Assembly (NCBI GenBank): GCA_965248765.1
Contig: CBDFKF010000003.1
Span: 653,777 to 717,776 of the forward strand
Direction of reading: 5' to 3'
DNA: 64,000 nucleotides
Source: Alphaproteobacteria bacterium
GTDB lineage: Bacteria > Pseudomonadota > Alphaproteobacteria > VGEJ01
Shown: positions 1 to 64,000 of the stretch, piece after piece
Layout of the letters: the number at the start of each line of letters is the position of its first letter
How positions within the stretch are numbered: position 1 is the first letter of the stretch
The notes under the pieces: generated by a model
What the model saw: only the letters and a program-made list of their open reading frames with translations
Database searches by the model: none
What the model was told of the DNA's origin: nothing
Position numbers and translations under genes: made by a program

Positions 1-1020
1 GACATGAGCAACCGGGTGATGCAGGCCTTCGGGGAACTGGTCCCGGCGGTAGAGAAATACTCGATCGACGAATGCTTTCTTGATCTCACGGGAATACCGC
101 AAGAGCTCACGGCATTCTGCCAGGACCTGAAACGCATCGTGCGGCAATGGACCGGACTGCCGATCAGCATCGGCATTGCCGAGACCAAGACCCTTGCTAA
201 GATCGCCAACCGCCTCGCGAAGACCTCCGCCAAAACGGACGGTGTTCTCGATCTCACCGGTGAGCGCTGGCGCGACAGGGCGCTGGCGTCAACTGAAGTC
301 GGCGATATCTGGGGCATCGGCAGGCAGTACGCCCAAAAACTCAACCGTAACGGTATTATGACGGCCCTCGATCTGACGAGCCGTCCCGATGGCTGGATCC
401 GCAAGGAGATGGGCGTCGGCGGGCTGAAGACGGTGCGGGAATTGCGCGGCGAGGACTGTATAGGCTTCGATGACATGCCCCAGCCCAAGCAGACGACGAT
501 GGTCTCCCGGTCCTTCGGCGCGGAAGTGCGCGACTACGACGAGTTGGCCAATGCGATCGCCATGTTCGCGACCGATGCGGCGCGCTCCATTCGCACGGCC
601 AATCTCGTCTCAACCTCGGTGAGCGTGTTCATCGAGACCAACCGTTTCGGCAAGAGCCCGCACCACGCTCCGTCCCGCTCAGAGGCGCTGTCGCCAGCGA
701 CCAATAACACAAAACATGTCGTGAGGGCCGCGCTGACCGCCCTGAAGCACATCTACCGCGAGGGGCTGGCGTACAAGCGCGCCGGGGTGATGCTGCTCGA
801 CCTCGTAGAAGCCGGCCAGGCGCCAATCTCGCTATTCGATACGCAGGATCCAAGGGACGACAAGCTGATCGAAGCGTTCGACGCCATCAACGACCGGCTG
901 GGGCCGGGAGCGATCCAATTCGGCCCCGGGGCGCAGGCCGCGTCCTGGCGATCGAGCAGCGCGTTCCGCTCGCCCAGCTACACAACCCGTTGGGAAGACA
1001 TCCCGAAGGTTAAAACCTGA
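1..1020 (+). CDS. Y-family DNA polymerase (UmuC/DinB-like), 5'-partial at window edge
   Basis: ORF 4..1020 is open back to base 1. It contains the Y-family palm motif SIDECFLDLTG near its start, so roughly 80 N-terminal residues lie outside the window. Confidence 0.75.
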   Translation, partial: DMSNRVMQAFGELVPAVEKYSIDECFLDLTGIPQELTAFCQDLKRIVRQWTGLPISIGIAETKTLAKIANRLAKTSAKTDGVLDLTGERWRDRALASTEVGDIWGIGRQYAQKLNRNGIMTALDLTSRPDGWIRKEMGVGGLKTVRELRGEDCIGFDDMPQPKQTTMVSRSFGAEVRDYDELANAIAMFATDAARSIRTANLVSTSVSVFIETNRFGKSPHHAPSRSEALSPATNNTKHVVRAALTALKHIYREGLAYKRAGVMLLDLVEAGQAPISLFDTQDPRDDKLIEAFDAINDRLGPGAIQFGPGAQAASWRSSSAFRSPSYTTRWEDIPKVKT

Positions 1021-1168
1021 GCACCGACAGACCCCGGCATCGATCCTGGCGCCGGTCCACAAGCGTGGAAATTGCACAACAGGCGCGCAGCCTCCACCCG
1101 ATCCTGGCGCGCCACGGAGAGAATGAGGCTGGGGCCTTTCAGGCGGCGGGGACGAGGGCGAGAGAACG

Positions 1169-1545
1169 GCTTTCGCTGCCTCGCCGGGTGATCGCGGTAA
1201 TCGCGGCCCTGTTTCTGGCCGGCTGCATGTCGGGCGACCATGGGGTGAAGCGGATCGCCGACGCGGGGGCTCGGCGGCATCGCAGGTGCGTGCATGTATC
1301 TACGGCCGGAAGCGGCAAGCTCGGGATCGCGGCCACGGTGGCGGGAACAATGGCGGGGTTGTTTCCCGGCAGCGGGATCAGCGCCTCGCTCGACAACCTG
1401 TATGCGGCCCGCACACGGCAAGCGGCGCTGGAGACCCGTCCAAGCGGGGTGCCCTCGCGCTGGCACAATCCCAGTACCGGCAATGCAGGCGCTATTGCGC
1501 CGACCCGCACCGACAGATCGGCCGGCGGAATCTACTGCAGTGTTA
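1169..1545 (+). pseudogene. possible lipoprotein gene remnant truncated by the IS21-derived repeat
   Basis: Within ORF 1065..1709 there is a hydrophobic stretch VIAVIAALFLAGC (lipobox-like LAGC) followed by a glycine-zipper-like GIAATVAGTMAGLF. The frame runs into the IS21 fragment at about 1545. There is no convincing start codon. Confidence 0.2.
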
Positions 1546-1993
1546 ACGGCGGAGGAATAATGCAGCACGCGGAGCGGCTGGGCGGTCCGGTCGCGGCGGC
1601 GCAAAATTGCGCCACCTATAGCCCCTTGTCGGTTGTGGTGAGGGGCAGGAGATGTACGGCGTGGAGCTCTATGCGGCGGTTCGTCTGGCGGTTGTCGACG
1701 AGGGTCTGAGCCATCACGATGCGGGCCGTCGGTTCGGCATCGACCGCCGGACGGTGAAGAAGATGCTGAGCTATTCGGCGCCGCCGGGCTACCGGCGGAC
1801 CAAGCCGGTCCGGCGGCCCAAGCTGGATGGGTTCACCGGCATCGTCGACGCGATCCTGGAGGCGGACACGGATCCGGACGTGCCGCGCAAGCAGCGCCAC
1901 ACGGCGCACCGGATCTTCGAGCGGCTGCGGGACGAGCACGGGTTCGCCGGCGGCTATACCATGCAGACCGTGTGGAAACTCTGGGTGGCGGGG
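1545..1993 (+). mobile_element. IS21-family left-end fragment, copy a, carrying the first ~108 codons of istA (1652..1975)
   Basis: The ORF 1652..2005 N-terminus (MYGVELYAAVRLAVVDEGLSHHDAGRRFGIDRRTVKKML...PKLDGF...HTAHRIFERLRDEHGFAGGYTMQTVWKLW) is homologous to the N-terminus of the intact IstA at 11663. The similarity stops abruptly at ~1993. Confidence 0.8.
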
Positions 1994-3492
1994 ATGGAGG
2001 TTTAGGTAACCATGATTTGCGGCGATCCCACGTAATCTGGCGGTTTGGCGCCGGTAGCCCTGTGGAAGGGGCTCCAGGCCTCCGTGGATCGATGTGCGGC
2101 GCTCGATTTTGGCCTGATTCCCGTCTCATGCCCTCGCGGCGGCGATCAAGGCGGGAACACCTACCAGCGAGATCGCGCGGCGGATGTTGTAAGCCAGCGC
2201 CGTGATGCTGAACTCGCCGCGCACGTTCTCCAGCCGCCGGGTCAGGAAGGCACCCTGGCCCATCCATTGTTTGATTGAGCCGAAGGGATGCTCGACGCTT
2301 TCACGGCGCGCATCGAGCAGCTCCGGGCGGGCCGCCAATCGTTCTGCCATGCGCTCCAGGATCGCTTCGGCGCTTGCGCTTGCTGTGTAGCGCCAGGCGT
2401 TGGCCGTCGGGGCAGATGTAAATGTCCTCGCCGCCGTCATAGCGGAAGCGTTCCTTGGGAAAGAGCCCCTGGCTCACCGTGGATCCGCGCTGGGGCTTGG
2501 GCACATGCGGCACGACGCCGGCATTCTCGCAGGCCTCGATATCCTCGATCTTGAAGTAGCCCGCGTCGGCGACCGCGTCGATCCGATCGACGGCCAGGTT
2601 CCGACGGGCCACCACCGCCGTCTCGGCCAATAGACCGAGATCGCTGACCTTGTTATGGACCTGCTGCTCGGCGATCAGTTTGTGCTTGGCGTCCACGGCG
2701 ATCTGAATGTTGTAGCCGACACCGACCCGGGTCTCGGCGTACATCGCCCGGCTGTCCGGATCCGTCAAAGAGAGCTGGTCCTCGCCACTCGCAGCCAGCG
2801 CGTCTCGATGTTCCTCAAACCGCTCACGCCGCCCTTGGATCGCAGCGATCTTCTCCTGGATATGCTCCACCTCGCCGCCGCCGGTGCCGCCCTCGTCTTG
2901 CTCGTCGGCCTCGTCGAGCCGGTCGAGATAACGCGACAACCTCTCGTCGCTCTCGGCCAACGCCTTCGCCAGCTTCGCTTTGGTGAAGTTCCGCTTCCGG
3001 CTGTTCACTGCCTTGATCCGTGTACCGTCAACCGCCACCAGCTCGCGTCCGAACAGCTCCAGTTCGCGGCATAGCCTCACGAACTCCCGAAACACCTGTC
3101 GGAAGGCCGCCCGATTGATCCGCCGGAAATCGGCGATCGTCTTGAAGTCTGGCGACAAACGCCGCAACAGCCAGATCACTTCGAGATTACGCTTGCTCTC
3201 TGCCTCCAGCCGGCGGCTCGAACGTACCCGATTGAGATAGCCGTATATGTAGAGCTTCAGCAGGTCCGCCGGATCGTAGCCGGGACGACCTATCGCCTTC
3301 GCCGCGGCGCGCTCGAAACCAGCGGCCGCTAGGTCCAAACCATCCACGAAGGCATCGATGAAACGGACCGGGTTATCCCGGCCCACGTAATCGTCCACTG
3401 CTTCCGGCAGAAGCAGAACCTGAGAGCGGTCAACGCCAGGAATGTGTCTCATGGCGGACCCTAACATCGCCATGAGACGGACGGAATCCCCC
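1994..3492 (-). mobile_element. IS1182-family (IS5-like DDE) insertion sequence, copy 1
   Basis: A minus-strand transposase is embedded between the two IS21-derived arms. The ends were taken where the arm sequences diverge (ctgggtggcgggg|atggaggtttaggtaacc and its mirror at 3492). A 9-bp perfect hairpin ctcatggcg-N11-cgccatgag lies at 3453..3481 over the transposase start. Confidence 0.65.
2126..3446 (-). pseudogene. IS1182-family transposase, frameshifted
   Basis: The N-terminal and middle part lie in the frame of ORF 2301..3812, from MRHIPGVDRSQ, with RPGYDPADLLKLYIYGYLNRVRSSRRLE and the DDE region. The C-terminal part VEHPFGSIKQWMG...ALIAAARA lies in another frame (ORF 2126..2440). The 503-aa ORF is a read-through chimera with the IS21 IstA fragment. 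Confidence 0.7.
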
Positions 3493-3910
3493 GCCACCCA
3501 GAGTTTCCACACGGTCTGCATGGTATAGCCGCCGGCGAACCCGTGCTCGTCCCGCAGCCGCTCGAAGATCCGGTGCGCCGTGTGGCGCTGCTTGCGCGGC
3601 ACGTCCGGATCCGTGTCCGCCTCCAGGATCGCGTCGACGATGCCGGTGAACCCATCCAGCTTGGGCCGCCGGTAGCCCGGCGGCGCCGAATAGCTCAGCA
3701 TCTTCTTCACCGTCCGGCGGTCGATGCCGAACCGACGGCCCGCATCGTGATGGCTCAGACCCTCGTCGACAACCGCCAGACGAACCGCCGCATAGAGCTC
3801 CACGCCGTACATCTCATGCCCCTCACCACAACCGACAAGGGGCTATAGGTGGCGCAATTTTGCGCCGCCGCGACCGGACCGCCCAGCCGCTCCGCGTGCT
3901 GCATTATTCC
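3493..3910 (-). mobile_element. IS21-family left-end fragment, copy b (inverted relative to copy a), carrying the istA 5' part 3498..3812
   Basis: The reverse complement of 3493..3910 matches 1545..1993, including the upstream sequence gcgcaaaattgcgccacctatagccccttgtcggttgtggtgagg. This copy has an 18-bp in-frame deletion (YRRTKPVRRPKL becomes YRRPKL). The flanking ORFs 978..1604(-) and 3860..4126(+) start identically (MRRRDRTAQPLRVLHYSSAV), confirming the inverted duplication. Confidence 0.8.
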
Positions 3911-4055
3911 TCCGCCGTTACCACGACCCGCTTCGGCGGGTCTCCACTATTTCTCTACAAACGCTTCCTCGATCTGGGCGTGGACGCTCGTTTTGCGTGC
4001 AGCCTACTAGCCCACCCCACCCCCACGGGGTCTCGAACAAGAGCTGCATTGCCCG

Positions 4056-4800
4056 TCATACATCCAGCCGATTTGAAATCGGCTTGGTCGTCAATGTCGG
4101 CTTGGCGCAGGAAAGCAGCGTGCTAGCCGGCGTCAGCGGACGACAGTTGATAGCCAACAGCGGTCGTGAGTCACCGCGACTAAACTTCAAGCCCGGCCTT
4201 CCGCAAGCCGTCCCACATGTGCTCCTTGTCGGCTGGTTCCTTAAGCGGTGGTATCTCGCCGTCTCGACCAGGTCCGGTGTTATCCGCAGCGCCATTTTGA
4301 GCGCCTTGTTTGCACGCTCCGTCTGGCCCAGCTGCGCGCAAGCGATTGCCAAGTCAAAATGGCCGAAAATGAGGTCCGGGTACTTGGCGGTCATGCGGCT
4401 CGCCCACTCCACAGCGGTCTCATAGTCTCTGGCAAGGTACGAGGCCCACGCTACGCAGTTCTCGAAACCGAACATTAGGGGATCGCGGGGGCTGAGGCGA
4501 ATTGCTGTCAACGCATCGGCTACAGCCTCTTCGTGACGACCTGAGAACGTATTCGCAAAGCTCCTCGACATGTGCCCCCAGCGCCAGGTTTGGGTTGAGT
4601 TCAAGAGCGCGCTCTGCCTCTGCAGTGGCTAGCTCTTGTTCTTTGATGAATACAAGACATATCCCCTCCCGGATTTCCTCGTTGGCGCCGGCCTGCGGCC
4701 CGTCGATCACGCCGGCTTCTAGCAGCGTGCGGATGGGGTGGGGCCGGAGCTTGGCGCGCGTCTCCGGCGTCGGTCCCTCGGGCCAAGACCGAGGGCTACA
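4056..4800 (-). pseudogene. TPR-repeat protein, frameshifted (N-terminal domain plus TPR repeats in two frames)
   Basis: ORF 4420..4710 (EIREGICLVFIKEQELATAEAERALELNPNLALGAHVEE) and ORF 4056..4604 (FANTFSGRHEEAVADALTAIRLSPRDP...YETAVEWASRMTAKYPDLIFGHFDLAIACAQLGQTERANKALKMALRITPDL) form one TPR-type gene in two frames. The N-terminal part (PETRAKLRPHPIRTLLEAGVIDGPQ) has no start codon and is paralogous to 6722..6931. Confidence 0.5.
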
Positions 4801-4813
4801 AGCTGCGCGGACA

Positions 4814-6606
4814 CTAGGAATCGCGGCGCAGCGCCGCTGTCCGCGCCTGATCGACCACGTAGTCGACGCCGTTGTCCGCCAGTCCGAGCGCGACCTTGTA
4901 GACCTCCTCGGCGCGCTTCTCGCTCAGCCAGCGGCGGTTCACGTCGTCGGCGACGCGCGCCGGATCGCGCAGTGTCGGGTCGCCATAGCCACCGCCCGCG
5001 TTCATGCGAAAGACGATCGCCTCGCCGGGCCGGATACCATCCTGATGAAAGGATGGGAGCTTCTCGAGCTCGCCGTTGGCGTGGCGTTTCCAGTTTCCGG
5101 CTGGCGCGGCGTCGGTGCCGCCGAGCACGCCCCTTCGGCGCGTTGACATCGCCGTCGCTGCAATAGGCCACCGTCATGTCGCCGGACAGTGAACCATAGG
5201 CTCCCATGGTGGCCGGCGCGCCGTTCCACCTACCGCAACCCATGGAGTCCCTCGAGACATAGCGCGAATCGAAGATGATCGGGTACATCCCCTCGTCGAT
5301 CTCGATCGAATCGAGACAGCCAACGCCGCCGCCGTTAGGCGCCTCGTAAGTGAGCCAGCCGTCATAGCCGTGGAGACCCGGCCCGCCTGAAAGGCCGGCG
5401 ATCAGTTGATTGATGTAGGGACTATCCTCGGCCGAACGCGTATCGACGCCCGAGATCACCGCCAAGCCGGCGGCGAAATCACCCCCGCCCTCGGCAAGGC
5501 CAAAGGGCTCGCCCATCTGGGCGAAACAGCACTGAACGGCATTGATCAAACGGTCATTGACGTTGGTGGTGGCGACCGAAGTCCCGGCCGGGTAGGTCGG
5601 CCCGCCCCACAACACAGCCGTCGCGCAACAGGGTCTTCACGCGGCTCGCGCTGCCGTCATTGTGCGGGATCGTCGGATCGAGGTTGTAGAACACCCCGAT
5701 TCGACAGGAGCCGGTCGCACAGGCCTCCGACAAGTTGATGCCGCCGGGCACGCAGTCGGGGTTGTCGCGCACATCGACGGCGATCATGCCCTCGTCGGGA
5801 TCGACGGTGACCGTTGCGTTGATCGGTACGCCCTCGTCCGCGACGCCTGGCACCGGATCGTGGGTCGCACTGTAGCTCCACGTGCCGGCCGGCAGCGCCT
5901 TGATGGCGGCGATGGCGCGTCGCCGGCCGTAGTCCATCCACTCCTCGACGAAGGCCTTGATGGTCTCGACCCCATAGCGCTCGATCAGCTCACGGAGGCG
6001 GCGTTCACCGGTGCGGCAGGCACCGACCTGTGCACGGTAGTCGCCGTACCAGATCTTGCTCACGCGAATCTTGTGCAGGCCGATGCGCACGATGTCGGCC
6101 TTGTCTTCGAAGTTCTCCTGAATACGGACGCAAGGGAAATGCACGCCCTCCTGGTAGAGCTCCGCGGCGTAGGGCAGATAGGTCGTGGGTTCGGGTGCGC
6201 CCACATCGGCGTGGTGCGAGCGCGATAGGGTCCAGAACAACGGCTCGCCGTCATAGAACACCGGCACCGACAGTGTCATGTCGGCGTGGTGCGTAACCCC
6301 GTGATAGGGGCTGTTGTTGAAGAAGGCATCGCCTTCCTTGACGTCGTCGAACAGCTCGGTGTTGGGCCGAGTGGTGAGCTCGAATGCCGAGACGTGAATC
6401 GGCATCGCCTCCTCGACACAGATCAACCGGTGATCATAGGTCAGAACCCCGCACGACATGTCGCGGGCGTTCTTGATGGCCGCCGACCGACTGGCCTTCA
6501 TCACCGTGTTCGACATCTCACGGATGATGGCCTCGAGTCGGCTCGACAGAACCGCCATCAACATCGCATCGATCTTGTTCGAGGACGCCTCGGTCTCGTC
6601 GTGCAT
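4814..6606 (-). pseudogene. hyuB: hydantoinase B / oxoprolinase B-subunit (HyuB) gene, frameshifted into at least 3 frames
   Basis: The N-terminal 350 aa (ORF 5554..6606) align with the intact HyuB at 51419..53203 (DMSC..., NNSPYHGVTHHADM..., YQEGVHFPCVRIQ). The middle part is in ORF 4719..5615. The C-terminus, with NAGGGYGDP and ...VDQARTAALRRDS, is in ORF 4814..5149. Confidence 0.8.
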
Positions 6607-6721
6607 TCTCTCGTCTCCCCCGCCACGCGCCGACGTGACGCCATTCTGAGGTTGGCCTCGCCCGCGTTCAATGCGATTTCGCGCAGCGTTGACTCAGCGA
6701 CCTCATGGAGGGTCTCGTGCC

Positions 6722-6931
6722 TCAGGGGCCCTGGCACCAGAAGGGACAGCGGTTGGGTACTGGCATCACCGGCCTCTTTCCATAGGCCCGCGACAGGATG
6801 GCTTCGTAAACATCGCGGATCTCTTGCCCAGCCTCGCACTGCTGTTGGGTGATGGCGCCGTTGTGGTAAAGCGCCAGGAGCTGGTCGGGCCGGAGCTTGG
6901 CCTTGGTCTCGGGCGCGGGGCCGTATTCCGG
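6722..6931 (-). pseudogene. remnant paralogous to the N-terminal domain of the TPR-protein pseudogene at 4700-4800
   Basis: EYGPAPETKAKLRPDQLLALYHNGAITQQQCEAGQEIRDVY aligns with EGPTPETRAKLRPHPIRTLLEAGVIDGPQAGANEEIREGI. The DNA differs mostly at third codon positions. The upstream ~90 codons of ORF 6722..7201 look like non-coding GC-rich read-through. Confidence 0.4.
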
Positions 6932-7469
6932 ACGGCTGCGCCCGTCTCTGCGTTTGCGTGCTAGCAGCGGTTTGCCTCGCGATATAGCGGCAGGGCCCAA
7001 GCCCGTACAGCGCCACCGCGGCCTTGTCCAGTTGCGATACGGCGCGGCAAGCCAGCGCACCAAAAAAAGGCGGCTCTCTTTCGGAGGGCCGCCACGGACG
7101 TAGGTTGCAATGCGCGGGCGCGCCGGCCACTGCGGGGAGGCACCCACACCCGGGAATAGCGTGGCACCCTCCGCGCCAGCCACCAATGAGCGTGGCGGCA
7201 CAGTTCACCACGTGTCGATAGCCGGAATACGATCTCGAAAGCATGATCGACTCCGCCTGGGACTATCAGCGGGCGCCTGACGACCCCCGCGTCACATGGT
7301 ATCCCGGGTAAGACGAGGCTGCGTCGCGAGGCCCGGACCTTTTTTGATGCTAGCGACCGATAACTCGGACGGCAGCCATGGGTCTTGGTTGTGTAGGAAC
7401 GCAGCGGCGTTGGCGGTCGGACGTAGCGGCCCGAGGCTGATGTGAGCGAGCCGTTCCATCTAGCTCAGT

Positions 7470-9020
7470 GGGTAACCTGAGTCATCTAAGAGAAGCTCAG
7501 GTCGGGCGGTCTGGCGTTTCGTGGGCGTTGGAGCCAGGAAGTTGCGTTTCCTATGCCCTGATGGCCGCGATCAGCAGCCCGGTGCCGAGGATGTTCATGA
7601 CACGGGTGAGGTTATAGGCGAGTACGTGCAGCGCCATCTCGGTGCTGACGCGTTGTGAGCGTCTTCATCAGGAAGTGGGTTGCGCGCCCATCGGGGCTTT
7701 GATCGTGCCGAAGGGATGCTCGACCGTCTCGCGGCGCTGGCGCATCTTCTCCGGATGCTCGTCGAGCCGCCTCTGAACAGCCTCGAGAACATGCTCGTAC
7801 TCGTGATCCGGCGCTCTCTGCCCGTGGTGCAGCGGTGCTTGATGGCGCAGCTCAGACACGCGTTGGTCCAGTAGCGGCGTAAGGCCAGGCCCTTTTCCTC
7901 AGTCGTGTATCGATACCTCAGCCTTTCGTTGGCCGGGCAGATGTAGATGTCCTTTTGCGCCACATAGCGGCCGGAGGTCTGCGGCTTGGGAAGCGTGACC
8001 GTGATGGCGGCGTCTTCGCACGCCAGGATCTCCGCACTGTTGAAGTAGCCCCGGTCGGCGACGACATCCAAGGTGTCCGCCCCCAGCGTCGCTTTCGTCT
8101 GCTTGGCCATGCGGGCGAGCTGGGACCGGTCGGTGCCGACGTTGGTCACCTCGTGGGCAACGATCAGATGATGCTTGGTGTCGACGGCGGCTTGCACGTT
8201 GTAGCCGACGACGCCCGATCCCCGACCGCTGGTCGCCATCGAGCGAGCGTCGGGATCGGTTAGAGAGATCTGCTGGTCCGGCCTCTCGCGCATCCGCGCC
8301 TCGAGCCCCTTGAGGCGCTGCATCTCTTGCCTGAGCCTGGCGATCTTCTCGTGCAGACGGACCGTCTTGGTCGTGCGTGCCAGAGACGGCTCTTGCCGGT
8401 CGGCGCTGTCCAGCTGGTGCAGGTAGCGCGACACGCTGATCCAGGCGCCGCGTCATCTTGGCTCGCGTGAAGTTCCTGTCTCGGTTGTTCACTGCCTTGA
8501 ACTTGCTGCCATCGATCGCAACGCGGGCTTCGGCAAACAGACCGAGCGTGCGGCACAGAGCGACGAACCGGGCACAGACCTGACGGATGGCGCGACCATT
8601 GTCCTTGTTGCGGAAGTCGGCGATCGTCTTGTGATCGGGAGCCAGGCGGCCGGTTAGCCACATCACTTCCACGTTGCGCCCGGCTTCCCGCTCAAGCCGG
8701 CGGCTCGATTGGACCCGATTGAGATAGCCGTAGATGTACAGCTTCAGCAGAACCGACGGATGATACGCAGGCCGGCCGGTATCCTTCGGCGCGACACGGC
8801 TGAAGCCAAGCTCAGCTAGATCCAGCTCCTCGACAAAGACATCGATCACCCGAACCGCATTGTCCTCGCCAATCCAGTCGTCCAAGCACTCCGGGAACAA
8901 AGTGCGCTGCCCGCGATCGATCCCTTCAACGAAACGCCCCATACGATCTCCCCGCTCAGACCACCGAAGAATCATATCAGGCAAGCGTTCTTACACAGCC
9001 AGGGTCACACCCGGTCATTC
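7470..9020 (-). mobile_element. IS1182-family insertion sequence, copy 2 (diverged from copy 1), decayed
   Basis: The transposase pieces match copy 1 by homology (RMGRFVEGIDRGQ..PAYHPSVLLKLYIYGYLNRVQSSRRLE; VEHPFGTIKAPMG). The terminal region contains ggttacc and the hairpin ctcag-tgggtaac-ctgag at ~7465-7485, like the copy-1 end at ~1995-2010. Boundaries are approximate. Confidence 0.6.
7595..8984 (-). pseudogene. IS1182-family transposase with at least 2 frameshifts
   Basis: Three overlapping ORFs (7899..8984, 7595..8434, 7668..7859) in different frames together cover one transposase. Confidence 0.7.
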
Positions 9021-9159
9021 TAAGCGTCGATTAGCTACGTCCGCTCATCGGCCGATTCCGGACATGTCGCTGTCGTCGGTCCGACCACCTCTCGAAATTG
9101 CCTCAGAGTCGCGAGTGTCCGCAGCCTCCCTCGAGTGTCCGCGGCATGGCGAAGCGTGT

Positions 9160-9909
9160 TCACGCTCTCAGAAAACGACCGATCAGGGGATTGAATGCCT
9201 CGGACACTTCGAGGTGAGCGTTGTGTGCACAGTTCGGCAGCACGCAAAGCTGGGCATTCGGTATCCCTTGCCACAGTTCATACGAACAATCGGGATGGGT
9301 ATTTCGGTCGCGATCGCCACAGATCACTAACGTTGGCATGCTGATATCGCCGAGCCGGTCGCGCACGTCCCAGCCCACCATGCCGCGCATCAGGCGAATC
9401 GCCCCTTCCTTGCTGGCACCGGCACCCGCAGTCTTCGTGAATTCGTGGAGGGGGTGCTGATCACCGTCGACGAACCAGGTCGCGGCGAGACGCGCCGCGG
9501 TGATTTCAACTGATTGGGACTCGAGTCGGGCGATCGTGTCGTCGAAGGTCTCGAAGCGGTTCGGAAGATCGGCCGTGGCCGAACTACCGTACAGAATCAG
9601 TTTCTCGATTCGATCGGGATGGTCCAAGGCTGCCTGTAAGGCGGTCATAGACCCAAGCGAGTGGCCGAGTAGTGCGAATCGGCCTACGCCCAGCTGGGTC
9701 AATGTATCCATGAGCGACTCCGCAATTCCTGGGATTGAATTGGGCACTGGTTCGTCAGTACTACCTGCCAAACCGGGCATGTCGGTGGCAATCACGTCGA
9801 AATCGGCCGCCAGATGGGCGGCAAGGATCGCGAAGTATCCGCTGCCACCCAAGTATCCGTGCTGCAGCACGACAGTTGGACCCGATCCGAAACGCCGGTA
9901 ATGCAGCAT
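9160..9909 (-). CDS. alpha/beta-fold hydrolase
   Basis: 249 aa. HGYLGGSGYF... with nucleophile elbow GHSLGS, later Asp, and a C-terminal CAHNAHLE histidine region. Confidence 0.8.
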   Translation of the reverse strand: MLHYRRFGSGPTVVLQHGYLGGSGYFAILAAHLAADFDVIATDMPGLAGSTDEPVPNSIPGIAESLMDTLTQLGVGRFALLGHSLGSMTALQAALDHPDRIEKLILYGSSATADLPNRFETFDDTIARLESQSVEITAARLAATWFVDGDQHPLHEFTKTAGAGASKEGAIRLMRGMVGWDVRDRLGDISMPTLVICGDRDRNTHPDCSYELWQGIPNAQLCVLPNCAHNAHLEVSEAFNPLIGRFLRA

Positions 9910-10382
9910 GTTTCCGTCCTCACGTGGCTAGTGCCGGCGATGAATAGGTCAACTCTGATGGGAACAACAGCGCCCTGGCAAGGCTGACCCAGTCACCTCG
10001 GTGTGATGTACGACGAGGGCGGGGGCGTACCGACGGACTATGTGCGAACAACCTTGATGGCGTGCGCGTCCGGTTTACTTTGCTGTCCTGCATGGGTCTG
10101 ACGCGATGGCCCTAGAGCACGCTGCGCCTCGTTGCGGCGCAAGACAGGTTTGGGGTCAAAAGCCGTCGTTTACGGCCCTTGCATGTCACGTCCGCATTCG
10201 CGAGTAGAGCCGACAGAACCAGCCCTAAAGGCGGGCGATCGCTTTTCCGTTTGCTCTGCCCCCGTTGTTGGGCTCGGCCGCCTCATCGTTCTCGCAGGGC
10301 CGAGCGGCGAAAGAATGACCGCTTTGCACCGCCGGCGGTGAGATCGTTCTGTGCAGCGCCTTCTCGGGCGTCTAATCCTCGT

Positions 10383-10805
10383 TCAGCTGTCGCTCGGCCT
10401 TTCGCTTCGCAACTTCTTGATGGCGCCGCGCTGTGTCTTCTCATCGAGCCGTCGCTTTCTCGAGCCCAAGGTCGGGCGGGTCGGTTTACGAGTCGGCCTC
10501 GGGTGAGCCGCTTGTTTCAAGAGATTTGTTAGCCGGGAGAGTGCGTCGTCACGGTTTCGTTCCTGAGTGCGATAGCGAGCAGCGGTGATCACGATCACGC
10601 CCTCTTTGGTAAGTCGCTTCCCTGCAAGCCGCTCTGCACGCACGCGAACATCACCCGGTAATGTCGGCGAATGACGCAAATCGAATCGAAGCTGGACCGC
10701 TGTCGACAGCTTGTTGACGTTCTGCCCGCCCGGGCCTGACGCGCGGATAAAAGTCTCCTCGATGTCGGCCGGGTCGATGGTGATCTGATCCGTAATCTTG
10801 ATCAT
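10383..10805 (-). CDS. arfB: peptidyl-tRNA hydrolase ArfB (alternative ribosome-rescue factor B, YaeJ)
   Basis: 140 aa. GGQ motif in SGPGGQNVNK. Basic C-terminal tail PTRKPTRPTLGSRKRRLDEKTQRGAIKKLR. Collinear with E. coli YaeJ by recollection. Confidence 0.9.
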   Translation of the reverse strand: MIKITDQITIDPADIEETFIRASGPGGQNVNKLSTAVQLRFDLRHSPTLPGDVRVRAERLAGKRLTKEGVIVITAARYRTQERNRDDALSRLTNLLKQAAHPRPTRKPTRPTLGSRKRRLDEKTQRGAIKKLRSERPSDS

Positions 10806-11116
10806 CCAGGAGGCACGAAACGGTCACGAGATTGGTTGGTATGATAATCCAGCCACGATAGTCCTGCGCAGCCGACCGGTAATGTCCGAGTTGGATCAGG
10901 GGCGGACGAACTTCGCCCTCGTCATTTGCGGCCGCTCTGAGAGGAAAAGCGGACTCACCGAGCGTTGGAGTCTGCTCTTAGGGTCAGAGCGGACGCAACT
11001 CAACCGGCGTCGGAACGGCCGGGCCTAGCCGAGGCTGTTGAAGAACTCCTGAGAAAGCCGTTTTCAACCGAAATCGGCTTGCATCGTCAAATTCGTGAAC
11101 CCCTAAGCTATTGATT

Positions 11117-11482
11117 TTATTGGAGTCGAATTTTCGTTAGTTCACGAAAAGTCACGATTTCAGACCCTCGAAATAGTTCTTCAACAGCCTCAGCCAGAAG
11201 CCGCCGTCCGGGGCGGGCGCTATCGGCTGTAGGGATAGCAACGCGTGCGGTCGAGGGTGAGACCGAAAGCACCCCCAACGCTTGGATCGCCGGTTCATGC
11301 TGTCGGTAAGGGTCGTTGTTGCCCTTGCCCACAATGATAACCCGGAACGCAGGATCGTTCTGGCCACCGGGCGGCAGCATCGCCGTGACTAGCCCTGCAC
11401 CATCTGCATCCCTCAGCGTCAGAAACAGCGGCATCACCCGCTGAACGTGCGCCGCGAGCCCGATATTCTGCTCGAAGGACAC
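11117..11482 (-). CDS. hypothetical protein (possibly the 3' part of a gene disrupted by the adjacent IS21)
   Basis: The 121-aa ORF frame stays open upstream to a stop at ~11573, right at the IS21 left end, with no earlier ATG. No recognisable family. Confidence 0.3.
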   Translation of the reverse strand: MSFEQNIGLAAHVQRVMPLFLTLRDADGAGLVTAMLPPGGQNDPAFRVIIVGKGNNDPYRQHEPAIQALGVLSVSPSTARVAIPTADSARPGRRLLAEAVEELFRGSEIVTFRELTKIRLQ

Positions 11483-11662
11483 CGTCGAAGTCGGCTTGTA
11501 TGTGATGACCGCCTTCTCCCTGGCACGCCGGAAATACTTCGCAACAGCGTGACTGGGAACGGCGGTGAGAAATTAGTCCACGGTAGCGGCGGGATTGTCT
11601 CGCTGCGGGCGGAGCAAAACTCTGCCACTTGAGCCCTTCCCGGCGACGGGGAGGGCGGGGGC

Positions 11663-13162
11663 ATGCATACCGTGGAACTTTATCGGAAGGTCCGTCTCGC
11701 CTGCCGGGACGGGATGAGCGAGCGTGCGGCGGCGCGTCATTTCGGGATTTCGCGCGAGAGCGTGAAGAAGATGCTGTGCTTTTCGGTGCCTCCGGGCTAT
11801 CGACGGACGGCACCGGTTCGGCGCCCGAAGCTGGACGGGTTCAGCGAGATCATCGACCAGTGGCTGAAGGAGGATCTGAAGCAGCTGCGCAAGCAGCGCC
11901 ACACGGCCAAGCGTATCTCCGACCGGCTTCGCGCCGAGCACGGGTTCGCTGGCGGCTATACCATCATCGTGAAGGACTATGTGCGCGAACATCACCGCCG
12001 GCGGCGGGAGATGTTCGTGCCGCTGATCCATCCACCGGGCCATGGGCAGGCGGACTTCGGCGAGGCGCGTGCGGTGATCGGGGGTGTGGCGCGCAAGGCG
12101 CACTTCTTCGTCTTCGATCTGCCGCACAGCGACGCCTGCTATGTGCGGGCCTACCCTGCGGCGACGGCCGAGGCGTGGATCGACGGGCATGTGCATGCCT
12201 TCGCCTTCTTCGGCGGGGTTCCGCAATCGGTTCTCTACGACAACGACCGCTGCCTGGTGTCGCGCATTCTGGCGGACGGGACGCGCAGGCGGGCGCGGCT
12301 CTTCGGCGGGTTCTTGTCGCATTACCTCGTACGCGATCGTTACGGGCGCCCGGGCAAGGGGAACGACAAGGGCGCGGTGGAGGGTCTGGTGGGCTTTGCC
12401 CGGCGCAACTTCATGGTGCCGCTGCCGCGCTTTGCCGGCTGGGAAGCGTTCAATCTGCGGCTCGAGGAGCAGTGCCGCCGCCGCCAGGGCGACATCCTGC
12501 GCGGGCACCGAGAGACCATCGGGGAGCGCCTGGTGCGGGATCTGGAGGCCATGGCCGCGCCGCCGGCGGCGCCCTTCGAGGCCTGCGCCCAGGCTCCCGG
12601 ACAGGTCAGCTCGCAGTCTCTGGTTCGTTACGAGACCAACGACTACTCGGTGCCGGTGGCCTATGGCCATCGCGACGTCTGGGTGCGCGGTTACGTCGAC
12701 CGGGTGGTGATCGGCTGTGGCGGAGAGGTCATCGCCCGCCATCCCCGGTCCTATGAGCGTGAGGACACGATCTTCGAGCCGATCCACTATCTGCCCCTGA
12801 TCGAGCAGAAGATCGGCGCGCTGGATCAGGCGGCGCCTCTCGCCGGATGGGACCTGCCGCCCGAGTTCCAGACCCTGCGCCGCCTGATGGAGGCGCGCTC
12901 GGGCCAGGCGGGGCGGCGGGAATATGTGCAGATCCTGCGGCTGCTGGAGAGCTTCGGGCTGGAGGATCTCCACGGCGCCGTGAAGGACGCCCTGCGCCTG
13001 GGCGCCATCGGCTTCGACGCGGTCAAGCATCTGGTGCTGTGCCGGGTCGAGAAGCGCCCGCCGAAGCTCGACCTCGACGTCTACCCGTATCTGCCGAAGG
13101 CCACTGCCGGCAGGACCTCGGCCGCCAGCTACATGTGCCTGCTGTCGGAAGACGCGGCATGA
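11663..13162 (+). CDS. istA: IS21-family transposase IstA
   Basis: 499 aa. N-terminal HTH (MHTVELYRKVRLACRDGMSERAAARHFGISRESVKKML) and a DDE integrase core. Confidence 0.9.
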   Translation: MHTVELYRKVRLACRDGMSERAAARHFGISRESVKKMLCFSVPPGYRRTAPVRRPKLDGFSEIIDQWLKEDLKQLRKQRHTAKRISDRLRAEHGFAGGYTIIVKDYVREHHRRRREMFVPLIHPPGHGQADFGEARAVIGGVARKAHFFVFDLPHSDACYVRAYPAATAEAWIDGHVHAFAFFGGVPQSVLYDNDRCLVSRILADGTRRRARLFGGFLSHYLVRDRYGRPGKGNDKGAVEGLVGFARRNFMVPLPRFAGWEAFNLRLEEQCRRRQGDILRGHRETIGERLVRDLEAMAAPPAAPFEACAQAPGQVSSQSLVRYETNDYSVPVAYGHRDVWVRGYVDRVVIGCGGEVIARHPRSYEREDTIFEPIHYLPLIEQKIGALDQAAPLAGWDLPPEFQTLRRLMEARSGQAGRREYVQILRLLESFGLEDLHGAVKDALRLGAIGFDAVKHLVLCRVEKRPPKLDLDVYPYLPKATAGRTSAASYMCLLSEDAA

Positions 13163-13923
13163 CGGACAGGCCCCACATCCTGCTGGCGCACCACCTCAAG
13201 ACCCTCAAGCTGCCGACCTTCCTGCGGGAATACGAGAAAGTGGCGCGCCAGTGCGCGGCCGAGGGCCTGGATCAGGTTCAGTTCCTGGCCCGGCTGGTGG
13301 AGCTGGAACTGATCGATCGCGAACGGCGCATGGTCGAGCGGCGCATCAAGGCAGCGAAGTTCCCGGTCGCCAAGAGCCTCGACAGCTTCGACTTCAAGGC
13401 CATCCCCGCGCTGAACAAGGCGCAGGTGCTGGAGTTGGCGCGCTGCGAGTGGATCGAGCGGCGCGAGAACGTCATCGCCCTGGGCCCGAGCGGCACGGGC
13501 AAGACCCATGTCGCCCTTGGGCTCGGACTGGCCGCCTGCCAGAGGGGCCTCTCTACGGGCTTCACCACGGCCGCCGCGCTCGTGCACGAGTTGATGGAAG
13601 CCCGCGACGAGCGCCGCCTCCTGCGGCTCCAGAAGCAGATGGTCGCCTGCACGCTGCTGATCATCGACGAGTTGGGCTTCGTGCCGCTGAGCAAGACCGG
13701 CGCCGAGCTTCTGTTCGAGCTGATCTCGCAGCGCTACGAGCGGGGCGCCACGCTCATCACCTCCAACCTCCCCTTCGACGAATGGACCGGGACCTTCGGC
13801 TCCGAGCGCCTGACCGGGGCACTGCTCGACCGTCTCACCCATCACGTCAACATCCTCGAGATGAACGGCGACAGCTACCGCCTCAGCCAGAGCCGCGCCC
13901 GCAGAAACAGCGCCGATAGCTGA
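13159..13923 (+). CDS. istB: IS21-family helper ATPase IstB
   Basis: The start MTDRPHILLAHHLKTLKL overlaps the istA stop (ATGA). Walker A GPSGTGKTH and Walker B LLIIDELG. The longer ORF 12847..13923 is an upstream in-frame extension inside istA. Confidence 0.9.
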   Translation: MTDRPHILLAHHLKTLKLPTFLREYEKVARQCAAEGLDQVQFLARLVELELIDRERRMVERRIKAAKFPVAKSLDSFDFKAIPALNKAQVLELARCEWIERRENVIALGPSGTGKTHVALGLGLAACQRGLSTGFTTAAALVHELMEARDERRLLRLQKQMVACTLLIIDELGFVPLSKTGAELLFELISQRYERGATLITSNLPFDEWTGTFGSERLTGALLDRLTHHVNILEMNGDSYRLSQSRARRNSADS

Positions 13924-14719
13924 ACTCCGGCGCGCCACCGATCGGCCCCGGCCGGCAACGCGCCTCTAAGGCCCGGGTGGCGAGACTGACCCCAACCCGA
14001 CAAACCATGCCGCCCTGCGGGCGGCCGGCGGGCGCGGACCGCTTGAGCTCTGCATGGCTCCGCTGCCCGCTCCCGCCGAAAAACCCTCGCACCGCATCGC
14101 CGAATCCCAGTCTCACGCCAAGCTCAGCCCACCAGCCCAGGTGGCAGTCTTTTGCGCCGCCCCTTGGCCGAATCTTCAACCGGCGTTGACACGTGACCCA
14201 TCTGCGCCGATTCCTGCTCGGCCTCGGCATCGGTCTTGATGCGAAATCAGCTCTTTTTGTCCGGAGCCTCGCAGACGTATTCCATGCCCATTCGCTCTCT
14301 CTCCACCGGGCCCCGGGGAAACGGTTGGGGTCTGGAAGACTGTGCCGACTCAGGAACTTGCCGGGCCATATAGGATCGAAAACGGGCTCGCAAAATGAAC
14401 GGCCACAGCCGACGGATGAAGACGAGTGGCACGCGCTCAGCTATCTACAAGCGCTCGCGCAAGGCCTGGACGACCAGCAGCCCCCCCGGGCCTGAACAAC
14501 AGAATCAGAATGACGAGGGCAAAGACGAACGCGTCGCGGAATGGCCGCATCTCACCGACCCCTAGGCAGCCGGACTTAGCCGTGAACACAAGTCAGTGAG
14601 ATCTCACTTCGGCGGGCGGTCGCGCCGAGAAATACGCGATCGTATCGACGCCAACTATAGGCGCTTGCCCCGATTCCCGGGCATCCTCGCCTTGCCGCGC
14701 ACGCACGACGGAAAGCGAC

Positions 14720-16756
14720 ATGACCGCCTATCCTCGCCTCTTCTCCGAGTGGACGATCCGCAACACCAAGATCAAGAACCGGATCGTCTTCCCGCCGACC
14801 TGCCCGACCTGGGTGTCGGATCCGTGGAACGGACTGTTCACCGACCAGGCCACCGCCTATTACGCGGAGCGCGCAAAGGGGGGCCTCGGCCTGATCGTTA
14901 TCGGCGGCACTCACGTCCATCCGAGTTCCATCACGGCGCCCGCGCTAATGCCCCAGCTGTTCGATGACCGTCAGATCGAGCCCTTGTCAAAGATAGCGGC
15001 AGCGGCGCACGAGCACGGCTGCAAGCTTGCGATCCAGCTTTGGCACTCGGGCGTGCGCGGCTTCCCTACCTTCAAGCAGCACCCGGGCTACGACCCTGAC
15101 GCCACTTGGTACACGCCTCCCCGAGCCAGGCGCCGCTCGGCGAGTTCCCTGGCGCCTCGACGCCGAAAGAAATGTCCGAGGAAGAGATCGAAGAGATCCT
15201 CGAGGCCCACGCGGCCGCCGCTAAGCGCGTGATCGCGGCCGGGCTCGACGGGGTAGAGCTTCACCTAAGCCACGGGTACTTGCCCTGGCAGTTCTTGTCG
15301 CCGCTCTACAACAAGCGCACCGATCGCTGGGGCGGCTCCTACGAGAAGCGGCTAAGCTTCCCCGTCGAGGCGTTGCGCCGCATGCGTGCGGCGATCGGTG
15401 ACGGCCCGTTCCTTAGCTACCGCATCAACTCGACCTCGTTCTGGCCTGGCGACCTCGAAATCGACGACATAAGAAGGATCGTTCCCGACATCGAGAAGCA
15501 GGCAGACATCGACTTCGTCGACGTCTCCGCTGGCGTGCACCACGCCTTCATCCACACGCCCGTTCAAGGGCGGCTGGGAACGAGGCTACGCACGGAAAAT
15601 CCGGGAGGTGTCATCGAAGCCCGTGCTCGCAGTCGGGCGGATTACGACGCCTGACGTCGCCGAGATGTTGCTCGAAGCGGGTGATGCGGATGCCATCTGT
15701 CTCGCGCGCCAGCTGTTCACCGATCCCTATTGGGCCGTGAAGGTGCAGGAGGGCCGTACCGACGACATTCGTCCCTGCGTTGCCGCCAACTTCTGCTGGA
15801 AGAGCGCCGGTCGCGGCGGTCGCGTGCAGTGCGTCTACAACCCGGCGATCGGCCGCGAGGCCGAGTGGGGCGAAGGGACACTCACCGAGGCGGCGACCTC
15901 GAAAAAGGTCCTGGTCATTGGCGGCGGGCCTGCTGGGCTTGAGTTCGCCCGCATCGCCGCGGCGCGAGGGCACCGCGTCACCGTGCTCGAACGCGAGGCC
16001 GAGCTAGGCGGGCACGTGCGCCTCCAGTCGCTCTTGCCCGACCGCGGCGAGTACGGCGAGATCGCTCTCTGGCTCGCACGCCAAGCGCGCAAGAACGGCG
16101 CCGAACTCCGCACCTCGGCGCCGTTCACGCCGGAGAACCTCGATATGGTGCTCGAAGCCGAGCGGCCCGACCACGTGGTCGTCGCCACCGGGTCAATCGT
16201 CGCGCGCGACGGCTTCCAAGGCTGGACGAGCGAGGCACTCTCCGGTTGGGAGAGCGGCAACTGCATCGGTTGGGAGGAGGTCGTGACCGCGAAGGCGGGG
16301 GCGGCGGGCGCAACCTTCCCGGGCGACGTCATTATGCTCGACGACATGAACGACGTGATCGCGCCGCTCTGCGCCGTTGCGCTGGCGAGAAGCGGTGCTT
16401 CCTCCGTGAGGCTCGCCACCCGCTGGCCAATGGTCGGCATCGAGACAATCGGCGACGTCTACCTCGATTGGATCCTGCCCAAGGTCTACAAGAGCGGCGT
16501 CGAGATGCTGTGCGACCACTTCGTCCGAAGGATCGAGGAGAACAAGGTCACCCTCTGCAACGTTCACCACGAGGAAGCCGAGATGGAGGTCAAGGCCGAC
16601 TGGATCGTCATGGCGACCGGAAGGCGCTCCGAAAACGCGTTTTTTGGCCTCATCAAGGAGCGAGGCCTTAGCGTCGAGACGATTGGCGACGCGACGGCGC
16701 CGCGCTCAACGTACGAGGCGGTCTACGAGGGGCACCGCCAGGCGCGCAAGGTGTGA
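14720..16756 (+). pseudogene. Old-Yellow-Enzyme / 2,4-dienoyl-CoA reductase (FadH)-like flavoenzyme, split into 3 frames
   Basis: ORF 14720..15232 holds the OYE TIM-barrel N-terminus. ORF 15106..15654 holds the barrel continuation. ORF 15608..16756 has a Cys-rich linker (CVAANFCWKSAGRGGRVQC) and a C-terminal FAD/NAD(P)-binding domain (VLVIGGGPAGLEFA). The summed length of ~679 codons equals that of an intact FadH-type enzyme. Confidence 0.7.
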
Positions 16757-17126
16757 GCGCGCCTCCGGAGCAAAAGCGGACCTCGTGAGCCCGAGGGTCT
16801 GCTTATAGAGGCAGAGCGGCCGTAACTCTGCGGCCGTCGGTACGGCCGGTCGTAGCCAAAAGGAGACATGACACGGGGCCGAAGGCGCGGCTAAACGCCG
16901 GTCGTGAGAAACCCGCCTACCGGTCCCTGATTTGCACAGGCGAATACTGCTTCCAGCAGAGCGGGTTTACCAGCGGGTGAACCTCATGTTCAGTACGGGG
17001 CCTTGGCGGGGCATATCGCGCGTATCGCTCGCGAGGCATTTCGGGCTGCTATTGTTTGCGCTTCCGGTCTGTAGCAAACTATTTGCAGCACCCGATTTTG
17101 TCCGGTCCGCATGTCACGTTTTAGGC

Positions 17127-17168
17127 GGAGGAACCTGATGTTCCTCCCAATGACAATTGTCAGGGAGG
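17127..17168 (+). promoter_or_regulatory. 5' leader elements of the pot-like operon: hairpin ggaggaac-ctgat-gttcctcc (17127..17147), 12-bp palindrome tgacaattgtca (17151..17162), SD gggagg (17163..17168)
   Basis: Perfect inverted repeats read directly from the sequence. The hairpin's CCUCC arm is complementary to the downstream GGGAGG Shine-Dalgarno. Confidence 0.4.
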
Positions 17169-17176
17169 CTTTCGAC

Positions 17177-18205
17177 ATGAGAATTTCTTTCTTGCGCGCG
17201 CTGGCGATCGCCGCCGTAGGAGCGATCGCCTTTGGTAACACGAGCCTCGCCGGCAAGGGCGAGCTCCGCTTTATCGGCTGGGAAGGCTATGCCGACGATG
17301 ACTGGGTGGCGGAGTTCGAGGAGAAGTACGACGCCGATGTCTCGGTGTTCTACATCGGCTCGAATGACGAGATGTTCGCGAAGATGAAGGCCAGCGAGGC
17401 CCAGGACTACGACGTGATGACCGTCAACACCGGCGAGCTTCAGCGCCACATCGACCTTGGTCTGGTCAAGCCGCTCGACCTCAACCGCATACCCAACACC
17501 AAGAACTTGCTGCCGGCGTTCCAGGACCTGGCCACGGTGCCGGGCGTCGAGAGGGATGGGCAACCGTACGGCGTGCCGTTCTCCTGGGGCTCGATCACGC
17601 TGATCTACAACAAGGACACCGTGGTCCCAGCGCCGACCTCATGGGAGGTGTTGTGGGACCCGAAGTATAAGGGTCGCGTGATCATCCCGGACAGCGACCA
17701 GCAGATCATTCAGTTCGCCGTCGCGCTTGGGGTCGAGGACCCGTTCAACCTGACCAAGGACGAGATGGCGCACATCAAAAAGCGGGTGATCGACCTGCGC
17801 AGTAATCTCAAGGGCTACTACCTGACCTTCGAGGACTCTCTTCAGTACGTCGAGGACGGCGTCGACCTCATAACCCAGGGTGACGAGTACCGGATCAAGC
17901 TGTTGGAAGCCCGCGGCTATGACAACTACGTCCTCACGGTGCCGGAGGAAGGGGCAATCGGCTGGCTCGACGTCTATACCGTCAGCACCGGCGTCGGCGA
18001 CGAGGACTTGGCCTATGCCTGGATCAATTTCATCCTCGAAAAGCGCATCAGCGAGCAGCTCTCGGAGCGCTTGGGCTATCCCAACGCGGTCACGGAGTCG
18101 GGCCTCATCGACTATGCCGACAAGCTGACGTGGCTCAAGGCAGTCGAGGACTTCACCTGGCGCACCAACGTCTGGAACGAGATCAAGGCGGCCCCGATTC
18201 AGTAG
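17177..18205 (+). CDS. ABC transporter periplasmic substrate-binding protein, spermidine/putrescine (PotD/PotF) family
   Basis: The signal peptide MRISFLRALAIAAVGAIAFG begins at internal Met23 of ORF 17111..18205. Family features follow (YNKDT..., WLDVYTV). Confidence 0.8.
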   Translation: MRISFLRALAIAAVGAIAFGNTSLAGKGELRFIGWEGYADDDWVAEFEEKYDADVSVFYIGSNDEMFAKMKASEAQDYDVMTVNTGELQRHIDLGLVKPLDLNRIPNTKNLLPAFQDLATVPGVERDGQPYGVPFSWGSITLIYNKDTVVPAPTSWEVLWDPKYKGRVIIPDSDQQIIQFAVALGVEDPFNLTKDEMAHIKKRVIDLRSNLKGYYLTFEDSLQYVEDGVDLITQGDEYRIKLLEARGYDNYVLTVPEEGAIGWLDVYTVSTGVGDEDLAYAWINFILEKRISEQLSERLGYPNAVTESGLIDYADKLTWLKAVEDFTWRTNVWNEIKAAPIQ

Positions 18206-18332
18206 TCTCGATCCAGGATAGCCGCGTGGCTGCCTCGGTTTGACCCAAGGCGGCCACGCGCGCCGGCGTGCGGAGATCGGTAATCGCGAATATCCTGAGG
18301 ACGCTCGCCGCCCATCGGCTCGGTATGCCGAC

Positions 18333-19463
18333 ATGCAATCACTCGGGCCAACGCGGATGACAGCGCCGACCCGGCATCTGTTGGAGCTCAAAGCCGTCGA
18401 CAAGAGCTACGGCGATGTGCGCGTGCTCACCGATATCAACCTCGCCATCGAAGACGGCGAATTCCTGACCATTCTTGGACCCAGCGGGTCGGGCAAGACC
18501 ACGATCTTGCGGCTGATCGGCGGCTTCACAGAGCCGACAAGCGGCCAGATCCTGTTCGATGGCGAGTGTATCGCCCATGTTCCGATCTTCCACCGGCCGT
18601 TCAACACCGTGTTCCAGGACTACGCGCTGTTCCCGCACATGACCGCAGGCGAGAACATCGGCTATGGCCTGCGGGTTCGCGGCGTGCGCAAGGGCGAGGT
18701 CCGCGAGCGAGTCGCCCGGGCATTGTCGGTGGTGGCCTTGGCAGAGTTCGCGGGCCGCTACCCGGCGCAGCTGAGCGGCGGTCAGCGCCAGCGCGTCGCC
18801 CTCGCCCGGGCGCTGATTCTGGAGCCGCGAATGCTGCTGCTGGATGAGCCGCTCGGGGCTTTGGATGCTGAGCTGAGACGCCAGATGCAGACCTTTCTGA
18901 TGAACCTTCAAAAGGATATCCACACCACATTCCTGTTCGTGACCCACGATCAGGAGGAAGCGATCACCATGTCCGATCGCATTTGCGTGATGCGCGAGGG
19001 CTACATTGAGCAGGTTGGACTGCCGACCGAGATCTACTATCGCCCCCGGACGGAGTTCGTCGCGAATTTCTTCGGCGACAACAACCTGATCGGGGGCACG
19101 CTTGGCGGGCTTGACCGCGGCACCCGCACCGTCGATACCCCGCTTGGCGGCATCTGCTCCGTTGTTGAGAGCCAGTCCGAGGCCGGCGGTTCACCGGCCG
19201 GTCGCCCTGTCAAGCTCGCGGTGCGGCCCGAGAGCATTCGTTTGGCGCGCGGGAACCTCACCACGGACAATCGTTTCGGCGTGCGGATCGAGGATATCCG
19301 CTTCGTCGGTCCGACCTCGCATGTGGTGGCTCGCCCCCGCTCAGGATCGGATCTGGTGCTGACGGTCAAGCTGCCGAGCAAGGTGACCGGGGGCGAGTTT
19401 CGTGTTGGCGATGAGGCGGAGATCGGGTGGGATGCGGTTGAATGCAGCGTAGTGCTGCTGTAG
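18333..19463 (+). CDS. ABC transporter ATP-binding protein, PotA/PotG family with C-terminal TOBE domain (start uncertain, Met at 18333 or 18357)
   Basis: Walker A GPSGSGKTT, signature LSGGQRQRVALARAL, Walker B LLLDEPLGALD. The C-terminal region is TOBE-like. Confidence 0.85.
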   Translation: MQSLGPTRMTAPTRHLLELKAVDKSYGDVRVLTDINLAIEDGEFLTILGPSGSGKTTILRLIGGFTEPTSGQILFDGECIAHVPIFHRPFNTVFQDYALFPHMTAGENIGYGLRVRGVRKGEVRERVARALSVVALAEFAGRYPAQLSGGQRQRVALARALILEPRMLLLDEPLGALDAELRRQMQTFLMNLQKDIHTTFLFVTHDQEEAITMSDRICVMREGYIEQVGLPTEIYYRPRTEFVANFFGDNNLIGGTLGGLDRGTRTVDTPLGGICSVVESQSEAGGSPAGRPVKLAVRPESIRLARGNLTTDNRFGVRIEDIRFVGPTSHVVARPRSGSDLVLTVKLPSKVTGGEFRVGDEAEIGWDAVECSVVLL

Positions 19464-20335
19464 CACCGGCACTGAGGCGGAGGACCGCGGGCGGCGAGGC
19501 GGCCCGCAAGTGGCTTTGGCTAGGCACCAATTTCGGCCTGCCGGCGCTGCTCATCCTGGTGCCGGTCGCTGCGTTTCTCGTGCACAGCTTCTGGACCGTG
19601 GACGATTTTCACGTGGTCCGCGAGTTCTCGCTCCACAACTACCGCCGTTTCTTCGCCGAACAGCTGTTCGTCCCGCTGTTCCTCAAGACGTGTGGGCTTG
19701 CCCTGAAGGTCACCGGCGTCGCGCTGGTGGTTGGCTATCCGGTCGCCTATTTCCTGGCCTTGCTGCGCGGGACCGTCAAGTACGCGGCGGTACTGTTGTT
19801 CGTCGTCCCGCTGCTGATGAGCTACATCATCAAGATCTACGCGATCCGCAGCATTCTCGGTAACAACGGATTTCTCAATCGTCTTCTGGTCTGGCTCGGC
19901 ATCCTCGACCGGCCCACCGACGCGTTTGCCTACAACCTGGAGGCGGTGCTCATCACCCTGGTGGTGCTCCTGCTGCCATTGATGATCCTGCCGATCTTCG
20001 TCTCCCTGGAACGGATGCCGCGCAGTCTCCTCGAAGCCTCGGGCGATCTCGGCGCCACGGTCGGCCAGACTTTCCTCAGGATTGTCCTGCCGCTCAGCCT
20101 GCCGGGTGTCGTGGTCGGGGTTTCGTTCACGTTCATTCTTGCGCTTGGCGACTTCATCACGCCGACCATGGTCGGCGGCATGACCGGATTCACGTACGGC
20201 GCGGCGGTGTTCAGCCAGTTCGGCACCGCTTTCGACTGGCCGTTCGGCGCCATGCTCTCGGTGATGTTGCTGATCGTCGTGTTGGCCGCGATGTTCCTGG
20301 CCGGCCGGCTCGGCCGGCCGCGTGGGATTACCTGA
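19442..20335 (+). CDS. ABC transporter permease (PotB/PotH-like)
   Basis: 297 aa with multiple TM segments. Overlaps the ATPase stop. EAS.DLGA binding-protein-dependent transport signature. Confidence 0.8.
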   Translation: MQRSAAVAPALRRRTAGGEAARKWLWLGTNFGLPALLILVPVAAFLVHSFWTVDDFHVVREFSLHNYRRFFAEQLFVPLFLKTCGLALKVTGVALVVGYPVAYFLALLRGTVKYAAVLLFVVPLLMSYIIKIYAIRSILGNNGFLNRLLVWLGILDRPTDAFAYNLEAVLITLVVLLLPLMILPIFVSLERMPRSLLEASGDLGATVGQTFLRIVLPLSLPGVVVGVSFTFILALGDFITPTMVGGMTGFTYGAAVFSQFGTAFDWPFGAMLSVMLLIVVLAAMFLAGRLGRPRGIT

Positions 20336-21132
20336 TGGTCGCGCCTTGGTACATCCGCGTGGTCCTCGGGGTGCTGGCCGGCACCACCCTCATCGTCCTG
20401 TTCGGGCCGGTCCTTGTGGTGTGGTTCTTCTCTTTTTTCCAACAGCGCAAGGGCAAGGTGCAGTGGGACAGCTTCACGTTCGATTGGTACGTCCGGCTGT
20501 TCGAGAACGATTCCATCATGAACGCGCTCTTCAACAGCCTCGTCGTTGGCTTCTTTGCGGTGTTGGTCGCGCTCGTCCTCGGGACGTTGTTCGCGGTCTA
20601 TTACAACGGCCGCGGTCGCGGGCGCGAGGCACAACAGTTCGTGATCTTCCTGCCGTTCCTGCTGCCGCCGATCATCACCGGGCTGGCGCTCCTGATTTTC
20701 TTTCGCGAGGTCGGCCTGGACCGCTCGCTGGTCACGGTGGCGATCGGTCACACGCTGTTCGTATTGGCCTTGGCGTACCGCATCATCATTTCGCAGCTGC
20801 AGTCGCTGAGCCACAGCCTGGTCGAGGCATCCTACGATCTCGGTGCCAACCGCTGGCAAACCGTTTGGTATGTCCTGCTGCCCAACATCCGAACCGCGAT
20901 CGTGGTCGCCGCTGTGCTGGCGTTCGCGCTGTCTTTCGATGAGACATTGATCTCGCTGTTCCTGGTCGGGAGCGAAATGACCCTGCCGGTCAGGCTGTGG
21001 GGGATGATGCGGGTCGGCTTCAAGCCCGAGGTCAACGCTCTCGTCACCCTCATTATCCTCTTCTCGGCGGCGTTGTTTTTCGCGGTGGCACGGCTGTCGC
21101 GGCGCACCGGCGACGAGCTGACCCGGTTGTGA
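20335..21132 (+). CDS. ABC transporter permease (PotC/PotI-like)
   Basis: 265 aa integral membrane protein with an EASYDLGAN signature. Start overlaps the upstream stop. Confidence 0.8.
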   Translation: MVAPWYIRVVLGVLAGTTLIVLFGPVLVVWFFSFFQQRKGKVQWDSFTFDWYVRLFENDSIMNALFNSLVVGFFAVLVALVLGTLFAVYYNGRGRGREAQQFVIFLPFLLPPIITGLALLIFFREVGLDRSLVTVAIGHTLFVLALAYRIIISQLQSLSHSLVEASYDLGANRWQTVWYVLLPNIRTAIVVAAVLAFALSFDETLISLFLVGSEMTLPVRLWGMMRVGFKPEVNALVTLIILFSAALFFAVARLSRRTGDELTRL

Positions 21133-21299
21133 GACGTGCGCTCAGATGCCCGGTCTGTCCCACAGATATGTTGGGAGGATGTGCCAAACAGCACGGAATC
21201 CCGCCCGGCCTTGCCAGTGGCGGGGTTCCGTGCTGTTTGGCCATTGCAGATACCGAAGAAGCACCGCTCTTGTGCGTGGCGCTGGGAAGCGGACGCGTT

Positions 21300-21522
21300 C
21301 TCGAAGAGCTGCGGACACTCCGCCATGCGGTCTCTTCGCCGCCGGCGGTGACATAGCGGGCAGGCAACCCGGTGATGCGCTGGTGGCCCTCGCCGGTGAT
21401 GAACATCTCGAACAGTGCGCGGGCCGATACGCCAGCGAAATGCGGCGTCTGATTCAGCGTCGCGGCAGAGGCGGCGGTGACGCCGCAGATTAGCGCCAGG
21501 GCGATGAAGGACCGAAACATTG
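21300..21522 (-). CDS. hypothetical secreted protein fragment (signal peptide MFRSFIALALICGVTAASA)
   Basis: The N-terminus of minus ORF 21053..21628 from its internal Met. The downstream half is R/P/S-rich and overlaps the permease gene, so the real product is probably short or truncated. Confidence 0.25.
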
Positions 21523-21551
21523 GCGGTCTCCCGTGACGAGATAGGATTGGC

Positions 21552-21581
21552 GACCAGCAATGACCAGCAATGACCAGCAAT
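21552..21581. repeat. 3 tandem copies of the 10-bp unit gaccagcaat
   Basis: Read directly: cgaccagcaatgaccagcaatgaccagcaataatgac. Confidence 0.9.
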
Positions 21582-21716
21582 AATGACACCTGTAGGTGAC
21601 GTGTCGATGCGAGCTTAGCCGCCTCCACCAGCAGGACGAGACGCTATCGGCGCTGGACCAAGTCGACCAGTCGCGCCTTCTCGAGACTTTCGACCGTCTG
21701 CAGGCTGAGCACAACT

Positions 21717-21956
21717 TCACCTAGCCGTAATCTCATCCGGTCTAGTGAGGTCGGTAGCCCGGTAGAGGACCAGCCCGCCGTGGGATTCGAGGCGCGCGAC
21801 CGCCTCGGCAGCCTTGTCATTCGACTGCCGACCCGTGATGGCGAGGCCAGCGCCCTCACGCGCCAGCGCTTCGGCGATGGCAAAGCCGATGCCCTGACGG
21901 AGTCTCGCCCCGGTGACGAGCGCGTTTTTGCCGGTAAGTATCGAACTCTCAGCCAT
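21717..21956 (-). pseudogene. short-chain dehydrogenase/reductase (SDR) N-terminal fragment (79 aa)
   Basis: Rossmann motif LTGKNALVTGARLRQGIGFAIAEALAREGA. The ORF stops after 79 aa and no continuation exists in any frame. Confidence 0.6.
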
Positions 21957-22075
21957 AGCTCTCGCGATCAGCGCCAGAACCGCTCCAACGCCAGGCTATC
22001 GAGATCTATCTTGGGGCGCCGGTTGAAACGAGGCCGGCAACGAGCCGGGCGACCGCAAGAGCGGTCACGCCGGGT

Positions 22076-23752
22076 TCAATCGCCGCCCGTCTGCGCGGTC
22101 ACGCCATAGTGCTTGTCTGCCTGTTCGGGCGTGATGAGCTCGTTCTTGAGGTCGGCCATGACCTGCTCGCGGGGGCGCCTACGCGGATCGCCATAGCCGC
22201 CGCCACTTGCCGTCGTGATACGCACGATGTCGCCGGCGCCCAGCGCCAGCGCACTGATGCGGGCATAGGATTCCGTCGAGCCGTCAGCGCGAAGGATCTG
22301 CAAGCTGTTCAGTGAACCATCGCGGCCGCCGTCCAAGCCCCAGGGCGGATTGTTGTTGGTGCGCGCATAAAGGCCGGTAAGCCGCGCATCGTCGGCCCGC
22401 ATCCGATAGTCCAGCCGGACGCCGCGGCCGCCGCGGAACTCGCCCTCGCCGCCTTCGTCGGTACGGAAGGCGTATTGCTCGACGAACAGCCCATTGCGCA
22501 CCTCGTTGACCTCGATCGGGCAGTTGAATGTCTCGCCATCACCGGCGCAGAACTGCCCGTTCTCGCCATCGCGACCGGGCCCCGCGCCCCACCCGCCGAG
22601 CTCGGGTTCGACCGAGACCAAGAACTGGCCGGATTCGGGATGGGTCGAGGAGAAGATGGTGCCGCAGACCGAGTGCATGTGACCGGCGCCCAGTCGTTCG
22701 GGCACCACCGGGGCAAGCGCCTTCCAGATCAGATCGAGGGTGTACATCATCGGATCGAAATACATCCCGGCCGACGCCGGCCGTTCGGCATCGAACATCG
22801 AACCCTTGTCGGTCAGCACCTTGAGCGGGCGGAACGTGCCTTCGTTGGTCAGCGACAGCGGCCCTGTCAGCGCCTTGAAGATGATCTGCGCGCCGACCAC
22901 GGTGCACTGGTAAGGGCAGTTGTAAGGTCCCGACACTTGCCCCGGATTACCGCGCAGATCGACGATGAAATCGCCGTTCGCGACAGTGACCTTGACGCGC
23001 GTCTCGTCACCGTCGTCGGTCCTATCCGTGGCCTGGTATGTCCCTTCCGGGATCTCGGCAAGGGCCCGCCGCGAGACCGCCTCGCCATGATCGAGCAGGC
23101 TCGACATCGCGAACGTGACTGTTTCGATATCGTATTTATCGACCATCTCGATGATGCGACGCTCGCCGGTGCGAATAGAGGCAATGCCGGCCCACATGTC
23201 GCCGAGGGTGTAGTCGGGCGTGCGGGTGTTTGCGGTGATCATGTCCATTATCGAAGCGATGGGCTTACCGGCTTCGAACAGCTTGATCTCCGGGAACTGG
23301 ATGCCCTCCTGGAACAGCTCGTCCGCCTCGGTCGAGATGGAGCCATGGACCATGCCGCCGACATCGCCCCAGTGTGCCTTGTTTGCCGTCCACGCGATCA
23401 GCGTCCCGCCATGGAAGACCGGCATGAGCAGCACGATGTCGTTGAGGTGACTGACGCCGCCCGAGTGCGGATCATTGGTGATGAAGATGTCGCCCGGGTG
23501 AATATCGCCCGACGGGCCAAACTTCTTCAGCACCTGCTTGGCGCTGGAATCGAGCATGCCAACGAAGATGGGGATGCCGGCACCCTGGGTCGTGAGTTGG
23601 CCCTTCGCATCCATGACTCCGACTCCGAAGTCCAGCACTTCGTAGATGATAGAGCTCATGGCCGTCCGCCTCATGGCCGCGAACATCTCATCGCAGATTG
23701 AGTGCAGCGAGTTCTGAATGATCTCGATGGTGAAGGGGTCGGAGTTGCGCAT
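22076..23752 (-). CDS. hyuB: hydantoinase B / oxoprolinase B-subunit family protein (HyuB paralog 1)
   Basis: 558 aa. N-terminal DPFTIEIIQNSL..DEMF. NDPHSGGVSHLND. C-terminal TASGGGYGDP. Confidence 0.9.
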   Translation of the reverse strand: MRNSDPFTIEIIQNSLHSICDEMFAAMRRTAMSSIIYEVLDFGVGVMDAKGQLTTQGAGIPIFVGMLDSSAKQVLKKFGPSGDIHPGDIFITNDPHSGGVSHLNDIVLLMPVFHGGTLIAWTANKAHWGDVGGMVHGSISTEADELFQEGIQFPEIKLFEAGKPIASIMDMITANTRTPDYTLGDMWAGIASIRTGERRIIEMVDKYDIETVTFAMSSLLDHGEAVSRRALAEIPEGTYQATDRTDDGDETRVKVTVANGDFIVDLRGNPGQVSGPYNCPYQCTVVGAQIIFKALTGPLSLTNEGTFRPLKVLTDKGSMFDAERPASAGMYFDPMMYTLDLIWKALAPVVPERLGAGHMHSVCGTIFSSTHPESGQFLVSVEPELGGWGAGPGRDGENGQFCAGDGETFNCPIEVNEVRNGLFVEQYAFRTDEGGEGEFRGGRGVRLDYRMRADDARLTGLYARTNNNPPWGLDGGRDGSLNSLQILRADGSTESYARISALALGAGDIVRITTASGGGYGDPRRRPREQVMADLKNELITPEQADKHYGVTAQTGGD

Positions 23753-23771
23753 GGTCCTTGACCTGTCTTAG

Positions 23772-25850
23772 TCAGGCAGCGTCGGTTAGGCCGACGTGCA
23801 GATGAAGATTACCAAAATCGTCGATGGAGATCCGATCGTTGGGGAACACCACGACGGTGGCATCGGGCTCCTCGACGATAGCCGGCCCGGCGATCTCCAT
23901 CCCCGGCTCGAGCCGTGAGCGCTCATAAATTGCCGCCTCGTGGATGCCGTGGACATCGTAGTCGACCACCCGCTCGCCACGCCGGGCCTCGTCGAGCGCG
24001 CGACCGCTGCGCTCCAGCTTCGGCACTATCGGCTTGCCGATTTCGCGCAGCGCCACAAGGTGATAGGTCACGATCTCGACCGGGTTGTCGAGAGTGTAGG
24101 TGTACTCGCGCTCATAGGTCTTGTGGAAAGTCTCAGCGGTCGCGGCGATCGTTTCGGGCTTGATCTCGCCGGGCGGAAACATCACCCGCACGGTATGTTC
24201 CTGGCCCTGATAGCGCATGTCGCCGAAGCGCTCGAACCCAATCTCGGCGGCACCACCGATCTCGCTGTCAGCGAAGTCCGCCACGGCTTGCTGTTCCATG
24301 CCGGCGAACGCGGCCTCGAGCTTGGCGGCCACCGCGTCCTCGAGGGTGCTGAGCTGCGTGAGGACGTAGTCGCGACGCAGATCCGACATCAACATGCCCC
24401 ATGCCGAGAACACCGAGCAGTTCACCGGCACGATGACCTTGGGAATGTTGAGTTCGGCTGCCAGCGCCGAGGCGTGCATGCCCCCGCCGCCGCCGAACGC
24501 GACCAGGGTGAACTCGCGCGGATCGTAGCCGCGATTGAGCGAGACCAACTTGAGTGCATTGATCATGTTGTTGTTGGCGATGCGGATGATACCGCGAGCC
24601 GTCTCCTCCGCCGACATGCCCAACGGTCCGGCCAGCTCGTCGAAGGCGCTCCGGGCCGCCCCCATGTCCGCCTTGATCTCGCCACCCAGGAAGTACTCGG
24701 GATCGATGCGTCCGGTGAGCAGATTGGCGTCGGTGGTGGTGGGATCGTTGCCGCCGCGGCCATAGGCAGCAGGCCCGGGCACCGCGCCCGCACTGTGTGG
24801 ACCAACGTTCAGACGGCCGTCCTCGTCCATCCACGCGATCGAGCCACCGCCCTGGCCGATCTCAACGATGTCGACCGTCGGCACCATGATCGGATAGCCG
24901 GCATAGTCGCGGGTCTTCTCGATGAAGTACTCGGTGGTAATGCGCACCCGCCCATCCTCGATCAGCGAGCACTTCGCAGTGGTGCCGCCAATGTCGAGGG
25001 CGATGATGTTGGGCTCATCGATCAGGCGCCCGAGGGCGCCGGCGCCGAGCACGCCGCTGGCGGGCCCCGATTCGAGCATCGTGATGGCATTGTTCTTGGC
25101 GGCCTCGATGGTATCGACGCCGCCATTCGACTGCATGATCACCGCCTGGCCCTTGAAGCCGCCGCCGCTGAGCTTGCGCTCGAGGCTCTCGAGGTAGCGA
25201 ACCGCGATGGGGTGGATGTAACCCGACAGCACCGTGGTGTTGGTGCGCTCATACTCGCGCCACTCACGGGTCACCTGATGCGAGGCGACGACCGCGACCT
25301 CCGGCCACAGCTCCCGGACTCTCTCAAAAACCGCCGCCTCATGAGCGGGGTTGGCGTAGGCGTGCAGGAAGCAGATCGCGACCGCTTCGACCTGCTCGGC
25401 CTTGAAGAACTCGACGATGGCGGGGATCTCGTCGAGTTCGAGCGAGGTGACCACCTTGCCCATGTAGTCCATACGCTCGGTGACCTCGCGGCGCAGGTAG
25501 CGAGGCACGAACGGCTTCGGCTTCGCATAGCGGAAATTGAACAGGGCTGGGCGGTTGCCGCGCGCGATCTCGAGGACATCACGGAAGCCGTGGGTGGTGA
25601 TCAGCGCGGTGGTCACGCCCTTGCGCTCCGCGAGCGCGTTGATGACGACCGTCGTGCCGTGGGCCAGGAACTCGATGTCCTTGGTCGCGATCCCCGCCTT
25701 CTCGAGCGAGTTCATCACCCCTGCCTCATAGTCAGGCGGGGTGGTGTCGACCTTCGCCGTCTTGACGGCGGAAACCTCGCCGCTCACCGCATCGACCTCG
25801 TAATAGACGAGGTCGGTGAAGGTGCCGCCTACGTCGCTCGCCACACGCAT
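23772..25850 (-). CDS. hyuA: hydantoinase A / oxoprolinase A-subunit family protein (HyuA 1)
   Basis: 692 aa. N-terminal MRVASDVGGTFTDLV. Two ASKHA-type ATPase halves (DIGGTTAKCSL). Confidence 0.9.
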   Translation of the reverse strand: MRVASDVGGTFTDLVYYEVDAVSGEVSAVKTAKVDTTPPDYEAGVMNSLEKAGIATKDIEFLAHGTTVVINALAERKGVTTALITTHGFRDVLEIARGNRPALFNFRYAKPKPFVPRYLRREVTERMDYMGKVVTSLELDEIPAIVEFFKAEQVEAVAICFLHAYANPAHEAAVFERVRELWPEVAVVASHQVTREWREYERTNTTVLSGYIHPIAVRYLESLERKLSGGGFKGQAVIMQSNGGVDTIEAAKNNAITMLESGPASGVLGAGALGRLIDEPNIIALDIGGTTAKCSLIEDGRVRITTEYFIEKTRDYAGYPIMVPTVDIVEIGQGGGSIAWMDEDGRLNVGPHSAGAVPGPAAYGRGGNDPTTTDANLLTGRIDPEYFLGGEIKADMGAARSAFDELAGPLGMSAEETARGIIRIANNNMINALKLVSLNRGYDPREFTLVAFGGGGGMHASALAAELNIPKVIVPVNCSVFSAWGMLMSDLRRDYVLTQLSTLEDAVAAKLEAAFAGMEQQAVADFADSEIGGAAEIGFERFGDMRYQGQEHTVRVMFPPGEIKPETIAATAETFHKTYEREYTYTLDNPVEIVTYHLVALREIGKPIVPKLERSGRALDEARRGERVVDYDVHGIHEAAIYERSRLEPGMEIAGPAIVEEPDATVVVFPNDRISIDDFGNLHLHVGLTDAA

Positions 25851-25894
25851 TACACCCTCTCCCTCGTTCGATCGTTTTTGGCAGTGCGATCAGA

Positions 25895-27553
25895 CTACGC
25901 GGTCACGCCGTAGTACTTGGCCGCCTGTTCGGGCGTGACGAAGCCATTCTTGACATCGTCCAGCACTTTGTCGCGCGGGCGCTCACGCGGATCGCCGTAG
26001 CCACCGCCGTTGGCGGTGATAACACGGACCACGTCGCCGGGCTCGAGCTTGAGTCCACCGGCCCGGTTGTAGTTCTCGATCCGGCCGTCGACGCGGATGA
26101 CGCGGAGGCAGTTCAGCGAGCCGTGCCGGCCGCCATTCAGCCCCCAGGGCGGATTGTCCCGGGTCCGGAAGTAGACGCCGGTGAGCCGTGCATCCTTGGC
26201 CCGGATCTTGTAGTCGAGATAGACGCCCTTGCCGCCGCGGAACGTGCCCTCGCCGCCATCATGATCGTGGAAGGCGTATTGGCCGACGAACAAGCCGTTA
26301 CGCACCTCGTTGATCTCGATCGGGCAGTTGAAGGTCTCGCCGTCGGCCGCACAGAACTGTCCGTTCTCGCCGTCGCGATCAGGCCCGGCACCCCAACCGC
26401 CGGCCTCTGGCTCGACGCAGATGGTGAAGCGGCCGTTGTCGGGGTGAGTGGCCGCGAAGATGGTGCCGCAGACCGAGGTCAAATGGCCGGCGCCGAGCCG
26501 CGCGGGCACATGCGCCGCCATCGCCTTCCACACCAGATCGAGGACCTGGAGATTGGGCTCGGGGAACATCCCGCAGGGGTCGGGACGCTGCGCATCGAAC
26601 AGCGTGCCCGGCTCGGTCAAGACCGTGAGAGGCCGGAACGTACCCGCGTTGGTAACCGAGAGCGGGCCCGTGAGGGCCTTGAAAGTGGCCTGCGCGCCGA
26701 CCACGGCGACGCCGCGCGAGCAGTTGTAGGGAGCCGCCAGCGCCTTCGGATTGTCGCGGAGGTCGACGACGAAGGCATCCGCCGTCACCTCTACCTTGAC
26801 CCGAATGGTCAGATCGTCGTCGGTGAGCTCCTCGGCCTCAAAAACGCCGTGCGGAAGTGCCGCGAGGGCGCGGCGAGAGACCGCTTCACCGTGGTCGAGA
26901 AGATCGTTCATGGCATGAACAACGGTGCTGTAGCCATACTTCTCAGCCAGTTCCGCAACGCGCCATTCGCAGACACGGATCGAGGCGATGCCGGCCCACA
27001 TGTCACCGAGTACCAGGTCGGGAGTACGGCTATTGGCAACGATCATGTCGATCATCGACGGGATCGGCTCGCCGCGCCTGAACAGCTTGACCTCAGGAAA
27101 CTGGATGCCCTCCTGGAACAACTCCGTCGAATCGGTCGAGAGACTGCCAGCCACCTTGCCGCCCACATCGCTCCAATGCGCCTTGTTGGCCGCCCAGGCT
27201 AACAACCGGTTGTCGTGGAAGATCGGCATCACCACAACGACGTCGTTGAGGTGGGTGACGCCGCCGGAGTAGGGATCGTTGGTGATGAAGATGTCGCCGG
27301 GGTGGATGTCGCCAGCGTCGAACTTGCGCATGACCGCCTTGGCGCCCGAATCGAGGACGCCGATGAAGCAGGGGACGCCGGCGCCGGTCGTTAAGAGCTC
27401 GCCCTCTCCTGTCATGATCGCGACGCCGAAGTCCAGAACCTCATAGATGGTCGAGGTCATCGCCGTGCGCCGCGTGATGGCGAACATCTCATCGGTGATG
27501 GCGTGCAGCGAGTTCTGAATGATCTCGATGGTGAAGGGATCGTCGAGCTTCAT
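25895..27553 (-). CDS. hyuB: HyuB paralog 2 (start at internal Met MKLDDPFTIEI of ORF 25895..27700)
   Basis: About 70% identical by eye to the neighbouring HyuB paralogs. C-terminal TANGGGYGDPRERP. Confidence 0.9.
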   Translation of the reverse strand: MKLDDPFTIEIIQNSLHAITDEMFAITRRTAMTSTIYEVLDFGVAIMTGEGELLTTGAGVPCFIGVLDSGAKAVMRKFDAGDIHPGDIFITNDPYSGGVTHLNDVVVVMPIFHDNRLLAWAANKAHWSDVGGKVAGSLSTDSTELFQEGIQFPEVKLFRRGEPIPSMIDMIVANSRTPDLVLGDMWAGIASIRVCEWRVAELAEKYGYSTVVHAMNDLLDHGEAVSRRALAALPHGVFEAEELTDDDLTIRVKVEVTADAFVVDLRDNPKALAAPYNCSRGVAVVGAQATFKALTGPLSVTNAGTFRPLTVLTEPGTLFDAQRPDPCGMFPEPNLQVLDLVWKAMAAHVPARLGAGHLTSVCGTIFAATHPDNGRFTICVEPEAGGWGAGPDRDGENGQFCAADGETFNCPIEINEVRNGLFVGQYAFHDHDGGEGTFRGGKGVYLDYKIRAKDARLTGVYFRTRDNPPWGLNGGRHGSLNCLRVIRVDGRIENYNRAGGLKLEPGDVVRVITANGGGYGDPRERPRDKVLDDVKNGFVTPEQAAKYYGVTA

Positions 27554-27590
27554 TGCCAGCTCTCTGCTGGTCCGCGCGTTGCGCCGGTCC

Positions 27591-29255
27591 TCAGGGGGTG
27601 ACGCCATAGTACTTGGTCGCCTGCTCCGGCGTAACGAAGCCATTCTTGACATCGTCGAGCACCTTGTCGCGCGGGCGCTCGCGCGGATCGCCGTAACCAC
27701 CGCCCGTCGCGGTGGTGATACGAACGATGTCGCCCGGCTCGAGGTTTAGGGCGCTGATGCGATTGTAGCTATCTTCCGAGCCGTCCCGGCGCACGATCGT
27801 GAGACTGTTGAGGGAGCCGGACCGACCCCCATTGAGGCCCCATGGCGGGTTGCCGCTGCTGCGCGCGTAGAGCCCGGTCAGCTGGGCATCGTCCGCGCGC
27901 ATCCGATAATCGAGAACGACGCCTTTTCCGCCGCGGAACCTGCCCTCACCGCCTTCGGCGGTGTGGAAAGCATAGCGGTCGACGAAGAGGCCGTTGCGCG
28001 CCTCGGCGACCTCAACAGGGCAGTTGTAGGTCTCGCCATCCGCCACACAGTATTGGCCGTTCAGCCCATCAGCCTCGGCCGTCGCGCCCCAGCCGCCGAG
28101 CTCTGGCTCGATCGTGATCACATAGCGGCCGGTATCGGGGTGAGTGGCGGCGAACGCGGTCGCGCACACCGAATGCAGGGTGCCGGCCCCGAGGCGCTCG
28201 GGCACGACCGGCGCCATCGCCTTCCAGACCAGCTCCGTCGCATACATGGCCGAGTCGAAGTAGACCCCCGCCGAGGCCGGTGGCTCGGCATGGAACATGG
28301 TACCCGTGCGAGTCAGCACTTGGAGCGGGCGAAACGATCCATCGTTGCACACCGAAAAAGGACTCGTCAGCGCCTTGAAGATCACCCGCACGCCGGCCAT
28401 CGTGCACAAATGCGGGCAGTTGAAGGCTCCCGGCAGCGGCCCTGGGTTGTCGCGCAGATCGACGACGAAGTCCTCGCCATCGACCGTGACCGCGACCCGT
28501 ATGGGGAGACCGTTGTCCATCCGGTCCTCGGCCTCGTAGACACCATTGGGCAGCTCCGCCACAGCCCGGCGCGACACCGCCTCGGCGTGGTCGAGAACAC
28601 TCTCCATTGCCAGTTCAACCGCCCCGACGCCGTACTTCTCGGCCATCTCGCGAACCCGCCGCTCGCCGCAGCGGATCGAAGCGACGCCCGCCCACATATC
28701 GCCAAGCACCTGCTCGTGCGCGCGGCTGTTGGCAGCGATCATGTCGAGCACCGACGGGAGAGGGCGGCCGCGCTCGAATAGCTTGACCTCGGGGAACAGT
28801 ATGCCCTCCTGGAACAGCTCGGCGGCGTCGGTCGCGATGCCACCAGCCACCATGCCGCCAATATCGCCCCAATGGGCCTTGTTGCCGGTCCAAGCGATCA
28901 CCCGATCGCCATGGAAGACCGGCATGATGAGCGCAACGTCGTTCAGATGGGTGACCCCGCCCGAGTGCGGATCGTTGGTCATGAAGATGTCGCCCGGGTG
29001 GATGTCGTTGCGCGGACCGAACTTGGCGATCATCGCCTTCGTCGCCGCATCGAGCGTGCCGATGAAGATCGGCACGCCAGCACCCTGCGAGGCCAGCTCT
29101 CCGGTGGCGTTGGTCGTGCCGACGCCAAAATCGAGCACCTCGTAGATGATTGAGCTCATCGCGGCCTTGCGCATGACCGCGAACATCTCGTCACAAACGG
29201 CGGCAAGCGAGCCTTGGATGATCTCGATGGTGAAGGGATCGTGGTCGCGCGGCAT
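27591..29255 (-). CDS. hyuB: HyuB paralog 3
   Basis: 554 aa. MPRDHDPFTIEIIQGSL... C-terminal TATGGGYGDPRERPRDKVLDDVKNGFVTPEQA, nearly identical to the paralog 2 C-terminus. Confidence 0.9.
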   Translation of the reverse strand: MPRDHDPFTIEIIQGSLAAVCDEMFAVMRKAAMSSIIYEVLDFGVGTTNATGELASQGAGVPIFIGTLDAATKAMIAKFGPRNDIHPGDIFMTNDPHSGGVTHLNDVALIMPVFHGDRVIAWTGNKAHWGDIGGMVAGGIATDAAELFQEGILFPEVKLFERGRPLPSVLDMIAANSRAHEQVLGDMWAGVASIRCGERRVREMAEKYGVGAVELAMESVLDHAEAVSRRAVAELPNGVYEAEDRMDNGLPIRVAVTVDGEDFVVDLRDNPGPLPGAFNCPHLCTMAGVRVIFKALTSPFSVCNDGSFRPLQVLTRTGTMFHAEPPASAGVYFDSAMYATELVWKAMAPVVPERLGAGTLHSVCATAFAATHPDTGRYVITIEPELGGWGATAEADGLNGQYCVADGETYNCPVEVAEARNGLFVDRYAFHTAEGGEGRFRGGKGVVLDYRMRADDAQLTGLYARSSGNPPWGLNGGRSGSLNSLTIVRRDGSEDSYNRISALNLEPGDIVRITTATGGGYGDPRERPRDKVLDDVKNGFVTPEQATKYYGVTP

Positions 29256-29265
29256 CGCCCGTCCC

Positions 29266-30285
29266 CTACTTCCAGACCTCGCGCGCGATCCTCAGGTAGT
29301 TCTCGCCGAAGATGCCGCGGATGTCGGGCTCGGTGTAGCCTCGCCGCAGCATTTCCTCGGTCAGGGCCGGCAGCTGCTCAGGCTGGAAGAACTGCGCCGG
29401 CGGGTCATCGCCGTAGTCGCGCCAATAGCGATCCTTGTTGGCGAGGAAGAACTGATTCCAACCCTCAAGGTCGTAGACCAGGTCGATGCCAAGGCCGACA
29501 TGCGCCGGGCCCGCCACTTCGACGATATGATCGAGGTGGCGCATGAAGGCCTCGACCGAGGCATCGTCCTCGCCGAGGAAGATGCCGACGCCGGTGACGC
29601 CGACGAGCCCGCCGGTGGCGGCGCACGCCTTGATCTGATCGTCGTGGATATTGCGGCCGTGGTCGGTGAGGACGCGGGCGTTGGAATGCGAGAACACGAC
29701 AGGCTGGGTGGTGATATCCAGCGCCTGCATGGTCGCGCGATAGCCGGTGTGGGAGCAGTCGAGCAGCATGCCGACCCGGTTCATCTCGACGACGAGATCG
29801 CCACCGAATTGGCTCAAGCCTCCGTCCGCCGCCTCGTGACAGCCGTCGGCGGCGAGGTTGCGGACATTGTAGGCGAGGATCATCTGGCGGACGCCGAGCT
29901 TGTAGTAGGCCTCGACCAGGCTGAGATCGCCGCCAAGCCCGTTCGAGCCCTGGAAGTTGAAGCCGACCGCGAGCTTGCCTTGCGCCTTTGCGCGGACGAT
30001 ATCATCCGCGGTCTCGACCAGGACGTAGCGATCTGGCTCGGCGAGAAAGCGCCCGCGTTGTTGGGCGAGGTGCCGGAACGTAGCCTCGATCCACGTCCAA
30101 TCGTCGGCCAGCGTGAGCGACACGAAATCGACGCCGGCCGCGGGATAACGCGGTAACACCGCCTCACGCGCTTCCTCTTTGAGATCCTCCTCCCAGTTGA
30201 CGGTTATGTCGCAGATCATGGCCTCAGCCACTAGCGCCGCCGCGCGCGCAGCAAGATCGGGTTCGTGGACAGATTGCTCGCTCAT
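29266..30285 (-). CDS. membrane (renal-type) dipeptidase, peptidase family M19
   Basis: Starts at internal Met MSEQSVHEPDL of ORF 29266..30414. M19-like segments ICDITVNWEE, DCSHTG, HLDHIVEVAGPAHVGLGIDLVYD. Confidence 0.8.
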   Translation of the reverse strand: MSEQSVHEPDLAARAAALVAEAMICDITVNWEEDLKEEAREAVLPRYPAAGVDFVSLTLADDWTWIEATFRHLAQQRGRFLAEPDRYVLVETADDIVRAKAQGKLAVGFNFQGSNGLGGDLSLVEAYYKLGVRQMILAYNVRNLAADGCHEAADGGLSQFGGDLVVEMNRVGMLLDCSHTGYRATMQALDITTQPVVFSHSNARVLTDHGRNIHDDQIKACAATGGLVGVTGVGIFLGEDDASVEAFMRHLDHIVEVAGPAHVGLGIDLVYDLEGWNQFFLANKDRYWRDYGDDPPAQFFQPEQLPALTEEMLRRGYTEPDIRGIFGENYLRIAREVWK

Positions 30286-30296
30286 GGGCTCGTCAC

Positions 30297-31322
30297 CTAG
30301 GTTGCCGCAGCCGCGGCGGCGCGGATCGGGCCGTGATCGCCGGCGGCAGGGTTGAGACACGCAGCGCTGTGGTCCGCGCCGAAGTCGCTGAACTCGGGAG
30401 TCCTTTCCCAGCAATGGTCAAGCGCGTACGGGCAACGCGGCGCAAAGTCGCAGCCGTCCGACGAACGCTCCTCACCTTGCAGCAGGTCGCGGCTCCACGG
30501 CCATTGAGGGCGGTGCGCCTCCTCCGCCGCCGAGACGACCGGTACCGAGGAGAGGAGCATCATCGTGTAACGATGGCGGGGCTCGGCGAACACGACCTCG
30601 GTCGGGCCAATCTCGACGACGCGCCCGCGATACATCACCGCGATTCGCGAGGTCATGTTCCGCACAACGCCGAGGTCATGGGTGATGAACAAATAGGTCA
30701 GACTGAAGCGGCTCTGGAGGTCGGCAAGGAGTCGGAGAACCAGCGCCTGAACGGAGACATCGAGGGCGGAAGTGGGTTCATCGAGAATGACGAGGTCCGG
30801 GTTCGCAGCCAACGCGCGGGCCAACGCGGCGCGCTGCCGCTGACCGCCCGAGAGCGCGCCCGGATAACGGTCGGTGTATTCGGGCGGTAGCCCAACGATT
30901 TCCAGCAACTCGATCACCCGCTTCCGCGCCTCGCTCGCGGTGTGCACCATGTCGTGGACGCGCAGCGGCAGCTCAACGGCTTGGCGTATCGTGCGCTTCG
31001 GGTTCAGGGTCGAGAGCGGGTTTTGCTGCACCACCTGGATCCTGCGTCGCAGCGGCCGCGGCCGGTCGGGGCGGAGCGCCTCGCCATCAAAGCGGATGTC
31101 TCCCGAACTGGGCGCCTCGATGCCAAGAATGAGCTTGGCCAAGGTGGTTTTGCCCGACCCCGATTCACCGACAATCGCCATGCTCTCACCGGCTTCCACC
31201 CGCAGGCTCACCCCGTCCAGCGCTTTCACAGTGCGGCGGCCGACCGCGTAGTGCTTGCGCAGATCGGCGACCTCGAGCAGCGGCTCAGGCACGCGCCGCC
31301 CCAAGCTGTTCCGGCTCGGCAT
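30297..31322 (-). CDS. peptide/opine-type ABC transporter ATP-binding protein (DppF/OppF-like) with C-terminal oligopeptide ATPase extension
   Basis: Walker A GESGSGKTT, signature LSGGQRQRAALARAL, Walker B ILDEPTSALD. Confidence 0.85.
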   Translation of the reverse strand: MPSRNSLGRRVPEPLLEVADLRKHYAVGRRTVKALDGVSLRVEAGESMAIVGESGSGKTTLAKLILGIEAPSSGDIRFDGEALRPDRPRPLRRRIQVVQQNPLSTLNPKRTIRQAVELPLRVHDMVHTASEARKRVIELLEIVGLPPEYTDRYPGALSGGQRQRAALARALAANPDLVILDEPTSALDVSVQALVLRLLADLQSRFSLTYLFITHDLGVVRNMTSRIAVMYRGRVVEIGPTEVVFAEPRHRYTMMLLSSVPVVSAAEEAHRPQWPWSRDLLQGEERSSDGCDFAPRCPYALDHCWERTPEFSDFGADHSAACLNPAAGDHGPIRAAAAAAT

Positions 31323-32274
31323 CGAGGATGCAGGCCATACGATGTCCGGCGCCGAGGTCGACCACCGGCGGCTGCTCCTCGCAAATTGGCTGGGCGTAAG
31401 GGCAGCGCGGATGAAACCGGCAGCCCGCTGGTGCCGCCGTATAGTCAGGCACCATGCCGTCGATCGGGCGCGGCAGACTGCCTCCTGTCAATTTGGGCAC
31501 CGCATCGAGCAAAGCACGCGTATACGGATGCGCGGGCCGTGAGAACAGCGTCTCGACGTCCGCCTCCTCGACGATCGAGCCCGCGTACATCACATAGACG
31601 CGCTGGGCGAACTCACGGACGACACCGAGATTGTGGGTGATGATGAGGACCGCCGCCTGCGATTCCTCTGTGAGTTCCCGCATCAAGAGCAGCGTTTGTT
31701 CCTGGACGGTCACATCGAGCGCAGAGCCGGGCTCGTCGGCAAGCACGAGCTCCGGTCGGTTGACCAGCGCCATCGTGATCAAGACGCGTTGCGCGAGCCC
31801 GCCGGAGAGCTGGAACGGATAGGCCGCGAGGACACGGTCCGGATCGACGATCGCGACCCGGCGCAAGGCCTCGCAGGCGATCTCGTAGGCCTCTTGCCTG
31901 CCCTGTGCGCCGCCGCCGCGCCGGATCACGTTCAGTAGCTGATCGCGGATCGTGAACACCGGGTTCAACGCCGCGGTAGGATCCTGGAAGATCATGGAAA
32001 TACGCCGCCCGCGGATCCCACCCCAAGCGCTCTCGCGGAGCCCCACGAGCTCTTCGTCGTGAAAGCGGATCGAGCCGGCGATCGAGACGTTGCGTTGGCG
32101 TAGCAAGCCGAGGATCGCGCGCACCGTCACTGACTTGCCGCAGCCCGACTCGCCGACGATCGCCACCCGCTCGCCCTTCTCCACCCGCAGGTTGATGCCG
32201 TTGAGCACGTGCGAGAGGCCCTCGAACATCGAGAACCGAAGGTGCAGATCCGCGATCTCTAAGAGCGGCGCCAC
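31285..32274 (-). CDS. peptide-type ABC transporter ATP-binding protein (DppD/OppD-like)
   Basis: Walker A GESGCGKS, signature LSGGLAQRVLITMAL, Walker B LADEPGSALD. C-terminal Cys pair. Confidence 0.85.
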   Translation of the reverse strand: MAPLLEIADLHLRFSMFEGLSHVLNGINLRVEKGERVAIVGESGCGKSVTVRAILGLLRQRNVSIAGSIRFHDEELVGLRESAWGGIRGRRISMIFQDPTAALNPVFTIRDQLLNVIRRGGGAQGRQEAYEIACEALRRVAIVDPDRVLAAYPFQLSGGLAQRVLITMALVNRPELVLADEPGSALDVTVQEQTLLLMRELTEESQAAVLIITHNLGVVREFAQRVYVMYAGSIVEEADVETLFSRPAHPYTRALLDAVPKLTGGSLPRPIDGMVPDYTAAPAGCRFHPRCPYAQPICEEQPPVVDLGAGHRMACILDAEPEQLGAARA

Positions 32275-32277
32275 GTT

Positions 32278-33126
32278 CTAGACCTCGACGTGAAGCACGT
32301 CGCGCAGGCCATCACCCAGTAAGCTGAAGCCAAGGACGATGACCATGATGCCGATGCTCGGGAACACCGGCATCCACCAACCGTCGGTGATAAAATCCAT
32401 GCCCTCCGCAACCATACGGCCGAGATCCGGGGTCGGCGGCTGGACCCCGAGGCCCACGAATCCGAGGGCGGCGACGATGATGATGACGAAGGCCATATCC
32501 AACGTCACCTTGGTCAGAATGCTGGGCACGCAGTTGGGGAGGATCTCGCGGAACAGGATGTGGGCGTGCGATGCGCCAACGACCCGGGCCGCCACCACGA
32601 AGTCCTCGGTACGGATGGAGCGGGTCAGGTTGTAGACCATGCGCGTGGTCCACGGCCACCATAGCGCCGAGATCGCGATCATGACGTTGACCATCGAGGG
32701 CGGCAGAACACCAACGATCGCCATTCCTAGGACCAGGGGCGGGAGTGCCAGGAAGATGTCTGTGAGCCGCATGACGACGGTCTCAATGCGCCCGCCGAAA
32801 TAGCCGCCAACGAGCCCGAGGATCACGCCGATCGGCACCGCTATCCCCAAAACGACGACCCCCAGGCCGAACGACACTCGGTAGGCGTGTACGAGCCGAG
32901 AAAAGACGTCGCGGCCCATGTTGTCGGTGCCGAACATATTGCGCTCGCCAGGTGGCGCGCTCGCGTTCTTGAAGTCCACGAACATGCCGGTGTGCTCGGG
33001 ATACGGCGTGACGTTGGGCGCGAACGTGGTGGCAAGAACGATGATGACGACGATCGCCAAGCCGACCACGGATAGCGGGTTCCGGGCGAACTGGTACCAC
33101 GCCCGGGACCGCCGCCAGATCCTCAC
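32278..33126 (-). CDS. peptide-type ABC transporter permease (DppC-like); GTG start overlapping the upstream stop (GTGA)
   Basis: TM-rich. N-terminal WYQFARNPLSVVGLAIVVIIVL typical of DppC. The longer ORF to 33294 is an upstream in-frame extension. Confidence 0.75.
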   Translation of the reverse strand: MRIWRRSRAWYQFARNPLSVVGLAIVVIIVLATTFAPNVTPYPEHTGMFVDFKNASAPPGERNMFGTDNMGRDVFSRLVHAYRVSFGLGVVVLGIAVPIGVILGLVGGYFGGRIETVVMRLTDIFLALPPLVLGMAIVGVLPPSMVNVMIAISALWWPWTTRMVYNLTRSIRTEDFVVAARVVGASHAHILFREILPNCVPSILTKVTLDMAFVIIIVAALGFVGLGVQPPTPDLGRMVAEGMDFITDGWWMPVFPSIGIMVIVLGFSLLGDGLRDVLHVEV

Positions 33127-34148
33127 CGCGCCTCTCCTTGCAAGCGGATGCGCGGGTTGATGTAGGCGACCAGGAGATCGACCACGATGTTCACGACCAC
33201 GAACATCAAGCCGATCACGAGCACGGTGCCAACGATGGCGTTGAGGTCCTTTTGCAGTATCGCGTAGACGCCGTAGCGCGCTAGGCCCGGCCAATTGAAC
33301 ACGACCTCGACCAGGAAGGCCGAGCCCAGCATGACCGAAAAATCGAGCCCCAGAACCGTGAGCGTCGGGATCATCGCCGGCCTCAGCGCATACTTGAAAG
33401 CGATGGAGCGTTCCGAGAAGTTGAAGGCTCGCGCCATCTCAATGTATTGCCGGCCATAGGTTTCGACCATGTTGGCACGGGTGAGCCGGGCGGCTTGGCC
33501 GAGCCCAGCGAGCGCCAGCGCGATCGCCGGCAGGATCAGGTGCGAAAGCGCATCCCAAAACGCCCTCCCGTCTCCCGCCACCAGGGCGTCAAGCGTATAG
33601 AAGCCGCTGAAGTGCTCGGGCCTGATCATCGGGTCGACAAGTCGGCCCGCCACCGGCAACAGGCCGAGGGTGTGACCGAACACCAGCATCAGGATGATGG
33701 CCCAGACAAAGCTCGGGCTCACCACCCCCAACAGCGCAACGATCCGCGAGGCGTTGTCGATCGGTCCGTCTCGGTAGCGTGCCGCGACCACCCCGAGCGG
33801 GATGCCAAATACGATCATCACCACGCCGGCGGCGATGACGAGTTCCAAGGTCGCGGGCAGAAAATCGGCGATGTTCTGGGATACCGGGCTCTTGTGGAAG
33901 GTCGACTCGCCGAGATCTCCGCGCGACAGCCCCTTTAGGAACTCCCAGTACTGCACTGGGATCGGATCGTTTAGATGCAGTCGGTCGCGATAGAGATCGA
34001 CCATCTCTTGAGACGCCTTGTAGCCCAGTGCGAGCCGTGCCGGATCGCCCGGGATCACCCGCGCGACGACGAAGATCAGGATCGACAGCCCGATCATGAC
34101 CAGGGCGCCCAGGACGAGCCGCCGCCCAAGGAATCGCAGCACGATCAT
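33123..34148 (-). CDS. peptide-type ABC transporter permease (DppB-like)
   Basis: 341 aa. N-terminal MIVLRFLGRRLVLGALVMIGLSILIFVVARVIPGDPA typical of DppB/OppB. Confidence 0.85.
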   Translation of the reverse strand: MIVLRFLGRRLVLGALVMIGLSILIFVVARVIPGDPARLALGYKASQEMVDLYRDRLHLNDPIPVQYWEFLKGLSRGDLGESTFHKSPVSQNIADFLPATLELVIAAGVVMIVFGIPLGVVAARYRDGPIDNASRIVALLGVVSPSFVWAIILMLVFGHTLGLLPVAGRLVDPMIRPEHFSGFYTLDALVAGDGRAFWDALSHLILPAIALALAGLGQAARLTRANMVETYGRQYIEMARAFNFSERSIAFKYALRPAMIPTLTVLGLDFSVMLGSAFLVEVVFNWPGLARYGVYAILQKDLNAIVGTVLVIGLMFVVVNIVVDLLVAYINPRIRLQGEAR

Positions 34149-34234
34149 CGTCTGAACCTAGCGTCAAAAAAAGCAAGTGGCGGCGGCCACCGCTGGGCCG
34201 CCGCCACGTCTAAACCGATCCAACCGATAGGTTT

Positions 34235-35833
34235 TCAGTTGACCTCGGTGAGCCGGAAGTTGAAGTCGGCCCAGATAAAGCCTGTGAGCTTGGCCGGATC
34301 TTCGAAGGGAAGCGTGACGGCGTCGCGCTTCGCATAGACAGCGATCGAATCGAAGGCGAACACGTTGGGCTGTTCCGCGATGATCGCGCGCTGCACTTCC
34401 TTGTACAGATCCTCACGCTTGGCCGCATTGGTCTCCCCCCGCGCCGCTTCGAGCATCGCGTCGACCTTGTCGTTCAGCAGCCACTCCGTCGAGCTCCACA
34501 GGCCCTTGCCGCTCGAGTGGTACAGCTCGTAGAGAAGCGGATCGATGTCCGGCGTCGCCGCGTTGTGGATCACGAACTGGACGTTGCCAGAAGTCTCGAT
34601 CGCCCCGGCGCGCTCGATGAACGCGGGAAAGGTGAGCTCCGTGAGCTCGGCCTTGACGCCGATCTCGGCCAAGTTGGCAGCCACCAGAAGCGCGATCTTC
34701 TGGTGGAGGAAACAGCAAAGGTGCGAAATGACCTCGACCGGCGGCCAGGTATTGGCATCGTATTCCGCGAGTTCGAGTTCTTTCTTCGCCGCCGCCAAAT
34801 CGCGGCTTCCCGGCGTTAGGCCTTTGTCATAGCCCATCATGCCGCCGGGGATCGGGCCTCGAGCGGGGGCGCCGGCGAACAGGCCTTCCTTGATCTTGAT
34901 GATGTCCTGCAGTGCCTCGTAGTCGGTCGCGTACGCGAGCGCTCTACGAATGTGAACATTGTCGGTGGGCGCAAGCTTGGTGTTGATTTTGATATAGCCG
35001 GCGCCGGTCTGCGGCTCGCCTACCGCCGAGATGCCGTCGACCTTGTCGAGCGCGGAGTAGGTCTCGTAGGGCTGCCACATCGACGAGACGTCGTGCTCGC
35101 CGCGCTCCATCAGCGCCCGAAGGGTCGCCGGCTCGAGGCTGTAGCGCATGCGCGCCTCGTCGGGCGATTTGGGGCCGAATGGTAGCCAATATCCGTCGAA
35201 CCGCTTCATGACAGTGAGCTCTTGCTTGTTGTGCGAGATCACCGTGTAAGCGCCCGAGCCGGCGTCGTTGCTCTCCAGATAGGCGCGGCCATAGTCGCCG
35301 AGATCGCCAAAGTCGCCGTCCTTTATGTTAGCCAGCAACAGCTTCTTGTTAATGATTGGCAGTCGGACCAGGGCGGCCAGGAACGGCGCATAGGGCCGCT
35401 CCAGCGTAAACGTCACCGTGTGCGAGTCGGCCGCCTCGGCAGATTTCACCCAGCCCCTGAACAGATGCGAGTAACCGAGCGCGAGGGTGACCATCCGATC
35501 CAGCGAGAACACCACGTCTTCGGATGTCATGGGCGTCCCGTCGTGAAACTTCACGTCGGTCCGCATCTTGAAGGTGTGGACGAGCCCGTCGTCCGAGGAT
35601 GTCCAGCTCTCCGCCACGTGAGGGATGACTTTGCCGCCAGGGCCGACCCACACCAACGTGTCGTAGATATTGGACACCAGGATCAAATCGGCGAAATCGG
35701 TGGCGTGAGCCGGGTCGAACTCGCCGACTGCGGCCTCCTCCATGCTGAAGACGCGCTTGTCCTGCGCCTCAGCGACGGCCAGCGGCAAGGCAACGACCGC
35801 TGCTGCCACCGCGCCAATAATTCGCGATCTCAT
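34235..35833 (-). CDS. ABC transporter periplasmic substrate-binding protein, family 5 (DppA/OppA-like)
   Basis: 532 aa with signal peptide MRSRIIGAVAAAVVALPLAVAEA and family-5 SBP length and composition. Confidence 0.8.
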   Translation of the reverse strand: MRSRIIGAVAAAVVALPLAVAEAQDKRVFSMEEAAVGEFDPAHATDFADLILVSNIYDTLVWVGPGGKVIPHVAESWTSSDDGLVHTFKMRTDVKFHDGTPMTSEDVVFSLDRMVTLALGYSHLFRGWVKSAEAADSHTVTFTLERPYAPFLAALVRLPIINKKLLLANIKDGDFGDLGDYGRAYLESNDAGSGAYTVISHNKQELTVMKRFDGYWLPFGPKSPDEARMRYSLEPATLRALMERGEHDVSSMWQPYETYSALDKVDGISAVGEPQTGAGYIKINTKLAPTDNVHIRRALAYATDYEALQDIIKIKEGLFAGAPARGPIPGGMMGYDKGLTPGSRDLAAAKKELELAEYDANTWPPVEVISHLCCFLHQKIALLVAANLAEIGVKAELTELTFPAFIERAGAIETSGNVQFVIHNAATPDIDPLLYELYHSSGKGLWSSTEWLLNDKVDAMLEAARGETNAAKREDLYKEVQRAIIAEQPNVFAFDSIAVYAKRDAVTLPFEDPAKLTGFIWADFNFRLTEVN

Positions 35834-35949
35834 CTTCGTCCTCCCTTGTGGTTCAACGCTCTTTTTCGCGAGGATACTTGGGCGGGCCGAGTGCCGTCAA
35901 ACTCGACCGCGCCCCGATGGCAAGGAAGCTGTTGCTAGCCCGAGTAGCC

Positions 35950-35975
35950 GCGCACTATGTTTGCTAAATGTGCGC
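35950..35975. promoter_or_regulatory. imperfect inverted repeat gcgcac-N14-gtgcgc in the divergent promoter region between the family-5 SBP gene and the hyuB-hyuA-hyuB operon
   Basis: Read directly from the sequence. It lies ~45 bp upstream of the hyuB ATG at 36018. Confidence 0.3.
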
Positions 35976-36017
35976 GCCAACAATTTCCGGGCGAGTTACC
36001 AACACAGGACGGTAGGG

Positions 36018-37769
36018 ATGCAGCAAGCGGCGAGTACTACCCGCAACAACGGGACAACCGACCACGTCACCCTCGAGATCATCTGGGGCAAGCTGCGTGC
36101 GGCGGCCGACGAGATGGGCGTGGTTCTGGCGCGTTCGAGCATGAGTCCGGTTATCTACGAGGTCTTGGACTTCGCCTGCGGCATTTGCGATGCGCAAGCC
36201 CAGCTCGTCTCCCAGACCAACGGCATCACAGTCTTTACAGGCACCTTCCAGGGTCACGTCCAAACCGTGATCCGCAAGTTCGGCGGCGACATGCAGCCCG
36301 GCGACATCCTCATGGTGAACGACCCGTTCACCGGCGGCACCCATCTGTCGGACGTCGGCATCGTCAAGCCGGTCTTCGTCGACGGTGAGGTCCTCGCGTA
36401 CGCCATTGCCGTCGCGCACTGGACCGAGATCGGCGGCAGCGTGCCGGGCTCGCTGTCGCCCGAAGCCACCGAGATTTTCCACGAAGGCCTGCGCTTCCCC
36501 GGCCTCAAGATCTACCGCGAGGGTGAACCCCAGCAGGATCTGTTCGATCTCATCGCCGCCAACGTCCGCCTGCCAAAGATGACTCTTGGCGACCTCAACG
36601 CCGAGATCGCGGCGGTGAAGATCGCCGATACCCGCCTCCAGGAGATCTTCGGAAAGTATGGTGCTCAGGCCGTGATCGAGAGCTTTGAGCACCTGATGGA
36701 GCAAAGTGAGAAGGTGAGCCGCGCTGCGATCGCGGCATTGCCTGACGGCGTCTACGAAGCCAAAGACCTGATCGACGGCGATGGCTTCAGCGACGAGCAG
36801 ATCCCGGTTCAGGTCGAGGTCCGCATCGCCGGCGACGAGATCACCTTCGATTTCACCGGCACCAGTGCTCAGCGCAAAGGTCCTCTGAACTGCGCCCGTG
36901 GCGCCACCCTTTCGGCCGTCAAGACGGTCTTCAAAGCGCTGGTCGATCCGCAGGCGCCCTCCAACGAGGGATGGTTCCGACCGATCAACGTCGAAGTGCC
37001 GGACGGGACGGTGTTTAGCGCCGAGTACCCCCAGGCGGTCGGCTGGTACTTCGAGATGACGGGGCAGATCTCCGAGCTGGCCTGGAAGGCGCTGGCGCCG
37101 CTCGCGCCAGAGCGCTTCAGCGTTGGCAGCTTCATGAGCCTCTGCGCCACCATCTTCTATGGCACATCGCCCGAAAATGACGAGCAATTCGTCATCGTCG
37201 AGCCACATATGGGTGGCTGGGGCGCGACCCACGACCAGGACGGCGCGAGCGTTCTGATCGGCACCGCCGACGGTGATACCTACAACTATTCGGTGGAATT
37301 GCTGGAGGCGAAGTACCCGGTGCGCTGTCAGCGCTACGCCATGAACGTGGAGGACGGCGCTGGCCCGGGCCGTCATCGCGGTGGCTTCGGCGTGGTGCGG
37401 GAGTACGAGATGCTTGCCGAGAATGTGCATCTCTACGCCAGCCTGGGGCGCTCAGTCGAGCGCCCGTGGGGTCTCGCGGGCGGCGGCCACGGCACCAACA
37501 ATTACCTCGAGGTGGTAAGCAACGGGGATCGCTGGCGCGGCGCGCGCGTTCCGACCACCCAGCTGAAACGTGGCGATTACGTCCGTATCGTTACCGGCGG
37601 CGGCGGTGGCTACGGCATTGCGGCCGAACGGCCGGCTGAGGACGTGGCCGAGGACGTGAGCGACGGTTTCTTGACCGCGGAGCGAGCCCGCGAGCAGTAC
37701 CAGGTCGTGCTCGGGACCGACGGTGCCGTCGATCGGAACGCCACCGCGGCGCTCCGTCAAGCCGGCTAG
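36018..37769 (+). CDS. hyuB: HyuB paralog 4 (start at internal Met MQQAASTTRNN of ORF 35742..37769)
   Basis: DHVTLEIIWGKL...NDPFTGGTHLSD...VTGGGGGYG. About 75% identical by eye to paralog 5 at 39825. Confidence 0.9.
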   Translation: MQQAASTTRNNGTTDHVTLEIIWGKLRAAADEMGVVLARSSMSPVIYEVLDFACGICDAQAQLVSQTNGITVFTGTFQGHVQTVIRKFGGDMQPGDILMVNDPFTGGTHLSDVGIVKPVFVDGEVLAYAIAVAHWTEIGGSVPGSLSPEATEIFHEGLRFPGLKIYREGEPQQDLFDLIAANVRLPKMTLGDLNAEIAAVKIADTRLQEIFGKYGAQAVIESFEHLMEQSEKVSRAAIAALPDGVYEAKDLIDGDGFSDEQIPVQVEVRIAGDEITFDFTGTSAQRKGPLNCARGATLSAVKTVFKALVDPQAPSNEGWFRPINVEVPDGTVFSAEYPQAVGWYFEMTGQISELAWKALAPLAPERFSVGSFMSLCATIFYGTSPENDEQFVIVEPHMGGWGATHDQDGASVLIGTADGDTYNYSVELLEAKYPVRCQRYAMNVEDGAGPGRHRGGFGVVREYEMLAENVHLYASLGRSVERPWGLAGGGHGTNNYLEVVSNGDRWRGARVPTTQLKRGDYVRIVTGGGGGYGIAAERPAEDVAEDVSDGFLTAERAREQYQVVLGTDGAVDRNATAALRQAG

Positions 37770-37774
37770 GCGGC

Positions 37775-39820
37775 ATGGGCCGCTTGGCCACCGATATCGG
37801 TGGCACGTTCACCGACCTCGTTCATTTCGATGAGCAAAGTGGCGAGCTGGCCGTCGCCAAGTCCCTCAGTACGCCAAGCGATCTCACCCAGGGCGTGCTC
37901 GATACCATACGCCTGTCGGAGATAGAGCCGGCGGACGTCACCTTCTTCGTTCATGGCGGGACCACCGTCATCAACGCCATCACCGAGCGCAAGGGGGTCA
38001 AGACGGCCCTGGTGACGACCGCCGGGTTCCGCGATGTGCTCGAGATTGCCCGCGGTAATCGGCCCGACATGTACAATCTCCGGTTCAAGAAACCCGTGGC
38101 CTTCGTGCCCCGTCGCATGCGCTATGAGGTGCGCGAACGCATGGACGTCGGCGGCAACGAGATCGAGCCGCTTAGGACCGAAGACCTCGATCCGGTGATC
38201 GAAAGCTGCAAGAGCCAGGATGTCGAGGCTGTCGCCATACAGTTCTTGCATAGCTATGCGGCCCCGGAGCACGAGGCCGCGTGCGCCGCATACCTGCGCC
38301 AGCGTTTGCCGGGTGTCGCAATCACCGCCTCGCACGAAATCACGCGCGAATGGCGCGAGTATGAGCGCGCCAATACCGTCGTCCTCAATGCCTACGTGCA
38401 ACCGATCGTGCAGCGCTATTTCAGCAAGCTCGAGAAGGCGCTCAAAGAACACGGCTTGAATTGCCCCTACACGGCAATGCAGTCCAACGGCGGAACGACG
38501 ACGTTCGCCTGGGCCAAGGAGCATCCGATAACGTTGATCGAGTCCGGCCCTGCGGCCGGTGTCAACGGCGCGGCATTGGTCGGCGAGCTGTGCGCCCACC
38601 CCAATGTCATCTACCTCGATGTGGGCGGCACGACGGTGAAGTGCTCGCTGATCGAGGCCGGCGAGCCGAAGGTCACTACCGATTACAAGCTTGAGTGGAC
38701 GCGGCTCAATCCCGGCTATCCGGTGCGGGTGCCGGTTACCGATCTGGTTGAGATCGGCGCCGGGGGTGGCTCGATCGCCTGGTTCGATGCCGCCGGGTCC
38801 CTGCGCGTCGGGCCACAGAGCGCCGGTGCCGACCCCGGCCCTGCGTGTTACGGCCGCGGCGGCGAGGCGCCTACGGTCACCGATGCGAAGCTGCTGACCG
38901 GTGTCATCAACCCCGGCTACTTCGCAGGCGGACAGTTCGATCTCGATCTCGATCGGGCGGGAAAGGCCATGCAGACGATCGCGGACGGGCTCGGCTGCGG
39001 TGTCGAGGAGGCGGCGAATGCGGTGATCCGCTTGGTCGAAGCCAATATGAACGATGCGCTGAAGCTGGTGTCGATTCAGCGTGGCCACGATCCGCGCGAT
39101 TTCATTCTGGTCGCGGCGGGCGGCGGCGGTCCGATGCACGCCGCCCCACTCGGCCGCGAGCTCGGCGTCAAGGAAATCGTTATTCCCCGCTACCCCGGCA
39201 ACTTCTCGGCGTGGGGGATGCTGGCAACCGAGCCGCGACGGGACTTCGCCCTGACGGCGCTGACCCGGGCCGAGGACGTGACGATGGAGGCGATCCGGGC
39301 GCGTTTTGACGAGCTGGAAGGCGAGGCTACAACCTATTTCCGGTCGGATGAGGGGCTTGCCGCCAGCGAACTCTCGTTCAACCGCCAGATCGATCTCCGC
39401 TATCACGGGCAGGAGCACTCGGTAACGGTGCCCCTCGCCGAGTCCGCCTCGGACCTTGCGACCCTCTTGGAGGACTTCCATGCCGCGCACGTTAGGGCCT
39501 ACACCTTCAAGCTGACCGATACGCCGGTCGAATTCGTCACCTTCCGGCTGACAGCAACGGCAGCCGTCCCGAGACCGACTGTCAACCCGATCGGCATCGA
39601 TGGCCGCTCGGCCGACGCAGCGCGCAAAGGTAAGCGTACGGCCGATTTTGGCGAGGACGGACCGCGCGAGGCCGAGGTCTTCGAACGAGATCTGTTGCCA
39701 CCAGGCTTCACCGCTGACGGGCCACTGGTCGTAGAGGAAGCCTCCTCCACCGCGACAGTCCATCCCGGCCAACGTCTGCGCGTCGACGATCTCGGCTTCC
39801 TGCGGATCAGCGAGATCTGA
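37775..39820 (+). CDS. hyuA: HyuA 2
   Basis: 681 aa. MGRLATDIGGTFTDLV... LDVGGTTVKCSL. Confidence 0.9.
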   Translation: MGRLATDIGGTFTDLVHFDEQSGELAVAKSLSTPSDLTQGVLDTIRLSEIEPADVTFFVHGGTTVINAITERKGVKTALVTTAGFRDVLEIARGNRPDMYNLRFKKPVAFVPRRMRYEVRERMDVGGNEIEPLRTEDLDPVIESCKSQDVEAVAIQFLHSYAAPEHEAACAAYLRQRLPGVAITASHEITREWREYERANTVVLNAYVQPIVQRYFSKLEKALKEHGLNCPYTAMQSNGGTTTFAWAKEHPITLIESGPAAGVNGAALVGELCAHPNVIYLDVGGTTVKCSLIEAGEPKVTTDYKLEWTRLNPGYPVRVPVTDLVEIGAGGGSIAWFDAAGSLRVGPQSAGADPGPACYGRGGEAPTVTDAKLLTGVINPGYFAGGQFDLDLDRAGKAMQTIADGLGCGVEEAANAVIRLVEANMNDALKLVSIQRGHDPRDFILVAAGGGGPMHAAPLGRELGVKEIVIPRYPGNFSAWGMLATEPRRDFALTALTRAEDVTMEAIRARFDELEGEATTYFRSDEGLAASELSFNRQIDLRYHGQEHSVTVPLAESASDLATLLEDFHAAHVRAYTFKLTDTPVEFVTFRLTATAAVPRPTVNPIGIDGRSADAARKGKRTADFGEDGPREAEVFERDLLPPGFTADGPLVVEEASSTATVHPGQRLRVDDLGFLRISEI

Positions 39821-39824
39821 TCGG

Positions 39825-41582
39825 ATGGCGGAAGAGGCGCCGCGCTCTGACACCGACGTGACGGGCGCGAGCGACCACGTCACCCTCGAGATCATCTGGG
39901 GCAAGTTGAACGCGGCCGCTGATGAGATGGCCATCATCCTCGCGCGCTCGAGCATGAGCCCGGTCGTCTATGAGGTGCTCGACTTCGCCTGCGGCATCTG
40001 CGACGCCAACGCCCAGCTCTTATCGCAGGCGAACGGCATTACGGCGTTCACCGGGACCTTCCAGGGGCATGTGCAGACGGTGATCGGCAAATGCGGCGAA
40101 TCGCTGTCCGAGGGTGACATCTACCTCGTCAACGACCCCTTCACCGGCGGCACGCATCTCAGCGACGTCGGTGTGGTGAAGCCGATCTTCGCTGGCGGTG
40201 AGCTGGTTGCCTTCGCCATCGCGGTATCCCACTGGACCGAGCTCGGCGGCACCGTGCTCGGGTCGCTGTCACCGGCGGCGACGGAGATCTATCACGAGGG
40301 TCTGCGCTTCCCGGCACTGAGGATTCACCGCGACAATCAACCGCTGGAGGACATGTACGCGGTCATCGCCGCTAATGTGCGCATGCCCAAGGAGACGCTC
40401 GGCGACATCAACGCCTCGGTAGCCTCGGTCAACGTCGCCGAGGCCCGCATCCAGGAACTGTTCAAGCGCTATGGGCGCGAGGCGGTGGTACGGACTTTCG
40501 CTCACCTCATGGGCCAGAGCGAGAAAGTGAGTCGGGCGACCATCGCGGCGCTGCCCGATGGCGTGTACGAAGCCGAAGACTGGATCGACGGCACGTCGTT
40601 CTCGCAGGAACGGGTTCCCATCCGCATCGCCGTGGGCATCGCCGGCGAGGACATCACCTTCGACTTCACGGGCTCGAGCCCGATGCAAAAGGGTCCCTAC
40701 AACTGCTCGCGCGGGGCCCTCCTGTCAGCGGTGAAGACCGTATTCAAGGCCATGGTTGGGCCGCATGCGCCGTCGAACGAGGGCTGGTTCCGGGCGCTGC
40801 ACGTGATCGTGCCGGAGGGCACGGTGTTCAGCGCCACCTACCCGCATGCGGTCGGGTGGTGCATCGAGATCATGGAGCAGGCACAAGAACTGGCGTGGAA
40901 GGCGCTCGCGCCGCTCGCGCCGGATCGCTTCAGCGTTGGCAACTACATGAGTATCAGCGCCACGTTCGTATGCGGCAACGAGCCGACCACCGGGAACCCC
41001 TTCGTCATCATCGAGCCACACATTGGCGGCTGGGGCGCCACCGATTCGTGGGACGGCGCGAGCGCTCTGATCGCCCCGATCGACGGCGATACCTACAACT
41101 ACTCGATCGAGTTGCTGGAAGCGAAGTACCCGGTGCGCTGCCGCCGCTACGCCCTAAATGTCGAGGGAGGAGTTGGCCCGGGCCGCTTCCGTGGCGGCTA
41201 CGGGGTTGTGCGAGAATACGAGATTCTCGCTGACGATGTGATCTTCTACGCCGGCGTCGGTCACTCGATCGAGCGCCCCTGGGGGCTCGAGGGTGGCGGA
41301 CAAGGCAGTGTCAATTACGTCGAGGTGCACTCCAATGGCGGCAGCTGGCGCGGCGCACGCGTGCGCGAGACCCCGATCGGGCGCGGCGACCTGATTCGCA
41401 TCGTTACCGGTGGTGGTGGCGGCCACGGCGACCCGCGACAGCGGTCCGAACAGGCGGTTGCCGACGACGTGGTGGACGGCTACTTGACTGCCGAGGCGGC
41501 ACGCGCGGCCTATCATGTGTCGATCGAAGCCGACGGGACCATCGACGCCGAGGCAACCGCCGCGCTCCGTCGCGGCCCCTGA
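39825..41582 (+). CDS. hyuB: HyuB paralog 5
   Basis: 585 aa. Same subfamily as paralog 4. C-terminal VTGGGGGHGDP. Confidence 0.9.
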   Translation: MAEEAPRSDTDVTGASDHVTLEIIWGKLNAAADEMAIILARSSMSPVVYEVLDFACGICDANAQLLSQANGITAFTGTFQGHVQTVIGKCGESLSEGDIYLVNDPFTGGTHLSDVGVVKPIFAGGELVAFAIAVSHWTELGGTVLGSLSPAATEIYHEGLRFPALRIHRDNQPLEDMYAVIAANVRMPKETLGDINASVASVNVAEARIQELFKRYGREAVVRTFAHLMGQSEKVSRATIAALPDGVYEAEDWIDGTSFSQERVPIRIAVGIAGEDITFDFTGSSPMQKGPYNCSRGALLSAVKTVFKAMVGPHAPSNEGWFRALHVIVPEGTVFSATYPHAVGWCIEIMEQAQELAWKALAPLAPDRFSVGNYMSISATFVCGNEPTTGNPFVIIEPHIGGWGATDSWDGASALIAPIDGDTYNYSIELLEAKYPVRCRRYALNVEGGVGPGRFRGGYGVVREYEILADDVIFYAGVGHSIERPWGLEGGGQGSVNYVEVHSNGGSWRGARVRETPIGRGDLIRIVTGGGGGHGDPRQRSEQAVADDVVDGYLTAEAARAAYHVSIEADGTIDAEATAALRRGP

Positions 41583-41609
41583 ATAATCCAGGTTAAATCG
41601 CTAAAGTCG

Positions 41610-41629
41610 GGGTGAGCCTATGCTCACCC
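41610..41629 (+). promoter_or_regulatory. intergenic hairpin gggtgagc-ctat-gctcaccc between HyuB paralog 5 and the MetE-like gene
   Basis: Perfect 8-bp stem with a 4-nt loop, read directly. There is no downstream U-run, so it is not a classical terminator. Confidence 0.35.
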
Positions 41630-41654
41630 GAACCAACTTCCGGGAGGACTCGCC

Positions 41655-42827
41655 ATGCAACGCAGCGACCAGCGCATTCTGACCAGCCATGTCGGCAGCC
41701 TTATCCGCAGCCCCAAGCTCGCAAAGGCTCTGATCGAGAGAGAGCAGGGCTTGGGCGGCGACGGTGCTTCGCTAACGAAGGCGGTGGCAAGCGATATGGA
41801 CCACGTCGTCGCGAAGCAGGCGGAGACCGGTGTCGATGTTCCCAACGACGGTGAGTTGCCGCGGATCGGCTTCTCGACCTACGTCCAGAACCGGATGTCG
41901 GGGTTCGGCGGAGAATCGCCGCGCAATCAGCTTGTCGACTTCACCACCTACCCCGATTTCCAGGAAATCTGGCTGCACCGCTACCACACCACGTCCCAGG
42001 ACAGCGCCAAGCTGTGGAATGCACCGCAGGCGGTCGCCGATCTTCACTACGACGACGAAATGAGCGAAGTGAAGGCTGAGTGCGACGCCTTCGCAGGCGC
42101 GCTCGAACGCCAGCCACACAAGTTTGCTGAGTCCTTCATGACTGCCGTCTCGCCGGGCAACCTCACGTGCACGCTGCTGAACGCGTATTACCCCAACGAA
42201 GAGGACTACCTCATGGCGGCGGCACGCGAGTTGAAGAAGGAGTACGACTACATCCACAGTCGCGGCTTCCTGCTTCAGGTGGACGCGCCGGATCTCGCCC
42301 TCGAGCGTCAGCTCTACTTCCAAAAGCGCCCGATGGAGGACTTCCTCGAAGGGGTCAAGCGCCAGATCGCCGCGATCAACCACGCCGTGTCCGATATCCC
42401 GCCCGAGCGCGTGCGGCTGCACCTGTGCTGGGGAAATTACGAAGGGCCGCATGACGGCGACGTGGCGATGGAGGATATCCTGCCGCTGATCTACGAGGCC
42501 AATGTCGGGGCGGTGAGCATCCCCTTCGCCAACCCCCGCCACCAGCACGAGTACAAGGCGATAAAGAAGTACCCGCTGCCCGATGGCATGATCCTGATTC
42601 CGGGCGTGATCGACGTGACGACCAACTACCTCGAACACCCGGAGGTCGTGGCGAACCGCATTTGCGAGGCAGTCGAGGCCATGGGCGACAAGACACGCGT
42701 CATTGCCGGAACCGACTGCGGCTTCTCCACGTTCACCGATTACACGATGGTGTCGGAGCAGGTGTGCTGGGCCAAGTTCGCAGCGCTGCGCGAGGGCGCG
42801 GAGATCGCGACCAAACGCCTTTGGTAG
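41655..42827 (+). CDS. cobalamin-independent methionine synthase (MetE) C-terminal-domain-like protein, putative zinc-dependent methyltransferase fold
   Basis: 390 aa. RLHLCWGNYEG (His-x-Cys) and GTDCGFSTF (Cys) correspond to MetE/UROD-fold zinc ligand positions. The assignment is by recollection of the family. Confidence 0.6.
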   Translation: MQRSDQRILTSHVGSLIRSPKLAKALIEREQGLGGDGASLTKAVASDMDHVVAKQAETGVDVPNDGELPRIGFSTYVQNRMSGFGGESPRNQLVDFTTYPDFQEIWLHRYHTTSQDSAKLWNAPQAVADLHYDDEMSEVKAECDAFAGALERQPHKFAESFMTAVSPGNLTCTLLNAYYPNEEDYLMAAARELKKEYDYIHSRGFLLQVDAPDLALERQLYFQKRPMEDFLEGVKRQIAAINHAVSDIPPERVRLHLCWGNYEGPHDGDVAMEDILPLIYEANVGAVSIPFANPRHQHEYKAIKKYPLPDGMILIPGVIDVTTNYLEHPEVVANRICEAVEAMGDKTRVIAGTDCGFSTFTDYTMVSEQVCWAKFAALREGAEIATKRLW

Positions 42828-42911
42828 TGAGCGGCTTGTAGGCCACGGCCGGCGGCCCAAGGGCCGGCTGTGGCCGTTTTCTCCTGGCTTCGCGCTAGCG
42901 GGACGACGCGG

Positions 42912-44849
42912 TCATGCGGCGTCGGCGGCGAATTCCTCCATGCCGAGCCCGTTGAGGGTACCGGCTGTCGGCGTGCCCGTGTCTTTGTTCCAACCCTGGT
43001 AGCGGTAGTACTCATCGAGCATGGCCGGGAGATACGGCTCGATGCCCTCCTTTTCGGCCGGGCCGGTCTTGGTGATCTCCAAGAACCGGGGCGAGATATC
43101 GAGCTCGTCCTCGCGCTTGAAACCACGCCGGGCGTAGACCAAGCGCATCAAGTTGGCGACGCGCGCCCCGACCTCGAAGGCCTCCTTCTCGTCGAAGTCC
43201 TCCCAGCCGATGGTGTGGCGAAGGCTGTGGGTCGTGAACTTAATGGCACTCGGCACGCCCATGACGCCGAAGGAGCAGATGCCGAGTGTGTCCCAGAACC
43301 ATTTCATGAGCTGGGTGCGGTAGACACCCTCGACCTTGTCGACGGCCTCATCGAGGTTGCCCGCGATGCCCGGGGTGACCTTATCGTAGCCGAGGTCGCG
43401 CCGCAGGAACGTATCGGTTCCCCTCCCCTGGGTGGAGGCTCCGTAGCCGGACGTTATCTCGCAGAACCAGGCGCTCCACGCCGCGCGGTGGTCGTGCATG
43501 ACCGCGCCGCCGCCCTTCATATCGAGGATCTTGTTGCGGAGCTGTTCGGTGATGCCCTTCTCGGCGCCGACATTCTCGACCCACTTCTTGGGGCCGTCGA
43601 CGAACTTGGCACCGAAGCCCTCGCGGGCGACGGCCTGGTTGATCACCTCCATCGCCGATTCCCAGTTGCCCCAGGTGAAGTCGAGGCCGCCGGTATCCTG
43701 CTGGTTGAGGAGGCCTTCGCTATAGGCCTCGAAGGTGGCGCCCAGCATCGGGGCGAACTGGCCCATTTCGATGCCTAGGGAGTCGTACACATCGTTCATG
43801 ATGACGACGGCCATGGGGTCATCGACACCCATGATCGAGCCTGAGCCCTCAAGCGGCTCGCCGCCGCCACACTTGCTGCCGGTGAACCCTTTGTAGGGTC
43901 CATCCGTGATCTCCACGTCGTACGCGCACGAGATCTTGCAGTTGTACGAGGGCTGGGGCGTGATCTTCCACTTCGCGCAGGCCTCGACGTACTTGTTGGC
44001 GAACTCAACGCCCCAATCGGGGTCGGTCATGTTCTTGCCGATCACCCGCTTGTGCGCGCCGAAGGTCTGGTGGTAGTGGCGGGTGTTGCCTGCGTCCTGC
44101 ATCGCCTCGGCGACGGTGCGGTCAGCAGGGTTCTCGCTGCCGGGGAAGAGCTCCTTCTCCCAGTCGGTTGCGTTTTCGACCATCTTCGGCGGGTCGAACA
44201 GCGGCACCTTGCCGGTGCCCCGCACCGCGATAGCCTTGAGGTTTTTGGCCCCCATCGAGCTTCCCAGACTGCCTTTCCCGGCACCGTGGTTGCGGTCGTT
44301 CTTGATCATCGCTCCGGCGATGAGCGCCTCGCCGGCGGGACCGATGCAGGCGACGCTGATCTCCTTGTCGTCGCCGAGCTCGATCTTGATGCGGCGCTCG
44401 GTCTCGCGGGTGTCCTGGCCCCACACCTGGCCGGCGTCGCGAAACTCCACGTTGTCGTCGTCGATCCACAGATAGGTGGGTTTCGAGGCCTTGCCGGTGA
44501 AGATAATGCCCTGGTGCCCGGCGTGCTTGAGGCGGGCGGCCCAGAAGCCGTGGGTATGGCCCACAGCCGCCGAGTATGGCGTGATCTGGTGGTAGCCGAC
44601 GATGGTGACGTCGGAGGAGTTGACGGCGGGAGTCCCCGTCAGGGGACCGTTCATGAAGATGAGCGGCACATCCGGATCAGTGGACTTGCCCAGCGGCGGC
44701 GCCTCACGCAGCAGATACCACAGGCCCAGGCCAATGCCGCCGACATACTTGCGCAGTATCTCTTCGTCGGGGAGCGGTTCCCGAGTGACGGTCTCGTTGG
44801 TGAGATCCACACGCAAGATGTGCGGGCAGTATCCTCCGCGAATGGCCAT
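42912..44849 (-). CDS. aldehyde:ferredoxin oxidoreductase (AOR) family tungsten/molybdenum-pterin enzyme
   Basis: 645 aa. N-terminal ILRVDLTNE...YVGGIGLGLWYL, typical of the AOR N-domain. Two pterin-binding D-x-x-G-x-(D/E/C) motifs: YDSLGIE and DTLGIC, the Cys of the second being a 4Fe-4S ligand position. NCKISC Cys pair. Confidence 0.7.
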   Translation of the reverse strand: MAIRGGYCPHILRVDLTNETVTREPLPDEEILRKYVGGIGLGLWYLLREAPPLGKSTDPDVPLIFMNGPLTGTPAVNSSDVTIVGYHQITPYSAAVGHTHGFWAARLKHAGHQGIIFTGKASKPTYLWIDDDNVEFRDAGQVWGQDTRETERRIKIELGDDKEISVACIGPAGEALIAGAMIKNDRNHGAGKGSLGSSMGAKNLKAIAVRGTGKVPLFDPPKMVENATDWEKELFPGSENPADRTVAEAMQDAGNTRHYHQTFGAHKRVIGKNMTDPDWGVEFANKYVEACAKWKITPQPSYNCKISCAYDVEITDGPYKGFTGSKCGGGEPLEGSGSIMGVDDPMAVVIMNDVYDSLGIEMGQFAPMLGATFEAYSEGLLNQQDTGGLDFTWGNWESAMEVINQAVAREGFGAKFVDGPKKWVENVGAEKGITEQLRNKILDMKGGGAVMHDHRAAWSAWFCEITSGYGASTQGRGTDTFLRRDLGYDKVTPGIAGNLDEAVDKVEGVYRTQLMKWFWDTLGICSFGVMGVPSAIKFTTHSLRHTIGWEDFDEKEAFEVGARVANLMRLVYARRGFKREDELDISPRFLEITKTGPAEKEGIEPYLPAMLDEYYRYQGWNKDTGTPTAGTLNGLGMEEFAADAA

Positions 44850-44905
44850 GGTTTTCCTCCCATCTCACAGCTGCCACCAGCAGCATCGATAATTCGGTGA
44901 ATTAA

Positions 44906-45287
44906 CCTAGCCGAGGACCATCCGGCAGTCCAATCCACAGGAGAGCGGGGGGCAGCGCGGTCCGTAACCAGGGAATGCCGGAGACATAGGCGGGGACGTA
45001 GAGCACTCTCGCGGCGAGGAAGACCTGCGCGCCAATCGCAGTCTAGATATCGGCTCGCCCTGTCACCTGGGCCATGAGTACCACGGCAGCGAACAACGGC
45101 AAGCTCTCCAGCAAATTCTTGTGGGCGCGCTCTAAACGGCCTGCGGTTACGGCGAGCGGATCGGTGTATCACGCGGGCCCACCGACCACGGGTTCCCGGT
45201 TTGGCGTTTGGCGAACGTGGTCACGAGGCCGGTCTTCGCGAGCGCCAGCAAGACCGTTCCGAACAGCATCCAAAGATCGATCGTCAT
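44906..45287 (-). pseudogene. MAPEG-family membrane protein gene with a frameshift and an internal stop
   Basis: N-terminus MTIDLWMLFGTVLLALAKTGLVTTFAKRQ (in ORF 45147..45410). Continues in another frame as RLERAHKNLLESLPLFAAVVLMAQVTGRADI, then stop, then AQVFLAARVLYVPAYVSGIPWLRTALPPALLWIGL. The R.H.N..E..P.F and ARV.Y motifs are typical of MAPEG. Confidence 0.55.
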
Positions 45288-45388
45288 CGTCGCCTCCCAG
45301 CGCTGGCTCGCTCCGCCGCCCCGCGACCTCGCGGCGACATCGCCCTCGCCTCCGACGGCACTGCGGCCAGCCGGCGCCGGGCCGAGCG

Positions 45389-45895
45389 CTACTTTTGGAT
45401 CACTCCGCAAGCGATGCGCGGCCCAACTCCCGGGTTCTCGCCGCGGGTGTCAGGCTTGTCATGAATGATGATGGCTGAGCCATCGCCGTCGAAGACACCG
45501 TCCATACCATCGCCAAGCGTCACGTTGGCATTCAGCACTTCCGCCTTCACTCGACCGTCGGCCGCGGCGTGGATATTCGGCATATCGCCGGCATGACGAC
45601 CTTTTGGGTTCTTGATGCCGTGGGCCTTGTCCGTGGGGTCGAAGTGCCCTCCGGCAGCCTTGAAGTCCGGCGTACAAGCGCCTCTTTCGTGGATGTGAAA
45701 TCCGTGGCCGCCCGGCGGTAGCCCCCGCAAATCGACCAGCACAAAGACGCCGGCGGGCGTCTCGGTCAGCGTCACGGTGCCGAGACCCTCGCCATCCGCG
45801 TTCTTCATCTCCGCCATCGCCTCCGCGGCGATGGCACCCGTCGATCCGAACGCCGAGATGGCGAGCGCCAGAATCGCGATTCGCAACGACAACAT
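45389..45895 (-). CDS. sodC: periplasmic Cu/Zn superoxide dismutase
   Basis: Signal peptide MLSLRIAILALAISAFG. Metal-ligand motifs GFHIHERGAC, GGHFDP, GDMPN, IIHDKPD and the disulfide Cys near the C-terminus. Confidence 0.85.
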   Translation of the reverse strand: MLSLRIAILALAISAFGSTGAIAAEAMAEMKNADGEGLGTVTLTETPAGVFVLVDLRGLPPGGHGFHIHERGACTPDFKAAGGHFDPTDKAHGIKNPKGRHAGDMPNIHAAADGRVKAEVLNANVTLGDGMDGVFDGDGSAIIIHDKPDTRGENPGVGPRIACGVIQK

Positions 45896-45963
45896 CCTAT
45901 CTCCCGTCGTCACTGTTCCTGCCGGCTGTTTTGTTGTCATGCTGTGTCCCTACTCGAGTGCGC

Positions 45964-46977
45964 TCAGGCCGTGACGACGATCTTGCCTCTCTGCTGGTTC
46001 GATTCCATGTGGCGATGCGCTTCGGCGATCCGGTTGAGCGGGAAGGCGCTGTCGATGATGACCTTGAGCGCGCCGGAGCTGACCTTGTCCCGGATATAGG
46101 CAAAGCCGGCGGCACGCCGATCGGGCATGCGCATCGTGTCGAACACGCTATGGCATTTGAAGTGAAGACGCTTGCTCAGGATCGGAAAGTCGACCGGGCC
46201 GGTGTCAAGGTTGCCGTAATTGATGATCTTGCCACCGGGCTGGGCAGCGGCGATCAGATCGTTACAGAACTTCCCGCCGATCGGATCGTAGCAGACGGTG
46301 AAGCCGCGCCCACCGGTGAAGGTCATGACTTGCTCAGCCAAGTCCTCCTCGTCGGTCACCACCACGCAATCGGCGCCAGCCTCGCGCAGGAAATCGCGCT
46401 TGGCCGCGGTGCGGGTTTGGCCGATCACCGTGGCGCCTTCCGCCTTGGCGATCTGCAGCGCGCCGCCCGCAGTGCTGCTCGATCCCGCCGTGACCAACAC
46501 GATGTCGTTGCTGGTGACGCCAGCGAAGTCGACAAGCCCGCCCCATGCGGTGAGATATTGGCACCAGATCGCCGCGCCCTCCTCGGCGCTGAGGTTGGCG
46601 GGGTTGTGGGCGACGGTGTCGGCGGGGACGATCGCACTCTCGCCGTAGACGCCGTATTTCACGAGCGATTCTTGAGTCCAGTTGCCCCACTTATCCCACG
46701 TCAGGAACGGCACCGCGCTAACGAAATCGCCGATCGAGAAGCCACTCACTCCGGCGCCGATCGCATCGATCGTGCCGCTCGCCTCGAGGCCGATGCGCGA
46801 GGGGAGGACCGGGTCGGCGGCATAGCGCCCCTCGCGGAGCATGATTTCGGCGCGGTTGAGCCCTATCGCTTGGACCTTGAGGCGGACCTGGCCCTCGCCC
46901 GGCTCGACCAGCGGCTCGTCGAATAGCCGGAGAACCTCCGGCGCACCCGTCTCCTCGAAGCGCACGATCTTGACCAT
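45964..46977 (-). CDS. zinc-independent MDR-family NAD(P)H quinone oxidoreductase-like dehydrogenase (start at internal Met MVKIVRFEETG of ORF 45964..47538)
   Basis: 337 aa with Qor-like N-terminal GroES-like and Rossmann domains (VLVTAGSSSTAGGALQIAK). The upstream 187 codons of the ORF are GC-rich read-through. Confidence 0.75.
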   Translation of the reverse strand: MVKIVRFEETGAPEVLRLFDEPLVEPGEGQVRLKVQAIGLNRAEIMLREGRYAADPVLPSRIGLEASGTIDAIGAGVSGFSIGDFVSAVPFLTWDKWGNWTQESLVKYGVYGESAIVPADTVAHNPANLSAEEGAAIWCQYLTAWGGLVDFAGVTSNDIVLVTAGSSSTAGGALQIAKAEGATVIGQTRTAAKRDFLREAGADCVVVTDEEDLAEQVMTFTGGRGFTVCYDPIGGKFCNDLIAAAQPGGKIINYGNLDTGPVDFPILSKRLHFKCHSVFDTMRMPDRRAAGFAYIRDKVSSGALKVIIDSAFPLNRIAEAHRHMESNQQRGKIVVTA

Positions 46978-47251
46978 CTCTCCCTCCGATTGCTTGGTCG
47001 TCACGCAGCCTCGGCGAGCCGCCCGACCGGAACGAGGGCCCTGGCGACTCGGGGATCCGTGACCCGATGACCATAACGCAAGCGCTCGGTCATGGCCGCT
47101 GGTACCGTCGACCACAATCACGCCGACCGCAAATCCGCGGGTAGTCTCGCCTCGCAGGGCACGATCTTGGATCGTAGACAATTGGCACCATCGATGGTTG
47201 CCTGTCGGCGAGCAGCTGATGGGTTGTACAGGGCGAGTTGGGGAGGCCTGA

Positions 47252-48808
47252 ATGCGAATCGGCATCGATGTCGGCGGCACCAACACCGATGCAGCGTTGA
47301 TGGACGGCCTCAAGGTCCTCGCGTCCCACAAGACCCCGACTACCGCCGATGTCAGCACCGGCATCACGCACGCCCTGGAAGCGGTGTTGCGCGACTCCGC
47401 AGCGACGGCCGCCGCCATCGAGGCGGTGATGATCGGCACCACGCACTTCACCAACGCCTTCGTCGAGCGCAAGCGGCTGTTGCCGGTGGGCGCGATCCGG
47501 TTGGCGCTGCCGGCAGCGAGCGGATTGCCGCCACTCACCGACTGGCCGACCGATCTCGCTGATGCCGTGCGCGGTCATATCGCTATGGTCGAAGGCGGCA
47601 ACGAGTACGACGGCGCCGAGATCTCGCCTCTGGACGAGGGCGCGGTACGCACCGCCGCCGAAGACATGCGCACCGAGGGCATCCGGACCGTCGCGGTCTC
47701 TTCGATCTTCTCTCCGGTCAATGCGGGGATGGAGCAGCGCGCGGGCGAGATCGTCCGCGAGGTGCTGCCCGAGGCTGCGGTTTCGCTGTCCAACGAGATC
47801 GGCCGCATCGGCCTGTTGGAGCGCGAGAACGCGGCGATCATGAACGCGAGCCTTGCCGAGCTGGCCGAGCGCGTCGTCAGCTCGTTCCGCGAGGCGCTTG
47901 CCGGGCTTGGTATCGAGGCGCCGTTCTACATCAGTCAAAACGATGGCACGCTGATGAGCGCGGCCTTCGTCGAGCGCTATCCGGTGCTGACCTTTGCTTC
48001 GGGCCCCACCAACTCGATGCGCGGTGCCGCCTTCCTCGCTGGCGCCAAGGACGCGATGGTCGTCGATATCGGCGGCACCACAACCGATGTCGGGATGCTG
48101 ATCAACGGCTTCCCGCGCGAATCGGCGGTCGCGGTGGATATCGGCGGTGTGCGCACCAACTTCCGCATGCCCGACGTGCTGGCGATCGGCCTCGGCGGCG
48201 GCAGCCGGGTGCGCCAGAACGGCGCGCTCACGGTGGGCCCGGACTCGGTGGGCTACGAGCTGACTAAGGAGGCGCTCGTGTTCGGCGGTTCTACAATCAC
48301 CGCGACCGACATCGCCGTTGCGGCGGGTAATGCGGAGATTGGCGAGCGGGCGCGTGTCAGCAATCTGGGCGAGGATCTCGTCGAGCAAGCGGCCGCGATG
48401 ATCCACGACATGCTGGACGAGGCAGTCGACCGGATGAAGACCGCCGCTGGTGACCTGCCGGTGGTGCTCGTCGGCGGCGGCGCGATCCTGATCTCGCGCG
48501 ACATCAAGGGCGCCTCGGAGGTGATCGTTCCTGACCATGCCGGTGTGGCCAACGCGATTGGGGCTGCCATCGCTCAGGCCGGAGGCGAGGTCGACAAGGT
48601 CTACGCCTACGATCAGCTCGGCCGTGAAGGCGCTATCGCGGCAGCTCGTGAGGAAGCGAGCGAGCGCGCCGTCGAAGCGGGCGCCGATCCGGCCACCGTC
48701 GACATCGTGGACATAGAGGAGGTGCCGCTCGCCTATATGCCCGGCGGTTCGTGCCGTGTCCGGGTCAAGGCCGTGGGCGACCTCAGGTACCGCGGGATCG
48801 CGACGTGA
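47252..48808 (+). CDS. short (518 aa) hydantoinase/oxoprolinase-A-like ASKHA ATPase
   Basis: MRIGIDVGGTNTDAALM... and second half VDIGGTTTDVGML. Lacks about 170 aa relative to the full-length HyuA proteins of this window. Confidence 0.8.
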   Translation: MRIGIDVGGTNTDAALMDGLKVLASHKTPTTADVSTGITHALEAVLRDSAATAAAIEAVMIGTTHFTNAFVERKRLLPVGAIRLALPAASGLPPLTDWPTDLADAVRGHIAMVEGGNEYDGAEISPLDEGAVRTAAEDMRTEGIRTVAVSSIFSPVNAGMEQRAGEIVREVLPEAAVSLSNEIGRIGLLERENAAIMNASLAELAERVVSSFREALAGLGIEAPFYISQNDGTLMSAAFVERYPVLTFASGPTNSMRGAAFLAGAKDAMVVDIGGTTTDVGMLINGFPRESAVAVDIGGVRTNFRMPDVLAIGLGGGSRVRQNGALTVGPDSVGYELTKEALVFGGSTITATDIAVAAGNAEIGERARVSNLGEDLVEQAAAMIHDMLDEAVDRMKTAAGDLPVVLVGGGAILISRDIKGASEVIVPDHAGVANAIGAAIAQAGGEVDKVYAYDQLGREGAIAAAREEASERAVEAGADPATVDIVDIEEVPLAYMPGGSCRVRVKAVGDLRYRGIAT

Positions 48809-49893
48809 GGATCGGCCTCGAAGATCTGGAGGACTTTGCGCGCGGGGCAGCCTTCCTCGGCACCGGCGGTGGCGGCGATCCCTATATCGGACGGCTGACG
48901 GTGGAAAACGTGCTTCGAGCCGGACGCGACGTGGAGATAATTGACGCCGATGCCGTCCCCGACGATGCGCTCGTGATCCCCACCTGCATGATGGGAGCGC
49001 CGACCGTGTTCATCGAAAAGCTCCTGCGTGGCGACGAGACCAGCCGCGCTCTGCGCCGCCTCGAGGAACATCTGGGCCGGAAAGCGTTCGCCACCATGCC
49101 GATCGAGGCCGGCGGCCTCAATTCCACGATCCCGCTGGTCGTTGGCGCCCAGCTTGGTCTCCCGGTCGTCGATGCCGATGGCATGGGCCGCGCCTTCCCG
49201 GAGCTGCAGATGGTGACCTTCAGCGTCTACGGCATCCCGTGCTCGCCGCTGACCATCATCGACGAGCATGGCGAGTGCGTGATCGTCGAGGCGCGCAACA
49301 ACCACGCCTCCGAGTGGCTGGCGCGGGTGGTTTGCACGCGCATGGGCGGCGCCGCCCACGTCGCGCTCTATCCCATGAGTGGCGCTGACCTCAAACGCGC
49401 CGGCATTCGCGGCACCATGTCAGTGGCGCTCGAGATCGGCCGTGCGATCCGCCGCGCCCGCGAACAGGCGAACGATGTCTTCAATGCGCTGATCGAGTGC
49501 CTACGCGGCACTGATGGCTACGACTTCGCCAAGGTGATCTTCGACGGCAAGGTCGTCGATTTGCGGCGCGAGACGACGCGCGGCTGGGCCATCGGCTACG
49601 CGACCATCGAGGGCTTTGGTGAGTTCTCGGGCAATATGGAGATCACTTTTCGCAATGAGCACCTGATGGCCCGCCACGACGGGGTGGTTAAGGCGATCGT
49701 GCCGGATCTGATCTGCATCCTCGATCGCGAGACCGCCGAGCCCATCACCACCGAGGGGCTGCGCTATGGCCAGCGGGTGAAGGTGATGGGAGTGCGTGTG
49801 CCCGACATCATGCGCACGCGCGAGGCGATCGCGATTTTCGGGCCGGCGGGCTTTCAAATCGACGAGCCGTTCCGCCCTGTCGAGGAGCTCTGA
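48805..49893 (+). CDS. DUF917-family protein (partner of short HyuA-like proteins); GTG start overlapping the upstream stop
   Basis: About 362 aa, [31 protein letters not shown]... Assigned to DUF917 by recollection of the conserved HyuA-like/DUF917 gene pair. Confidence 0.55.
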
Positions 49894-49922
49894 GCCCGCA
49901 GCCCCCAGGTCATTGAGAAGAT

Positions 49923-49999
<77 letters not shown>

Positions 50000-50135
50000 G
50001 CGTGCCGACCATAGCAAAGGCTTCTGTCGGCTCGCAATTGGGACGACGGCGCATCCGATCGCGCGGCTCTCGCCGGAGGCCCTGGTCGCTGCCGATGTTG
50101 GTTGGCCGCGGCCGGCTGGTGGCCGGCGAGCCGCA

Positions 50136-51419
50136 CTACGAGATGTACACCGCGCTATCCCCAGCGGCCCGAATGTGCCCGGCCTTTACCGCATCCACCG
50201 TAACAGCCAGATCATTCAGGAACTCCTCGGCGACCGCGCCATGCGTATGATTGAGTAGCAATAACAACGCGGGCGGACGGCGCATCCGGCCCATGCGCCA
50301 GCCCTTGGCAAGCAAACCTTCCGCGACCGCGTTGATGTCCAGCTGCCCGGTGGATCCGATCGAGAAGTGACCGCCCTGCGGATCGCCGAGCACGCAAATT
50401 TCTTCGATCCCGCGGATGCCTTCGATGAACCGGCGCTTCGCTTTCAAGATCGCCCTGACGCGCTCGGCGTAGCCGTCAAACCCCAGATAGCGCATGACAG
50501 CCCAGGCCGACGCCACCGGACCGCCCGCGCGCGAGCCGACAAAGTTGAGCGTCGAGTACGCGCCGCCCGACCACGCATCGTGGTTGAACCGCTGATAGCG
50601 TTCGAGCGCGGCATCGCGCAACAGCAACGACGACGAGCCGCGATTGGCGTACCCGTACTTGTGCAGATCGACCGACATCGAGTTGACCGCGTCCACCCTG
50701 AAATCGAAGCATGGCACCGGCTCGCCCAGCGCCTCCACAAACGGCAGAAAGAAACCGCCGCCGCACGCATCGACGTGCATCCACAGGTCGTGCTCGGCGG
50801 CGATGGCGCCGAGCACCTCGATCGGATCCACCACCCCAATCGGGTAGGGCGGCGCGGAGCCCATGATCATCACCGTGTTCTCGTTGACGGCGGCCGCCAT
50901 CGCTGCGGGATCAGCCGCGTAGTCCGGTCCGACGGGGATGCGAACGACCTCGAGTCCAAGATGAGCCGCCGCCTTGCTGAACGCCGGGTGCGCCGATTCA
51001 GCGGCGAGTATTTCGGGCGCGGCGGCGCCGGGCTTGTGCTCTCTCGCCCAATCCCGCGCGGTTTTTACCGCCATCGTGATGCTTTCGGTGCCCCCGGTGG
51101 TAATGCTGCCGCCGGCCCCGGCCGGCGCGTTCAACATCTCCTTCACCATCGTCACGACCTCCGCTTCGAGGCGGGGCAGACTGGGGTAGAACGCAGGCCC
51201 GTAGATCTGATTGTCCCCCATGTAGAGGTTGTAGGCGTCGGCCGCGACGCTCACCACGTCATCGCCGGCGAAGTAGGAGGCCTGCAAGTTCTTCGGGTCG
51301 CGCCAATCGAGATCGCCTTTGCGCCCCGACACGAGCAGGTCTTGGATGTGCGAACGCGAGAGGCCCTCGCGGGCGAAGTGACGGTTGCTGATCTTGGCTT
51401 CGGACATGACTGGCTCCAT
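50136..51419 (-). CDS. PLP-dependent group-II decarboxylase (sphingosine-1-phosphate-lyase / glutamate-decarboxylase family)
   Basis: Starts at internal Met (MEPVMSEAKI) whose ATG overlaps the hyuB stop by 1 nt (TGATG). PLP-lysine motif SMSVDLHKYGYANRGSSSLLL resembles the S1P-lyase family DTHKYG. Confidence 0.75.
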   Translation of the reverse strand: MEPVMSEAKISNRHFAREGLSRSHIQDLLVSGRKGDLDWRDPKNLQASYFAGDDVVSVAADAYNLYMGDNQIYGPAFYPSLPRLEAEVVTMVKEMLNAPAGAGGSITTGGTESITMAVKTARDWAREHKPGAAAPEILAAESAHPAFSKAAAHLGLEVVRIPVGPDYAADPAAMAAAVNENTVMIMGSAPPYPIGVVDPIEVLGAIAAEHDLWMHVDACGGGFFLPFVEALGEPVPCFDFRVDAVNSMSVDLHKYGYANRGSSSLLLRDAALERYQRFNHDAWSGGAYSTLNFVGSRAGGPVASAWAVMRYLGFDGYAERVRAILKAKRRFIEGIRGIEEICVLGDPQGGHFSIGSTGQLDINAVAEGLLAKGWRMGRMRRPPALLLLLNHTHGAVAEEFLNDLAVTVDAVKAGHIRAAGDSAVYIS

Positions 51420-53203
51420 CAAGGGTGCGGCAACGTGCGGCGCCGGCGCGCGGCGGTCTCCGCTTGATCGACCTCGAGGCTGTCGGTCGCGACCTCGCCC
51501 GTGACGACGACGCCATAGACCTCGCGTGCCTGTTCGAGCGAGACGATGCGCTCCTCGATGTCGCGCTTGACCCGCGCCGGGTCGCGGGTCATCGGATCGC
51601 CGAAGCCGCCGCCGCCCTGATCGATCGCCCGGATCCACTCGCCCGGCTGCAGCGTCGTGTCAACATAGGCGGGCTGAGACTCCTCGCGGCCATCCGGGAG
51701 CACAAGGAGATTGGCGCCGAGATCGGCGTCGTGCCCGCCATGCACGCCGCGCGGCCGCTGTTCGACGATCCCATTGGTGATGTTGATCATCGTCATGGGA
51801 TCGGCGCGCGGGCCAAACACCACCTCGGTCGCCGGCCCGCCCCGAAAGCGCCCGGCACCCGCGGAACCCTCGATTACGCCGAGCGACCTGACCAGGATCG
51901 GAAAGCGCTGCTCGTCGATTTCCACGCTATCACGATAGAGAAGGCCCATGACCGGCATGAGGATCATCGAGACCATCCCGTCGGTCGTCGCAGTCGCCGG
52001 GCCGCCGCCGCCCATTAGATAGACCTGGCTGATATACGGCGCGCCGCCGCGCCGGGAATCGCGGCCCGAGACCACGCCGGCGCCGGCCGAGTTAACCCAA
52101 TTTCCCTGCGCGATGCCGAGGCCCTCGCCCAGCTTCGCGAAGGCGAGATGAACGAGGTTGATCAGGATATCGATCATCGGCGCCGTGGCGCACGAGCAGC
52201 TATGGGGAAATCGTGGGATGCCGGCGACACTGTTCTCTCGCAGTAGGACCCGGACGTGCCGGAAGGTCCCGGAGTTGTAGGGCACGTCCTCGAGGCAATT
52301 GAACACGCCCTGGGCCGCCGCCATGGTGGCCGTCGCCTCGGTCAGGTTCATGCCGGCCTCGACACAGTCGATATTGTCGCGCAGATCGATGGTGATCTCG
52401 CCGGCCTCGGCGTCGACCTCCAGGGTCACCGTAATCGGGATGCCGTCGGGCAGGAAAGGCTCGACCGGATCGTGTCCTCCGGCGACGGTGACGCGACCGC
52501 TCACCAGCTTCTTGATCGCCGTGACCGTGCGCCGCTCGGTGTAATCGAACCAGGCGTCGACGAAGCGCTGTACCGTCTCCATCCCGTGCGCGGCGATGAA
52601 CGCCTTGAGCCGTTGCTCGCCGATGCGCGCCGCGCTGATCGCTGCCAGGTGATCGCCGTACCATTGCTCGGGTACGCGGATGCGGCGCCGGCACATGCGG
52701 ATGATGTCGTCGACCTCGCGATAGTCGCGCTGCACCTGGACGCATGGGAAGATCAGGGCACCCTCCTCATAGACGTCCTTGGCCGGCGCAAAGTAGGTAG
52801 TCGGCACGCTGTTGCCGATGTCCGCCTGATGGCAGGTCGCGATCACGGTGAAGACGTGGACGCCGTCGTGGAACATTGGCACGAGGACGGCGTGGTCGGC
52901 CGGGTGGGTACCGCCGTCATAGGGATCGTTGTGCAGGAAGGCGTCGCCCTCTTTCGGGTTCGGCTGGAGGCGCGTCAGCGCGCGGGCCTGCAGTGTCGCC
53001 CCGTAGATATGGATTGGCACGCCCTCTGCGGCCGCGACCAGCTCGCCCTCGCGCGTCACGATAGAGCACGACATATCGCGCGCCATGCCGATCACCGAGG
53101 AGCGCGCGGTGCGGACGATCGTGTCCGTCATCTCGCGGACGATCGCTTCCATCCGGTTGGCCATGATCGCGAGCTGGATCGGATCGTAGTCGATTCGGCT
53201 CAT
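51419..53203 (-). CDS. hyuB: HyuB paralog 6 (start at internal Met MSRIDYDPIQ)
   Basis: 594 aa. QGGGGFGDP. Same subfamily as the pseudogene at 4814..6606. Confidence 0.9.
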   Translation of the reverse strand: MSRIDYDPIQLAIMANRMEAIVREMTDTIVRTARSSVIGMARDMSCSIVTREGELVAAAEGVPIHIYGATLQARALTRLQPNPKEGDAFLHNDPYDGGTHPADHAVLVPMFHDGVHVFTVIATCHQADIGNSVPTTYFAPAKDVYEEGALIFPCVQVQRDYREVDDIIRMCRRRIRVPEQWYGDHLAAISAARIGEQRLKAFIAAHGMETVQRFVDAWFDYTERRTVTAIKKLVSGRVTVAGGHDPVEPFLPDGIPITVTLEVDAEAGEITIDLRDNIDCVEAGMNLTEATATMAAAQGVFNCLEDVPYNSGTFRHVRVLLRENSVAGIPRFPHSCSCATAPMIDILINLVHLAFAKLGEGLGIAQGNWVNSAGAGVVSGRDSRRGGAPYISQVYLMGGGGPATATTDGMVSMILMPVMGLLYRDSVEIDEQRFPILVRSLGVIEGSAGAGRFRGGPATEVVFGPRADPMTMINITNGIVEQRPRGVHGGHDADLGANLLVLPDGREESQPAYVDTTLQPGEWIRAIDQGGGGFGDPMTRDPARVKRDIEERIVSLEQAREVYGVVVTGEVATDSLEVDQAETAARRRRTLPHP

Positions 53204-55275
53204 GCGCCAGTCTCGATGAGATAATTGCCGAGCACGGTCCGCGCCGCGCACGCGCCGGGATAGACCACGATGGTCGTGGTGGGTTCCTCAATGATCGCGG
53301 GGCCGGCCACGGTCATCCCGGAGCCAAGGTCGGCGCCGAGATAGATTGGCGTCTCGGCCTCGCCCTGCGGTTCGAAATAGGCCCGCGCGAGACGGTCCGA
53401 ACGCGGAAAGCTCGCGCCACACGAGGTCTCCGGGGCCATGACCGGCTTGTCGCGCAGCGCCGTCAGACGCACCCGCCAATTAATGCATTCAACCACGCCG
53501 CCGACCTCGCGCACCGCGTAGAGCCGCTCGTGGGTCCGGTGGAAGGCCTCGACCAGCGCGGCGAGATCATCCGCCGTTTCGATGCTCGTGCCGATCAAGG
53601 GCACCTCGATCTCCCATTGCTGATTGAGGTAGCGCGCCTCGACGAAGTAGTCGGTGCGCTGGTCGGTCACGCCGCGCGCCCGAAGCCCCGCCCCAAAGGC
53701 CTCACCCTGGGCGCGAAGCTGCCGCAGCACCGTGGCCACGGCTTCATAGTCGAAATCGGCCGAGTGGGCGTACTGGCTGGCGGAATACTCGGTGACAATG
53801 TCGGAATATTGCGCGCCGCACGCGCTCAGACCGCCTGCGGTGCGCGGCAGCAACACGCGGGCGCAGCCGAGCGCGCGAGCGATCGGCACGATCGTTAGGC
53901 CGGCCGCGCCGCCGCCGGCGACCAAAACGCTCTCGCGTGGATCCACGCCGTCGTTGACCGTGATCGCCTCTATCGCCTCGATCATCAGCTCGCCCGCGAG
54001 CAGCAGAATGCCGGACGCCGTCTCCTCGACGGTCTTGCCCATGGCGTCCGCGAGCGAAACGATGGCCCGGCCCGCGGCCGCAACGTCGAGCGGCATGCGC
54101 CCGCCGAGGAAATGTGCCGCATCAATGTAGCCGAGCACCAGAGCGGCGTCGGTCACCGTCGGCGCCGCGCCGCCCCGGCCGTAGGCCGCAGGCCCCGGCA
54201 CCGCCCCCGCCGATTGCGGTCCGACGCGCAACATGCCGCCCGAATCGAGCCAGGCGATCGAGCCGCCGCCCGAGCCGACGCTCCTGACGTCCACGGTTGC
54301 CATGCCGAGATTGTGCCCGACCCACTCCCCGAGCAGCCAGCTCTCGCGCGTGTACTTGACGAGCCCGGCGCGCACCAGGCTCACGTCGAAGGTGGTGCCG
54401 CCGGTATCGACGACGATGATGTCGCCGCCGAGCCCCTCGGCTTCGGCATAGGCCTTGCCAGCGACGGGCGCCATCGCCGGCCCTGACTTCACGGTATAGA
54501 CCGGCCGGGCGATCGCGTCGGCCGCGTGCAGCAGGCCGCCGGACGACACGCTCACCATCATCTCGCCCGAGAAACCGCCGGCGGCTAGATCGTCATGCAG
54601 CGTGCGCAGGTGCGCCTGCATCAGCGGTTTCAGCGAAGCATCGATCGTGGTTGAGGAGGCGCGCGGATACTCCCTGACCACGGGGTTGAGCGCGGATGAG
54701 AGGGTGTAGGGGATGTCCGGCAGAAGCGCTTCGATCAGCGCGCCGACGCGCCGCTCGTGCGCGTCGTTGACGATCGACCAGAGCAGACAGACCGCGATCG
54801 TTTCGATCCCCATCGCCGGCAAGTCGCGCAAGACGGCGCGCACGGCTTGCTCGTCGAGCGCGCGTTCGATCCCGCCCTCGGCGTTGATGCGTTCTGGGAC
54901 CTCGAACGTAAGCCGCCGCGGCACGTAGGGTGGCGGATTCTCCACATCGACCCGAAACGGATGATGCTTGCCGCCCTGCCTATAGAGCAGGATGTTGGGA
55001 AAGCCTTCCGTCGTGAGAAAGGCTGTCTTGGCGACTTTGCCCTCGACGATCGCATTGGCCGCCCGCGTCGTCGCGTAGATCAGAATGCCGGCCTCGCGCA
55101 GGAGGTCGTCGGGATCGCGCCGCAGTTCCGCTGCGGCATTGGCAAGCGCCGCGTACAACCCCTCGAAAGAGCGCTCGGGCGTGGTCAGCGCCTTGCCGAG
55201 GATGAGTCGGTCGTCGGCATCAGCCACGACAACGTCCGTGAAGGTCCCGCCGACATCGACAGCTATGCGAAGCAT
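53200..55275 (-). CDS. hyuA: HyuA 3
   Basis: 691 aa. MLRIAVDVGGTFTDVV... VDTGGTTFDVSL. Stop overlaps the hyuB start (ATGA). Confidence 0.9.
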   Translation of the reverse strand: MLRIAVDVGGTFTDVVVADADDRLILGKALTTPERSFEGLYAALANAAAELRRDPDDLLREAGILIYATTRAANAIVEGKVAKTAFLTTEGFPNILLYRQGGKHHPFRVDVENPPPYVPRRLTFEVPERINAEGGIERALDEQAVRAVLRDLPAMGIETIAVCLLWSIVNDAHERRVGALIEALLPDIPYTLSSALNPVVREYPRASSTTIDASLKPLMQAHLRTLHDDLAAGGFSGEMMVSVSSGGLLHAADAIARPVYTVKSGPAMAPVAGKAYAEAEGLGGDIIVVDTGGTTFDVSLVRAGLVKYTRESWLLGEWVGHNLGMATVDVRSVGSGGGSIAWLDSGGMLRVGPQSAGAVPGPAAYGRGGAAPTVTDAALVLGYIDAAHFLGGRMPLDVAAAGRAIVSLADAMGKTVEETASGILLLAGELMIEAIEAITVNDGVDPRESVLVAGGGAAGLTIVPIARALGCARVLLPRTAGGLSACGAQYSDIVTEYSASQYAHSADFDYEAVATVLRQLRAQGEAFGAGLRARGVTDQRTDYFVEARYLNQQWEIEVPLIGTSIETADDLAALVEAFHRTHERLYAVREVGGVVECINWRVRLTALRDKPVMAPETSCGASFPRSDRLARAYFEPQGEAETPIYLGADLGSGMTVAGPAIIEEPTTTIVVYPGACAARTVLGNYLIETGA

Positions 55276-55341
55276 GCGGGGCTCCCCCAGTTCCTTGGGG
55301 CAGTCTAGCGTCCCGTGCGGGAAACACTAAGATTGTGTCGG

Positions 55342-57186
55342 ATGCTGCCACCCGGAAAATATCGTGAAGAAAAACGACAGGTCTTGAAGGAGATCTTCGG
55401 TTTCGACGATTTCCGTCCCGGGCAGGAGCAGGCGGTGGATGCACTGCTGGCTGGGCGAAACGTGCTGGCAGTCATGCCAACGGGGTCTGGCAAGTCGCTC
55501 TGCTTTCAGGTGCCGGCGCTGGTCGGCGGCGGGATCACCATCGTCGTCTCGCCGCTGGTGGCTCTCATGCACGATCAGGTGGCGGCGTTGCGTCTCGCCG
55601 AGGTCGCTGCGGATACCATTAACTCTTCACGCGGCCGGGACGACAACGTTGCGGCATGGCGGCGCACCACCTCCGGCGAGTTGCGGCTTCTCTATATGTC
55701 GCCCGAGCGGTTGATGACCGAACAGATGTTGGCGGCGCTGAGCCGGCTCGACGTCCGCCTGATCGCGATCGATGAGGCCCACTGCATTTCGCAATGGGGT
55801 CCCGCGTTCCGCCCGGAATACCAAGACCTCTCACGCCTGCGGGGGATCTTCCCCGGTATTCCCATCGCCGCCCTGACGGCAACAGCCGACGAGGTCACCC
55901 GCGAGGACATCGCGGCGCAGCTATTCGCGGGCCATGCCGAGACGATCGTCCTCGGCTTCGACCGCCCGAACATCAAGCTTGCGGTGGAGATGAAGCGCGA
56001 CTGGAGATCCCAGATGCTCTCGTTCGTCCAACGGCATAGCGGCGAGAGCGGAATCGTCTATTGCCTGTCGCGGAAAAAAACCGAGGAAACCGCCGCCTTG
56101 CTCAGCGAGAAAGGGGTCTTGGCCCTGCCGTATCACGCCGGTATGGACAAGGCGGCGCGCGATACCAACCAGAACGCCTTCATGACCGAGCCAGGCGTCG
56201 TGATCGTGGCGACGATCGCCTTCGGCATGGGGATCGACAAGTCCGACGTCCGCTTCGTCTTCCACGCCGACCTGCCCGCCAGTATCGAGGCGTATTACCA
56301 GGAGATCGGCCGCGCCGGCCGCGACGACCAACCGGCCGAGGCGCACATGCTGTTCGGGCTGGGCGACATCCGCATGCGGCGGATGTTCATCGAGCAGGAA
56401 GAGGCGGGCGTAGAGCGCAAGCGTCGCGAGCATCGGCGTCTCGACGCTCTGCTCGGCTATTGCGAGTCCCCGGCCTGCCGCCGCCGCGCCCTGCTCGCCT
56501 ATTTCGGGGAAAGGATCGAGCCGTGCGGGAACTGCGACGTCTGCCTCGACCCCGTCGAGATCGTGGACGGCACGCAAGAGGGGCAATGGGCTCTCTCGGC
56601 GGTTGATCGGACCGGGCAACGCTTCGGTGCCGCCCACATCATCGATGTCTTGCGGGGATCGCTGACAGAGAAGGTCGTCAAGGCCGGGCACGACCGCCTG
56701 GCCACCTTCGGTGCCGGCGCCGAACACAAGAAGGAGGGGTGGCGCTCCCTGATCCGCCAGCTTGTGGCCGCGGAATTTCTCCGCCTCGATGTGCAAGACT
56801 TTGGCGGCCTCGCGATCACCGACAAGGGCTGGATGCTATTGCAGGGAGAGGCGAGCTTCCTTTGTCGCCAGGAGACCATGCGCCCCGCTCCGCCCGCCCG
56901 CCGCAAGGCCCGAAGCGCGGAGGCCGCGGCGGAGCTGTCCCCGGCCCAGAGCGTGCTGTTTGGCAGGCTCAAGGAATTGCGCCTGCGCCTCGCCAGCGAG
57001 CGCGGCGTGCCGGCCTATGTCGTCTTTTCAGACCGATCGCTCGCCGACATGGCCCGGCGGCGTCCGCGCAACGCCGCCGAATTTGCCGCCGTCAACGGGG
57101 TCGGCGCGGCCAAACTGAGGGATTTCGCATCGCCTTTCCTGGAGGCCATCGCCGCCGCCTCGGAGGGGCCGGCGGTTGACGAGTAG
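55342..57186 (+). CDS. recQ: ATP-dependent DNA helicase RecQ (start at 55315 or 55342)
   Basis: FGFDDFRPGQEQAVDALLAGRNVLAVMPTGSGKSLCFQ, DEAH box (IAIDEAHCISQWG), zinc-binding Cys cluster (CRRRALLAYFGE...CGNCDVC). C-terminal HRDC-like region. Confidence 0.9.
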   Translation: MLPPGKYREEKRQVLKEIFGFDDFRPGQEQAVDALLAGRNVLAVMPTGSGKSLCFQVPALVGGGITIVVSPLVALMHDQVAALRLAEVAADTINSSRGRDDNVAAWRRTTSGELRLLYMSPERLMTEQMLAALSRLDVRLIAIDEAHCISQWGPAFRPEYQDLSRLRGIFPGIPIAALTATADEVTREDIAAQLFAGHAETIVLGFDRPNIKLAVEMKRDWRSQMLSFVQRHSGESGIVYCLSRKKTEETAALLSEKGVLALPYHAGMDKAARDTNQNAFMTEPGVVIVATIAFGMGIDKSDVRFVFHADLPASIEAYYQEIGRAGRDDQPAEAHMLFGLGDIRMRRMFIEQEEAGVERKRREHRRLDALLGYCESPACRRRALLAYFGERIEPCGNCDVCLDPVEIVDGTQEGQWALSAVDRTGQRFGAAHIIDVLRGSLTEKVVKAGHDRLATFGAGAEHKKEGWRSLIRQLVAAEFLRLDVQDFGGLAITDKGWMLLQGEASFLCRQETMRPAPPARRKARSAEAAAELSPAQSVLFGRLKELRLRLASERGVPAYVVFSDRSLADMARRRPRNAAEFAAVNGVGAAKLRDFASPFLEAIAAASEGPAVDE

Positions 57187-57275
57187 CGCACGTGTCCTGG
57201 AGGGCCGCCCACGGCATGCGCCAACTCATCGGTCAGGTCGGTTAGCCCTCGCGGCAGTCGCGCTCGACGACCCCG

Positions 57276-57548
57276 TCAACCGGTGACGATGTCGTTAAGG
57301 AACGGATCACCGGGCAAAGCAGTCTCGGTATCGAGCAACGCACCGCAGCCCGGACAGAAAAAGCGTCGCAGCAAGACCTGCTCACCCGCCGCGTAGCTCT
57401 CGCCGGCCGCCCCCCGCATCGGGCCCTCCTCCACGTGCGCGCCGGGCTTCCACGGCTCGCCCGCGCCGCCGAGCCTATGCTCGCAACCCGCGCACCGAAC
57501 CTCCGGGCCCGATGCGGCATCGCGGACTATGAGTGCAGTGTCGGCCAC
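57276..57548 (-). CDS. small Cys-rich zinc-ribbon protein resembling the acetone-carboxylase gamma subunit (C-terminal half)
   Basis: 90 aa. Two Cys pairs: VRCAGCEH and RRFFCPGCGALLDTETALPGDP. The second resembles AcxC REYFCPECGTLHDVEAP as recalled from memory. Lies 13 bp downstream of the preceding HyuB-like gene. Confidence 0.55.
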   Translation of the reverse strand: MADTALIVRDAASGPEVRCAGCEHRLGGAGEPWKPGAHVEEGPMRGAAGESYAAGEQVLLRRFFCPGCGALLDTETALPGDPFLNDIVTG

Positions 57549-57563
57549 ACGACGGCGTTGGGC

Positions 57564-59402
57564 CTACTCGGCCGCTGTGGCAGCGAGGCGGCTGGCTCTA
57601 ACCCGCTCGCGCGCCCTCTCGGTAGCCTTTTGGTCGACATCGCCAGATGGTCCTTCGAGAACCACGCCGTAGACCTGACGAGCGACCGCCTCTGAGACCA
57701 CGCCGCTTGAGCAATCCTCGCGTACGGCATCCGCTTCACGCTCGAGCGGGTCGCCATAGCCGCCGCCGCCGTTCCAGCGGTAGTAGAGCGCGTCCTCGCC
57801 CGCGAGCGGATAGACTCCCCACGCTACCGATTGCTGCTCACCGGCCATGTCCTCGAGCGCTTGGGTGAACGGGTTGACGTTGCGGCCGGCCTCCGAGGCC
57901 TCATTGTTGTGGACCCAGACATAGCTGTTGGGCGCACCCGGATAGCCACCGGCGAGCCCATCGCTCATCGGGAATTGCGAGCCCTTGCCGGAGATGACGA
58001 AGCGCAGGCCGTCATCCGGCGAATCGTGGGGCACGACCGCAATCTCGCCGCCGGTGCCGCCGCGATACCGGCCCGGCCCGCCCGAGTCTTTCATGCGTCG
58101 ACGAAAGAGGTAGCGCACCGGAAACATCGCTTCGGTGGTCTCGACGTTGGCCATTCGCGTGATCGGGTTGGGCAGCTCACCGCCGACGTCGATCCCGTCG
58201 GCGAACGATCGGGCGCCGCCAGAGCCGGCAAAGGTCTCGGTCATCATGCCGATCGATTCGCTCCCTTTCTGGTTGCGTCCAAAGAGGAAGAGAGCGACGT
58301 GGTTGGCATGCCAGACGGCGCTTGTTTCGTGGCGATATTTGTCGCTGGCAGCAAGCATCTTGCCGATCGTCGTCACCGCCAGGTTGTTGACCGACTGGAT
58401 GGTGCCGACCGTTGCCGCCGAGACCGGCGCGGGCCGCCGGCAGTTCACGATGCTGCCCTCAGGCGCAATCATTTCGACCGGCCGCGTCAGCCCCTCATTC
58501 CAAGTGATGTCGTAGCAGAGCATCGGAAACAGCGGCGCGAAGATGCCGCCCCACGAGGCGAGACGGGTGCAGTTGAGACCATAGGGTGTTTCGGGGCTCG
58601 AGCCGGTGAGATCAAAAGTAAGTGAGTCTTCGGTCTTGGTCATTGCCATGTTCACACGGTAGACCTCGTCCTTGGCCTCCATGTACTGGCGCGCCTCCCA
58701 GCGTCCGTCCGGCAACTCCCGCAAGCGCCGCCGCAACAGCGCCTCCGATTGATCGATCAGCGTCCGGCCCGCTTCATCGACGGCCGCCGCTCCGTACTTG
58801 TCGATCAGCGCCAGCATGCGGTCCTTGGCAACGTTGTTGCAGGCGATCATGGAGGCGAGGTCAAGCGCGACCATCTCGGGCGAGCGCACCATGTTGAGGA
58901 TCGTATCCATGACGTCCTCGCGCATCTCGCCGCGATCGATCAGCTTGATACCCGGCGAGCTGAAGCCCTCGGTGTAGATGTCCTCGGAATCCGGGCTGAA
59001 GCCACCCGGCGCCAGAGCGCCGATATCGTAGACATGGACGAATGAGGCGCTGAAGCAGACCAGCTGGCCGTCGTAGTGAATCGGCGAAACCAAATAGATG
59101 TCGGAGGTATGAAGCGCGGCTGTGTAGGGGTCATTCAGCAGGAACACATCGCCTTCGTTGATCTTGCCGTCGAAGCGGAGCAGCACGGCCTTGCAGGCCT
59201 CGGCGGCGGCCGTCAGGTGATGGAGGTAGCCGACACCCCCCATCAATAGGGTGCCATCAGTGCGATAGAGCGAGACCATAAGGTCGTGCCCCTCGTTGGT
59301 GATGGCACTGCCCGAGACGTGCTTTAGCGTAATCACCGCCTCCTCGATGATGCGATAGAGGCGGTGGCGAATGATCGAGAAGGTGATGGGGTCCACGGTC
59401 AC
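57564..59402 (-). CDS. HyuB-like protein 7 (divergent subfamily; acetone-carboxylase-alpha-like position in operon)
   Basis: 612 aa. MTVDPITFSIIRHRLYRII... LLNDPYTAALHTSD... NGGGGYGDP. Confidence 0.85.
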   Translation of the reverse strand: MTVDPITFSIIRHRLYRIIEEAVITLKHVSGSAITNEGHDLMVSLYRTDGTLLMGGVGYLHHLTAAAEACKAVLLRFDGKINEGDVFLLNDPYTAALHTSDIYLVSPIHYDGQLVCFSASFVHVYDIGALAPGGFSPDSEDIYTEGFSSPGIKLIDRGEMREDVMDTILNMVRSPEMVALDLASMIACNNVAKDRMLALIDKYGAAAVDEAGRTLIDQSEALLRRRLRELPDGRWEARQYMEAKDEVYRVNMAMTKTEDSLTFDLTGSSPETPYGLNCTRLASWGGIFAPLFPMLCYDITWNEGLTRPVEMIAPEGSIVNCRRPAPVSAATVGTIQSVNNLAVTTIGKMLAASDKYRHETSAVWHANHVALFLFGRNQKGSESIGMMTETFAGSGGARSFADGIDVGGELPNPITRMANVETTEAMFPVRYLFRRRMKDSGGPGRYRGGTGGEIAVVPHDSPDDGLRFVISGKGSQFPMSDGLAGGYPGAPNSYVWVHNNEASEAGRNVNPFTQALEDMAGEQQSVAWGVYPLAGEDALYYRWNGGGGYGDPLEREADAVREDCSSGVVSEAVARQVYGVVLEGPSGDVDQKATERARERVRASRLAATAAE

Positions 59403-59403
59403 C

Positions 59404-61512
59404 TCACGAGAATTCGATCACCATGTTGCGATGTGCATCCATCTGACCGTGCTGGTGATCCTGCACGACGATGGTGGTGATCGGGGTGTGAATAACGGCA
59501 GGGCCGGCGACAACGTTGCCTGGTTCCAGCCGCTCGAAATCGTAGATCTCGGCAGGCGCAAGTCCGCCGCGTGCTTCGACGAAAATCTCGCGCCGACCAA
59601 TGCTCGCGCGCTTGGGATCGGCGCCCCCGAGCGGCAGCGGCTCGAGCTCGGGACGGTCCATCAATCCGCGCGCGGTCAACCGGAACATGGTCATTTCCAT
59701 GCCAGCGCCGCGATAAGCCGAGCCCTTGCCGAACTTGCGCTGATAGAGCGCCTCGAAGTCGTCGATGAGCTTTTCGAGCCCCTTTGAATCGAGCGGCGTC
59801 GCGGCCCGCACGGGCGTCGTCACCTCATGCACTTGTTTGCCGTACCGGAGATCGACCGACCAATCGAGCCGTATGCGGTCAGTCGGAAACCCCTCCTCTT
59901 TGAGCTGCTCAAGGGCAACCGTCCGCATCGGGGCGTAAATCTCATTCAACTCGTCGGCCGGAGAAGGCACAGGCAGTGTCTTGGTGACGGAATACTCGTG
60001 AACGATATCCGCTGAAACCAGGCCGAAGGCGCTATACACCGCGGCCGAGTACGGAACGATCACCCGTTTCACGTTTAGTTCGGCACCGAAGGTCCCGCAC
60101 AGCAAGGGGCAGGTGCCGCCGAAGGCGTGCAGCACAAAATCGCGCGGATCAAGACCGCGCTCGACCGTGATCTCGTGAATCAGGTCGGCGATCTGAGCGG
60201 CTGCAACGCGGTAGATGCCGAACGCGGCCTCGTCCACCTCCATGCCAAGCGGCCCGGCGATGCGCTCGGCAAACGCGGCCGCCGCCGCCGCGCGGTCGAG
60301 GGTGATCGTGCCGCCGAGAAAGGTGGCTGGGTCCATGTACCCCACCAGCAACAATACATCGGTCAGCGTCGGCTCGACACCGCCGCGCCCATAGCAAACC
60401 GGTCCAGGACTGGCGCTGGCACTCTGCGGTCCGACCCGGGGTATGTTGGTGTGGGGGTCCAGAGCAACGATGCTGCCGCCGCCGGCGCCGATCGAAACCA
60501 CCTCGATCTTGGGAGCGATGTAGTGATACCGCGCAACCATCGGCTCGCGCGCGTACTCCATCTCGCCGCCCTGGATGACCCCGACCTTGAAGGTTGTGCC
60601 GCCCATGTCGGCGGCGATGATATCGCGATCGCCCATTTGGTCGCCGAGGAACTGACTGCCGATAACCCCGGCGGCCGGGCCACTCTCGATCATGCCGACC
60701 GCCCGGTCCGCGGCTTCCACCGCCGGCAGCAGACCGCCGTAGCCCTGCATCACGAGAAGCGGGCCTTTGTACCCTTCGGCCGCCAACAGCTCGCCGAGAT
60801 CGGTCAGATAATCGCGCGAGATGCGCCCGGCGTAGGCGTTGATGACCGTCGTCGAGGTCCGCTCGTACTCGCCGGGGACTGGCGCGATATCGCTCGACAG
60901 CGTGACATAGGCATCGGGCGCTAGACGGCCAACGATCTCGCGCACGGCGTGTTCGTGGGCCGTATTGTAGAAGGACCACAAAAAGCACACGGCGATGGCA
61001 TCGACACCCTTCGACTCGACCAGATGGCTGACCGCGGCCTCGACAGCCGGCACGTCAAGCTCCTTGAGCACCGCCCCCTTGTAGTCGACCCGCTCCGGGA
61101 CACCGCGAATACACCCGGTCTCGACCAGCGGTGGCGGGCGCTCGGTGGCGATCGGATGTTTGACACGATCCTCGGATAGGCCTGCCCAGCGGCCGTAGGC
61201 GCCCCGCGTGATCAAGAGGGTATCCTCGAACCCTTCGGTAGTAATCAGGCCGGTCTTGGCGCCTTCGCGCGTCAGGATCGCGTTGTCGACGACCGTCGAG
61301 CCGTGCGCGAAGAGAGAGGTGCGGGCGAGCACTTCGGCCAGCGTCGTTCCCATCGAGTCGGCCGCCGAGACGATCGAGTCGATGACGCCCTGGGCGAAAT
61401 TAGGCGGTGTGGAGAGCGCCTTACCGACGTGAAGCGGCTGGCCTGCGGCGAAGACGATAGTGTCGGTGCAGGTGCCGCCGACGTCGGTCGAGACGATAAA
61501 CGGTGATGCCAC
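59404..61512 (-). CDS. HyuA-like protein 4 (GTG start 1 nt after the upstream stop; the ORF-track start at 61638 overlaps the upstream gene)
   Basis: About 703 aa. VASPFIVSTDVGGTCTDTIV... ADMGGTTFKVGVI. Its stop is followed 1 nt later by the next start. Confidence 0.85.
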   Translation of the reverse strand: MASPFIVSTDVGGTCTDTIVFAAGQPLHVGKALSTPPNFAQGVIDSIVSAADSMGTTLAEVLARTSLFAHGSTVVDNAILTREGAKTGLITTEGFEDTLLITRGAYGRWAGLSEDRVKHPIATERPPPLVETGCIRGVPERVDYKGAVLKELDVPAVEAAVSHLVESKGVDAIAVCFLWSFYNTAHEHAVREIVGRLAPDAYVTLSSDIAPVPGEYERTSTTVINAYAGRISRDYLTDLGELLAAEGYKGPLLVMQGYGGLLPAVEAADRAVGMIESGPAAGVIGSQFLGDQMGDRDIIAADMGGTTFKVGVIQGGEMEYAREPMVARYHYIAPKIEVVSIGAGGGSIVALDPHTNIPRVGPQSASASPGPVCYGRGGVEPTLTDVLLLVGYMDPATFLGGTITLDRAAAAAAFAERIAGPLGMEVDEAAFGIYRVAAAQIADLIHEITVERGLDPRDFVLHAFGGTCPLLCGTFGAELNVKRVIVPYSAAVYSAFGLVSADIVHEYSVTKTLPVPSPADELNEIYAPMRTVALEQLKEEGFPTDRIRLDWSVDLRYGKQVHEVTTPVRAATPLDSKGLEKLIDDFEALYQRKFGKGSAYRGAGMEMTMFRLTARGLMDRPELEPLPLGGADPKRASIGRREIFVEARGGLAPAEIYDFERLEPGNVVAGPAVIHTPITTIVVQDHQHGQMDAHRNMVIEFS

Positions 61513-61513
61513 C

Positions 61514-63316
61514 TCAGGCGCGCGCGTGACGCGCTTTCTCGGTTGCCGCCTCGTCGATGGCCATGGCCTCGGTAATGATGACGCCGTAGTCCCGCTCGGC
61601 CGTGGCGACCGAGATGTAGCCGTCGAGAACGTTCTCAAGAACCAACTTCGGTTCGCGCTCTATTGGGTTTCCGTAGCCGCCGCCGCACGGTCCGACCTGG
61701 ATGATACGATCGCCTGCAGCGGCGGGTAGATGGGGGATCTTCGATGGGAGCTCGACCACGTCACCGTTGGCGCGTTTCAGGATGAGCGCGGCGTGGTAGC
61801 CATCCGCGCCGCCATCGAAGCCCCAGGGCGGATGTTCGTGGCCCTCGCCCTCGACCGAGAAACCGCCGTCCTCCAACCACTCTGCCTCGCGGATCGAACC
61901 AACCCCGCCGCGCCATTTACCGGGGGCGCAAGCATCGTAGCGAAGCTCGTATTGATGAACCCTCAGAGGCAGATGGGATTCGAGATCCTCGATGGGGTTG
62001 TTGCGGGTGTTGGTGAACAGAATATCGACGGCATCCATCCCGTCCTTGCCGTAACGCCCGCCGTAGCTCCCCTCGTGGATCTCCATGTGCACCCAGTGAG
62101 TCTCGCCGCGCAGACCGCTGAACGCGATGACCTCGAGATTGCCGACGCCCGCGCTGACCTGCGTGGGTACCGCTTCGGCCAATGCCTTCATCATGGTGCT
62201 GGCCATCTGAATGCCGGGGCAACAGCGGGCGATCGTCGGCGCGGGAAAGATCGGGTTCACCAAAGTGCCCCTGGGCGCGACGATGGTGATCGGTCTGGTA
62301 AGCCCCGCGTTCTGGGGAATCTTCCCGTGGATCGCTGAGTCGAGCAGGATCGAGCGCAGCGTCATCCACACGCCGCAGTCGACCGTGCCCTCGAGCGGCA
62401 TGTTGATAGGCCGATCGTCGACCTGCGGTGCGGTGCCGGTGAAATCAACGGTCAGCTCGCTGCCATCCACGGTGACGGTGACCTCAATGGGCAGATCGCG
62501 CCGCGCCGGATCGTCGCTGTCGAGATAGCCGTCGATCTTAGTTTTGGCGTTGTAGGAGCCATCGGGCAGCTTCTCGATCGCAGCCCGCATCATCCGCTCC
62601 GAGTAGTCCATCAGCTCCTCGGACGCGGCTTCCACCAGCTCCAGGCCATACTGCTCGATCAATGCAACGTAGCGCTCGGCACCGATGTGGCAGGCGGCGA
62701 TTTGCGCCTCCATGTCTCCCACCACCAGATCGGAAGCGCGTATGTTGTCACGCACCATGTGCCAAACGGCGATGTTCTTGACACCGCGCTCATAGACTTT
62801 GAGCGCGCGGAACTGCAGCCCCTCGGCGTACGCATCCATTGCATCGACTATGCCCGCGCTTCCAGGCGTGAGGGCACCGATGTCGAGATGGTGCGCCGCG
62901 GTGAACGAGAAGCCGGCAAGCTCGTCGCGATAGAAGACCGGCACCACGAAACCGACATCAGGCCCATGCGATGCGCCGGCATACGCGTCGTTGTGCATGA
63001 TCACATCGCCCGGTTCGATCGCCTCGCCGCGCTCATCCAGGATCCGCCGCAGTCCTCTGATATAGCCAGGCGCCGGACCGGACTGGAGCGGCGTGCTTTG
63101 CGGCGTTTCTGCGATCTGATGTCCGGCCGCATTGATCAGGGCGGCGCCGAAGTCCTCGGATTCGCGGATGATGCTCGAATGCGACATGCGCATCAGCTTG
63201 AAGCCCATCTCGATCGCGATGTTTTCGAGCGCGCCCTGGATGACGTTGGCGGTGACCGGATCGATTCGATTGGACCCCGGTTGGGCAGCCTTCTCCGATT
63301 CAGCAACCGACGTCAT
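61514..63316 (-). CDS. hyuB: HyuB paralog 8
   Basis: 600 aa. DPVTANVIQGALENI... HNDAYAGASHGPD... CGGGYGNPIEREP. Confidence 0.9.
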   Translation of the reverse strand: MTSVAESEKAAQPGSNRIDPVTANVIQGALENIAIEMGFKLMRMSHSSIIRESEDFGAALINAAGHQIAETPQSTPLQSGPAPGYIRGLRRILDERGEAIEPGDVIMHNDAYAGASHGPDVGFVVPVFYRDELAGFSFTAAHHLDIGALTPGSAGIVDAMDAYAEGLQFRALKVYERGVKNIAVWHMVRDNIRASDLVVGDMEAQIAACHIGAERYVALIEQYGLELVEAASEELMDYSERMMRAAIEKLPDGSYNAKTKIDGYLDSDDPARRDLPIEVTVTVDGSELTVDFTGTAPQVDDRPINMPLEGTVDCGVWMTLRSILLDSAIHGKIPQNAGLTRPITIVAPRGTLVNPIFPAPTIARCCPGIQMASTMMKALAEAVPTQVSAGVGNLEVIAFSGLRGETHWVHMEIHEGSYGGRYGKDGMDAVDILFTNTRNNPIEDLESHLPLRVHQYELRYDACAPGKWRGGVGSIREAEWLEDGGFSVEGEGHEHPPWGFDGGADGYHAALILKRANGDVVELPSKIPHLPAAAGDRIIQVGPCGGGYGNPIEREPKLVLENVLDGYISVATAERDYGVIITEAMAIDEAATEKARHARA

Positions 63317-63468
63317 CGCTATTTCCTTCCTGTGCCGGCGCAGCCAGCGCGCACACGAACATTAAGGAACCCGTGGCGAAACGCGTCAAGCCTCGCCGGC
63401 CCGGCACCAGTTGAATCGGTGCCGCCAGAGAGGCATGTTCGAGGCGGCCATCATTGAGGGCGGTCGCG

Positions 63469-64000
63469 ATGAACGCGCAACATACTTCGGCCAACAAGGC
63501 GAGACGCTTGCCATTGATTCCGGCGATTCTCCTGGTGACTGGAGGGATCGCCTATGGAAGCCTGTTTACGGCGAACAAGATCGCCATCGAGGCCGGCTTC
63601 CCGTTCATCAGCTACACCTTTTGGCAAGCTCTGGTCGCCGGTATCGCACTATTTGCATACGCTCTCGTTAGATCCGATCTGCCCAGGCTGACGTTTCGCC
63701 ACCTGCGGCAATATGTGCTGACTAGCACGCTGGGTTTGGTCTTCCCCGTGCTCGTGCTCACCTTCATCGCGGGCAAGCTGCCGGCCGGTGTCGTCACGCT
63801 GATCATCGCGCTGGCGCCGCCGCTGACGTACGTGTTCGCGTTTCTGTTGCGTCTCGAGAAGTTTCGCTGGCCAAGCATTTTGGGGGTTGTGTTCGGCTTC
63901 GCCGGAATCTTGTTGATTGTGCTGCCTGAGGAAAGCCTGCCCTCACCCGATATGGCGATCTGGATTGTCGTCGCGCTGCTCGTCCCGCTGTCGCTAGCCA
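63469..64000 (+). CDS. DMT-superfamily (EamA-like) transporter, 3'-partial at window edge (not in the supplied ORF track because no stop occurs before the window ends)
   Basis: Own translation from the ATG at ~63469: MNAQHTSANKARRLPLIPAILLVTGGIAYGSLFTANKIAIEAGFPFISYTFWQALVAGIALFAYALV... A continuous run of TM helices with no stop to base 64000. Confidence 0.7.
   Translation, partial: MNAQHTSANKARRLPLIPAILLVTGGIAYGSLFTANKIAIEAGFPFISYTFWQALVAGIALFAYALVRSDLPRLTFRHLRQYVLTSTLGLVFPVLVLTFIAGKLPAGVVTLIIALAPPLTYVFAFLLRLEKFRWPSILGVVFGFAGILLIVLPEESLPSPDMAIWIVVALLVPLSLA

Follow-up and report, generated by a model that had tools for sequence, protein, structure and literature searches.

Gene content and organization of the locus

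A conserved two-gene order, hydAB, is the published rule for the ATP-dependent N-methylhydantoinases and 5-oxoprolinases (PMC5214803). Three of the four operons in the stretch of DNA analysed here (64,000 nucleotides; hereafter the window) break that order – M1 is B-B-A-B, M2 is B-A-B and M4 is B-A-B-gamma – and in each of the three the intact B (HyuB) genes outnumber the A (HyuA) genes. The question that this locus raises is what the surplus B genes do.

A census of the gene family was obtained with Pfam and with HyuA and HyuB hidden Markov models of our own, the latter run over all open reading frames of 30 aa or more that the window contains. Across the whole window there are eight full-length HyuB genes, each covering about positions 1-519 of the PF02538 profile, and four full-length HyuA genes, each with PF05378, PF01968 and PF19278; one short HyuA-like gene (As) and one decayed HyuB (B0) complete the set (Table 1). 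The scan thus confirms the tally of a preliminary description of the locus, whose division into four modules is also correct: M1 (B3-B2-A1-B1), M2 (B4-A2-B5), M3 (A3-B6) and M4 (B8-A4-B7). The motifs that it listed are likewise present, DPFTIEIIQ in B1-B3 and DHVTLEIIWGKL in B4 and B5. The excess of B that it reported is real, but does not follow a uniform 2:1 or 3:1 design, M3 being a canonical 1:1 gene pair. The region is an IS-rich catabolic island from an uncultured, soil-type and probably alphaproteobacterial organism, on which the ATP-dependent hydantoinase/ketone-carboxylase family is represented by four distinct operons. Clusters with an excess of B were found in six of 79 sampled species-representative genomes, from several phyla, and recur independently: the layout is uncommon yet recurrent.

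Table 1. Position, strand and supporting matches of the features discussed (numbering is that of the window).
Feature	Position	Strand	Evidence
Decayed HyuB (B0)	about 4722-6693	-	Pfam + HMM, three frames
B1 HyuB	22076-23752	-	PF02538 6e-161
A1 HyuA	23772-25850	-	three HyuA Pfam domains
B2 HyuB	25895-27541	-	PF02538 3e-149
B3 HyuB	27591-29255	-	PF02538 6e-155
M19-family (renal-type) dipeptidase, M1	29266-30288	-	Pfam Peptidase_M19 1e-82
ABC importer ATPase genes, M1	31285-32274 + 30297-31322	-	Pfam ABC_tran, oligo_HPY
ABC importer permease genes, M1	33123-34148 + 32278-33294	-	Pfam BPD_transp_1, OppC_N
Family-5 solute-binding protein, M1	34235-35833	-	Pfam SBP_bac_5 2e-64
B4 HyuB	36018-37769	+	PF02538 2e-172
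A2 HyuA	37775-39820	+	three HyuA Pfam domains
B5 HyuB	39825-41582	+	PF02538 5e-158
MetE-like gene (cobalamin-independent methionine-synthase fold) after B5	41655-42827	+	Pfam Meth_synt_2 1e-8
Short HyuA-like protein (As)	47252-48808	+	Hydant_A_N 1e-39; Hydantoinase_A positions 1-177 of 291
DUF917 / S-Me-THD-like protein	48751-49893	+	S-Me-THD_N, S-Me-THD_C, about 3e-62 to 3e-64
PLP-dependent group II decarboxylase	50136-51419	-	Pfam Pyridoxal_deC 9e-27
B6 HyuB	51419-53203	-	PF02538 3e-120
A3 HyuA	53200-55275	-	three HyuA Pfam domains
Gamma-like small subunit, 90 aa	57276-57548	-	Acetone_carb_G, 36.9 bits vs cutoff 21
B7 HyuB	57564-59402	-	PF02538 5e-125
A4 HyuA, 702 aa, GTG start	59404-61512	-	three HyuA Pfam domains
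B8 HyuB	61514-63316	-	PF02538 3e-145

Divergence and integrity of the paralogs

The preliminary description depended on the B copies being both intact and distinct, and so they are. Pairwise identity is 64-67% among B1, B2 and B3, 67% between B4 and B5, 37-42% between these two groups, and 25-32% between each of B6, B7 and B8 and all other full-length B proteins; with a range of 25-67%, these are not near-identical recent duplicates. A search of the eight B copies for inactivating lesions found none, and all eight keep the Asp-His-Asp-His metal tetrad (D41/H99/D102/H124 in CapB), residues whose mutation in CapB confirmed the role of the metal site in catalysis (PMC8453981). The A proteins (A1 and A2 49% identical, the remaining pairs 33-36%) are invariant in the ATP phosphate-binding motifs DxGGTxTD and DxGGT.

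Divergence extends to the pocket, again as anticipated in the preliminary description: residues differ among paralogs and are conserved in orthologs. At 15 positions equivalent to the CapB pocket, mapped through an alignment of 25-30% identity, paralogs share 8-9 residues and orthologs 12-14. Ratios of dN/dS are 0.14-0.18 for B1, B2 and B3 against 0.13 for A1, values that are rough because dS is near saturation (about 1). The B genes that we class below as accessory (B2, B3, B5 and B8) appear, on sequence grounds, to be intact, metal-binding and under purifying selection.

Core and accessory genes in the four modules

The first gene of the M1 operon encodes a solute-binding protein whose best NCBIfam match, GsiB (141 bits), is far below the cutoff of 594, and which falls below every NCBIfam equivalog cutoff; the Dpp, Opp, Nik and Gsi matches of the permeases and ATPases are all under equivalog cutoffs too. 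Together these genes are predicted to form a Dpp/Opp/Gsi-type ABC importer. The L001 ortholog of the solute-binding protein is 86% identical (dN/dS 0.13). A strong hairpin with a T-run (34177-34207) follows the solute-binding protein gene, and no terminator-like site was found in the intergenic gaps from the M19 dipeptidase gene to B1; junction sequences put the M1 gaps at 11-45 nt. The dipeptidase gene lies 11 nt upstream of B3, a position kept in L001 and L142.

A1, the sole ATP-binding HyuA of M1, is 81%, 87% and 70% identical to its counterparts in L001, L142 and L144. B1, placed 19 nt downstream of A1, is in the ancestral hydAB position and is the core HyuB of M1 (dN/dS 0.14): in L142 the B at the corresponding position is 88% identical, and L144, whose canonical A-B pair is the one closest to A1-B1, has a single B that matches it at 71% identity. 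Same-position orthologs of B3 (dN/dS 0.18) are found in L001 (73%) and L142 (76%). B2, which truly starts at the ATG of MKLDDPF (a longer B2 reading frame reaching 27700 is an artefact), has an ortholog in L001 that is 83% identical (dN/dS 0.14) and the same at 14 of the 15 pocket positions; L142 lacks it and carries instead an upstream B' of 53-58% identity. The ABC-M19-B-B-A-B operon is thus conserved in two further lineages, L001 and L142, at 73-88% identity. In a neighbour-joining tree B1, B2 and B3 each group with the L001 gene at the equivalent position, so the triplication predates the separation of these lineages. The accessory B set of M1 nevertheless varies among lineages, which speaks against a fixed A-B-B' complex.

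M1 and M2 run in opposite directions from an intergenic region of 185 nt. The B4 stop lies 5 nt ahead of the A2 start and B5 begins 4 nt past the A2 stop; gaps within B4-A2-B5 and B8-A4-B7 are all 1-5 nt. Orthologs of B4 (the 583-aa form of which is identical to P0252) occur at 72-80% identity in L140, L141 and L142, in B-A order. M2 has a single HyuA, A2, which shares 76% identity with the A of L141 and 68% with the second A of L013. In L140 and L141 no B5 follows the A gene, and in L001/L088 the B5 ortholog (dN/dS 0.17) stands alone beside an RraA-like gene. B4-A2 would accordingly be the core of M2, with B5 a putative accessory HyuB. A hairpin (41610-41629) precedes the MetE-like gene, which matches the NCBIfam methionine synthase models far below cutoff.

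M4 holds a fourth gene that the preliminary description omitted: 15 nt after B7 lies a gamma-like reading frame (CxxC...CxxC), also called with PF08882 in L083-L087 and 54% identical to the L083 copy (dN/dS 0.38). A4 shares 75% identity with its L083 counterpart and scores 400 bits against the Apc alpha model (A1, 295 bits). In the PDB, B7 matches Apc beta (2e-53) and acetone carboxylase alpha (7e-35) far more strongly than do B1, B6 and B8, the other B copies searched; among the 120 cluster representatives listed for B7, all are at least 69% identical. Copies of the A-B-gamma triad elsewhere are 72-75% identical and without B8, which is absent upstream of the units in L083-L085. A4-B7-gamma is, from these comparisons, a putative three-subunit unit, widespread, conserved and found elsewhere without B8. 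B8 itself, whose stop is 2 nt ahead of the A4 start, was seen in this position only in near-identical strains. Its best solved relative is the fused N-methylhydantoinase 7HK5, the B half of which it matches at 6e-138; in L041 and L080, canonical A-B pairs contain a B with which it shares 63% identity, and its relatives sit in ordinary A-B pairs. The A proteins of the L041 and L080 pairs are not among the best five matches of A4. M4 has the appearance of an A-B-gamma triad joined by one foreign B of a different subfamily.

M3 conforms to the canonical layout. The A3 stop overlaps the B6 start (ATGA), and a decarboxylase (NCBIfam MfnA-type tyrosine decarboxylase, 223 bits against a cutoff of 299) is translationally coupled to B6 through a TGATG overlap. 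The closest relative of B6 in the window is the decayed HyuB (42%).

The preliminary description had counted the short HyuA toward the A:B set; this did not hold, the description having missed the DUF917 gene with which As is paired. As consists of an N-terminal domain followed by half an ATPase domain and lacks the C-terminal domain; As-DUF917 pairs also occur in L006, L077, L091-L094, L116, L122, L133 and L136. The DUF917 gene scores 88-100 bits against the NCBIfam thiohydantoin desulfurase models (cutoffs 440-450). As belongs to a separate unit, its predicted partner being the DUF917/S-Me-THD gene and not a HyuB.

Comparison with characterised enzymes

The caprolactamase CapAB (PDB 6YRA), which hydrolyses lactams at the expense of ATP and is built from two subunits, comes from Pseudomonas jessenii. 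Its Pfam families are those of A1-A4 and B1-B8, the CapB metal site is present in 8/8 B, and for each of B1, B6, B7 and B8 (the B copies searched against the PDB) CapB ranks first or second among solved relatives. However, CapAB has two genes and a strict 1:1 (alpha-beta)2 composition, the NCBIfam CapA/CapB equivalogs score 230-520 bits here against a cutoff of 1000, and most pocket positions carry other residues. The ATP-dependent N-methylhydantoinase/5-oxoprolinase HyuAB of Pseudomonas putida 77 resembles M3, which shares its hydAB two-gene layout and subunit sizes.

Acetophenone carboxylase (Apc) is the only characterised enzyme with paralogous large subunits, alpha and alpha' being 30% identical (PMC5214803, PMC8453981). 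As a precedent for the preliminary description's suggestion of paralogous B partners it falls short: Apc doubles the ATP-binding A type, whereas the B type is multiplied in the window. Apc has a small four-cysteine gamma subunit, as does M4, and a B-type subunit as its central dimer; but the window is without an alpha' or epsilon gene, its gene order is unlike apcABCDE, and the NCBIfam Apc models score far under their cutoffs. Acetone carboxylase, AcxABC ((alpha beta gamma)2; PDB 5M45, 5SVB), comes closer in order, A4-B7-gamma corresponding to acxA-acxB-acxC; gamma matches PF08882, and B7 is the B of the window nearest the Acx large subunit. The differences lie in size – B7 has 612 aa against about 720 aa in the paper and 776 aa in the solved chains, A4 has 702 aa, and the 90-aa gamma is shorter than those of Apc (15 kDa) and Acx – and in the first metal position, where the Acx-specific Glu is Asp.

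Can one A subunit serve several B subunits?

Our best reading – a candidate in which we place about as much belief as doubt – is that the accessory B subunits are functional and draw on one common A. The cores look like A1-B1, B4-A2 and A4-B7, with B2, B3, B5 and B8 accessory. In solved members of the family, A delivers activated substrate to the metal site of B through a tunnel. These enzymes are (alpha-beta)2 complexes in which two B form a central dimer and each B docks one A (PMC5214803, PMC8453981); because the dimer of B is central, and each B docks an A, the single A of an operon most likely serves several B. Extra HyuB genes would have been added to canonical cores and then kept (B2 and B3, B5, B8), which would yield alternative A2B2 isoenzymes whose cores might also be mixed (B-B'). 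Such isoenzymes would have different hydrolytic pockets and could therefore open a wider range of cyclic amides. Judged from gene neighbourhood alone, M1 probably acts on small cyclic amides of peptide-like character; the Dpp-type importer co-transcribed with it would take these up, and the M19 dipeptidase would finish the products. It is from observed gene content, intactness, divergence, synteny and selection that we infer A sharing, complex composition and substrate class.

Several observations run against sharing. The B8 subfamily's own A is only distantly related to A4, and B8 itself was seen only in near-identical strains. In the related contig L088/L001 several stand-alone B genes have no A nearby, so that B proteins could work without A. 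To our knowledge, the substrate in published mechanisms is always activated in the A site, and one A would therefore need to accept all the substrates of its B partners.

An unlikely alternative, though one with a genuine claim, is that each multi-B operon encodes an obligate fixed heteromer (for example A2-B-B' or larger) with non-interchangeable B roles, mirroring on the B side the alpha/alpha' arrangement of Apc. Apc does show that a single complex of this family can take in paralogous large subunits; moreover, the genes are translationally coupled, the three B genes of M1 are kept in the same order in L001, and a B-B dimer is the core of solved complexes. Yet the accessory set is variable – L142 has B' in place of a B2 ortholog, L140 and L141 are without B5, and A-B-gamma units are without B8 – and every B has a complete metal site, whereas the extra alpha' subunit of Apc deviates in its interface segments and does not touch Apc beta.

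Less likely again is that the surplus genes are neutral or decaying duplicates, redundant by-products of IS-mediated rearrangement heading for loss. B1, B2, B3 and B5 have stayed intact in lineages separated by a dS of about 1 (dN/dS 0.14-0.18), paralog-specific pockets are conserved and the metal tetrad stands in 8/8 B, all of which oppose this idea. What lends it some credence is the state of the island: IS-rich, with a frameshifted HyuB, a split Old-Yellow-Enzyme-like gene and an SDR fragment, while B8 is without deep conservation at its position, stand-alone B genes of L088 adjoin transposases, and A3/B6 are apparently broken in L086 and L087, breaks that may be assembly errors (6x-8x long-read).

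We are more doubtful still that the surplus HyuB are lone metal-dependent hydrolases, working without ATP activation, in which case the gene ratio would be uninformative on stoichiometry. All characterised members of the family need the ATP-binding subunit (PMC5214803, PMC8453981) and every surplus B in the window is translationally coupled to an A. Stand-alone B genes do exist in L088 and L001, including the ortholog of B5 beside the RraA-like gene, as do single-B clusters in 5 GTDB and 4 metagenome loci, but several of these single-B cases sit at contig ends. Finally, although the window apparently derives from a metagenome-assembled genome, it is most improbable that collapsed or chimeric contigs fake the local expansion, given paralogs that are 25-67% and not nearly 100% alike, and the same gene orders in independent assemblies from different samples (L086/L087; L001/L002; L142/L143).

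The decayed HyuB and possible plasticity of the island

The decayed HyuB covers its profile completely, in three different frames (HMM positions 9-343, 340-490 and 483-587); because coverage is spread over three reading frames, it carries two frameshifts. It has no adjacent HyuA and is flanked by transposase genes (2301-3812 and 7595-8434). In L086 and L087, sister contigs of the window, A3 and B6 appear to be disrupted, possibly through errors in long-read assemblies whose depth, judged from contig names, is 6x-8x. L088 has stand-alone B genes next to transposases. The window also holds a split Old-Yellow-Enzyme-like gene and an SDR fragment.

Organisation of the hydantoinase island

HyuB genes outnumber HyuA genes in the window, and they do so within single operons. 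The preliminary description had claimed such an excess, spread over four separate modules, and our inventory – based on Pfam scans and on an HMM search in which profiles built from the copies in the window were run against each of its ORFs of 30 aa or more – agrees with its counts exactly: eight full-length HyuB genes (B1–B8), four full-length HyuA genes (A1–A4), one short HyuA-like gene (As) and one decayed HyuB. The N-terminal motifs that it quoted are likewise found in the B copies, and so are the four modules. M1 (B3-B2-A1-B1) lies on the minus strand; M2 (B4-A2-B5) lies on the plus strand, divergent from M1; M3 is A3-B6. A small gamma ORF, previously overlooked, starts 15 nt downstream of B7, and M4 is therefore B8-A4-B7-gamma. 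Four gene starts were corrected (see the table).

Only M3 fits the hydA-hydB order; M1 (B-B-A-B), M2 (B-A-B) and M4 (B-A-B-gamma) depart from the rule of one B per A, and in the HMM scan of window ORFs a second HyuA was absent from every module. The surplus B genes are each translationally coupled to a single A; intergenic gaps in M2 and M4 are 1–5 nt. The B proteins differ widely in relatedness: B1, B2 and B3 are 64–67% identical in all pairwise comparisons, B4 and B5 are 67% identical, the two sets share 37–42%, and B6, B7 and B8 are 25–32% identical to all other B. A1 and A2 are 49% identical, the remaining A pairs 33–36%.

The operon contexts of M1, M2 and M3 had also been missed. The M1 genes form the tail of an operon that opens with a family-5 binding protein, two permeases and two ATPases (a Dpp/Opp/Gsi-type importer) and continues with an M19 dipeptidase; a MetE-like gene comes after M2; and a PLP-dependent decarboxylase is translationally coupled to M3. 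The importer and dipeptidase suggest that M1 handles an imported peptide-like cyclic amide, which on ring opening would yield a dipeptide-like compound. A role for cyclic dipeptides, or for a route of glutathione/5-oxoproline type, is a guess from the neighbourhood: the binding protein has GsiB as its best match, far under the NCBIfam cutoff, and the literature searched holds no published link between the hydantoinase/oxoprolinase family and diketopiperazine hydrolysis. For M3, the coupled decarboxylase suggests a possible route in which the ring is opened to give an amino acid that is then decarboxylated.

Features of the window and of comparison loci (L-numbers: loci from other genomes or metagenome contigs)
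Feature	Location	Strand	Remarks
DDE_Tnp_1 transposase	2301-3812	-	
Decayed HyuB	about 4722-6693	-	two frameshifts
DDE_Tnp_1 transposase	7595-8434	-	
IS21-type istA/istB	11663-13923	+	
Old-Yellow-Enzyme / 2,4-dienoyl-CoA-reductase-like	14720-16756	+	Oxidored_FMN + Pyr_redox_2; three overlapping ORFs
Short-chain dehydrogenase fragment	21717-21956	-	79 aa
B2	25895-27541	-	corrected start
Hairpin	34177-34207	-	12-bp, GC-rich, with T-run
B4	36018-37769	+	corrected start
Hairpin	41610-41629	+	perfect, 8-bp: GGGTGAGC CTAT GCTCACCC
AFOR_N + AFOR_C homolog	42912-44849	-	
Periplasmic Cu/Zn superoxide dismutase	45389-45940	-	
As-DUF917 pair	47252-49893		As at 47252-48808 (+)
tRNA-Arg(CCG)	49923-49999	-	only RNA gene in window
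B6	51419-53203		corrected start
Gamma ORF	57276-57548	-	90 aa; two CxxC pairs; Acetone_carb_G PF08882, 36.9 bits vs gathering score 21
A4	59404-61512		corrected start
Gamma, L083	10833-11102		89-90 aa, PF08882
Gamma, L086	11849-12121		89-90 aa, PF08882
A3/B6 breaks, L086	13705-16771		
A3/B6 breaks, L087	14070-17976		
CT_C_D + CT_A_B genes, L144	10789-12645		after A-B pair

Intactness and divergence of the subunits

B1–B8 each match the whole of PF02538. The metal ligands of the caprolactamase subunit CapB are Asp41, His99, Asp102 and His124, and Ala mutants confirmed the catalytic role of the metal site (PMC8453981); all eight B copies retain this tetrad, and the decayed HyuB, too, has kept the four ligands in its N-terminal half. 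A1–A4 each carry PF05378, PF01968 and PF19278, with the DxGGTxTD and DxGGT ATP motifs (ASKHA) invariant. When the 15 pocket-lining residues of CapB were mapped onto the B copies via alignment, B1, B2 and B3 proved to have only 8–9 of the 15 positions in common pairwise, compared with 12–14 of 15 between each of them and the corresponding ortholog of a related metagenomic contig. Against that lineage (L001/L002) dN/dS is 0.14–0.18 for B1, B2 and B3 and 0.13 for A1, values that are rough because dS is about 1. The preliminary description had named inactivating lesions, or near-identical undiverged copies, as the findings that could overturn its claim; the eight B copies are free of lesions and the pockets have diverged, and both objections therefore fail. 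The gene arrangement is real, selected and uncommon, within a well-known enzyme family.

Canonical cores and accessory HyuB genes

The L001/L002 contig (73–83% identity) has the layout M19-ABC-M19-B-B-A-B, with the order as in M1, and in a neighbour-joining tree B1, B2 and B3 each group with the gene at the same position there. A third lineage (L142/L143) has ABC-M19-B′-B3-A1-B1 followed by a B4-A2-type pair; it is without a B2 ortholog and carries a more distant B′ (53–58% identical) instead. In the more distant L144 there is a simple A-B pair, most similar to A1 (70%) and B1 (71%). Orthologs of B4 occur in the order B-A (L140) or B-X-B-A (L141) with no B5 downstream, and the B5 ortholog in L001/L088 is solitary, beside an RraA-like gene. 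The possibility that B-A-B is the norm of the M2 family is ruled out by these layouts of the closest B4 orthologs and by the 47 metagenome loci around A2 relatives, none of which shows B excess. In the case of M4, members of an A-B-gamma-isochorismatase unit (L083–L085) that has no B upstream share 75% identity with A4 and 72% with B7. B8 has 63% identity with the B protein of the regular A-B pairs in L041 and L080, the A proteins of which are not among the best five matches of A4; it is foreign in subfamily and, at its position, seen only in near-identical strains.

These layouts across lineages therefore indicate that each multi-B module consists of a canonical core plus accessory B genes. 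As judged from orthology and gene order, the cores are A1-B1, B4-A2 and A4-B7-gamma and the accessory genes B2, B3, B5 and B8; the accessory complement differs between lineages.

The skew toward HyuB is greater still in a single ENA contig of a related genome (ctg257091l, comprising L088 1-21677 and L001), where seven HyuB accompany one HyuA in about 33 kb and stand-alone B genes adjoin transposases and an RraA-like gene. A surplus of HyuB thus seems to characterise this lineage.

In L144, genes with CT_C_D and CT_A_B domains come after the A-B pair. These are the domains of PxpB/PxpC 5-oxoprolinase and of allophanate hydrolase subunits, and thus two unrelated lactam-opening systems stand side by side in that locus.

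Frequency and relation to characterised enzymes

Interest in ATP-dependent lactamases, hydantoinases and ketone carboxylases comes from the opening of very stable rings (caprolactam, valerolactam, pyrrolidone, hydantoins). To our knowledge all characterised hydrolases of the family are 1:1 A-B enzymes from two genes. When same-strand clusters were typed in 79 species-representative genomes around HyuA relatives, the types found were AB (48), BA (12), ABB (4), BABBA (1) and BBBA (1); B excess was thus confined to 6 of the 79 – a Paracoccaceae, a Stappiaceae, an Ammoniphilus, an alphaproteobacterial MAG, a Gaiellaceae and a Streptomyces. No published operon with several HyuB per HyuA was found in the literature searched.

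The window genes show the A-type ATP-binding and B-type metal-site features of the superfamily of Weidenweber et al. 2017. Published Hyd clusters are gene pairs with a conserved hydAB order, and the orders given for Acx and Apc are acxABC and apcABCD(E), respectively (PMC5214803). Neither the Apc gene order nor a second ATP-binding paralog (alpha′) is seen in any module; the only characterised paralogous large subunits, those of Apc, duplicate the A type and not the B type (PMC5214803; PMC8453981). NCBIfam models for ApcA, ApcC and ApcD give 33–400 bits against cutoffs of 1250–1500, the CapB equivalog 229–279 bits for the seven B scanned (all but B4) and the CapA equivalog 502–522 bits for the two A scanned (A1 and A4), each against a cutoff of 1000. 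The cutoffs for GsiB, DppA, MfnA and thiohydantoin desulfurase are likewise missed widely.

A triad with a miniature gamma subunit

A4-B7-gamma shows the acxA-acxB-acxC order together with a four-cysteine gamma (CxxC...CxxC), as in Acx, but its sizes differ. Acx subunits are enlarged, with a beta of about 720–776 aa, an alpha that exceeds its Hyd counterpart by more than 100 aa and a long gamma, whereas the Hyd branch has a beta of about 570 aa, an alpha of about 690 aa and no gamma (PMC5214803). B7 and A4, which have the gamma gene, measure 612 and 702 aa; B1–B6 and B8 span 548–600 aa and A1–A3 681–692 aa, in line with the Hyd lengths. B7 and A4 also score distinctly higher against carboxylase subunits than do B1, B6 and B8 (PDB search) and A1 (NCBIfam). 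The triad recurs in L083–L087 and is highly conserved: the cluster representatives listed in the B7 search (at least 120) are all at least 69% identical to B7. No gamma was found in the other multi-B loci, either by phmmer with the window gamma or by searching for CxxC...CxxC in the sequence that follows each HyuB of the loci compared; gamma, by these searches, travels with the B7 family only. Since the published classification gives Hyd-type enzymes no gamma, the triad seems to represent an uncharacterised branch that shares traits with hydrolases as well as with ketone carboxylases. Widespread, of Hyd-like size and acx-like order, it is useful in its own right.

Possible sharing of one HyuA by several HyuB

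What, then, is the purpose of the surplus B? Given its translational coupling to one A, the simplest reading would be that the A is shared: the single A of each multi-B operon would serve several B subunits, yielding alternative A2B2 enzymes or mixed B-B′ cores that differ in hydrolytic pocket. Solved structures are (alpha-beta)2 complexes built round a dimer of B-type subunits, with one A docked per B (PMC5214803; PMC8453981); in CapAB there is a CapB-CapB interface, and a tunnel of about 40 Å joins the ATP site of A to the metal site of B (PMC8453981). We tentatively go further and suggest – as a conjecture more apt to fail than to hold – that HyuB subunits are exchangeable catalytic cartridges: one HyuA would activate the substrate, or supply a common activated species such as carboxyphosphate, and feed several HyuB, possibly in A2BB′ cores, with substrate range growing by B genes alone. 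Such an architecture is not described for the hydantoinase/oxoprolinase/ketone-carboxylase family in the literature searched; it would also account for the stand-alone HyuB genes of related genomes.

Sharing of A has its weaknesses: published mechanisms place substrate activation in the A subunit, B8 is a foreign-subfamily protein restricted, at its position, to near-identical strains, and the stand-alone B genes of L088/L001 leave room for an A-independent function. The interpretation in the preliminary description is partly supported: the excess is real, the B copies are intact and their pockets have diverged, but the variable accessory complement argues against a fixed, obligate form of the A-B-B′ complex that was its second option. 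A degenerate, structural B copy, comparable to Apc alpha′, is ruled out by the complete metal tetrads.

Should A indeed be shared, a swappable B module would largely determine the range of substrates, offering a handle for enzyme engineering and helping to annotate many stand-alone HyuB genes; it would also pose a testable question of complex architecture, namely whether the B core is homodimeric or heterodimeric.

The short HyuA-like gene

As had been counted among the HyuA-like genes. In the window it is followed directly by a PF06032/PF20906 (DUF917/S-Me-THD) gene, the pair converging on M3, and the same pair occurs in at least 10 unrelated loci. It follows that HyuB has no spare partner in As. 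A super-operon comprising an ABC transporter, short HyuA-like, DUF917, DUF917, HyuA and HyuB recurs in L091–L094, L136, L133, L116 and L122, and by its gene content ties the thiohydantoin-desulfurase-like DUF917 family in function to the ATP-dependent hydantoinases. The thiohydantoin desulfurase equivalog itself is not reached (88–100 bits against NCBIfam cutoffs of 440–450).

Decay of the island and minor features

Profile coverage of the decayed HyuB is spread over three frames, and transposase genes lie on either side. Three transposase units surround it, which makes the window's left third a zone rich in IS elements and in decay. The Old-Yellow-Enzyme-like gene, split into overlapping ORFs, is probably a frameshifted pseudogene, and the fragment just downstream of B1, similar to short-chain dehydrogenases at their N-terminus alone, is probably what is left of a truncated gene. 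Read together, the IS elements, the frameshifted HyuB, the split gene and the fragment point to an island that shows decay. In near-identical strains (L086, L087) A3 and B6 look truncated or frameshifted, breaks that may be sequencing errors and not decay because contig names indicate 6x–8x long-read coverage.

The tRNA-Arg(CCG) gene, with the DUF917 gene on one side and the M3 operon on the other, could mark an island boundary or integration site. A scan for promoters and terminators gave site counts not above those of shuffles, and none of the intergenic gaps of M1 held a terminator-like site. One hairpin, directly after the binding-protein gene and ahead of the permease genes, looks like an intra-operon attenuator or terminator and could give excess binding protein; another lies in the 72 nt that separate B5 from the MetE-like gene. 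Finally, a homolog of tungsten-type aldehyde:ferredoxin oxidoreductase is encoded near the Cu/Zn superoxide dismutase; it is odd to find an enzyme of an oxygen-sensitive type next to one that acts in oxidative stress.

Follow-up and report, generated by a model that had tools for sequence, protein, structure and literature searches.

Peptide-type importer genes clustered with those of a predicted ATP-driven ring-opening amidase, one hydA and three intact hydB, in an alphaproteobacterium

Organisation of the cluster

The window, by which we mean the whole 64-kb stretch of DNA from an uncultured alphaproteobacterium that was analysed, contains on its minus strand, between positions 22076 and 35833, ten tightly packed genes with the stub of a short-chain dehydrogenase/reductase (SDR) gene downstream. 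To judge from their domains, they form a conserved cluster that combines a peptide-type importer with the genes of an ATP-driven ring-opening amidase. Read 5' to 3', the importer genes encode a family-5 periplasmic substrate-binding protein (SBP) of a Dpp/Opp-type ABC importer (34235..35833, 532 aa; PF00496, 2.3e-64), a permease of the DppB/OppB type (33123..34148, 341 aa; PF00528 and PF19300), a permease of the DppC/OppC type with a GTG start (32278..33126, 282 aa; PF00528 and PF12911), and two ABC ATPases, one of the DppD/OppD type (31285..32274, 329 aa) and one of the DppF/OppF type (30297..31322, 341 aa), each matching PF00005 and PF08352. An M19-fold amidohydrolase follows (29266..30285, 339 aa; PF01244, 278 bits), and then come HydB3, a paralogue of the β (metal/hydrolysis) subunit (27591..29255, 554 aa; positions 1-519 of 519 of PF02538, 6e-155), a second β paralogue, HydB2 (25895..27553, 552 aa; PF02538 over its full length, 3.3e-149), the α (ATP-binding, ASKHA-fold) subunit HydA1 (23772..25850, 692 aa; PF05378, PF01968 and PF19278) and the β subunit HydB1 at the canonical site downstream of hydA (22076..23752, 558 aa; PF02538 over its full length, 6.4e-161). 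The E-values of the three hydB genes, 1e-149 to 1e-161, exclude chance.

Re-examination of the open reading frames and Pfam domains confirmed the genes, domains and gene order of an earlier, sequence-only reading of this DNA. The starts of permease C, the M19-fold gene and B2, whose open reading frames were too long, were reset from alignments and from the gene calls of relatives: that of permease C follows the 282-aa calls in two related loci (L001 and L090) and is preceded by an RBS-like aaggagag, and that of B2 was placed at MKLDDPFTIEII. Between the SBP and permease B genes lies a gap of 86 bp, permeases B and C overlap by 4 bp, 3 bp separate permease C from ATPase D, and the two ATPase genes overlap by 38 bp. 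The gaps reported earlier as 11 bp and 37 bp were essentially right, since we measured 11 bp from ATPase F to the M19-fold gene, 10 bp from there to B3 and 37 bp from B3 to B2; 44 bp separate B2 from A1, and only 19 bp lie within the canonical A1-B1 pair. The SDR (adh_short) stub begins 119 bp beyond B1 (21720..21956, minus strand) and consists of 79 codons that cover the N-terminal 65 of 195 Pfam positions before a stop; this remnant is also present in L001, and the window as a whole has many IS elements and broken genes, among the latter a frameshifted hydB (4719-6606) and a fragmented OYE-type gene.

The tight packing, together with a gene order that is kept in four metagenomic lineages, agrees with the operon-like organisation proposed earlier, and the module is probably co-transcribed. 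In favour of a single module, no terminator-like sites were found between the ATPase genes and B1. Against it, no regulator gene was found near the locus, and a GC-rich hairpin of 12 pairs followed by a T-run, which lies in the 86-bp gap ahead of the permease B gene (34177..34207, minus strand), could be a real terminator. The hairpin probably increases the amount of SBP relative to permease, by attenuation or by stabilising the mRNA; at the corresponding junction, relatives have another GC-rich inverted repeat. A promoter-like -35/-10 pair upstream of the SBP gene (TTGACG-18-TATCCT; 35871..35900, minus strand), recognised by its match to the consensus only, sits in the 184-bp region that is common to this cluster and to a divergent HydB-HydA-HydB cluster; four promoter-like consensus sites were found where 2.6 were expected.

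The importer

The importer genes have the composition of a Dpp/Opp (PepT-type) system: a family-5 SBP, two BPD_transp_1 permeases with OppB/OppC N-terminal domains, and an oligo_HPY C-terminal domain in both ATPases. This five-gene architecture resembles that of DppABCDF and GsiABCD, but the scores at the locus lie far under the equivalog cut-offs, and one lineage (L004/L005) has lost the second, DppF/OppF-type ATPase gene. As DppA, GsiB, NikA, OppA or CntA the SBP falls below every NCBIfam equivalog cut-off, the best score being that for GsiB (142 bits against a cut-off of 594; DppA, 116 against 1005). Its nearest solved structures are YliB/GsiB, AapF, HbpA and DppA, and its nearest sequence relatives are all uncharacterised.

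One HydA and three HydB

HydA1 is the only α gene in the minus-strand run and retains all three ATP-site motifs of the ASKHA test for α subunits, namely P1 (DxGGTxTD; D6VGGTFTD), P2 (DxGGT; D286IGGT) and the adenosine motif (GxxPGP; G355AVPGP). Its dN/dS against orthologues is 0.08-0.13.

The three HydB copies are intact and under purifying selection. Each possesses the Asp-His-Asp-His metal tetrad (D41/H102/D105/H127 in HydB1, D41/H101/D104/H126 in HydB2 and D42/H103/D106/H128 in HydB3). The tetrad likewise occurs in the window's remaining five intact B copies and in all 166 full-length B sequences of 89 related loci, and mutagenesis of CapB (D41/H99/D102/H124) revealed it to be essential (PMC8453981). 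Against orthologues, dN/dS amounts to 0.09-0.14 for B1, 0.14 for B2 and 0.17-0.18 for B3, values similar to those of A1; all were taken at dS of about 0.8-1.0, near saturation. Full Pfam coverage, metal tetrad and purifying selection bear out the earlier impression that HydB2 and HydB3 are not pseudogenes.

The three copies are only 64-67% identical to each other, and dS between them is saturated, which indicates that the paralogues are old. They also fall into separate orthologue clades: HydB3 groups with sequences from all four lineages (L001, L002, L004 and L091; bootstrap 86), HydB2 with L001 and L004 (bootstrap 100), and HydB1 belongs to a clade with bootstrap 99 whose sister (bootstrap 89) is the lone B of L006, where A and B form an ordinary pair. 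The duplications must therefore predate the split of the lineages. Among the B copies, conservation is highest in the segments that correspond to the CapA-docking helix and the B-B interface of CapB (53% and 48% invariant); the linker, sheet and C-terminal domains are 19-35% invariant. Lineage-fixed differences cluster in the mixed-sheet domain (18% versus 3-9% elsewhere). HydB2 has the most divergent predicted pocket, with 62 C, 136 L, 336 P, 339 N and 386 C unlike B1 and B3; pocket positions are mapped from a 4-Å CapB structure via alignments of about 30% identity, of which two conflict around CapB 408-411.

No γ-subunit (Acetone_carb_G) gene was found in the operon. The superfamily type with two genes, hydA and hydB, and no γ (PMC5214803) is thus exceeded at this locus by two more full-length hydB genes upstream of hydA, which are the novelty here and no ground for leaving the cluster out of the superfamily.

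The M19-fold protein

The gene read earlier as an M19 dipeptidase encodes a protein with the corresponding fold (PF01244, 278 bits against a cut-off of 26, the match beginning only at profile position 30), but four canonical catalytic or metal residues of the binuclear-zinc dipeptidases are missing, so that a dipeptidase function is not assured. We tested the site set HxD (H20/D22), bridging Glu125, His152, His198, His219 and Asp288 in DPEP1 numbering, checked against alignments of 1ITQ, 9H0B and 3ID7. In common with human DPEP1 (1ITQ) and Streptomyces Sco3058 (3ID7), the protein keeps the fold, the two β-site His (His198 and His219) and the strand-8 Asp288, but it has TxN for HxD (CDITVNW), Gln for the bridging Glu (FNFQGSN) and Tyr for the His152 equivalent. 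These changes are identical in all four lineages (L001, L002, L004 and L091), and dN/dS of the gene is 0.10-0.21. No NCBIfam family matched the protein, and its best solved match is 2I5G (1.5e-43), an uncharacterised Pseudomonas aeruginosa 'amidohydrolase' of the M19 fold that also has the Gln and the Tyr; by sequence, the two appear to belong to a similar divergent subgroup. Canonical dipeptidase chemistry therefore cannot be assumed.

Conservation in relatives and the companion cluster

The order importer–M19–B–B–A recurs in four independent metagenomic lineages, in which A1 is 99% (L001), 87% (L002/L003), 81% (L004/L005) and 89% (L091) identical. L090 represents the same strain-level locus as L001 (SBP 99% identical). 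The trailing B after A is present in the three lineages with contigs long enough (L001, L002/L003 and L004/L005); the contigs of L090 and L091 stop inside A. A neighbourhood comparison of the kind suggested by the sequence-only reading thus recovers the order up to A in all four lineages and B1 in three. The Rhizobiales, named for that comparison, gained no confirmation as the group of origin: the best named relatives of RecQ are recorded simply as 'MAG: Alphaproteobacteria bacterium'. The set of paralogues varies: B3-B2-A-B1 in the window and L004, B0-B3-A(-B1) in L002 and L091.

More distant relatives carry more HydB than HydA genes in 36 of 80 species-level loci, so the oddity belongs to the clade and not only to this locus; no study of extra catalytic-subunit (HydB) genes was found in the literature searched. 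Among the same 80 loci, 33 include a family-5 SBP and 24 an M24 creatinase/prolidase-like enzyme. L012 carries an M19-like gene, and L092-L094 combine an amidase-signature enzyme with importer and Hyd genes. The relatives thus appear, from their gene content, to repeat the pattern of importer, Hyd genes and second hydrolase. This agrees with the earlier logic of import, ATP-dependent ring opening and a second hydrolytic step, with an M24 or amidase-signature enzyme instead of M19. In Gammaproteobacteria and Paracoccaceae, ancient and separately kept B and B' clades accompany one A.

The claim of a single HyuA holds for the minus-strand run and not for its surroundings: 184 bp upstream of the SBP gene, on the opposite strand, begins a companion cluster (36018..42827, plus strand) of HydB (36018-37769), HydA (37775-39820), a second HydB (39825-41582) and a MetE-like C-domain protein (41655-42827). 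The importer therefore sits between two Hyd clusters and not beside a single one, as had been supposed; the companion cluster probably shares it. In L092-L094, a B-A pair orthologous to the companion genes (78% identity) immediately precedes, in the same orientation, a homologous transporter whose SBP is 59% identical to that of the locus, and in L002 companion B-A genes are found just downstream of the BBAB set. Counted over the whole window, there are eight intact HydB genes and four HydA genes.

Comparison with known systems

In the literature consulted, hydantoinase clusters are described as hydA-hydB pairs whose products form (αβ)2 enzymes (PMC5214803, PMC8453981). Three B per A are therefore without characterised precedent, as claimed earlier; as a genomic oddity the arrangement is not unique, given the extra HydB genes of the relatives. 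The best-scoring solved relative is N-methylhydantoinase (7HK5/9H03; A1 2.9e-128, B1 6.6e-80), which performs the same family reaction type, an ATP-driven opening of a five-membered cyclic amide, and shares with the B copies of the locus a Glu at CapB position 38. It differs as a fused A-B chain of 1288 residues, the P. putida 77 enzyme being α2β2 with a ratio of 1:1. None of the creatinine-pathway genes searched for at the locus (creatinine deaminase, N-carbamoylsarcosine amidase, sarcosine oxidase) was found.

The caprolactamase CapAB of Pseudomonas jessenii (6YRA; A1 5.9e-114 to 6YRA_A, B1 1.4e-63 to 6YRA_B) and the P. putida lactamase OplBA are two-subunit ATP-dependent cyclic-amide hydrolases. 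In the CapAB structure the subunits are arranged as A-B·B-A around a B2 core, and a tunnel connects the ATP site with the metal site (PMC8453981). The α ASKHA motifs and the β Asp-His-Asp-His site of CapAB are both kept at the locus, but CapAB is encoded by a single B-A gene pair, forms an (αβ)2 complex and belongs to a lactam/aminocaproate pathway, in contrast to one A, three B and a peptide-type importer here. The hydrophobic CapB pocket (L38 and the vicinal C410-C411) is not kept. As caprolactamase equivalogs (NF050156/NF050157; cut-off 1000 bits), A1 with 522 bits and B1, B2 and B3 with 252, 229 and 268 bits were rejected.

Acetophenone carboxylase (Apc) of Aromatoleum aromaticum (5L9W), an (αα'βγ)2 enzyme of the same superfamily, is the one characterised case of a duplicated core subunit with both paralogues in the complex (PMC5214803), but the duplicated subunit is α (HydA-type) and not β. 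Apc is a carboxylase that needs γ and ε, and an acetophenone or acetone carboxylase at the locus was rejected on its scores (ApcC 295 bits against 1500, ApcD 74-90 against 1500) and the missing γ gene.

By analogy, the nearest known parallel to the combination of importer and Hyd genes would be the catabolism of agropinic acid on octopine-type Ti plasmids, for which Lyi, Jafri and Winans are said to have described in 1999 an agaDBCA importer and an agaF/agaG hydantoinase-like lactamase. There, too, a Dpp/Opp-type importer accompanies a HyuA/HyuB-type enzyme that opens the lactam ring of an amino-acid-derived compound. The aga system has one A and one B and a Ti-plasmid context, whereas the locus is without other opine genes or such a context, and no match to the 14-kb region was found in the plasmid collection. 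An opine-lactam system in the strict sense was rejected, as AgaA (6HLX) reaches only 2.6e-21 and ranks 15th among the solved relatives of the SBP.

Proposed function and alternatives

We propose, with confidence slightly on the better side of even, that the cluster serves the uptake and stepwise cleavage of cyclic amides. The Dpp/Opp-family importer would take up a small peptide-like compound with a stable cyclic amide of the lactam, hydantoin or diketopiperazine type. HydA1 and ATP would then activate the ring carbonyl, by analogy to the solved caprolactamase probably as a phospho-imidate, and the activated intermediate would pass to the Asp-His-Asp-His metal site of a HydB, where the ring would be hydrolysed. 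Because enzymes of this family are assembled as A-B·B-A on a central B-B dimer, the three diverged HydB most likely share the single HydA, either in competition or in combination. Alternative B2 cores, mixed B-B' cores or both, with different substrate pockets, would result, and such a division of labour may allow one ATP-activating subunit to serve a wider set of related cyclic amides or of bonds within a ring. The M19-fold amidohydrolase would finally cleave a second amide bond of the ring-opened product; as its α-site metal ligands are missing, it may not hydrolyse this product at all. It also counts against the proposal that B2 or B3 could pair with another of the four HydA of the window.

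A rather unlikely alternative is that the B paralogues are fixed, non-equivalent parts of one obligate complex (A2·B·B' or larger) with one substrate. On the one hand, the family rests on a B-B dimer core (PMC8453981), the duplicated core subunit of Apc became an obligate second subunit (PMC5214803), and in Gammaproteobacteria and Paracoccaceae B and B' have long been kept apart beside one A. B1, B2 and B3 are also highly similar in the B-B interface region, at least two B lie upstream of A in every lineage, and the three fully readable lineages have exactly three B. On the other hand, the varying set of paralogues is better explained by interchangeable modules than by fixed partners, and the metal site is complete in all copies, whereas obligate structural partners often lose theirs.

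The reading of competing or combining HydB can be carried further, to one α subunit that serves interchangeable β subunits of at least four groups (B0-B3), a combinatorial ring-opening amidase with alternative or mixed B-B' cores that would be a widespread, undescribed design within the hydantoinase/oxoprolinase family and would act here on peptide-derived cyclic amides such as diketopiperazines and pyroglutamyl peptides. This broader idea is speculative and, in our estimation, improbable. In the literature searched, no bacterial enzyme was identified for the ring-opening step in the catabolism of peptide-derived cyclic amides.

It is very unlikely that B2 and B3 instead serve other HydA, such as that of the companion cluster, or act alone as metal hydrolases on a later intermediate, so that the ratio is not really 3:1. 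Four HydA and eight HydB in one window, the importer between two Hyd clusters and the companion B-A beside the BBAB set of L002 would be compatible with such use. Nevertheless, B2 and B3, so similar to B1, share just 37-42% identity with the companion B copies, and A1 just 49% with the companion A; B1, B2 and B3 have almost the same A-docking N-terminal helix; and stand-alone HydB activity was not found in the literature searched. Equally doubtful is mere redundancy without functional divergence, with the extra hydB as tandem duplicates that add to the β supply or are not yet lost: the IS-rich window with its broken genes and its eight hydB gathered within 64 kb might suggest it, but the paralogues are old, purifying selection on each B dates from before the divergence of the lineages, some of the group-specific fixed differences fall at predicted pocket positions, and extra B with intact metal sites are kept in 36 of 80 distant relatives.

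Organization and conservation of the probable operon

The minus-strand region 35833-22076 comprises ten genes that are separated by gaps of at most 86 bp or overlap by at most 38 bp. Based on Pfam matches they encode a family-5 solute-binding protein (SBP, 34235-35833), two permeases (33123-34148 and 32278-33126), two ATPases with an oligopeptide-type C-terminal domain (31285-32274 and 30297-31322), an M19-fold protein (29266-30285), the Hydantoinase_B proteins B3 (27591-29255) and B2 (25895-27553), the three-domain Hydantoinase_A protein A1 (23772-25850) and the Hydantoinase_B protein B1 (22076-23752). The starts of three mechanically predicted ORFs were shortened following alignments and gene calls in relatives. 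This ORF and Pfam check confirmed the gene description of the sequence-only reading, including its gaps of 37 bp and roughly 11 bp; the functional interpretation given with it is upheld in part. B1 is followed by a 79-codon stub of a short-chain dehydrogenase (SDR; 21720-21956, minus strand), downstream of which TCATTGCTGG occurs three times in tandem (about 21560-21590, minus strand).

We read these genes as one operon because of their spacing and conserved order, and because the stretch from the ATPase genes through B1 is free of terminator-like sites. The only strong hairpin with a T-run in the operon lies just 3' of the SBP gene (34207-34177, minus strand). A hairpin is present at the SBP-permease junction of relatives as well, judged in each sequence singly; the alignment of this spacer was too poor for covariation and gave no consensus fold. 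A search around the operon found no regulator gene nearby.

The order importer-M19-B-B-A was found in four lineages, all known from metagenome assemblies. A1 identity is 99% in the first of them (contig L001; its companion L090, with an SBP identity of 99%, is a 1.02-Mb contig ending inside A), 89% in L091, where A is partial at the contig end, 87% in L002/L003 and 81% in L004/L005, where one ATPase gene is lost and the SBP gene is preceded by a second M19-like gene. A B gene downstream of A is present in L001, L002/L003 and L004/L005, and three B genes are kept in every fully readable lineage. The set of paralogues varies: the window and L004 possess B3-B2-A-B1, L002 possesses B0-B3-A-B1, and L091 reads B0-B3-A up to the contig end, B0 being a fourth, more divergent HydB group with 53-57% identity to B1-B3. 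In L002, the second hydB and hydA are separated by a non-coding insert of 433 bp that contains several inverted repeats (L002 9568-10000), compared to 44 bp at this junction in the window. This insert was considered as a remnant of hydB2 and rejected, as it holds no B-like coding sequence; the gene upstream only contributes its conserved 3' end. A chimeric or gene-converted B in L002 was also considered and rejected, since sliding-window identity is B3-like along its full length.

Relatives of A1 at 70% and 65% identity belong to plain A-B pairs in other contexts, and a comparison of A1 with 185,579 genomes revealed no species genome with a relative above 65% identity. The assembly index had no exact record of A1, and homologues were used instead; a megablast search of PLSDB with the 14-kb region retrieved only three trivial plasmid matches of 50-100 bp.

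Intactness and age of the HydB copies

B1, B2 and B3 each span the complete Pfam profile (positions 1-519 of 519; E-values 1e-149 to 1e-161). In the alignment all three possess the four metal ligands of the caprolactamase β subunit (Asp41, His99, Asp102 and His124), whose mutation abolishes activity in that enzyme (PMC8453981). A1 likewise retains the α-subunit motifs, two that bind phosphate and one for adenosine. Pairwise identity among the three B copies is 64-67%. Their dN/dS values against orthologues from two related metagenomic contigs are 0.09-0.14 (B1), 0.14 (B2) and 0.17-0.18 (B3), compared to 0.08-0.13 for A1, at a dS of about 0.8-1.0. In a bootstrapped neighbour-joining tree the orthologues form separate clades for B1 (99), B2 (100) and B3 (86), and the sister of the B1 clade (89) is the lone B from a regular A-B pair. 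Judged by full profile coverage, metal ligands, dN/dS and separate orthologue clades, the duplications are old and the copies have been maintained. The possibility that HyuB2 and HyuB3 are pseudogenes, raised with the original description, is contradicted by their full length, conserved metal ligands and purifying dN/dS.

Additional hydB genes in related loci

HMMs derived from the proteins of the window were run over the 80 genome loci retrieved with A1 (56-65% identity). The Hyd cluster consists of one A and one B in 36 loci, one A and two B in 26, two A and three B in ten, and two A and two B in eight. B genes thus outnumber A genes in 36 of the 80 species-level loci (about 45%); the combination of one A with three B is absent among them. 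The metal tetrad is kept in all 166 full-length B sequences from related loci. According to the tree, the second B copies of Gammaproteobacteria and of Paracoccaceae fall into old, separate clades, and those of other lineages are recent duplicates. A GAF-domain protein of about 165 aa, absent from the window, is encoded directly upstream of hydA in 29 of the 80 loci and often overlaps its start (e.g. 9501-10001 in L008, one of these loci).

Hydantoinase clusters have been described as containing two genes only, in the order hydAB (PMC5214803), and enzymes of this type as (αβ)2 (PMC5214803, PMC8453981). Our literature searches found no description of a multi-hydB cluster or of a Hyd-type cyclic-dipeptide hydrolase, and a Corynebacterium glutamicum 'hyuB' paper is about the use of creatinine and creatine and contains no description of such a cluster. 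The earlier statement that three B subunits per A have no precedent in characterised systems therefore stands. On sequence grounds, the locus belongs to the hydantoinase/oxoprolinase superfamily, and its three intact β genes per α depart from the two-gene (αβ)2 pattern; it lies at the extreme end of a pattern that is common though undescribed, and is not singular.

How one α subunit may work with three β subunits

Caprolactamase (CapAB) is organized as A-B·B-A, with a B-B core (interface residues 129-174) and one A per B, and a tunnel connects the ATP-binding site of A with the metal centre of B (PMC8453981). By analogy, an imported cyclic amide would be activated by HydA1 with ATP and subsequently hydrolysed by one of the HydB proteins; CapAB itself needed bicarbonate in assays. 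Invariance among B1, B2 and B3 is 53% in the N-terminal A-docking helix region and 48% in the B-B interface region; it is 19-35% in the linker, mixed-sheet and C-terminal domains. Differences fixed within each paralogue group are concentrated in the mixed-sheet domain, with 18% of its columns compared to 3-9% elsewhere, and several predicted pocket positions differ among the three copies, B2 being the most divergent. This distribution fits three β subunits that would all be able to dock on one α subunit with different predicted pockets, and B1, B2 and B3 may possibly also dock to one another.

Enzymes of the hydantoinase/oxoprolinase type open very stable lactams in an ATP-dependent manner, which makes them relevant for nylon monomers, creatinine sensing and oxoproline metabolism. 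The literature surveyed treats them as simple αβ pairs, whereas here extra β genes are common, their active sites preserved throughout, and one clade possesses three. If one α can drive several β subunits or mixed β cores, exchanging the β subunit could serve to engineer the substrate range, and the annotation of 'hydantoinase B' genes would have to be reconsidered.

Importer, M19-fold protein and possible substrates

The SBP most resembles binding proteins of the glutathione and dipeptide types, with scores far under the equivalog thresholds. It has Ala at the position matching the amine-binding Asp of DppA, where the solved chain used for comparison has Arg instead of Asp. The Hyd subunits are nearest to N-methylhydantoinase, followed by caprolactamase. 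Pocket position 38 is Leu in CapB and Glu here. Pyroglutamyl peptides, diketopiperazines, substituted hydantoins or creatinine-like rings, and opine lactams are candidate substrates, each of them individually rather unlikely. That peptide-type importers recur together with a further amide hydrolase suggests that cyclic peptide-like compounds are used through a pathway not yet characterised.

The operon's candidate for such a hydrolase had been described as an M19 dipeptidase. The fold is borne out (278 bits on PF01244, the match beginning only at profile position 30; no match among NCBIfam families), but the catalytic assignment is not. In an alignment with DPEP1, Sco3058 and 2I5G, the HxD motif of strand 1 is replaced by T-x-N (CDITVNW), the bridging Glu by Gln (FNFQGSN) and the equivalent of His152 by Tyr, while both β-site His and the Asp are retained. 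This pattern is identical in all orthologues and partly common to the uncharacterised 'amidohydrolase' 2I5G, the best solved match. From these residues, the canonical binuclear-zinc dipeptidase reaction cannot be assumed; the protein nevertheless does something, since it is under purifying selection (ω 0.10-0.21). The equivalent role in relatives is taken by an M24 creatinase/prolidase-like enzyme in 24 of the 80 loci and by an amidase-signature enzyme in contigs L092-L094; an M19-like gene was found among the wider relatives only in L012. In some lineages (L004 and L005, 1-936; L091, 956-1987; L012, 6971-8578) the SBP gene is preceded by an M19-like paralogue of a second type (motif NVQETN / TLPW), 46% identical to the operon's protein.

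Other Hyd clusters and neighbouring genes

A spacer of 184 bp separates the SBP start from a divergent HydB-HydA-HydB-MetE-like cluster upstream (36018-42827, plus strand). Identity between the two B copies of this cluster is 67%, and its MetE-like gene comprises the Meth_synt_2 C-domain only. In L092-L094, its first B and its A have orthologues (78% identity) in one operon with a homologous transporter. They immediately precede the transporter genes and run in the same direction; the SBP of this transporter is 59% identical to that of the window, and the amidase-signature enzyme gene follows. Because of this arrangement, the window importer probably feeds both flanking Hyd clusters. It was also considered whether B-A-B represents an ancient module of two B types, an upstream and a downstream clade. 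In the first two clusters this does not hold, because their paralogues group by cluster (64-67% identity within, 37-42% between).

A third B-A-B set (57564-63316, minus strand; HydB 61514-63316, HydA 59404-61500, HydB 57564-59402) has B copies that are merely 30% identical, i.e. two very different β types with one α. The window further contains a HydA-HydB pair (51419-55275, minus strand; HydA 53200-55275, HydB 51419-53203), followed by a PLP-dependent decarboxylase gene (50136-51638, minus strand), and a short HydA-like ASKHA protein of 518 aa without the C-terminal domain, encoded beside an S-Me-THD/DUF917 protein (47252-49893 with this neighbour, plus strand). A hydB gene broken by a frameshift (4719-6606, minus strand) is split into two ORFs that overlap in different reading frames and match Pfam positions 1-315 and 317-479; it adjoins IS5-like transposase genes (2301-3812 and 7899-8984).

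A tungsten-type aldehyde:ferredoxin oxidoreductase gene (AFOR_N and AFOR_C; 42912-44849, minus strand) is present in this alphaproteobacterium and recurs near related Hyd/transporter loci in L090 and L092-L094. An IS21-type istA/istB pair lies beside an Old-Yellow-Enzyme/2,4-dienoyl-CoA-reductase-like gene split into at least three ORF pieces (11663-13923 and 14720-16756, plus strand), in an IS-rich patch with several decayed genes. An ArfB-like peptidyl-tRNA hydrolase with the GGQ motif (10383-10805, minus strand) stands alone between IS elements.

Follow-up and report, generated by a model that had tools for sequence, protein, structure and literature searches.

AOR/WOR-family and hydantoinase-type genes side by side in an uncultured alphaproteobacterium: probably independent units, and a clade with an altered cluster-ligand pattern

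Introduction

The AOR/WOR family is seen as a group of oxygen-sensitive tungsten enzymes from anaerobes, and to our knowledge a single aerobic example has been characterized, BmWOR of clade 83. What, then, is a predicted member of this family doing at the end of a hydantoinase-type gene cluster in an alphaproteobacterium, and does its position there mean that it shares a pathway with its neighbours? The locus in question is a 9-kb stretch (35834-44849) within 64,000 nt of an Alphaproteobacteria bacterium assembly (GCA_965248765.1, CBDFKF010000003.1:653777-717776), hereafter the window. An earlier note on this DNA had taken the position of the AOR gene as a hint of a functional link to the hydantoinase-type module, and had named as grounds for abandoning that reading either the loss of the catalytic Glu/His and Cys ligands from the AOR or a gene neighbourhood conserved in no other genome.

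Results

Profile searches against Pfam and NCBIfam bear out the five open reading frames of the earlier note, each with the domains expected of it (Table 1). The first gene does not extend from 35834, its true start being the ATG at 36018, and the intervening sequence is a divergent intergenic region in which a promoter-like site on the minus strand (35900-35871) is a consensus match only. The gene order was given correctly; the gaps measure 5 nt between hyuB4 and hyuA2, as noted, 4 rather than 5 nt between hyuA2 and hyuB5, 72 rather than 73 nt between hyuB5 and the MetE-like gene, and 84 rather than 85 nt between the latter and the AOR gene. Transposases and pseudogenes are frequent in the window, marking the region as IS-rich and plastic, and strain variants break inside hyuB4 (truncated at about 37403 in variant L002) and beside a tRNA gene. 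About 13 Hyu genes lie within these 64 kb, so that almost any gene here has one nearby.

Table 1. Features of the 9-kb stretch and its flanks, in positions of the window
Feature	Position	Strand	Basis
Dpp/Opp-type ABC importer operon (SBP_bac_5 34235-35833, two permeases, two ATPases)	30297-35833	-	Pfam domains
Divergent intergenic region between ABC importer operon and hyuB4, 184 nt	35834-36017		sequence
hyuB4, HyuB/CapB-type beta subunit, 583 aa	36018-37769	+	Hydantoinase_B
hyuA2, HyuA/CapA-type ATP-binding alpha subunit, 681 aa	37775-39820	+	three Pfam domains
hyuB5, second paralogous beta subunit, 585 aa	39825-41582	+	Hydantoinase_B
Predicted single-barrel MetE-fold zinc protein, 390 aa	41655-42827	+	Meth_synt_2
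Intrinsic-terminator-like hairpin	42841-42883	+	13-bp stem, then GTTTTCTCC
Predicted AOR/WOR-family pterin oxidoreductase, 645 aa, S301/C327 clade	42912-44849	-	AFOR_N + AFOR_C
sodC, periplasmic Cu/Zn superoxide dismutase, upstream of AOR, same strand	45389-45895	-	Sod_Cu, E 5.5e-38; gene call in L002
Zn-dependent alcohol dehydrogenase (Zn-ADH), 1.1 kb upstream of AOR, same strand	45964-46986	-	ADH_N, ADH_zinc_N

The hydantoinase-type products match their Pfam families strongly (Hydantoinase_B with E 1.7e-172 for HyuB4 and 4.6e-158 for HyuB5; Hydant_A_N, Hydantoinase_A and Hydant_A_C for HyuA2). HyuA2 carries all three ATP motifs by which the HyuA-type subunit has been defined (PMC8453981), DxGGTxxD, DxGGT and GxxPGP, as DIGGTFTD (7), DVGGT (282) and GADPGP (351). 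In the B subunits, candidate metal residues (D51, H109 and H134 in HyuB4; D53, H111 and H136 in HyuB5) keep the 58- and 25-residue spacing of the CapB metal site (D41, H99, D101, H124; PMC8453981), a match made on spacing and not by alignment, and the second Asp (D112/D114) lies one residue further on than CapB D101. In subunit types, ATP motifs and candidate metal residues the system thus resembles the family of caprolactamase CapAB, ATP-dependent hydantoinase and 5-oxoprolinase. CapA and CapB are indeed the best NCBIfam matches, but the scores of 512, 295 and 257 bits fall far below the equivalog cut-off of 1000 bits, and by that criterion the substrate is therefore not caprolactam. The locus also differs from CapAB in placing two distinct B genes around one A gene.

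Those two B subunits share 67% identity in protein and their genes 74.8% in DNA, so the previously noted value of about 75% holds at the nucleotide level only. HyuB4 is 80% identical to the HyuB of L216, the closest orthologous locus, compared with 66% for HyuB5, which branches outside the HyuB4/L216 pair. HyuB4 is the positional orthologue of hyuB in plain hyuB-hyuA pairs, while no gene occupies the hyuB5 position in the orthologous hyu loci compared, and hyuB5 is specific to the present lineage. The hyuA2 orthologue family is very large (about 70% identical); its members at 71-77% identity are arranged as plain hyuB-hyuA pairs, in loci that lack any AOR gene, any MetE-like gene and any further hyuB downstream of hyuA. 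What does recur is the transporter: at L216 a Dpp-type system directly follows hyuB-hyuA, its proteins 59-75% identical to those of the window's importer, and the closest cultured relatives likewise combine hyuB-hyuA with an ABC transporter. The ABC importer is thus a conserved partner of the hyuB4-hyuA2 pair. The complete hyuBAB-MetE-like-AOR neighbourhood, whose conservation the earlier note had proposed to check, was found in same-species assemblies only (L001-L003), and the proposed functional module is without conservation, one of the two grounds that the note had named for abandoning its reading.

The MetE-like protein scores 34.8 bits with Meth_synt_2 (cut-off 21), and its AlphaFold model (pLDDT 88.5) finds its best fold matches in 3rpd and the MetE C-terminal domain, with Foldseek TM scores of about 0.7-0.8 to 3rpd and 1xdj (TMt 0.81 for 3rpd). 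A single (beta/alpha)8 MetE-type barrel with HxC and C zinc ligands likens it to the short B12-independent methionine synthases (3rpd, 1ypx, YxjG/MesA-D-type) and to the C-terminal barrel of MetE. The putative zinc motifs pointed out earlier, HxC (H256, C258) and D354-C355, hold up in the aligned homologues: H256 and D354 show no variation, nor do H296 and H298, and C258 and C355 vary rarely if at all. Identity to 3rpd, 1ypx and the MetE C-terminal barrel is nevertheless only 12-20%, no methionine-synthase equivalog of NCBIfam comes near its cut-off (best score 77 bits, where 406 are required), and MetE's N-terminal folate-binding barrel is absent. The position of the MetE Glu ligand is not clearly matched, and a conserved N-P-R-H-x-H-E segment stands there.

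Downstream of its 72-nt spacer the MetE-like gene has its own ribosome-binding site (GGGAGGA). Five relatives at 59-85% identity lie in five different contexts, one of which deserves attention: in the related lineage L088-L090 a MetE-like gene and an AOR gene, 85% and 88% identical to the window's, are again adjacent, in divergent rather than convergent arrangement, which is hard to derive by one inversion. Adjacency in two arrangements could mean that the two proteins form a functional pair kept through rearrangements, the zinc protein handling, for example, a thiol or alkyl group of the AOR substrate or product. We consider this unlikely: the pairing appears in only 2 of 54 groups of AOR loci, L084/L085/L127 belong to the same AOR group (at least 90% identity) and have no MetE-like gene, no AOR lies near any of the four remaining close relatives of the MetE-like gene (59-83% identity), and MetE-like proteins form a very large family (more than 7,800 matches).

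In the window itself, the hairpin listed in Table 1 sits in the 84-nt convergent spacer and would end the plus-strand unit (minimum free energy -37.1 kcal/mol, z -1.9, for 42826-42895). This predicted intrinsic terminator separates the AOR gene from the hydantoinase operon.

The AOR gene, with a GGGAGGA ribosome-binding site upstream, encodes both family domains (AFOR_N, E 6.8e-60, 202.7 bits; AFOR_C, E 8.1e-53, 180.4 bits), and its product matches 1aor in sequence at E 8e-65. The AlphaFold model (pLDDT 94.2) adopts the three-domain AOR fold, with Foldseek TM scores of 0.85-0.92 to 1aor, 9mqx and 9g7j. Fold, Pfam domains and D-x-x-G-(L/I)-x motifs are common to PfAOR (1aor), C. autoethanogenum AOR (9g7j), WOR (9mqx), A. 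aromaticum AorB (8c0z) and the present protein, although identity to the AOR sensu stricto structures is only 28-29%. Both pterin motifs described before are present (DSLGIE 356-361, DTLGIC 520-525); among 110 homologues D356, G359, D520 and C525 are invariant and G523 is found in 109, and E331, H452, D453 and R455 show little or no variation.

The second-shell residues of AOR sensu stricto (Thr243, Glu313, Tyr427, His448; PMC12096430) are retained in part. Glu313 aligns with E331, present in 109 of the 110; Thr243 is paired with T/S256 by phmmer but shifted by MAFFT; the Tyr427 position is His452, as in WOR5; and the His448 position is variable, next to an invariant D479. Glu311 and Tyr312 are not conserved in the clade, and R76 is replaced by D/N, N93 by His and R182 by His. 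The catalytic check proposed in the earlier note therefore came out mixed, with the Glu kept, the His lost and one of four Cys ligands replaced by Ser. Several second-shell residues are likewise missing from BamB (class II benzoyl-CoA reductase) and E. coli YdhV, which share the AOR-family fold (TM about 0.83). In these enzymes a protein Cys ligates the metal (BamB C322, YdhV C336), and Glu313 is not retained in YdhV (PMC12096430). Membership of the BamB/YdhV subclade was considered and rejected: the ligand position is Leu, Met or Thr333 in the present clade, and Glu313 is retained.

The most distinctive feature is the iron-sulfur ligand set (residue pattern S301, C304, C308, C327, E331, H452, C525). 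The canonical C-x2-C-x3-C...C arrangement is broken at its first Cys, which is Ser301, while the other three (C304, C308, C525) are kept, and relative to AOR sensu stricto an extra conserved Cys327 lies in a 2-residue insertion. Ser301 (the Pf C288 position) occurs in 110/110 clade homologues and Cys327 in 108/110; all 83 full-length loci of at least 44% identity carry both, and homologues below 40% identity all have Cys301 and none has Cys327. The clade is monophyletic in the tree, and its sister sequences carry Cys301. In the AOR model, strands 310-313 and 323-326 have sequence positions that fit a hairpin, whose geometry would place C327 next to C308. Judging by this secondary-structure geometry and by a change that maps to one evolutionary event, we suggest that Cys327 probably took over [4Fe-4S] ligation from the first-position Cys.

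These replacements (C288 to Ser, the unconserved E311, Y312 and H448, and the altered R76, N93 and R182), in a window where pseudogenes are common, might alternatively point to a homologue that has lost normal redox function and is decaying or repurposed. We regard such a loss as very improbable, given that the reading frame is intact, that 110 sequences spanning phyla keep the motif Asp and Gly residues, Cys525, E331, H452, D453 and R455 with little or no change, that the L088 homologue is closer in protein (88% identity) than in DNA (85%), that four conserved Cys are retained by way of C327, and that the model shows the complete AOR fold at high confidence.

No AorA/AorC-type subunit gene and no ferredoxin gene lies near the present AOR, and the classical ferredoxin motif CxxCxxCxxxC was not found in the window or at 100 clade loci. 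The absence of a small, ferredoxin-like or FAD subunit beside the gene is a Class I-like feature. Single-subunit WORs of Class I, with the large subunit only, are described from aerobic hosts (BmWOR, Haloferax WOR83; PMC9424855, PMC13328260), and the large subunit of BmWOR (from Brevibacillus massiliensis), like that of Haloferax WOR83 (9q1t), is encoded without a partner gene beside it, as is the case here. The match to BmWOR is more distant than that to PfAOR (E 6e-40 against 8e-65), and the present AOR therefore belongs to a clade separate from clade 83. In the 64-kb window neither a Moco riboswitch nor any tup, mod, moa or moe gene was found.

We sorted the clade's AOR loci into 54 groups, 33 of them informative for neighbours; the shortness of metagenome contigs makes the lack of a neighbour weak evidence. 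The commonest neighbours by group were CoA-transferase III (10), the TctC binding protein (8), Zn-ADH (7), acyl-CoA dehydrogenase (7), AMP-ligase (6) and SDR (6). In its seven groups the gene of the Zn-ADH family is no more than 6 kb from the AOR, and in L201 it is directly upstream. The AOR's neighbours in the window are sodC, which is a marker of aerobic lifestyle, a MAPEG pseudogene, the Zn-ADH gene and the MetE-like gene. Its relatives at 67-88% identity adjoin cold-shock/APH/formamidase genes, an EBDH-like molybdoenzyme or urease; across clade groups the AOR stands alone in variable contexts. Formamidase, a dimethylformamidase-like protein, urease and Hyu genes each adjoin different clade members.

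Whether hyuBAB, the MetE-like gene and the AOR gene serve one pathway, in which an ATP-dependent hydrolase or carboxylase yields an aldehyde or carboxylate for the AOR to oxidize or reduce, can be weighed against this survey. In favour, these genes are neighbours both in the window and in the same-species assemblies, and Hyu genes lie near the AOR in 4 of the 33 informative groups, adding three further arrangements: in L004/L115 and in the L188 group the AOR is followed by a convergent binding-protein gene and then a fused HyuA-HyuB, and in L142/L162 hyuB is divergent from the AOR, 246 nt away. Yet Hyu genes are no commoner near the AOR than generic catabolic families, their density in the window makes proximity near-automatic, the closest AOR relatives have none, the orthologous hyuBA loci all lack both the AOR and the MetE-like gene, and the window's genes are convergent with the putative terminator between them. 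The coupling suggested earlier is thus not borne out, relatives of hyuA2, the MetE-like gene and the AOR gene each lying in other contexts, and we judge a single pathway to be quite unlikely. The residual proximity signal for Hyu and MetE-like genes near the clade is weak; some link of the clade to amide catabolism is conceivable.

Discussion

Our comparison of gene order, protein families and predicted structures leads us to favour, with moderate confidence, the view that the 9-kb stretch juxtaposes independent units, a hyu/MetE-like unit and a separate AOR, in a highly plastic region, rich in IS elements and Hyu genes, of an uncultured aerobic alphaproteobacterium, and is not one pathway module. 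The original question about a module thus receives a mainly negative answer, one that counsels caution about adjacency-based pathway links in an IS-rich, paralogue-dense region.

For the plus-strand unit, we suggest that hyuB4-hyuA2 encodes an ATP-dependent cyclic-amide (lactam- or hydantoin-type) hydrolase whose substrate is probably imported by the divergent Dpp-type ABC system. By analogy with caprolactamase, for which architecture (an A-B-B-A tetramer with a B-B core) and mechanism are known (PMC8453981), HyuA2 would bind ATP and activate the amide, and the metal-containing HyuB would hydrolyse it. The lineage appears to have added hyuB5 and the MetE-fold zinc protein, with the predicted terminator closing the unit; because caprolactamase is built around a B-B core, HyuB4 and HyuB5 may form a mixed core, or may lend a shared A subunit two specificities.

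The minus-strand unit would be transcribed on its own and encode a pterin oxidoreductase of one subunit (Class I-like), which most likely oxidizes aldehydes to acids in alcohol/aldehyde/acid catabolism, the Zn-ADH encoded upstream being a plausible source of its aldehyde substrate. If the clade is active, pterin-dependent, and possibly tungsten-dependent, aldehyde chemistry would reach into oxic marine heterotrophy. The perfectly correlated change from Cys to Ser with a new Cys is moreover a natural experiment on re-ligating the AOR Fe-S relay. A more far-reaching proposal, which we hold to be unlikely, is that a widespread uncultured clade of single-subunit W/Mo pterin oxidoreductases in aerobic lineages has rewired its [4Fe-4S] ligands (Cys to Ser, new Cys327), perhaps as an adaptation to oxygen, and perhaps partners small- or cyclic-amide hydrolases, for example by oxidizing released aldehydes or the aldehydic C-H of formamides.

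The AOR's presence in an alphaproteobacterium, described earlier as unusual, proves less exceptional than that description implied. The clade, large, uncultured and apparently aerobic, is a second one beside clade 83, from which it is separate, and is abundant in MAGs and metagenomes, ocean-water contigs included; it is known only from such sources (Alphaproteobacteria, SAR202, SAR324, Tectimicrobiota, Tara contigs), and turns up widely among MAGs from lineages that are mostly aerobic. For an obligate aerobe, an AOR active in air has been published (PMC9424855), and Azospirillum plasmids carry AOR-family genes.

Gene content of the hyuBAB–AOR region

All five ORFs described in the earlier note are present and carry the Pfam domains predicted for them (see table), so that its observation of genes and layout is confirmed as a whole. 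Several details required correction. hyuB4 starts at the ATG at 36018 and not at 35834, which gives 583 aa and agrees with the gene call in the same-species contig L001; the 75% identity given for HyuB4 and HyuB5 holds for DNA (74.8%) but falls to 67% for protein; and the gaps between the five genes are 5, 4, 72, and 84 nt, so that 5 bp is right for the first only and 73 and 85 bp are not. By NCBIfam, the Hyu proteins are nearest to caprolactamase CapA/CapB and the 390-aa MetE-like protein to short methionine synthases, in each case with scores far under the equivalog cut-offs.

Features of the window and of related loci (L-numbers)
Feature	Sequence	Position	Strand	Domains or content
hyuB4	window	35742/36018-37769	+	Hydantoinase_B
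hyuA2	window	37775-39820	+	Hydant_A_N, Hydantoinase_A, Hydant_A_C
hyuB5	window	39825-41582	+	Hydantoinase_B
MetE-like gene	window	41655-42827	+	Meth_synt_2 (34.8 bits, cut-off 21)
AOR	window	42912-44849	-	AFOR_N, AFOR_C
First hyuB-hyuA-hyuB arrangement	window	29291 to 22076	-	B-B-A-B
Second arrangement	window	36018 to 41582	+	hyuB4-hyuA2-hyuB5
Third arrangement	window	63361 to 57564	-	B paralogues 29% identical
Transposases and broken genes	window	2301-3812, 4719-6606, 7595-8434, 11663-13923, 14720-16756		IS5-type/IS21 transposases, frameshifted hyuB, split OYE/2,4-dienoyl-CoA-reductase-like gene
Spacer hairpin	window	41609-41628		between hyuB5 and MetE-like gene
MAPEG fragments	window	~44900-45290	-	in-frame stops
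HyuA-like/DUF917 pair	window	47252-49893	+	518-aa HyuA-like protein, DUF917/S-Me-THD protein
tRNA gene	window	49926-49999	-	
Island at tRNA gene	L001	1-4866		integrase, IS21 element, TPR gene, hyuB fragment
Truncated hyuB4 region	L002	17450-21938		break at window ~37403
AOR with TupB-like permease	L162	3963-8898 (AOR-oriented)		
Fused HyuA-HyuB	L004	6427-10305		1,293 aa
ORF between hyuB and hyuA	L217	6349-7983		544 aa

An AOR clade with a probably relocated Fe-S cysteine

Our analysis identifies the window AOR as an independently transcribed gene whose clade is uncharacterised, apparently aerobic, and probably marked by a relocated Fe-S cysteine. Its best match among solved structures is P. 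furiosus AOR (E 8e-65), and the predicted model (pLDDT 94.2) superimposes on AOR structures with TM scores of 0.85-0.92 at 28-29% identity. Both pterin motifs are present, as first noted; Glu313 of P. furiosus AOR is kept as E331, and Thr243 is probably kept as T/S256. In contrast to AOR sensu stricto, Tyr427 is replaced by His452, residues R76, N93, and R182 by D/N80, H98, and H188, and His448, Glu311, and Tyr312 are not conserved. A Cys metal ligand of the BamB/YdhV type was ruled out, being absent on alignment with E. coli YdhV.

In an unbiased search, the first cluster ligand, Cys288 in P. furiosus numbering (1aor), was Ser301 in all 110 full-length homologues, and a new cysteine, Cys327, was found in 108 of them. 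Scoring this pattern across 161 homologues from fetched loci, we find S301 together with C327 in every sequence at ≥44% identity, and Cys301 without Cys327 in every sequence at <40%. The nearest sisters (37-38% identity) retain Cys301, carry Ser, Ala or Thr at 327, and share His98, His100, and His188 with the clade. Neighbour joining recovers the S/C set as monophyletic without exceptions (84 tips including the query), with these Cys301 sequences as its sister. The AlphaFold model, read for secondary-structure geometry only, places strands 310-313 and 323-326 as fits a hairpin, in which residue 327 would lie beside Cys308. From a single evolutionary event together with this geometry, we infer that Cys327 is probably the replacement fourth cluster ligand. 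A literature search for Ser ligation in AORs returned nothing relevant.

Named clade members are all MAGs (Alphaproteobacteria, Dehalococcoidia/SAR202, Chloroflexi, Tectimicrobiota, SAR324, and Nitrospinota), and some sequences derive from Tara data. No member was found in a collection of plasmids of cultured organisms, the best match there being 30.5% identical. A genome-collection scan with the clade alignment, which used pan-AOR peptides, gave 80 listed matches, nearly all of them canonical AORs of anaerobes, about 30% identical, that served only as outgroup; L004 was the only clade member among the matches listed. In the window, a Zn-ADH gene and periplasmic sodC lie upstream of the AOR on the same strand, and oxygen-dependent enzymes, TauD and PhyH among them, are encoded in the loci of its relatives; judging by the sodC gene and these enzymes, the clade's hosts are most likely aerobic. 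Among AORs, an air-active enzyme of an obligate aerobe has already been described, in a different clade (PMC9424855, PMC12096430). Fragments of a MAPEG-family membrane protein, probably a pseudogene, occupy the interval from sodC to the AOR.

No classical ferredoxin motif was detected in the window or in 100 clade loci by a regular expression that misses non-standard spacings, which fits a Class I WOR, consisting of the large subunit only (PMC13328260). The window holds no tungstate or molybdate transport or cofactor genes, and neither a Moco/Wco riboswitch nor any other RNA element at gathering threshold, nor, within 35400-45500, any RNA element with an E value of 1 or lower. The sole hint of a W or Mo transporter comes from a single organism (L142, L162), in which the genes 3' of a clade AOR (46% identical), in the same orientation, are those of a TupB-like oxyanion ABC permease (NF038017, 249 bits; TupB model, 180 bits) and an ABC ATPase, together with two ORFs of dimethylformamidase-like type (DMFA2_C).

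Neighbours of the AOR

A metagenome scan with a clade motif gave 115 loci, the 100 in-clade loci forming 54 groups at 90% AOR identity, 33 of them with ≥4 kb of flanking DNA. No neighbour is universal across the 54 groups: CoA-transferase III occurs in 10, a TctC binding protein in 8, Zn-ADH and acyl-CoA dehydrogenase in 7 each, AMP-ligase and SDR in 6 each, Hyu in 4, and a MetE-like gene in 2. A homologue cluster at 87% identity has genes for a cold-shock protein, APH, and TauD around it, and a formamidase gene follows about 1 kb downstream; one at 67% is next to PTE genes and to an EBDH-like molybdoenzyme accompanied by MobB, and in another at 67% ureABC immediately precedes the AOR on its own strand. 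At the locus of P0010, ureA-ureB-ureC directly precedes a clade member on the same strand with a 139-nt gap, and in the closest relatives of the window AOR (L084, L088-L090, L127) an FmdA_AmdA formamidase lies just downstream. A loose small-amide theme drawn from urease, formamidase, Hyu, and dimethylformamidase-like neighbours is speculation, each occurring in only 1-4 groups.

The earlier note had proposed hyuBAB, the MetE-like protein, and the AOR as one pathway. Conservation lends this no support, the orthologous hyuA2 contexts lacking both the AOR and the MetE-like gene. Hyu genes do recur near clade AORs: in the L004/L115 and L188 groups the AOR is followed by a convergent Peripla_BP_6 gene and then a fused HyuA-HyuB, and in L142/L162 a divergent hyuB lies 246 nt upstream. 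Likewise, the MetE-like/AOR pair reappears, divergently arranged, in L088-L090; L084, L085, and L127 of the same AOR group have no MetE-like gene. Since Hyu and MetE-like paralogues are abundant in these genomes, we regard a real functional link of the AOR with Hyu as very unlikely, and one with the MetE-like gene as equally so. The fused protein of L004 (also in L115, L188, and L203) has a 5-oxoprolinase-like architecture and is encoded on the AOR's strand, two genes further downstream; upstream, these loci carry genes for enoyl-CoA hydratase and acyl-CoA dehydrogenase.

The hyuB4-hyuA2-hyuB5 unit and the MetE-like gene

HyuA2 contains all three ATP motifs defined for CapA, and both HyuB4 and HyuB5 keep candidate metal residues at CapB spacing (PMC8453981). 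The orthologue family of HyuA2 is very large (about 70% identity), and we examined three of its contexts: a hyuB-hyuA pair with a Dpp-type ABC transporter after it (L216, 77% identity), hyuB, an ORF, and hyuA (L217, 75%), and hyuB-hyuA with a 4-nt gap (L218-L221, 71%). None of the three has a hyuB 3' of hyuA, a MetE-like gene or an AOR. The L217 ORF has neither a Pfam match nor similarity to HyuB. The transporter of L216 is 59-75% identical to the Dpp-type transporter divergent from hyuB4, which marks hyuB-hyuA plus importer as the conserved unit; the closest cultured relatives (52% identity; Aminobacter and Pararhizobium plasmids) likewise have hyuB-hyuA, then an ABC transporter. HyuB4 is the orthologue of the L216 HyuB (80% identity), and HyuB5 (66%) branches outside this pair. 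The 84-nt spacer 3' of the MetE-like gene holds a 13-bp hairpin followed by GTTTTCTCC, and thus the plus-strand unit is closed. The extra hyuB5 and the MetE-like gene are lineage-specific additions to a hyuBA/Dpp lactamase-type module that is itself common.

The caprolactamase tetramer has the order A-B-B-A, with the two B subunits at its core, and so, by analogy, a mixed B/B' core is conceivable in hyuB-hyuA-hyuB systems; a literature search for a two-HyuB enzyme returned nothing relevant.

The MetE-like family is very large (7,837 matches at E <1e-10). H256, H266, D269, H296, H298, D320, E327, H328, and D354 are invariant in the homologues aligned, and C258, C355, and E299 are invariant or nearly so. 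The AlphaFold model (pLDDT 88.5) best matches 3rpd, a short B12-independent methionine synthase, and the MetE C-terminal barrel, UROD being a more distant match. Our best guess, by analogy, is that the protein would act as a zinc-dependent alkyl or thiol transferase. Five close relatives stand in mutually unrelated contexts: divergent from an AOR and formamidase (85% identity), with a PIN toxin gene and PhyH dioxygenases (83%), surrounded by transposases (80%), with a GMC oxidoreductase and a binding-protein gene (71%), and with a gluconolactonase and CoA-transferase (59%). The small hairpin in the hyuB5/MetE-like spacer, GGGTGAGC-CTAT-GCTCACCC, is preceded by an unusually AT-rich stretch and might serve the MetE-like gene as a promoter or RNA-stability element.

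Plasticity of the region

The window carries about 13 Hyu genes in its 64 kb, including three hyuB-hyuA-hyuB arrangements, and also one A-B pair, one hyuB pseudogene, and IS5-type and IS21 transposases; the source genome is IS-rich and seems to be decaying. The B paralogues of the first arrangement are 64-67% identical. The hyuB-hyuA-hyuB arrangement is absent from about 20 other fetched Hyu loci. Same-species assemblies show structural differences. In L002, a break within hyuB4 leaves 184 aa followed by hemY/HEM4/hemC, the intact remainder being only hyuA2-hyuB5 and the MetE-like gene. In L001, a phage-type integrase, an IS21 element, a TPR gene, and a hyuB fragment matching window 4055-5495 flank the tRNA gene, which looks like an integration hot spot. 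These differing strain structures and mobile elements show the region to be highly plastic, and adjacency in the window therefore carries little weight. The short HyuA-like protein paired with a DUF917/S-Me-THD protein is encoded divergently from the Zn-ADH/sodC/AOR strand.
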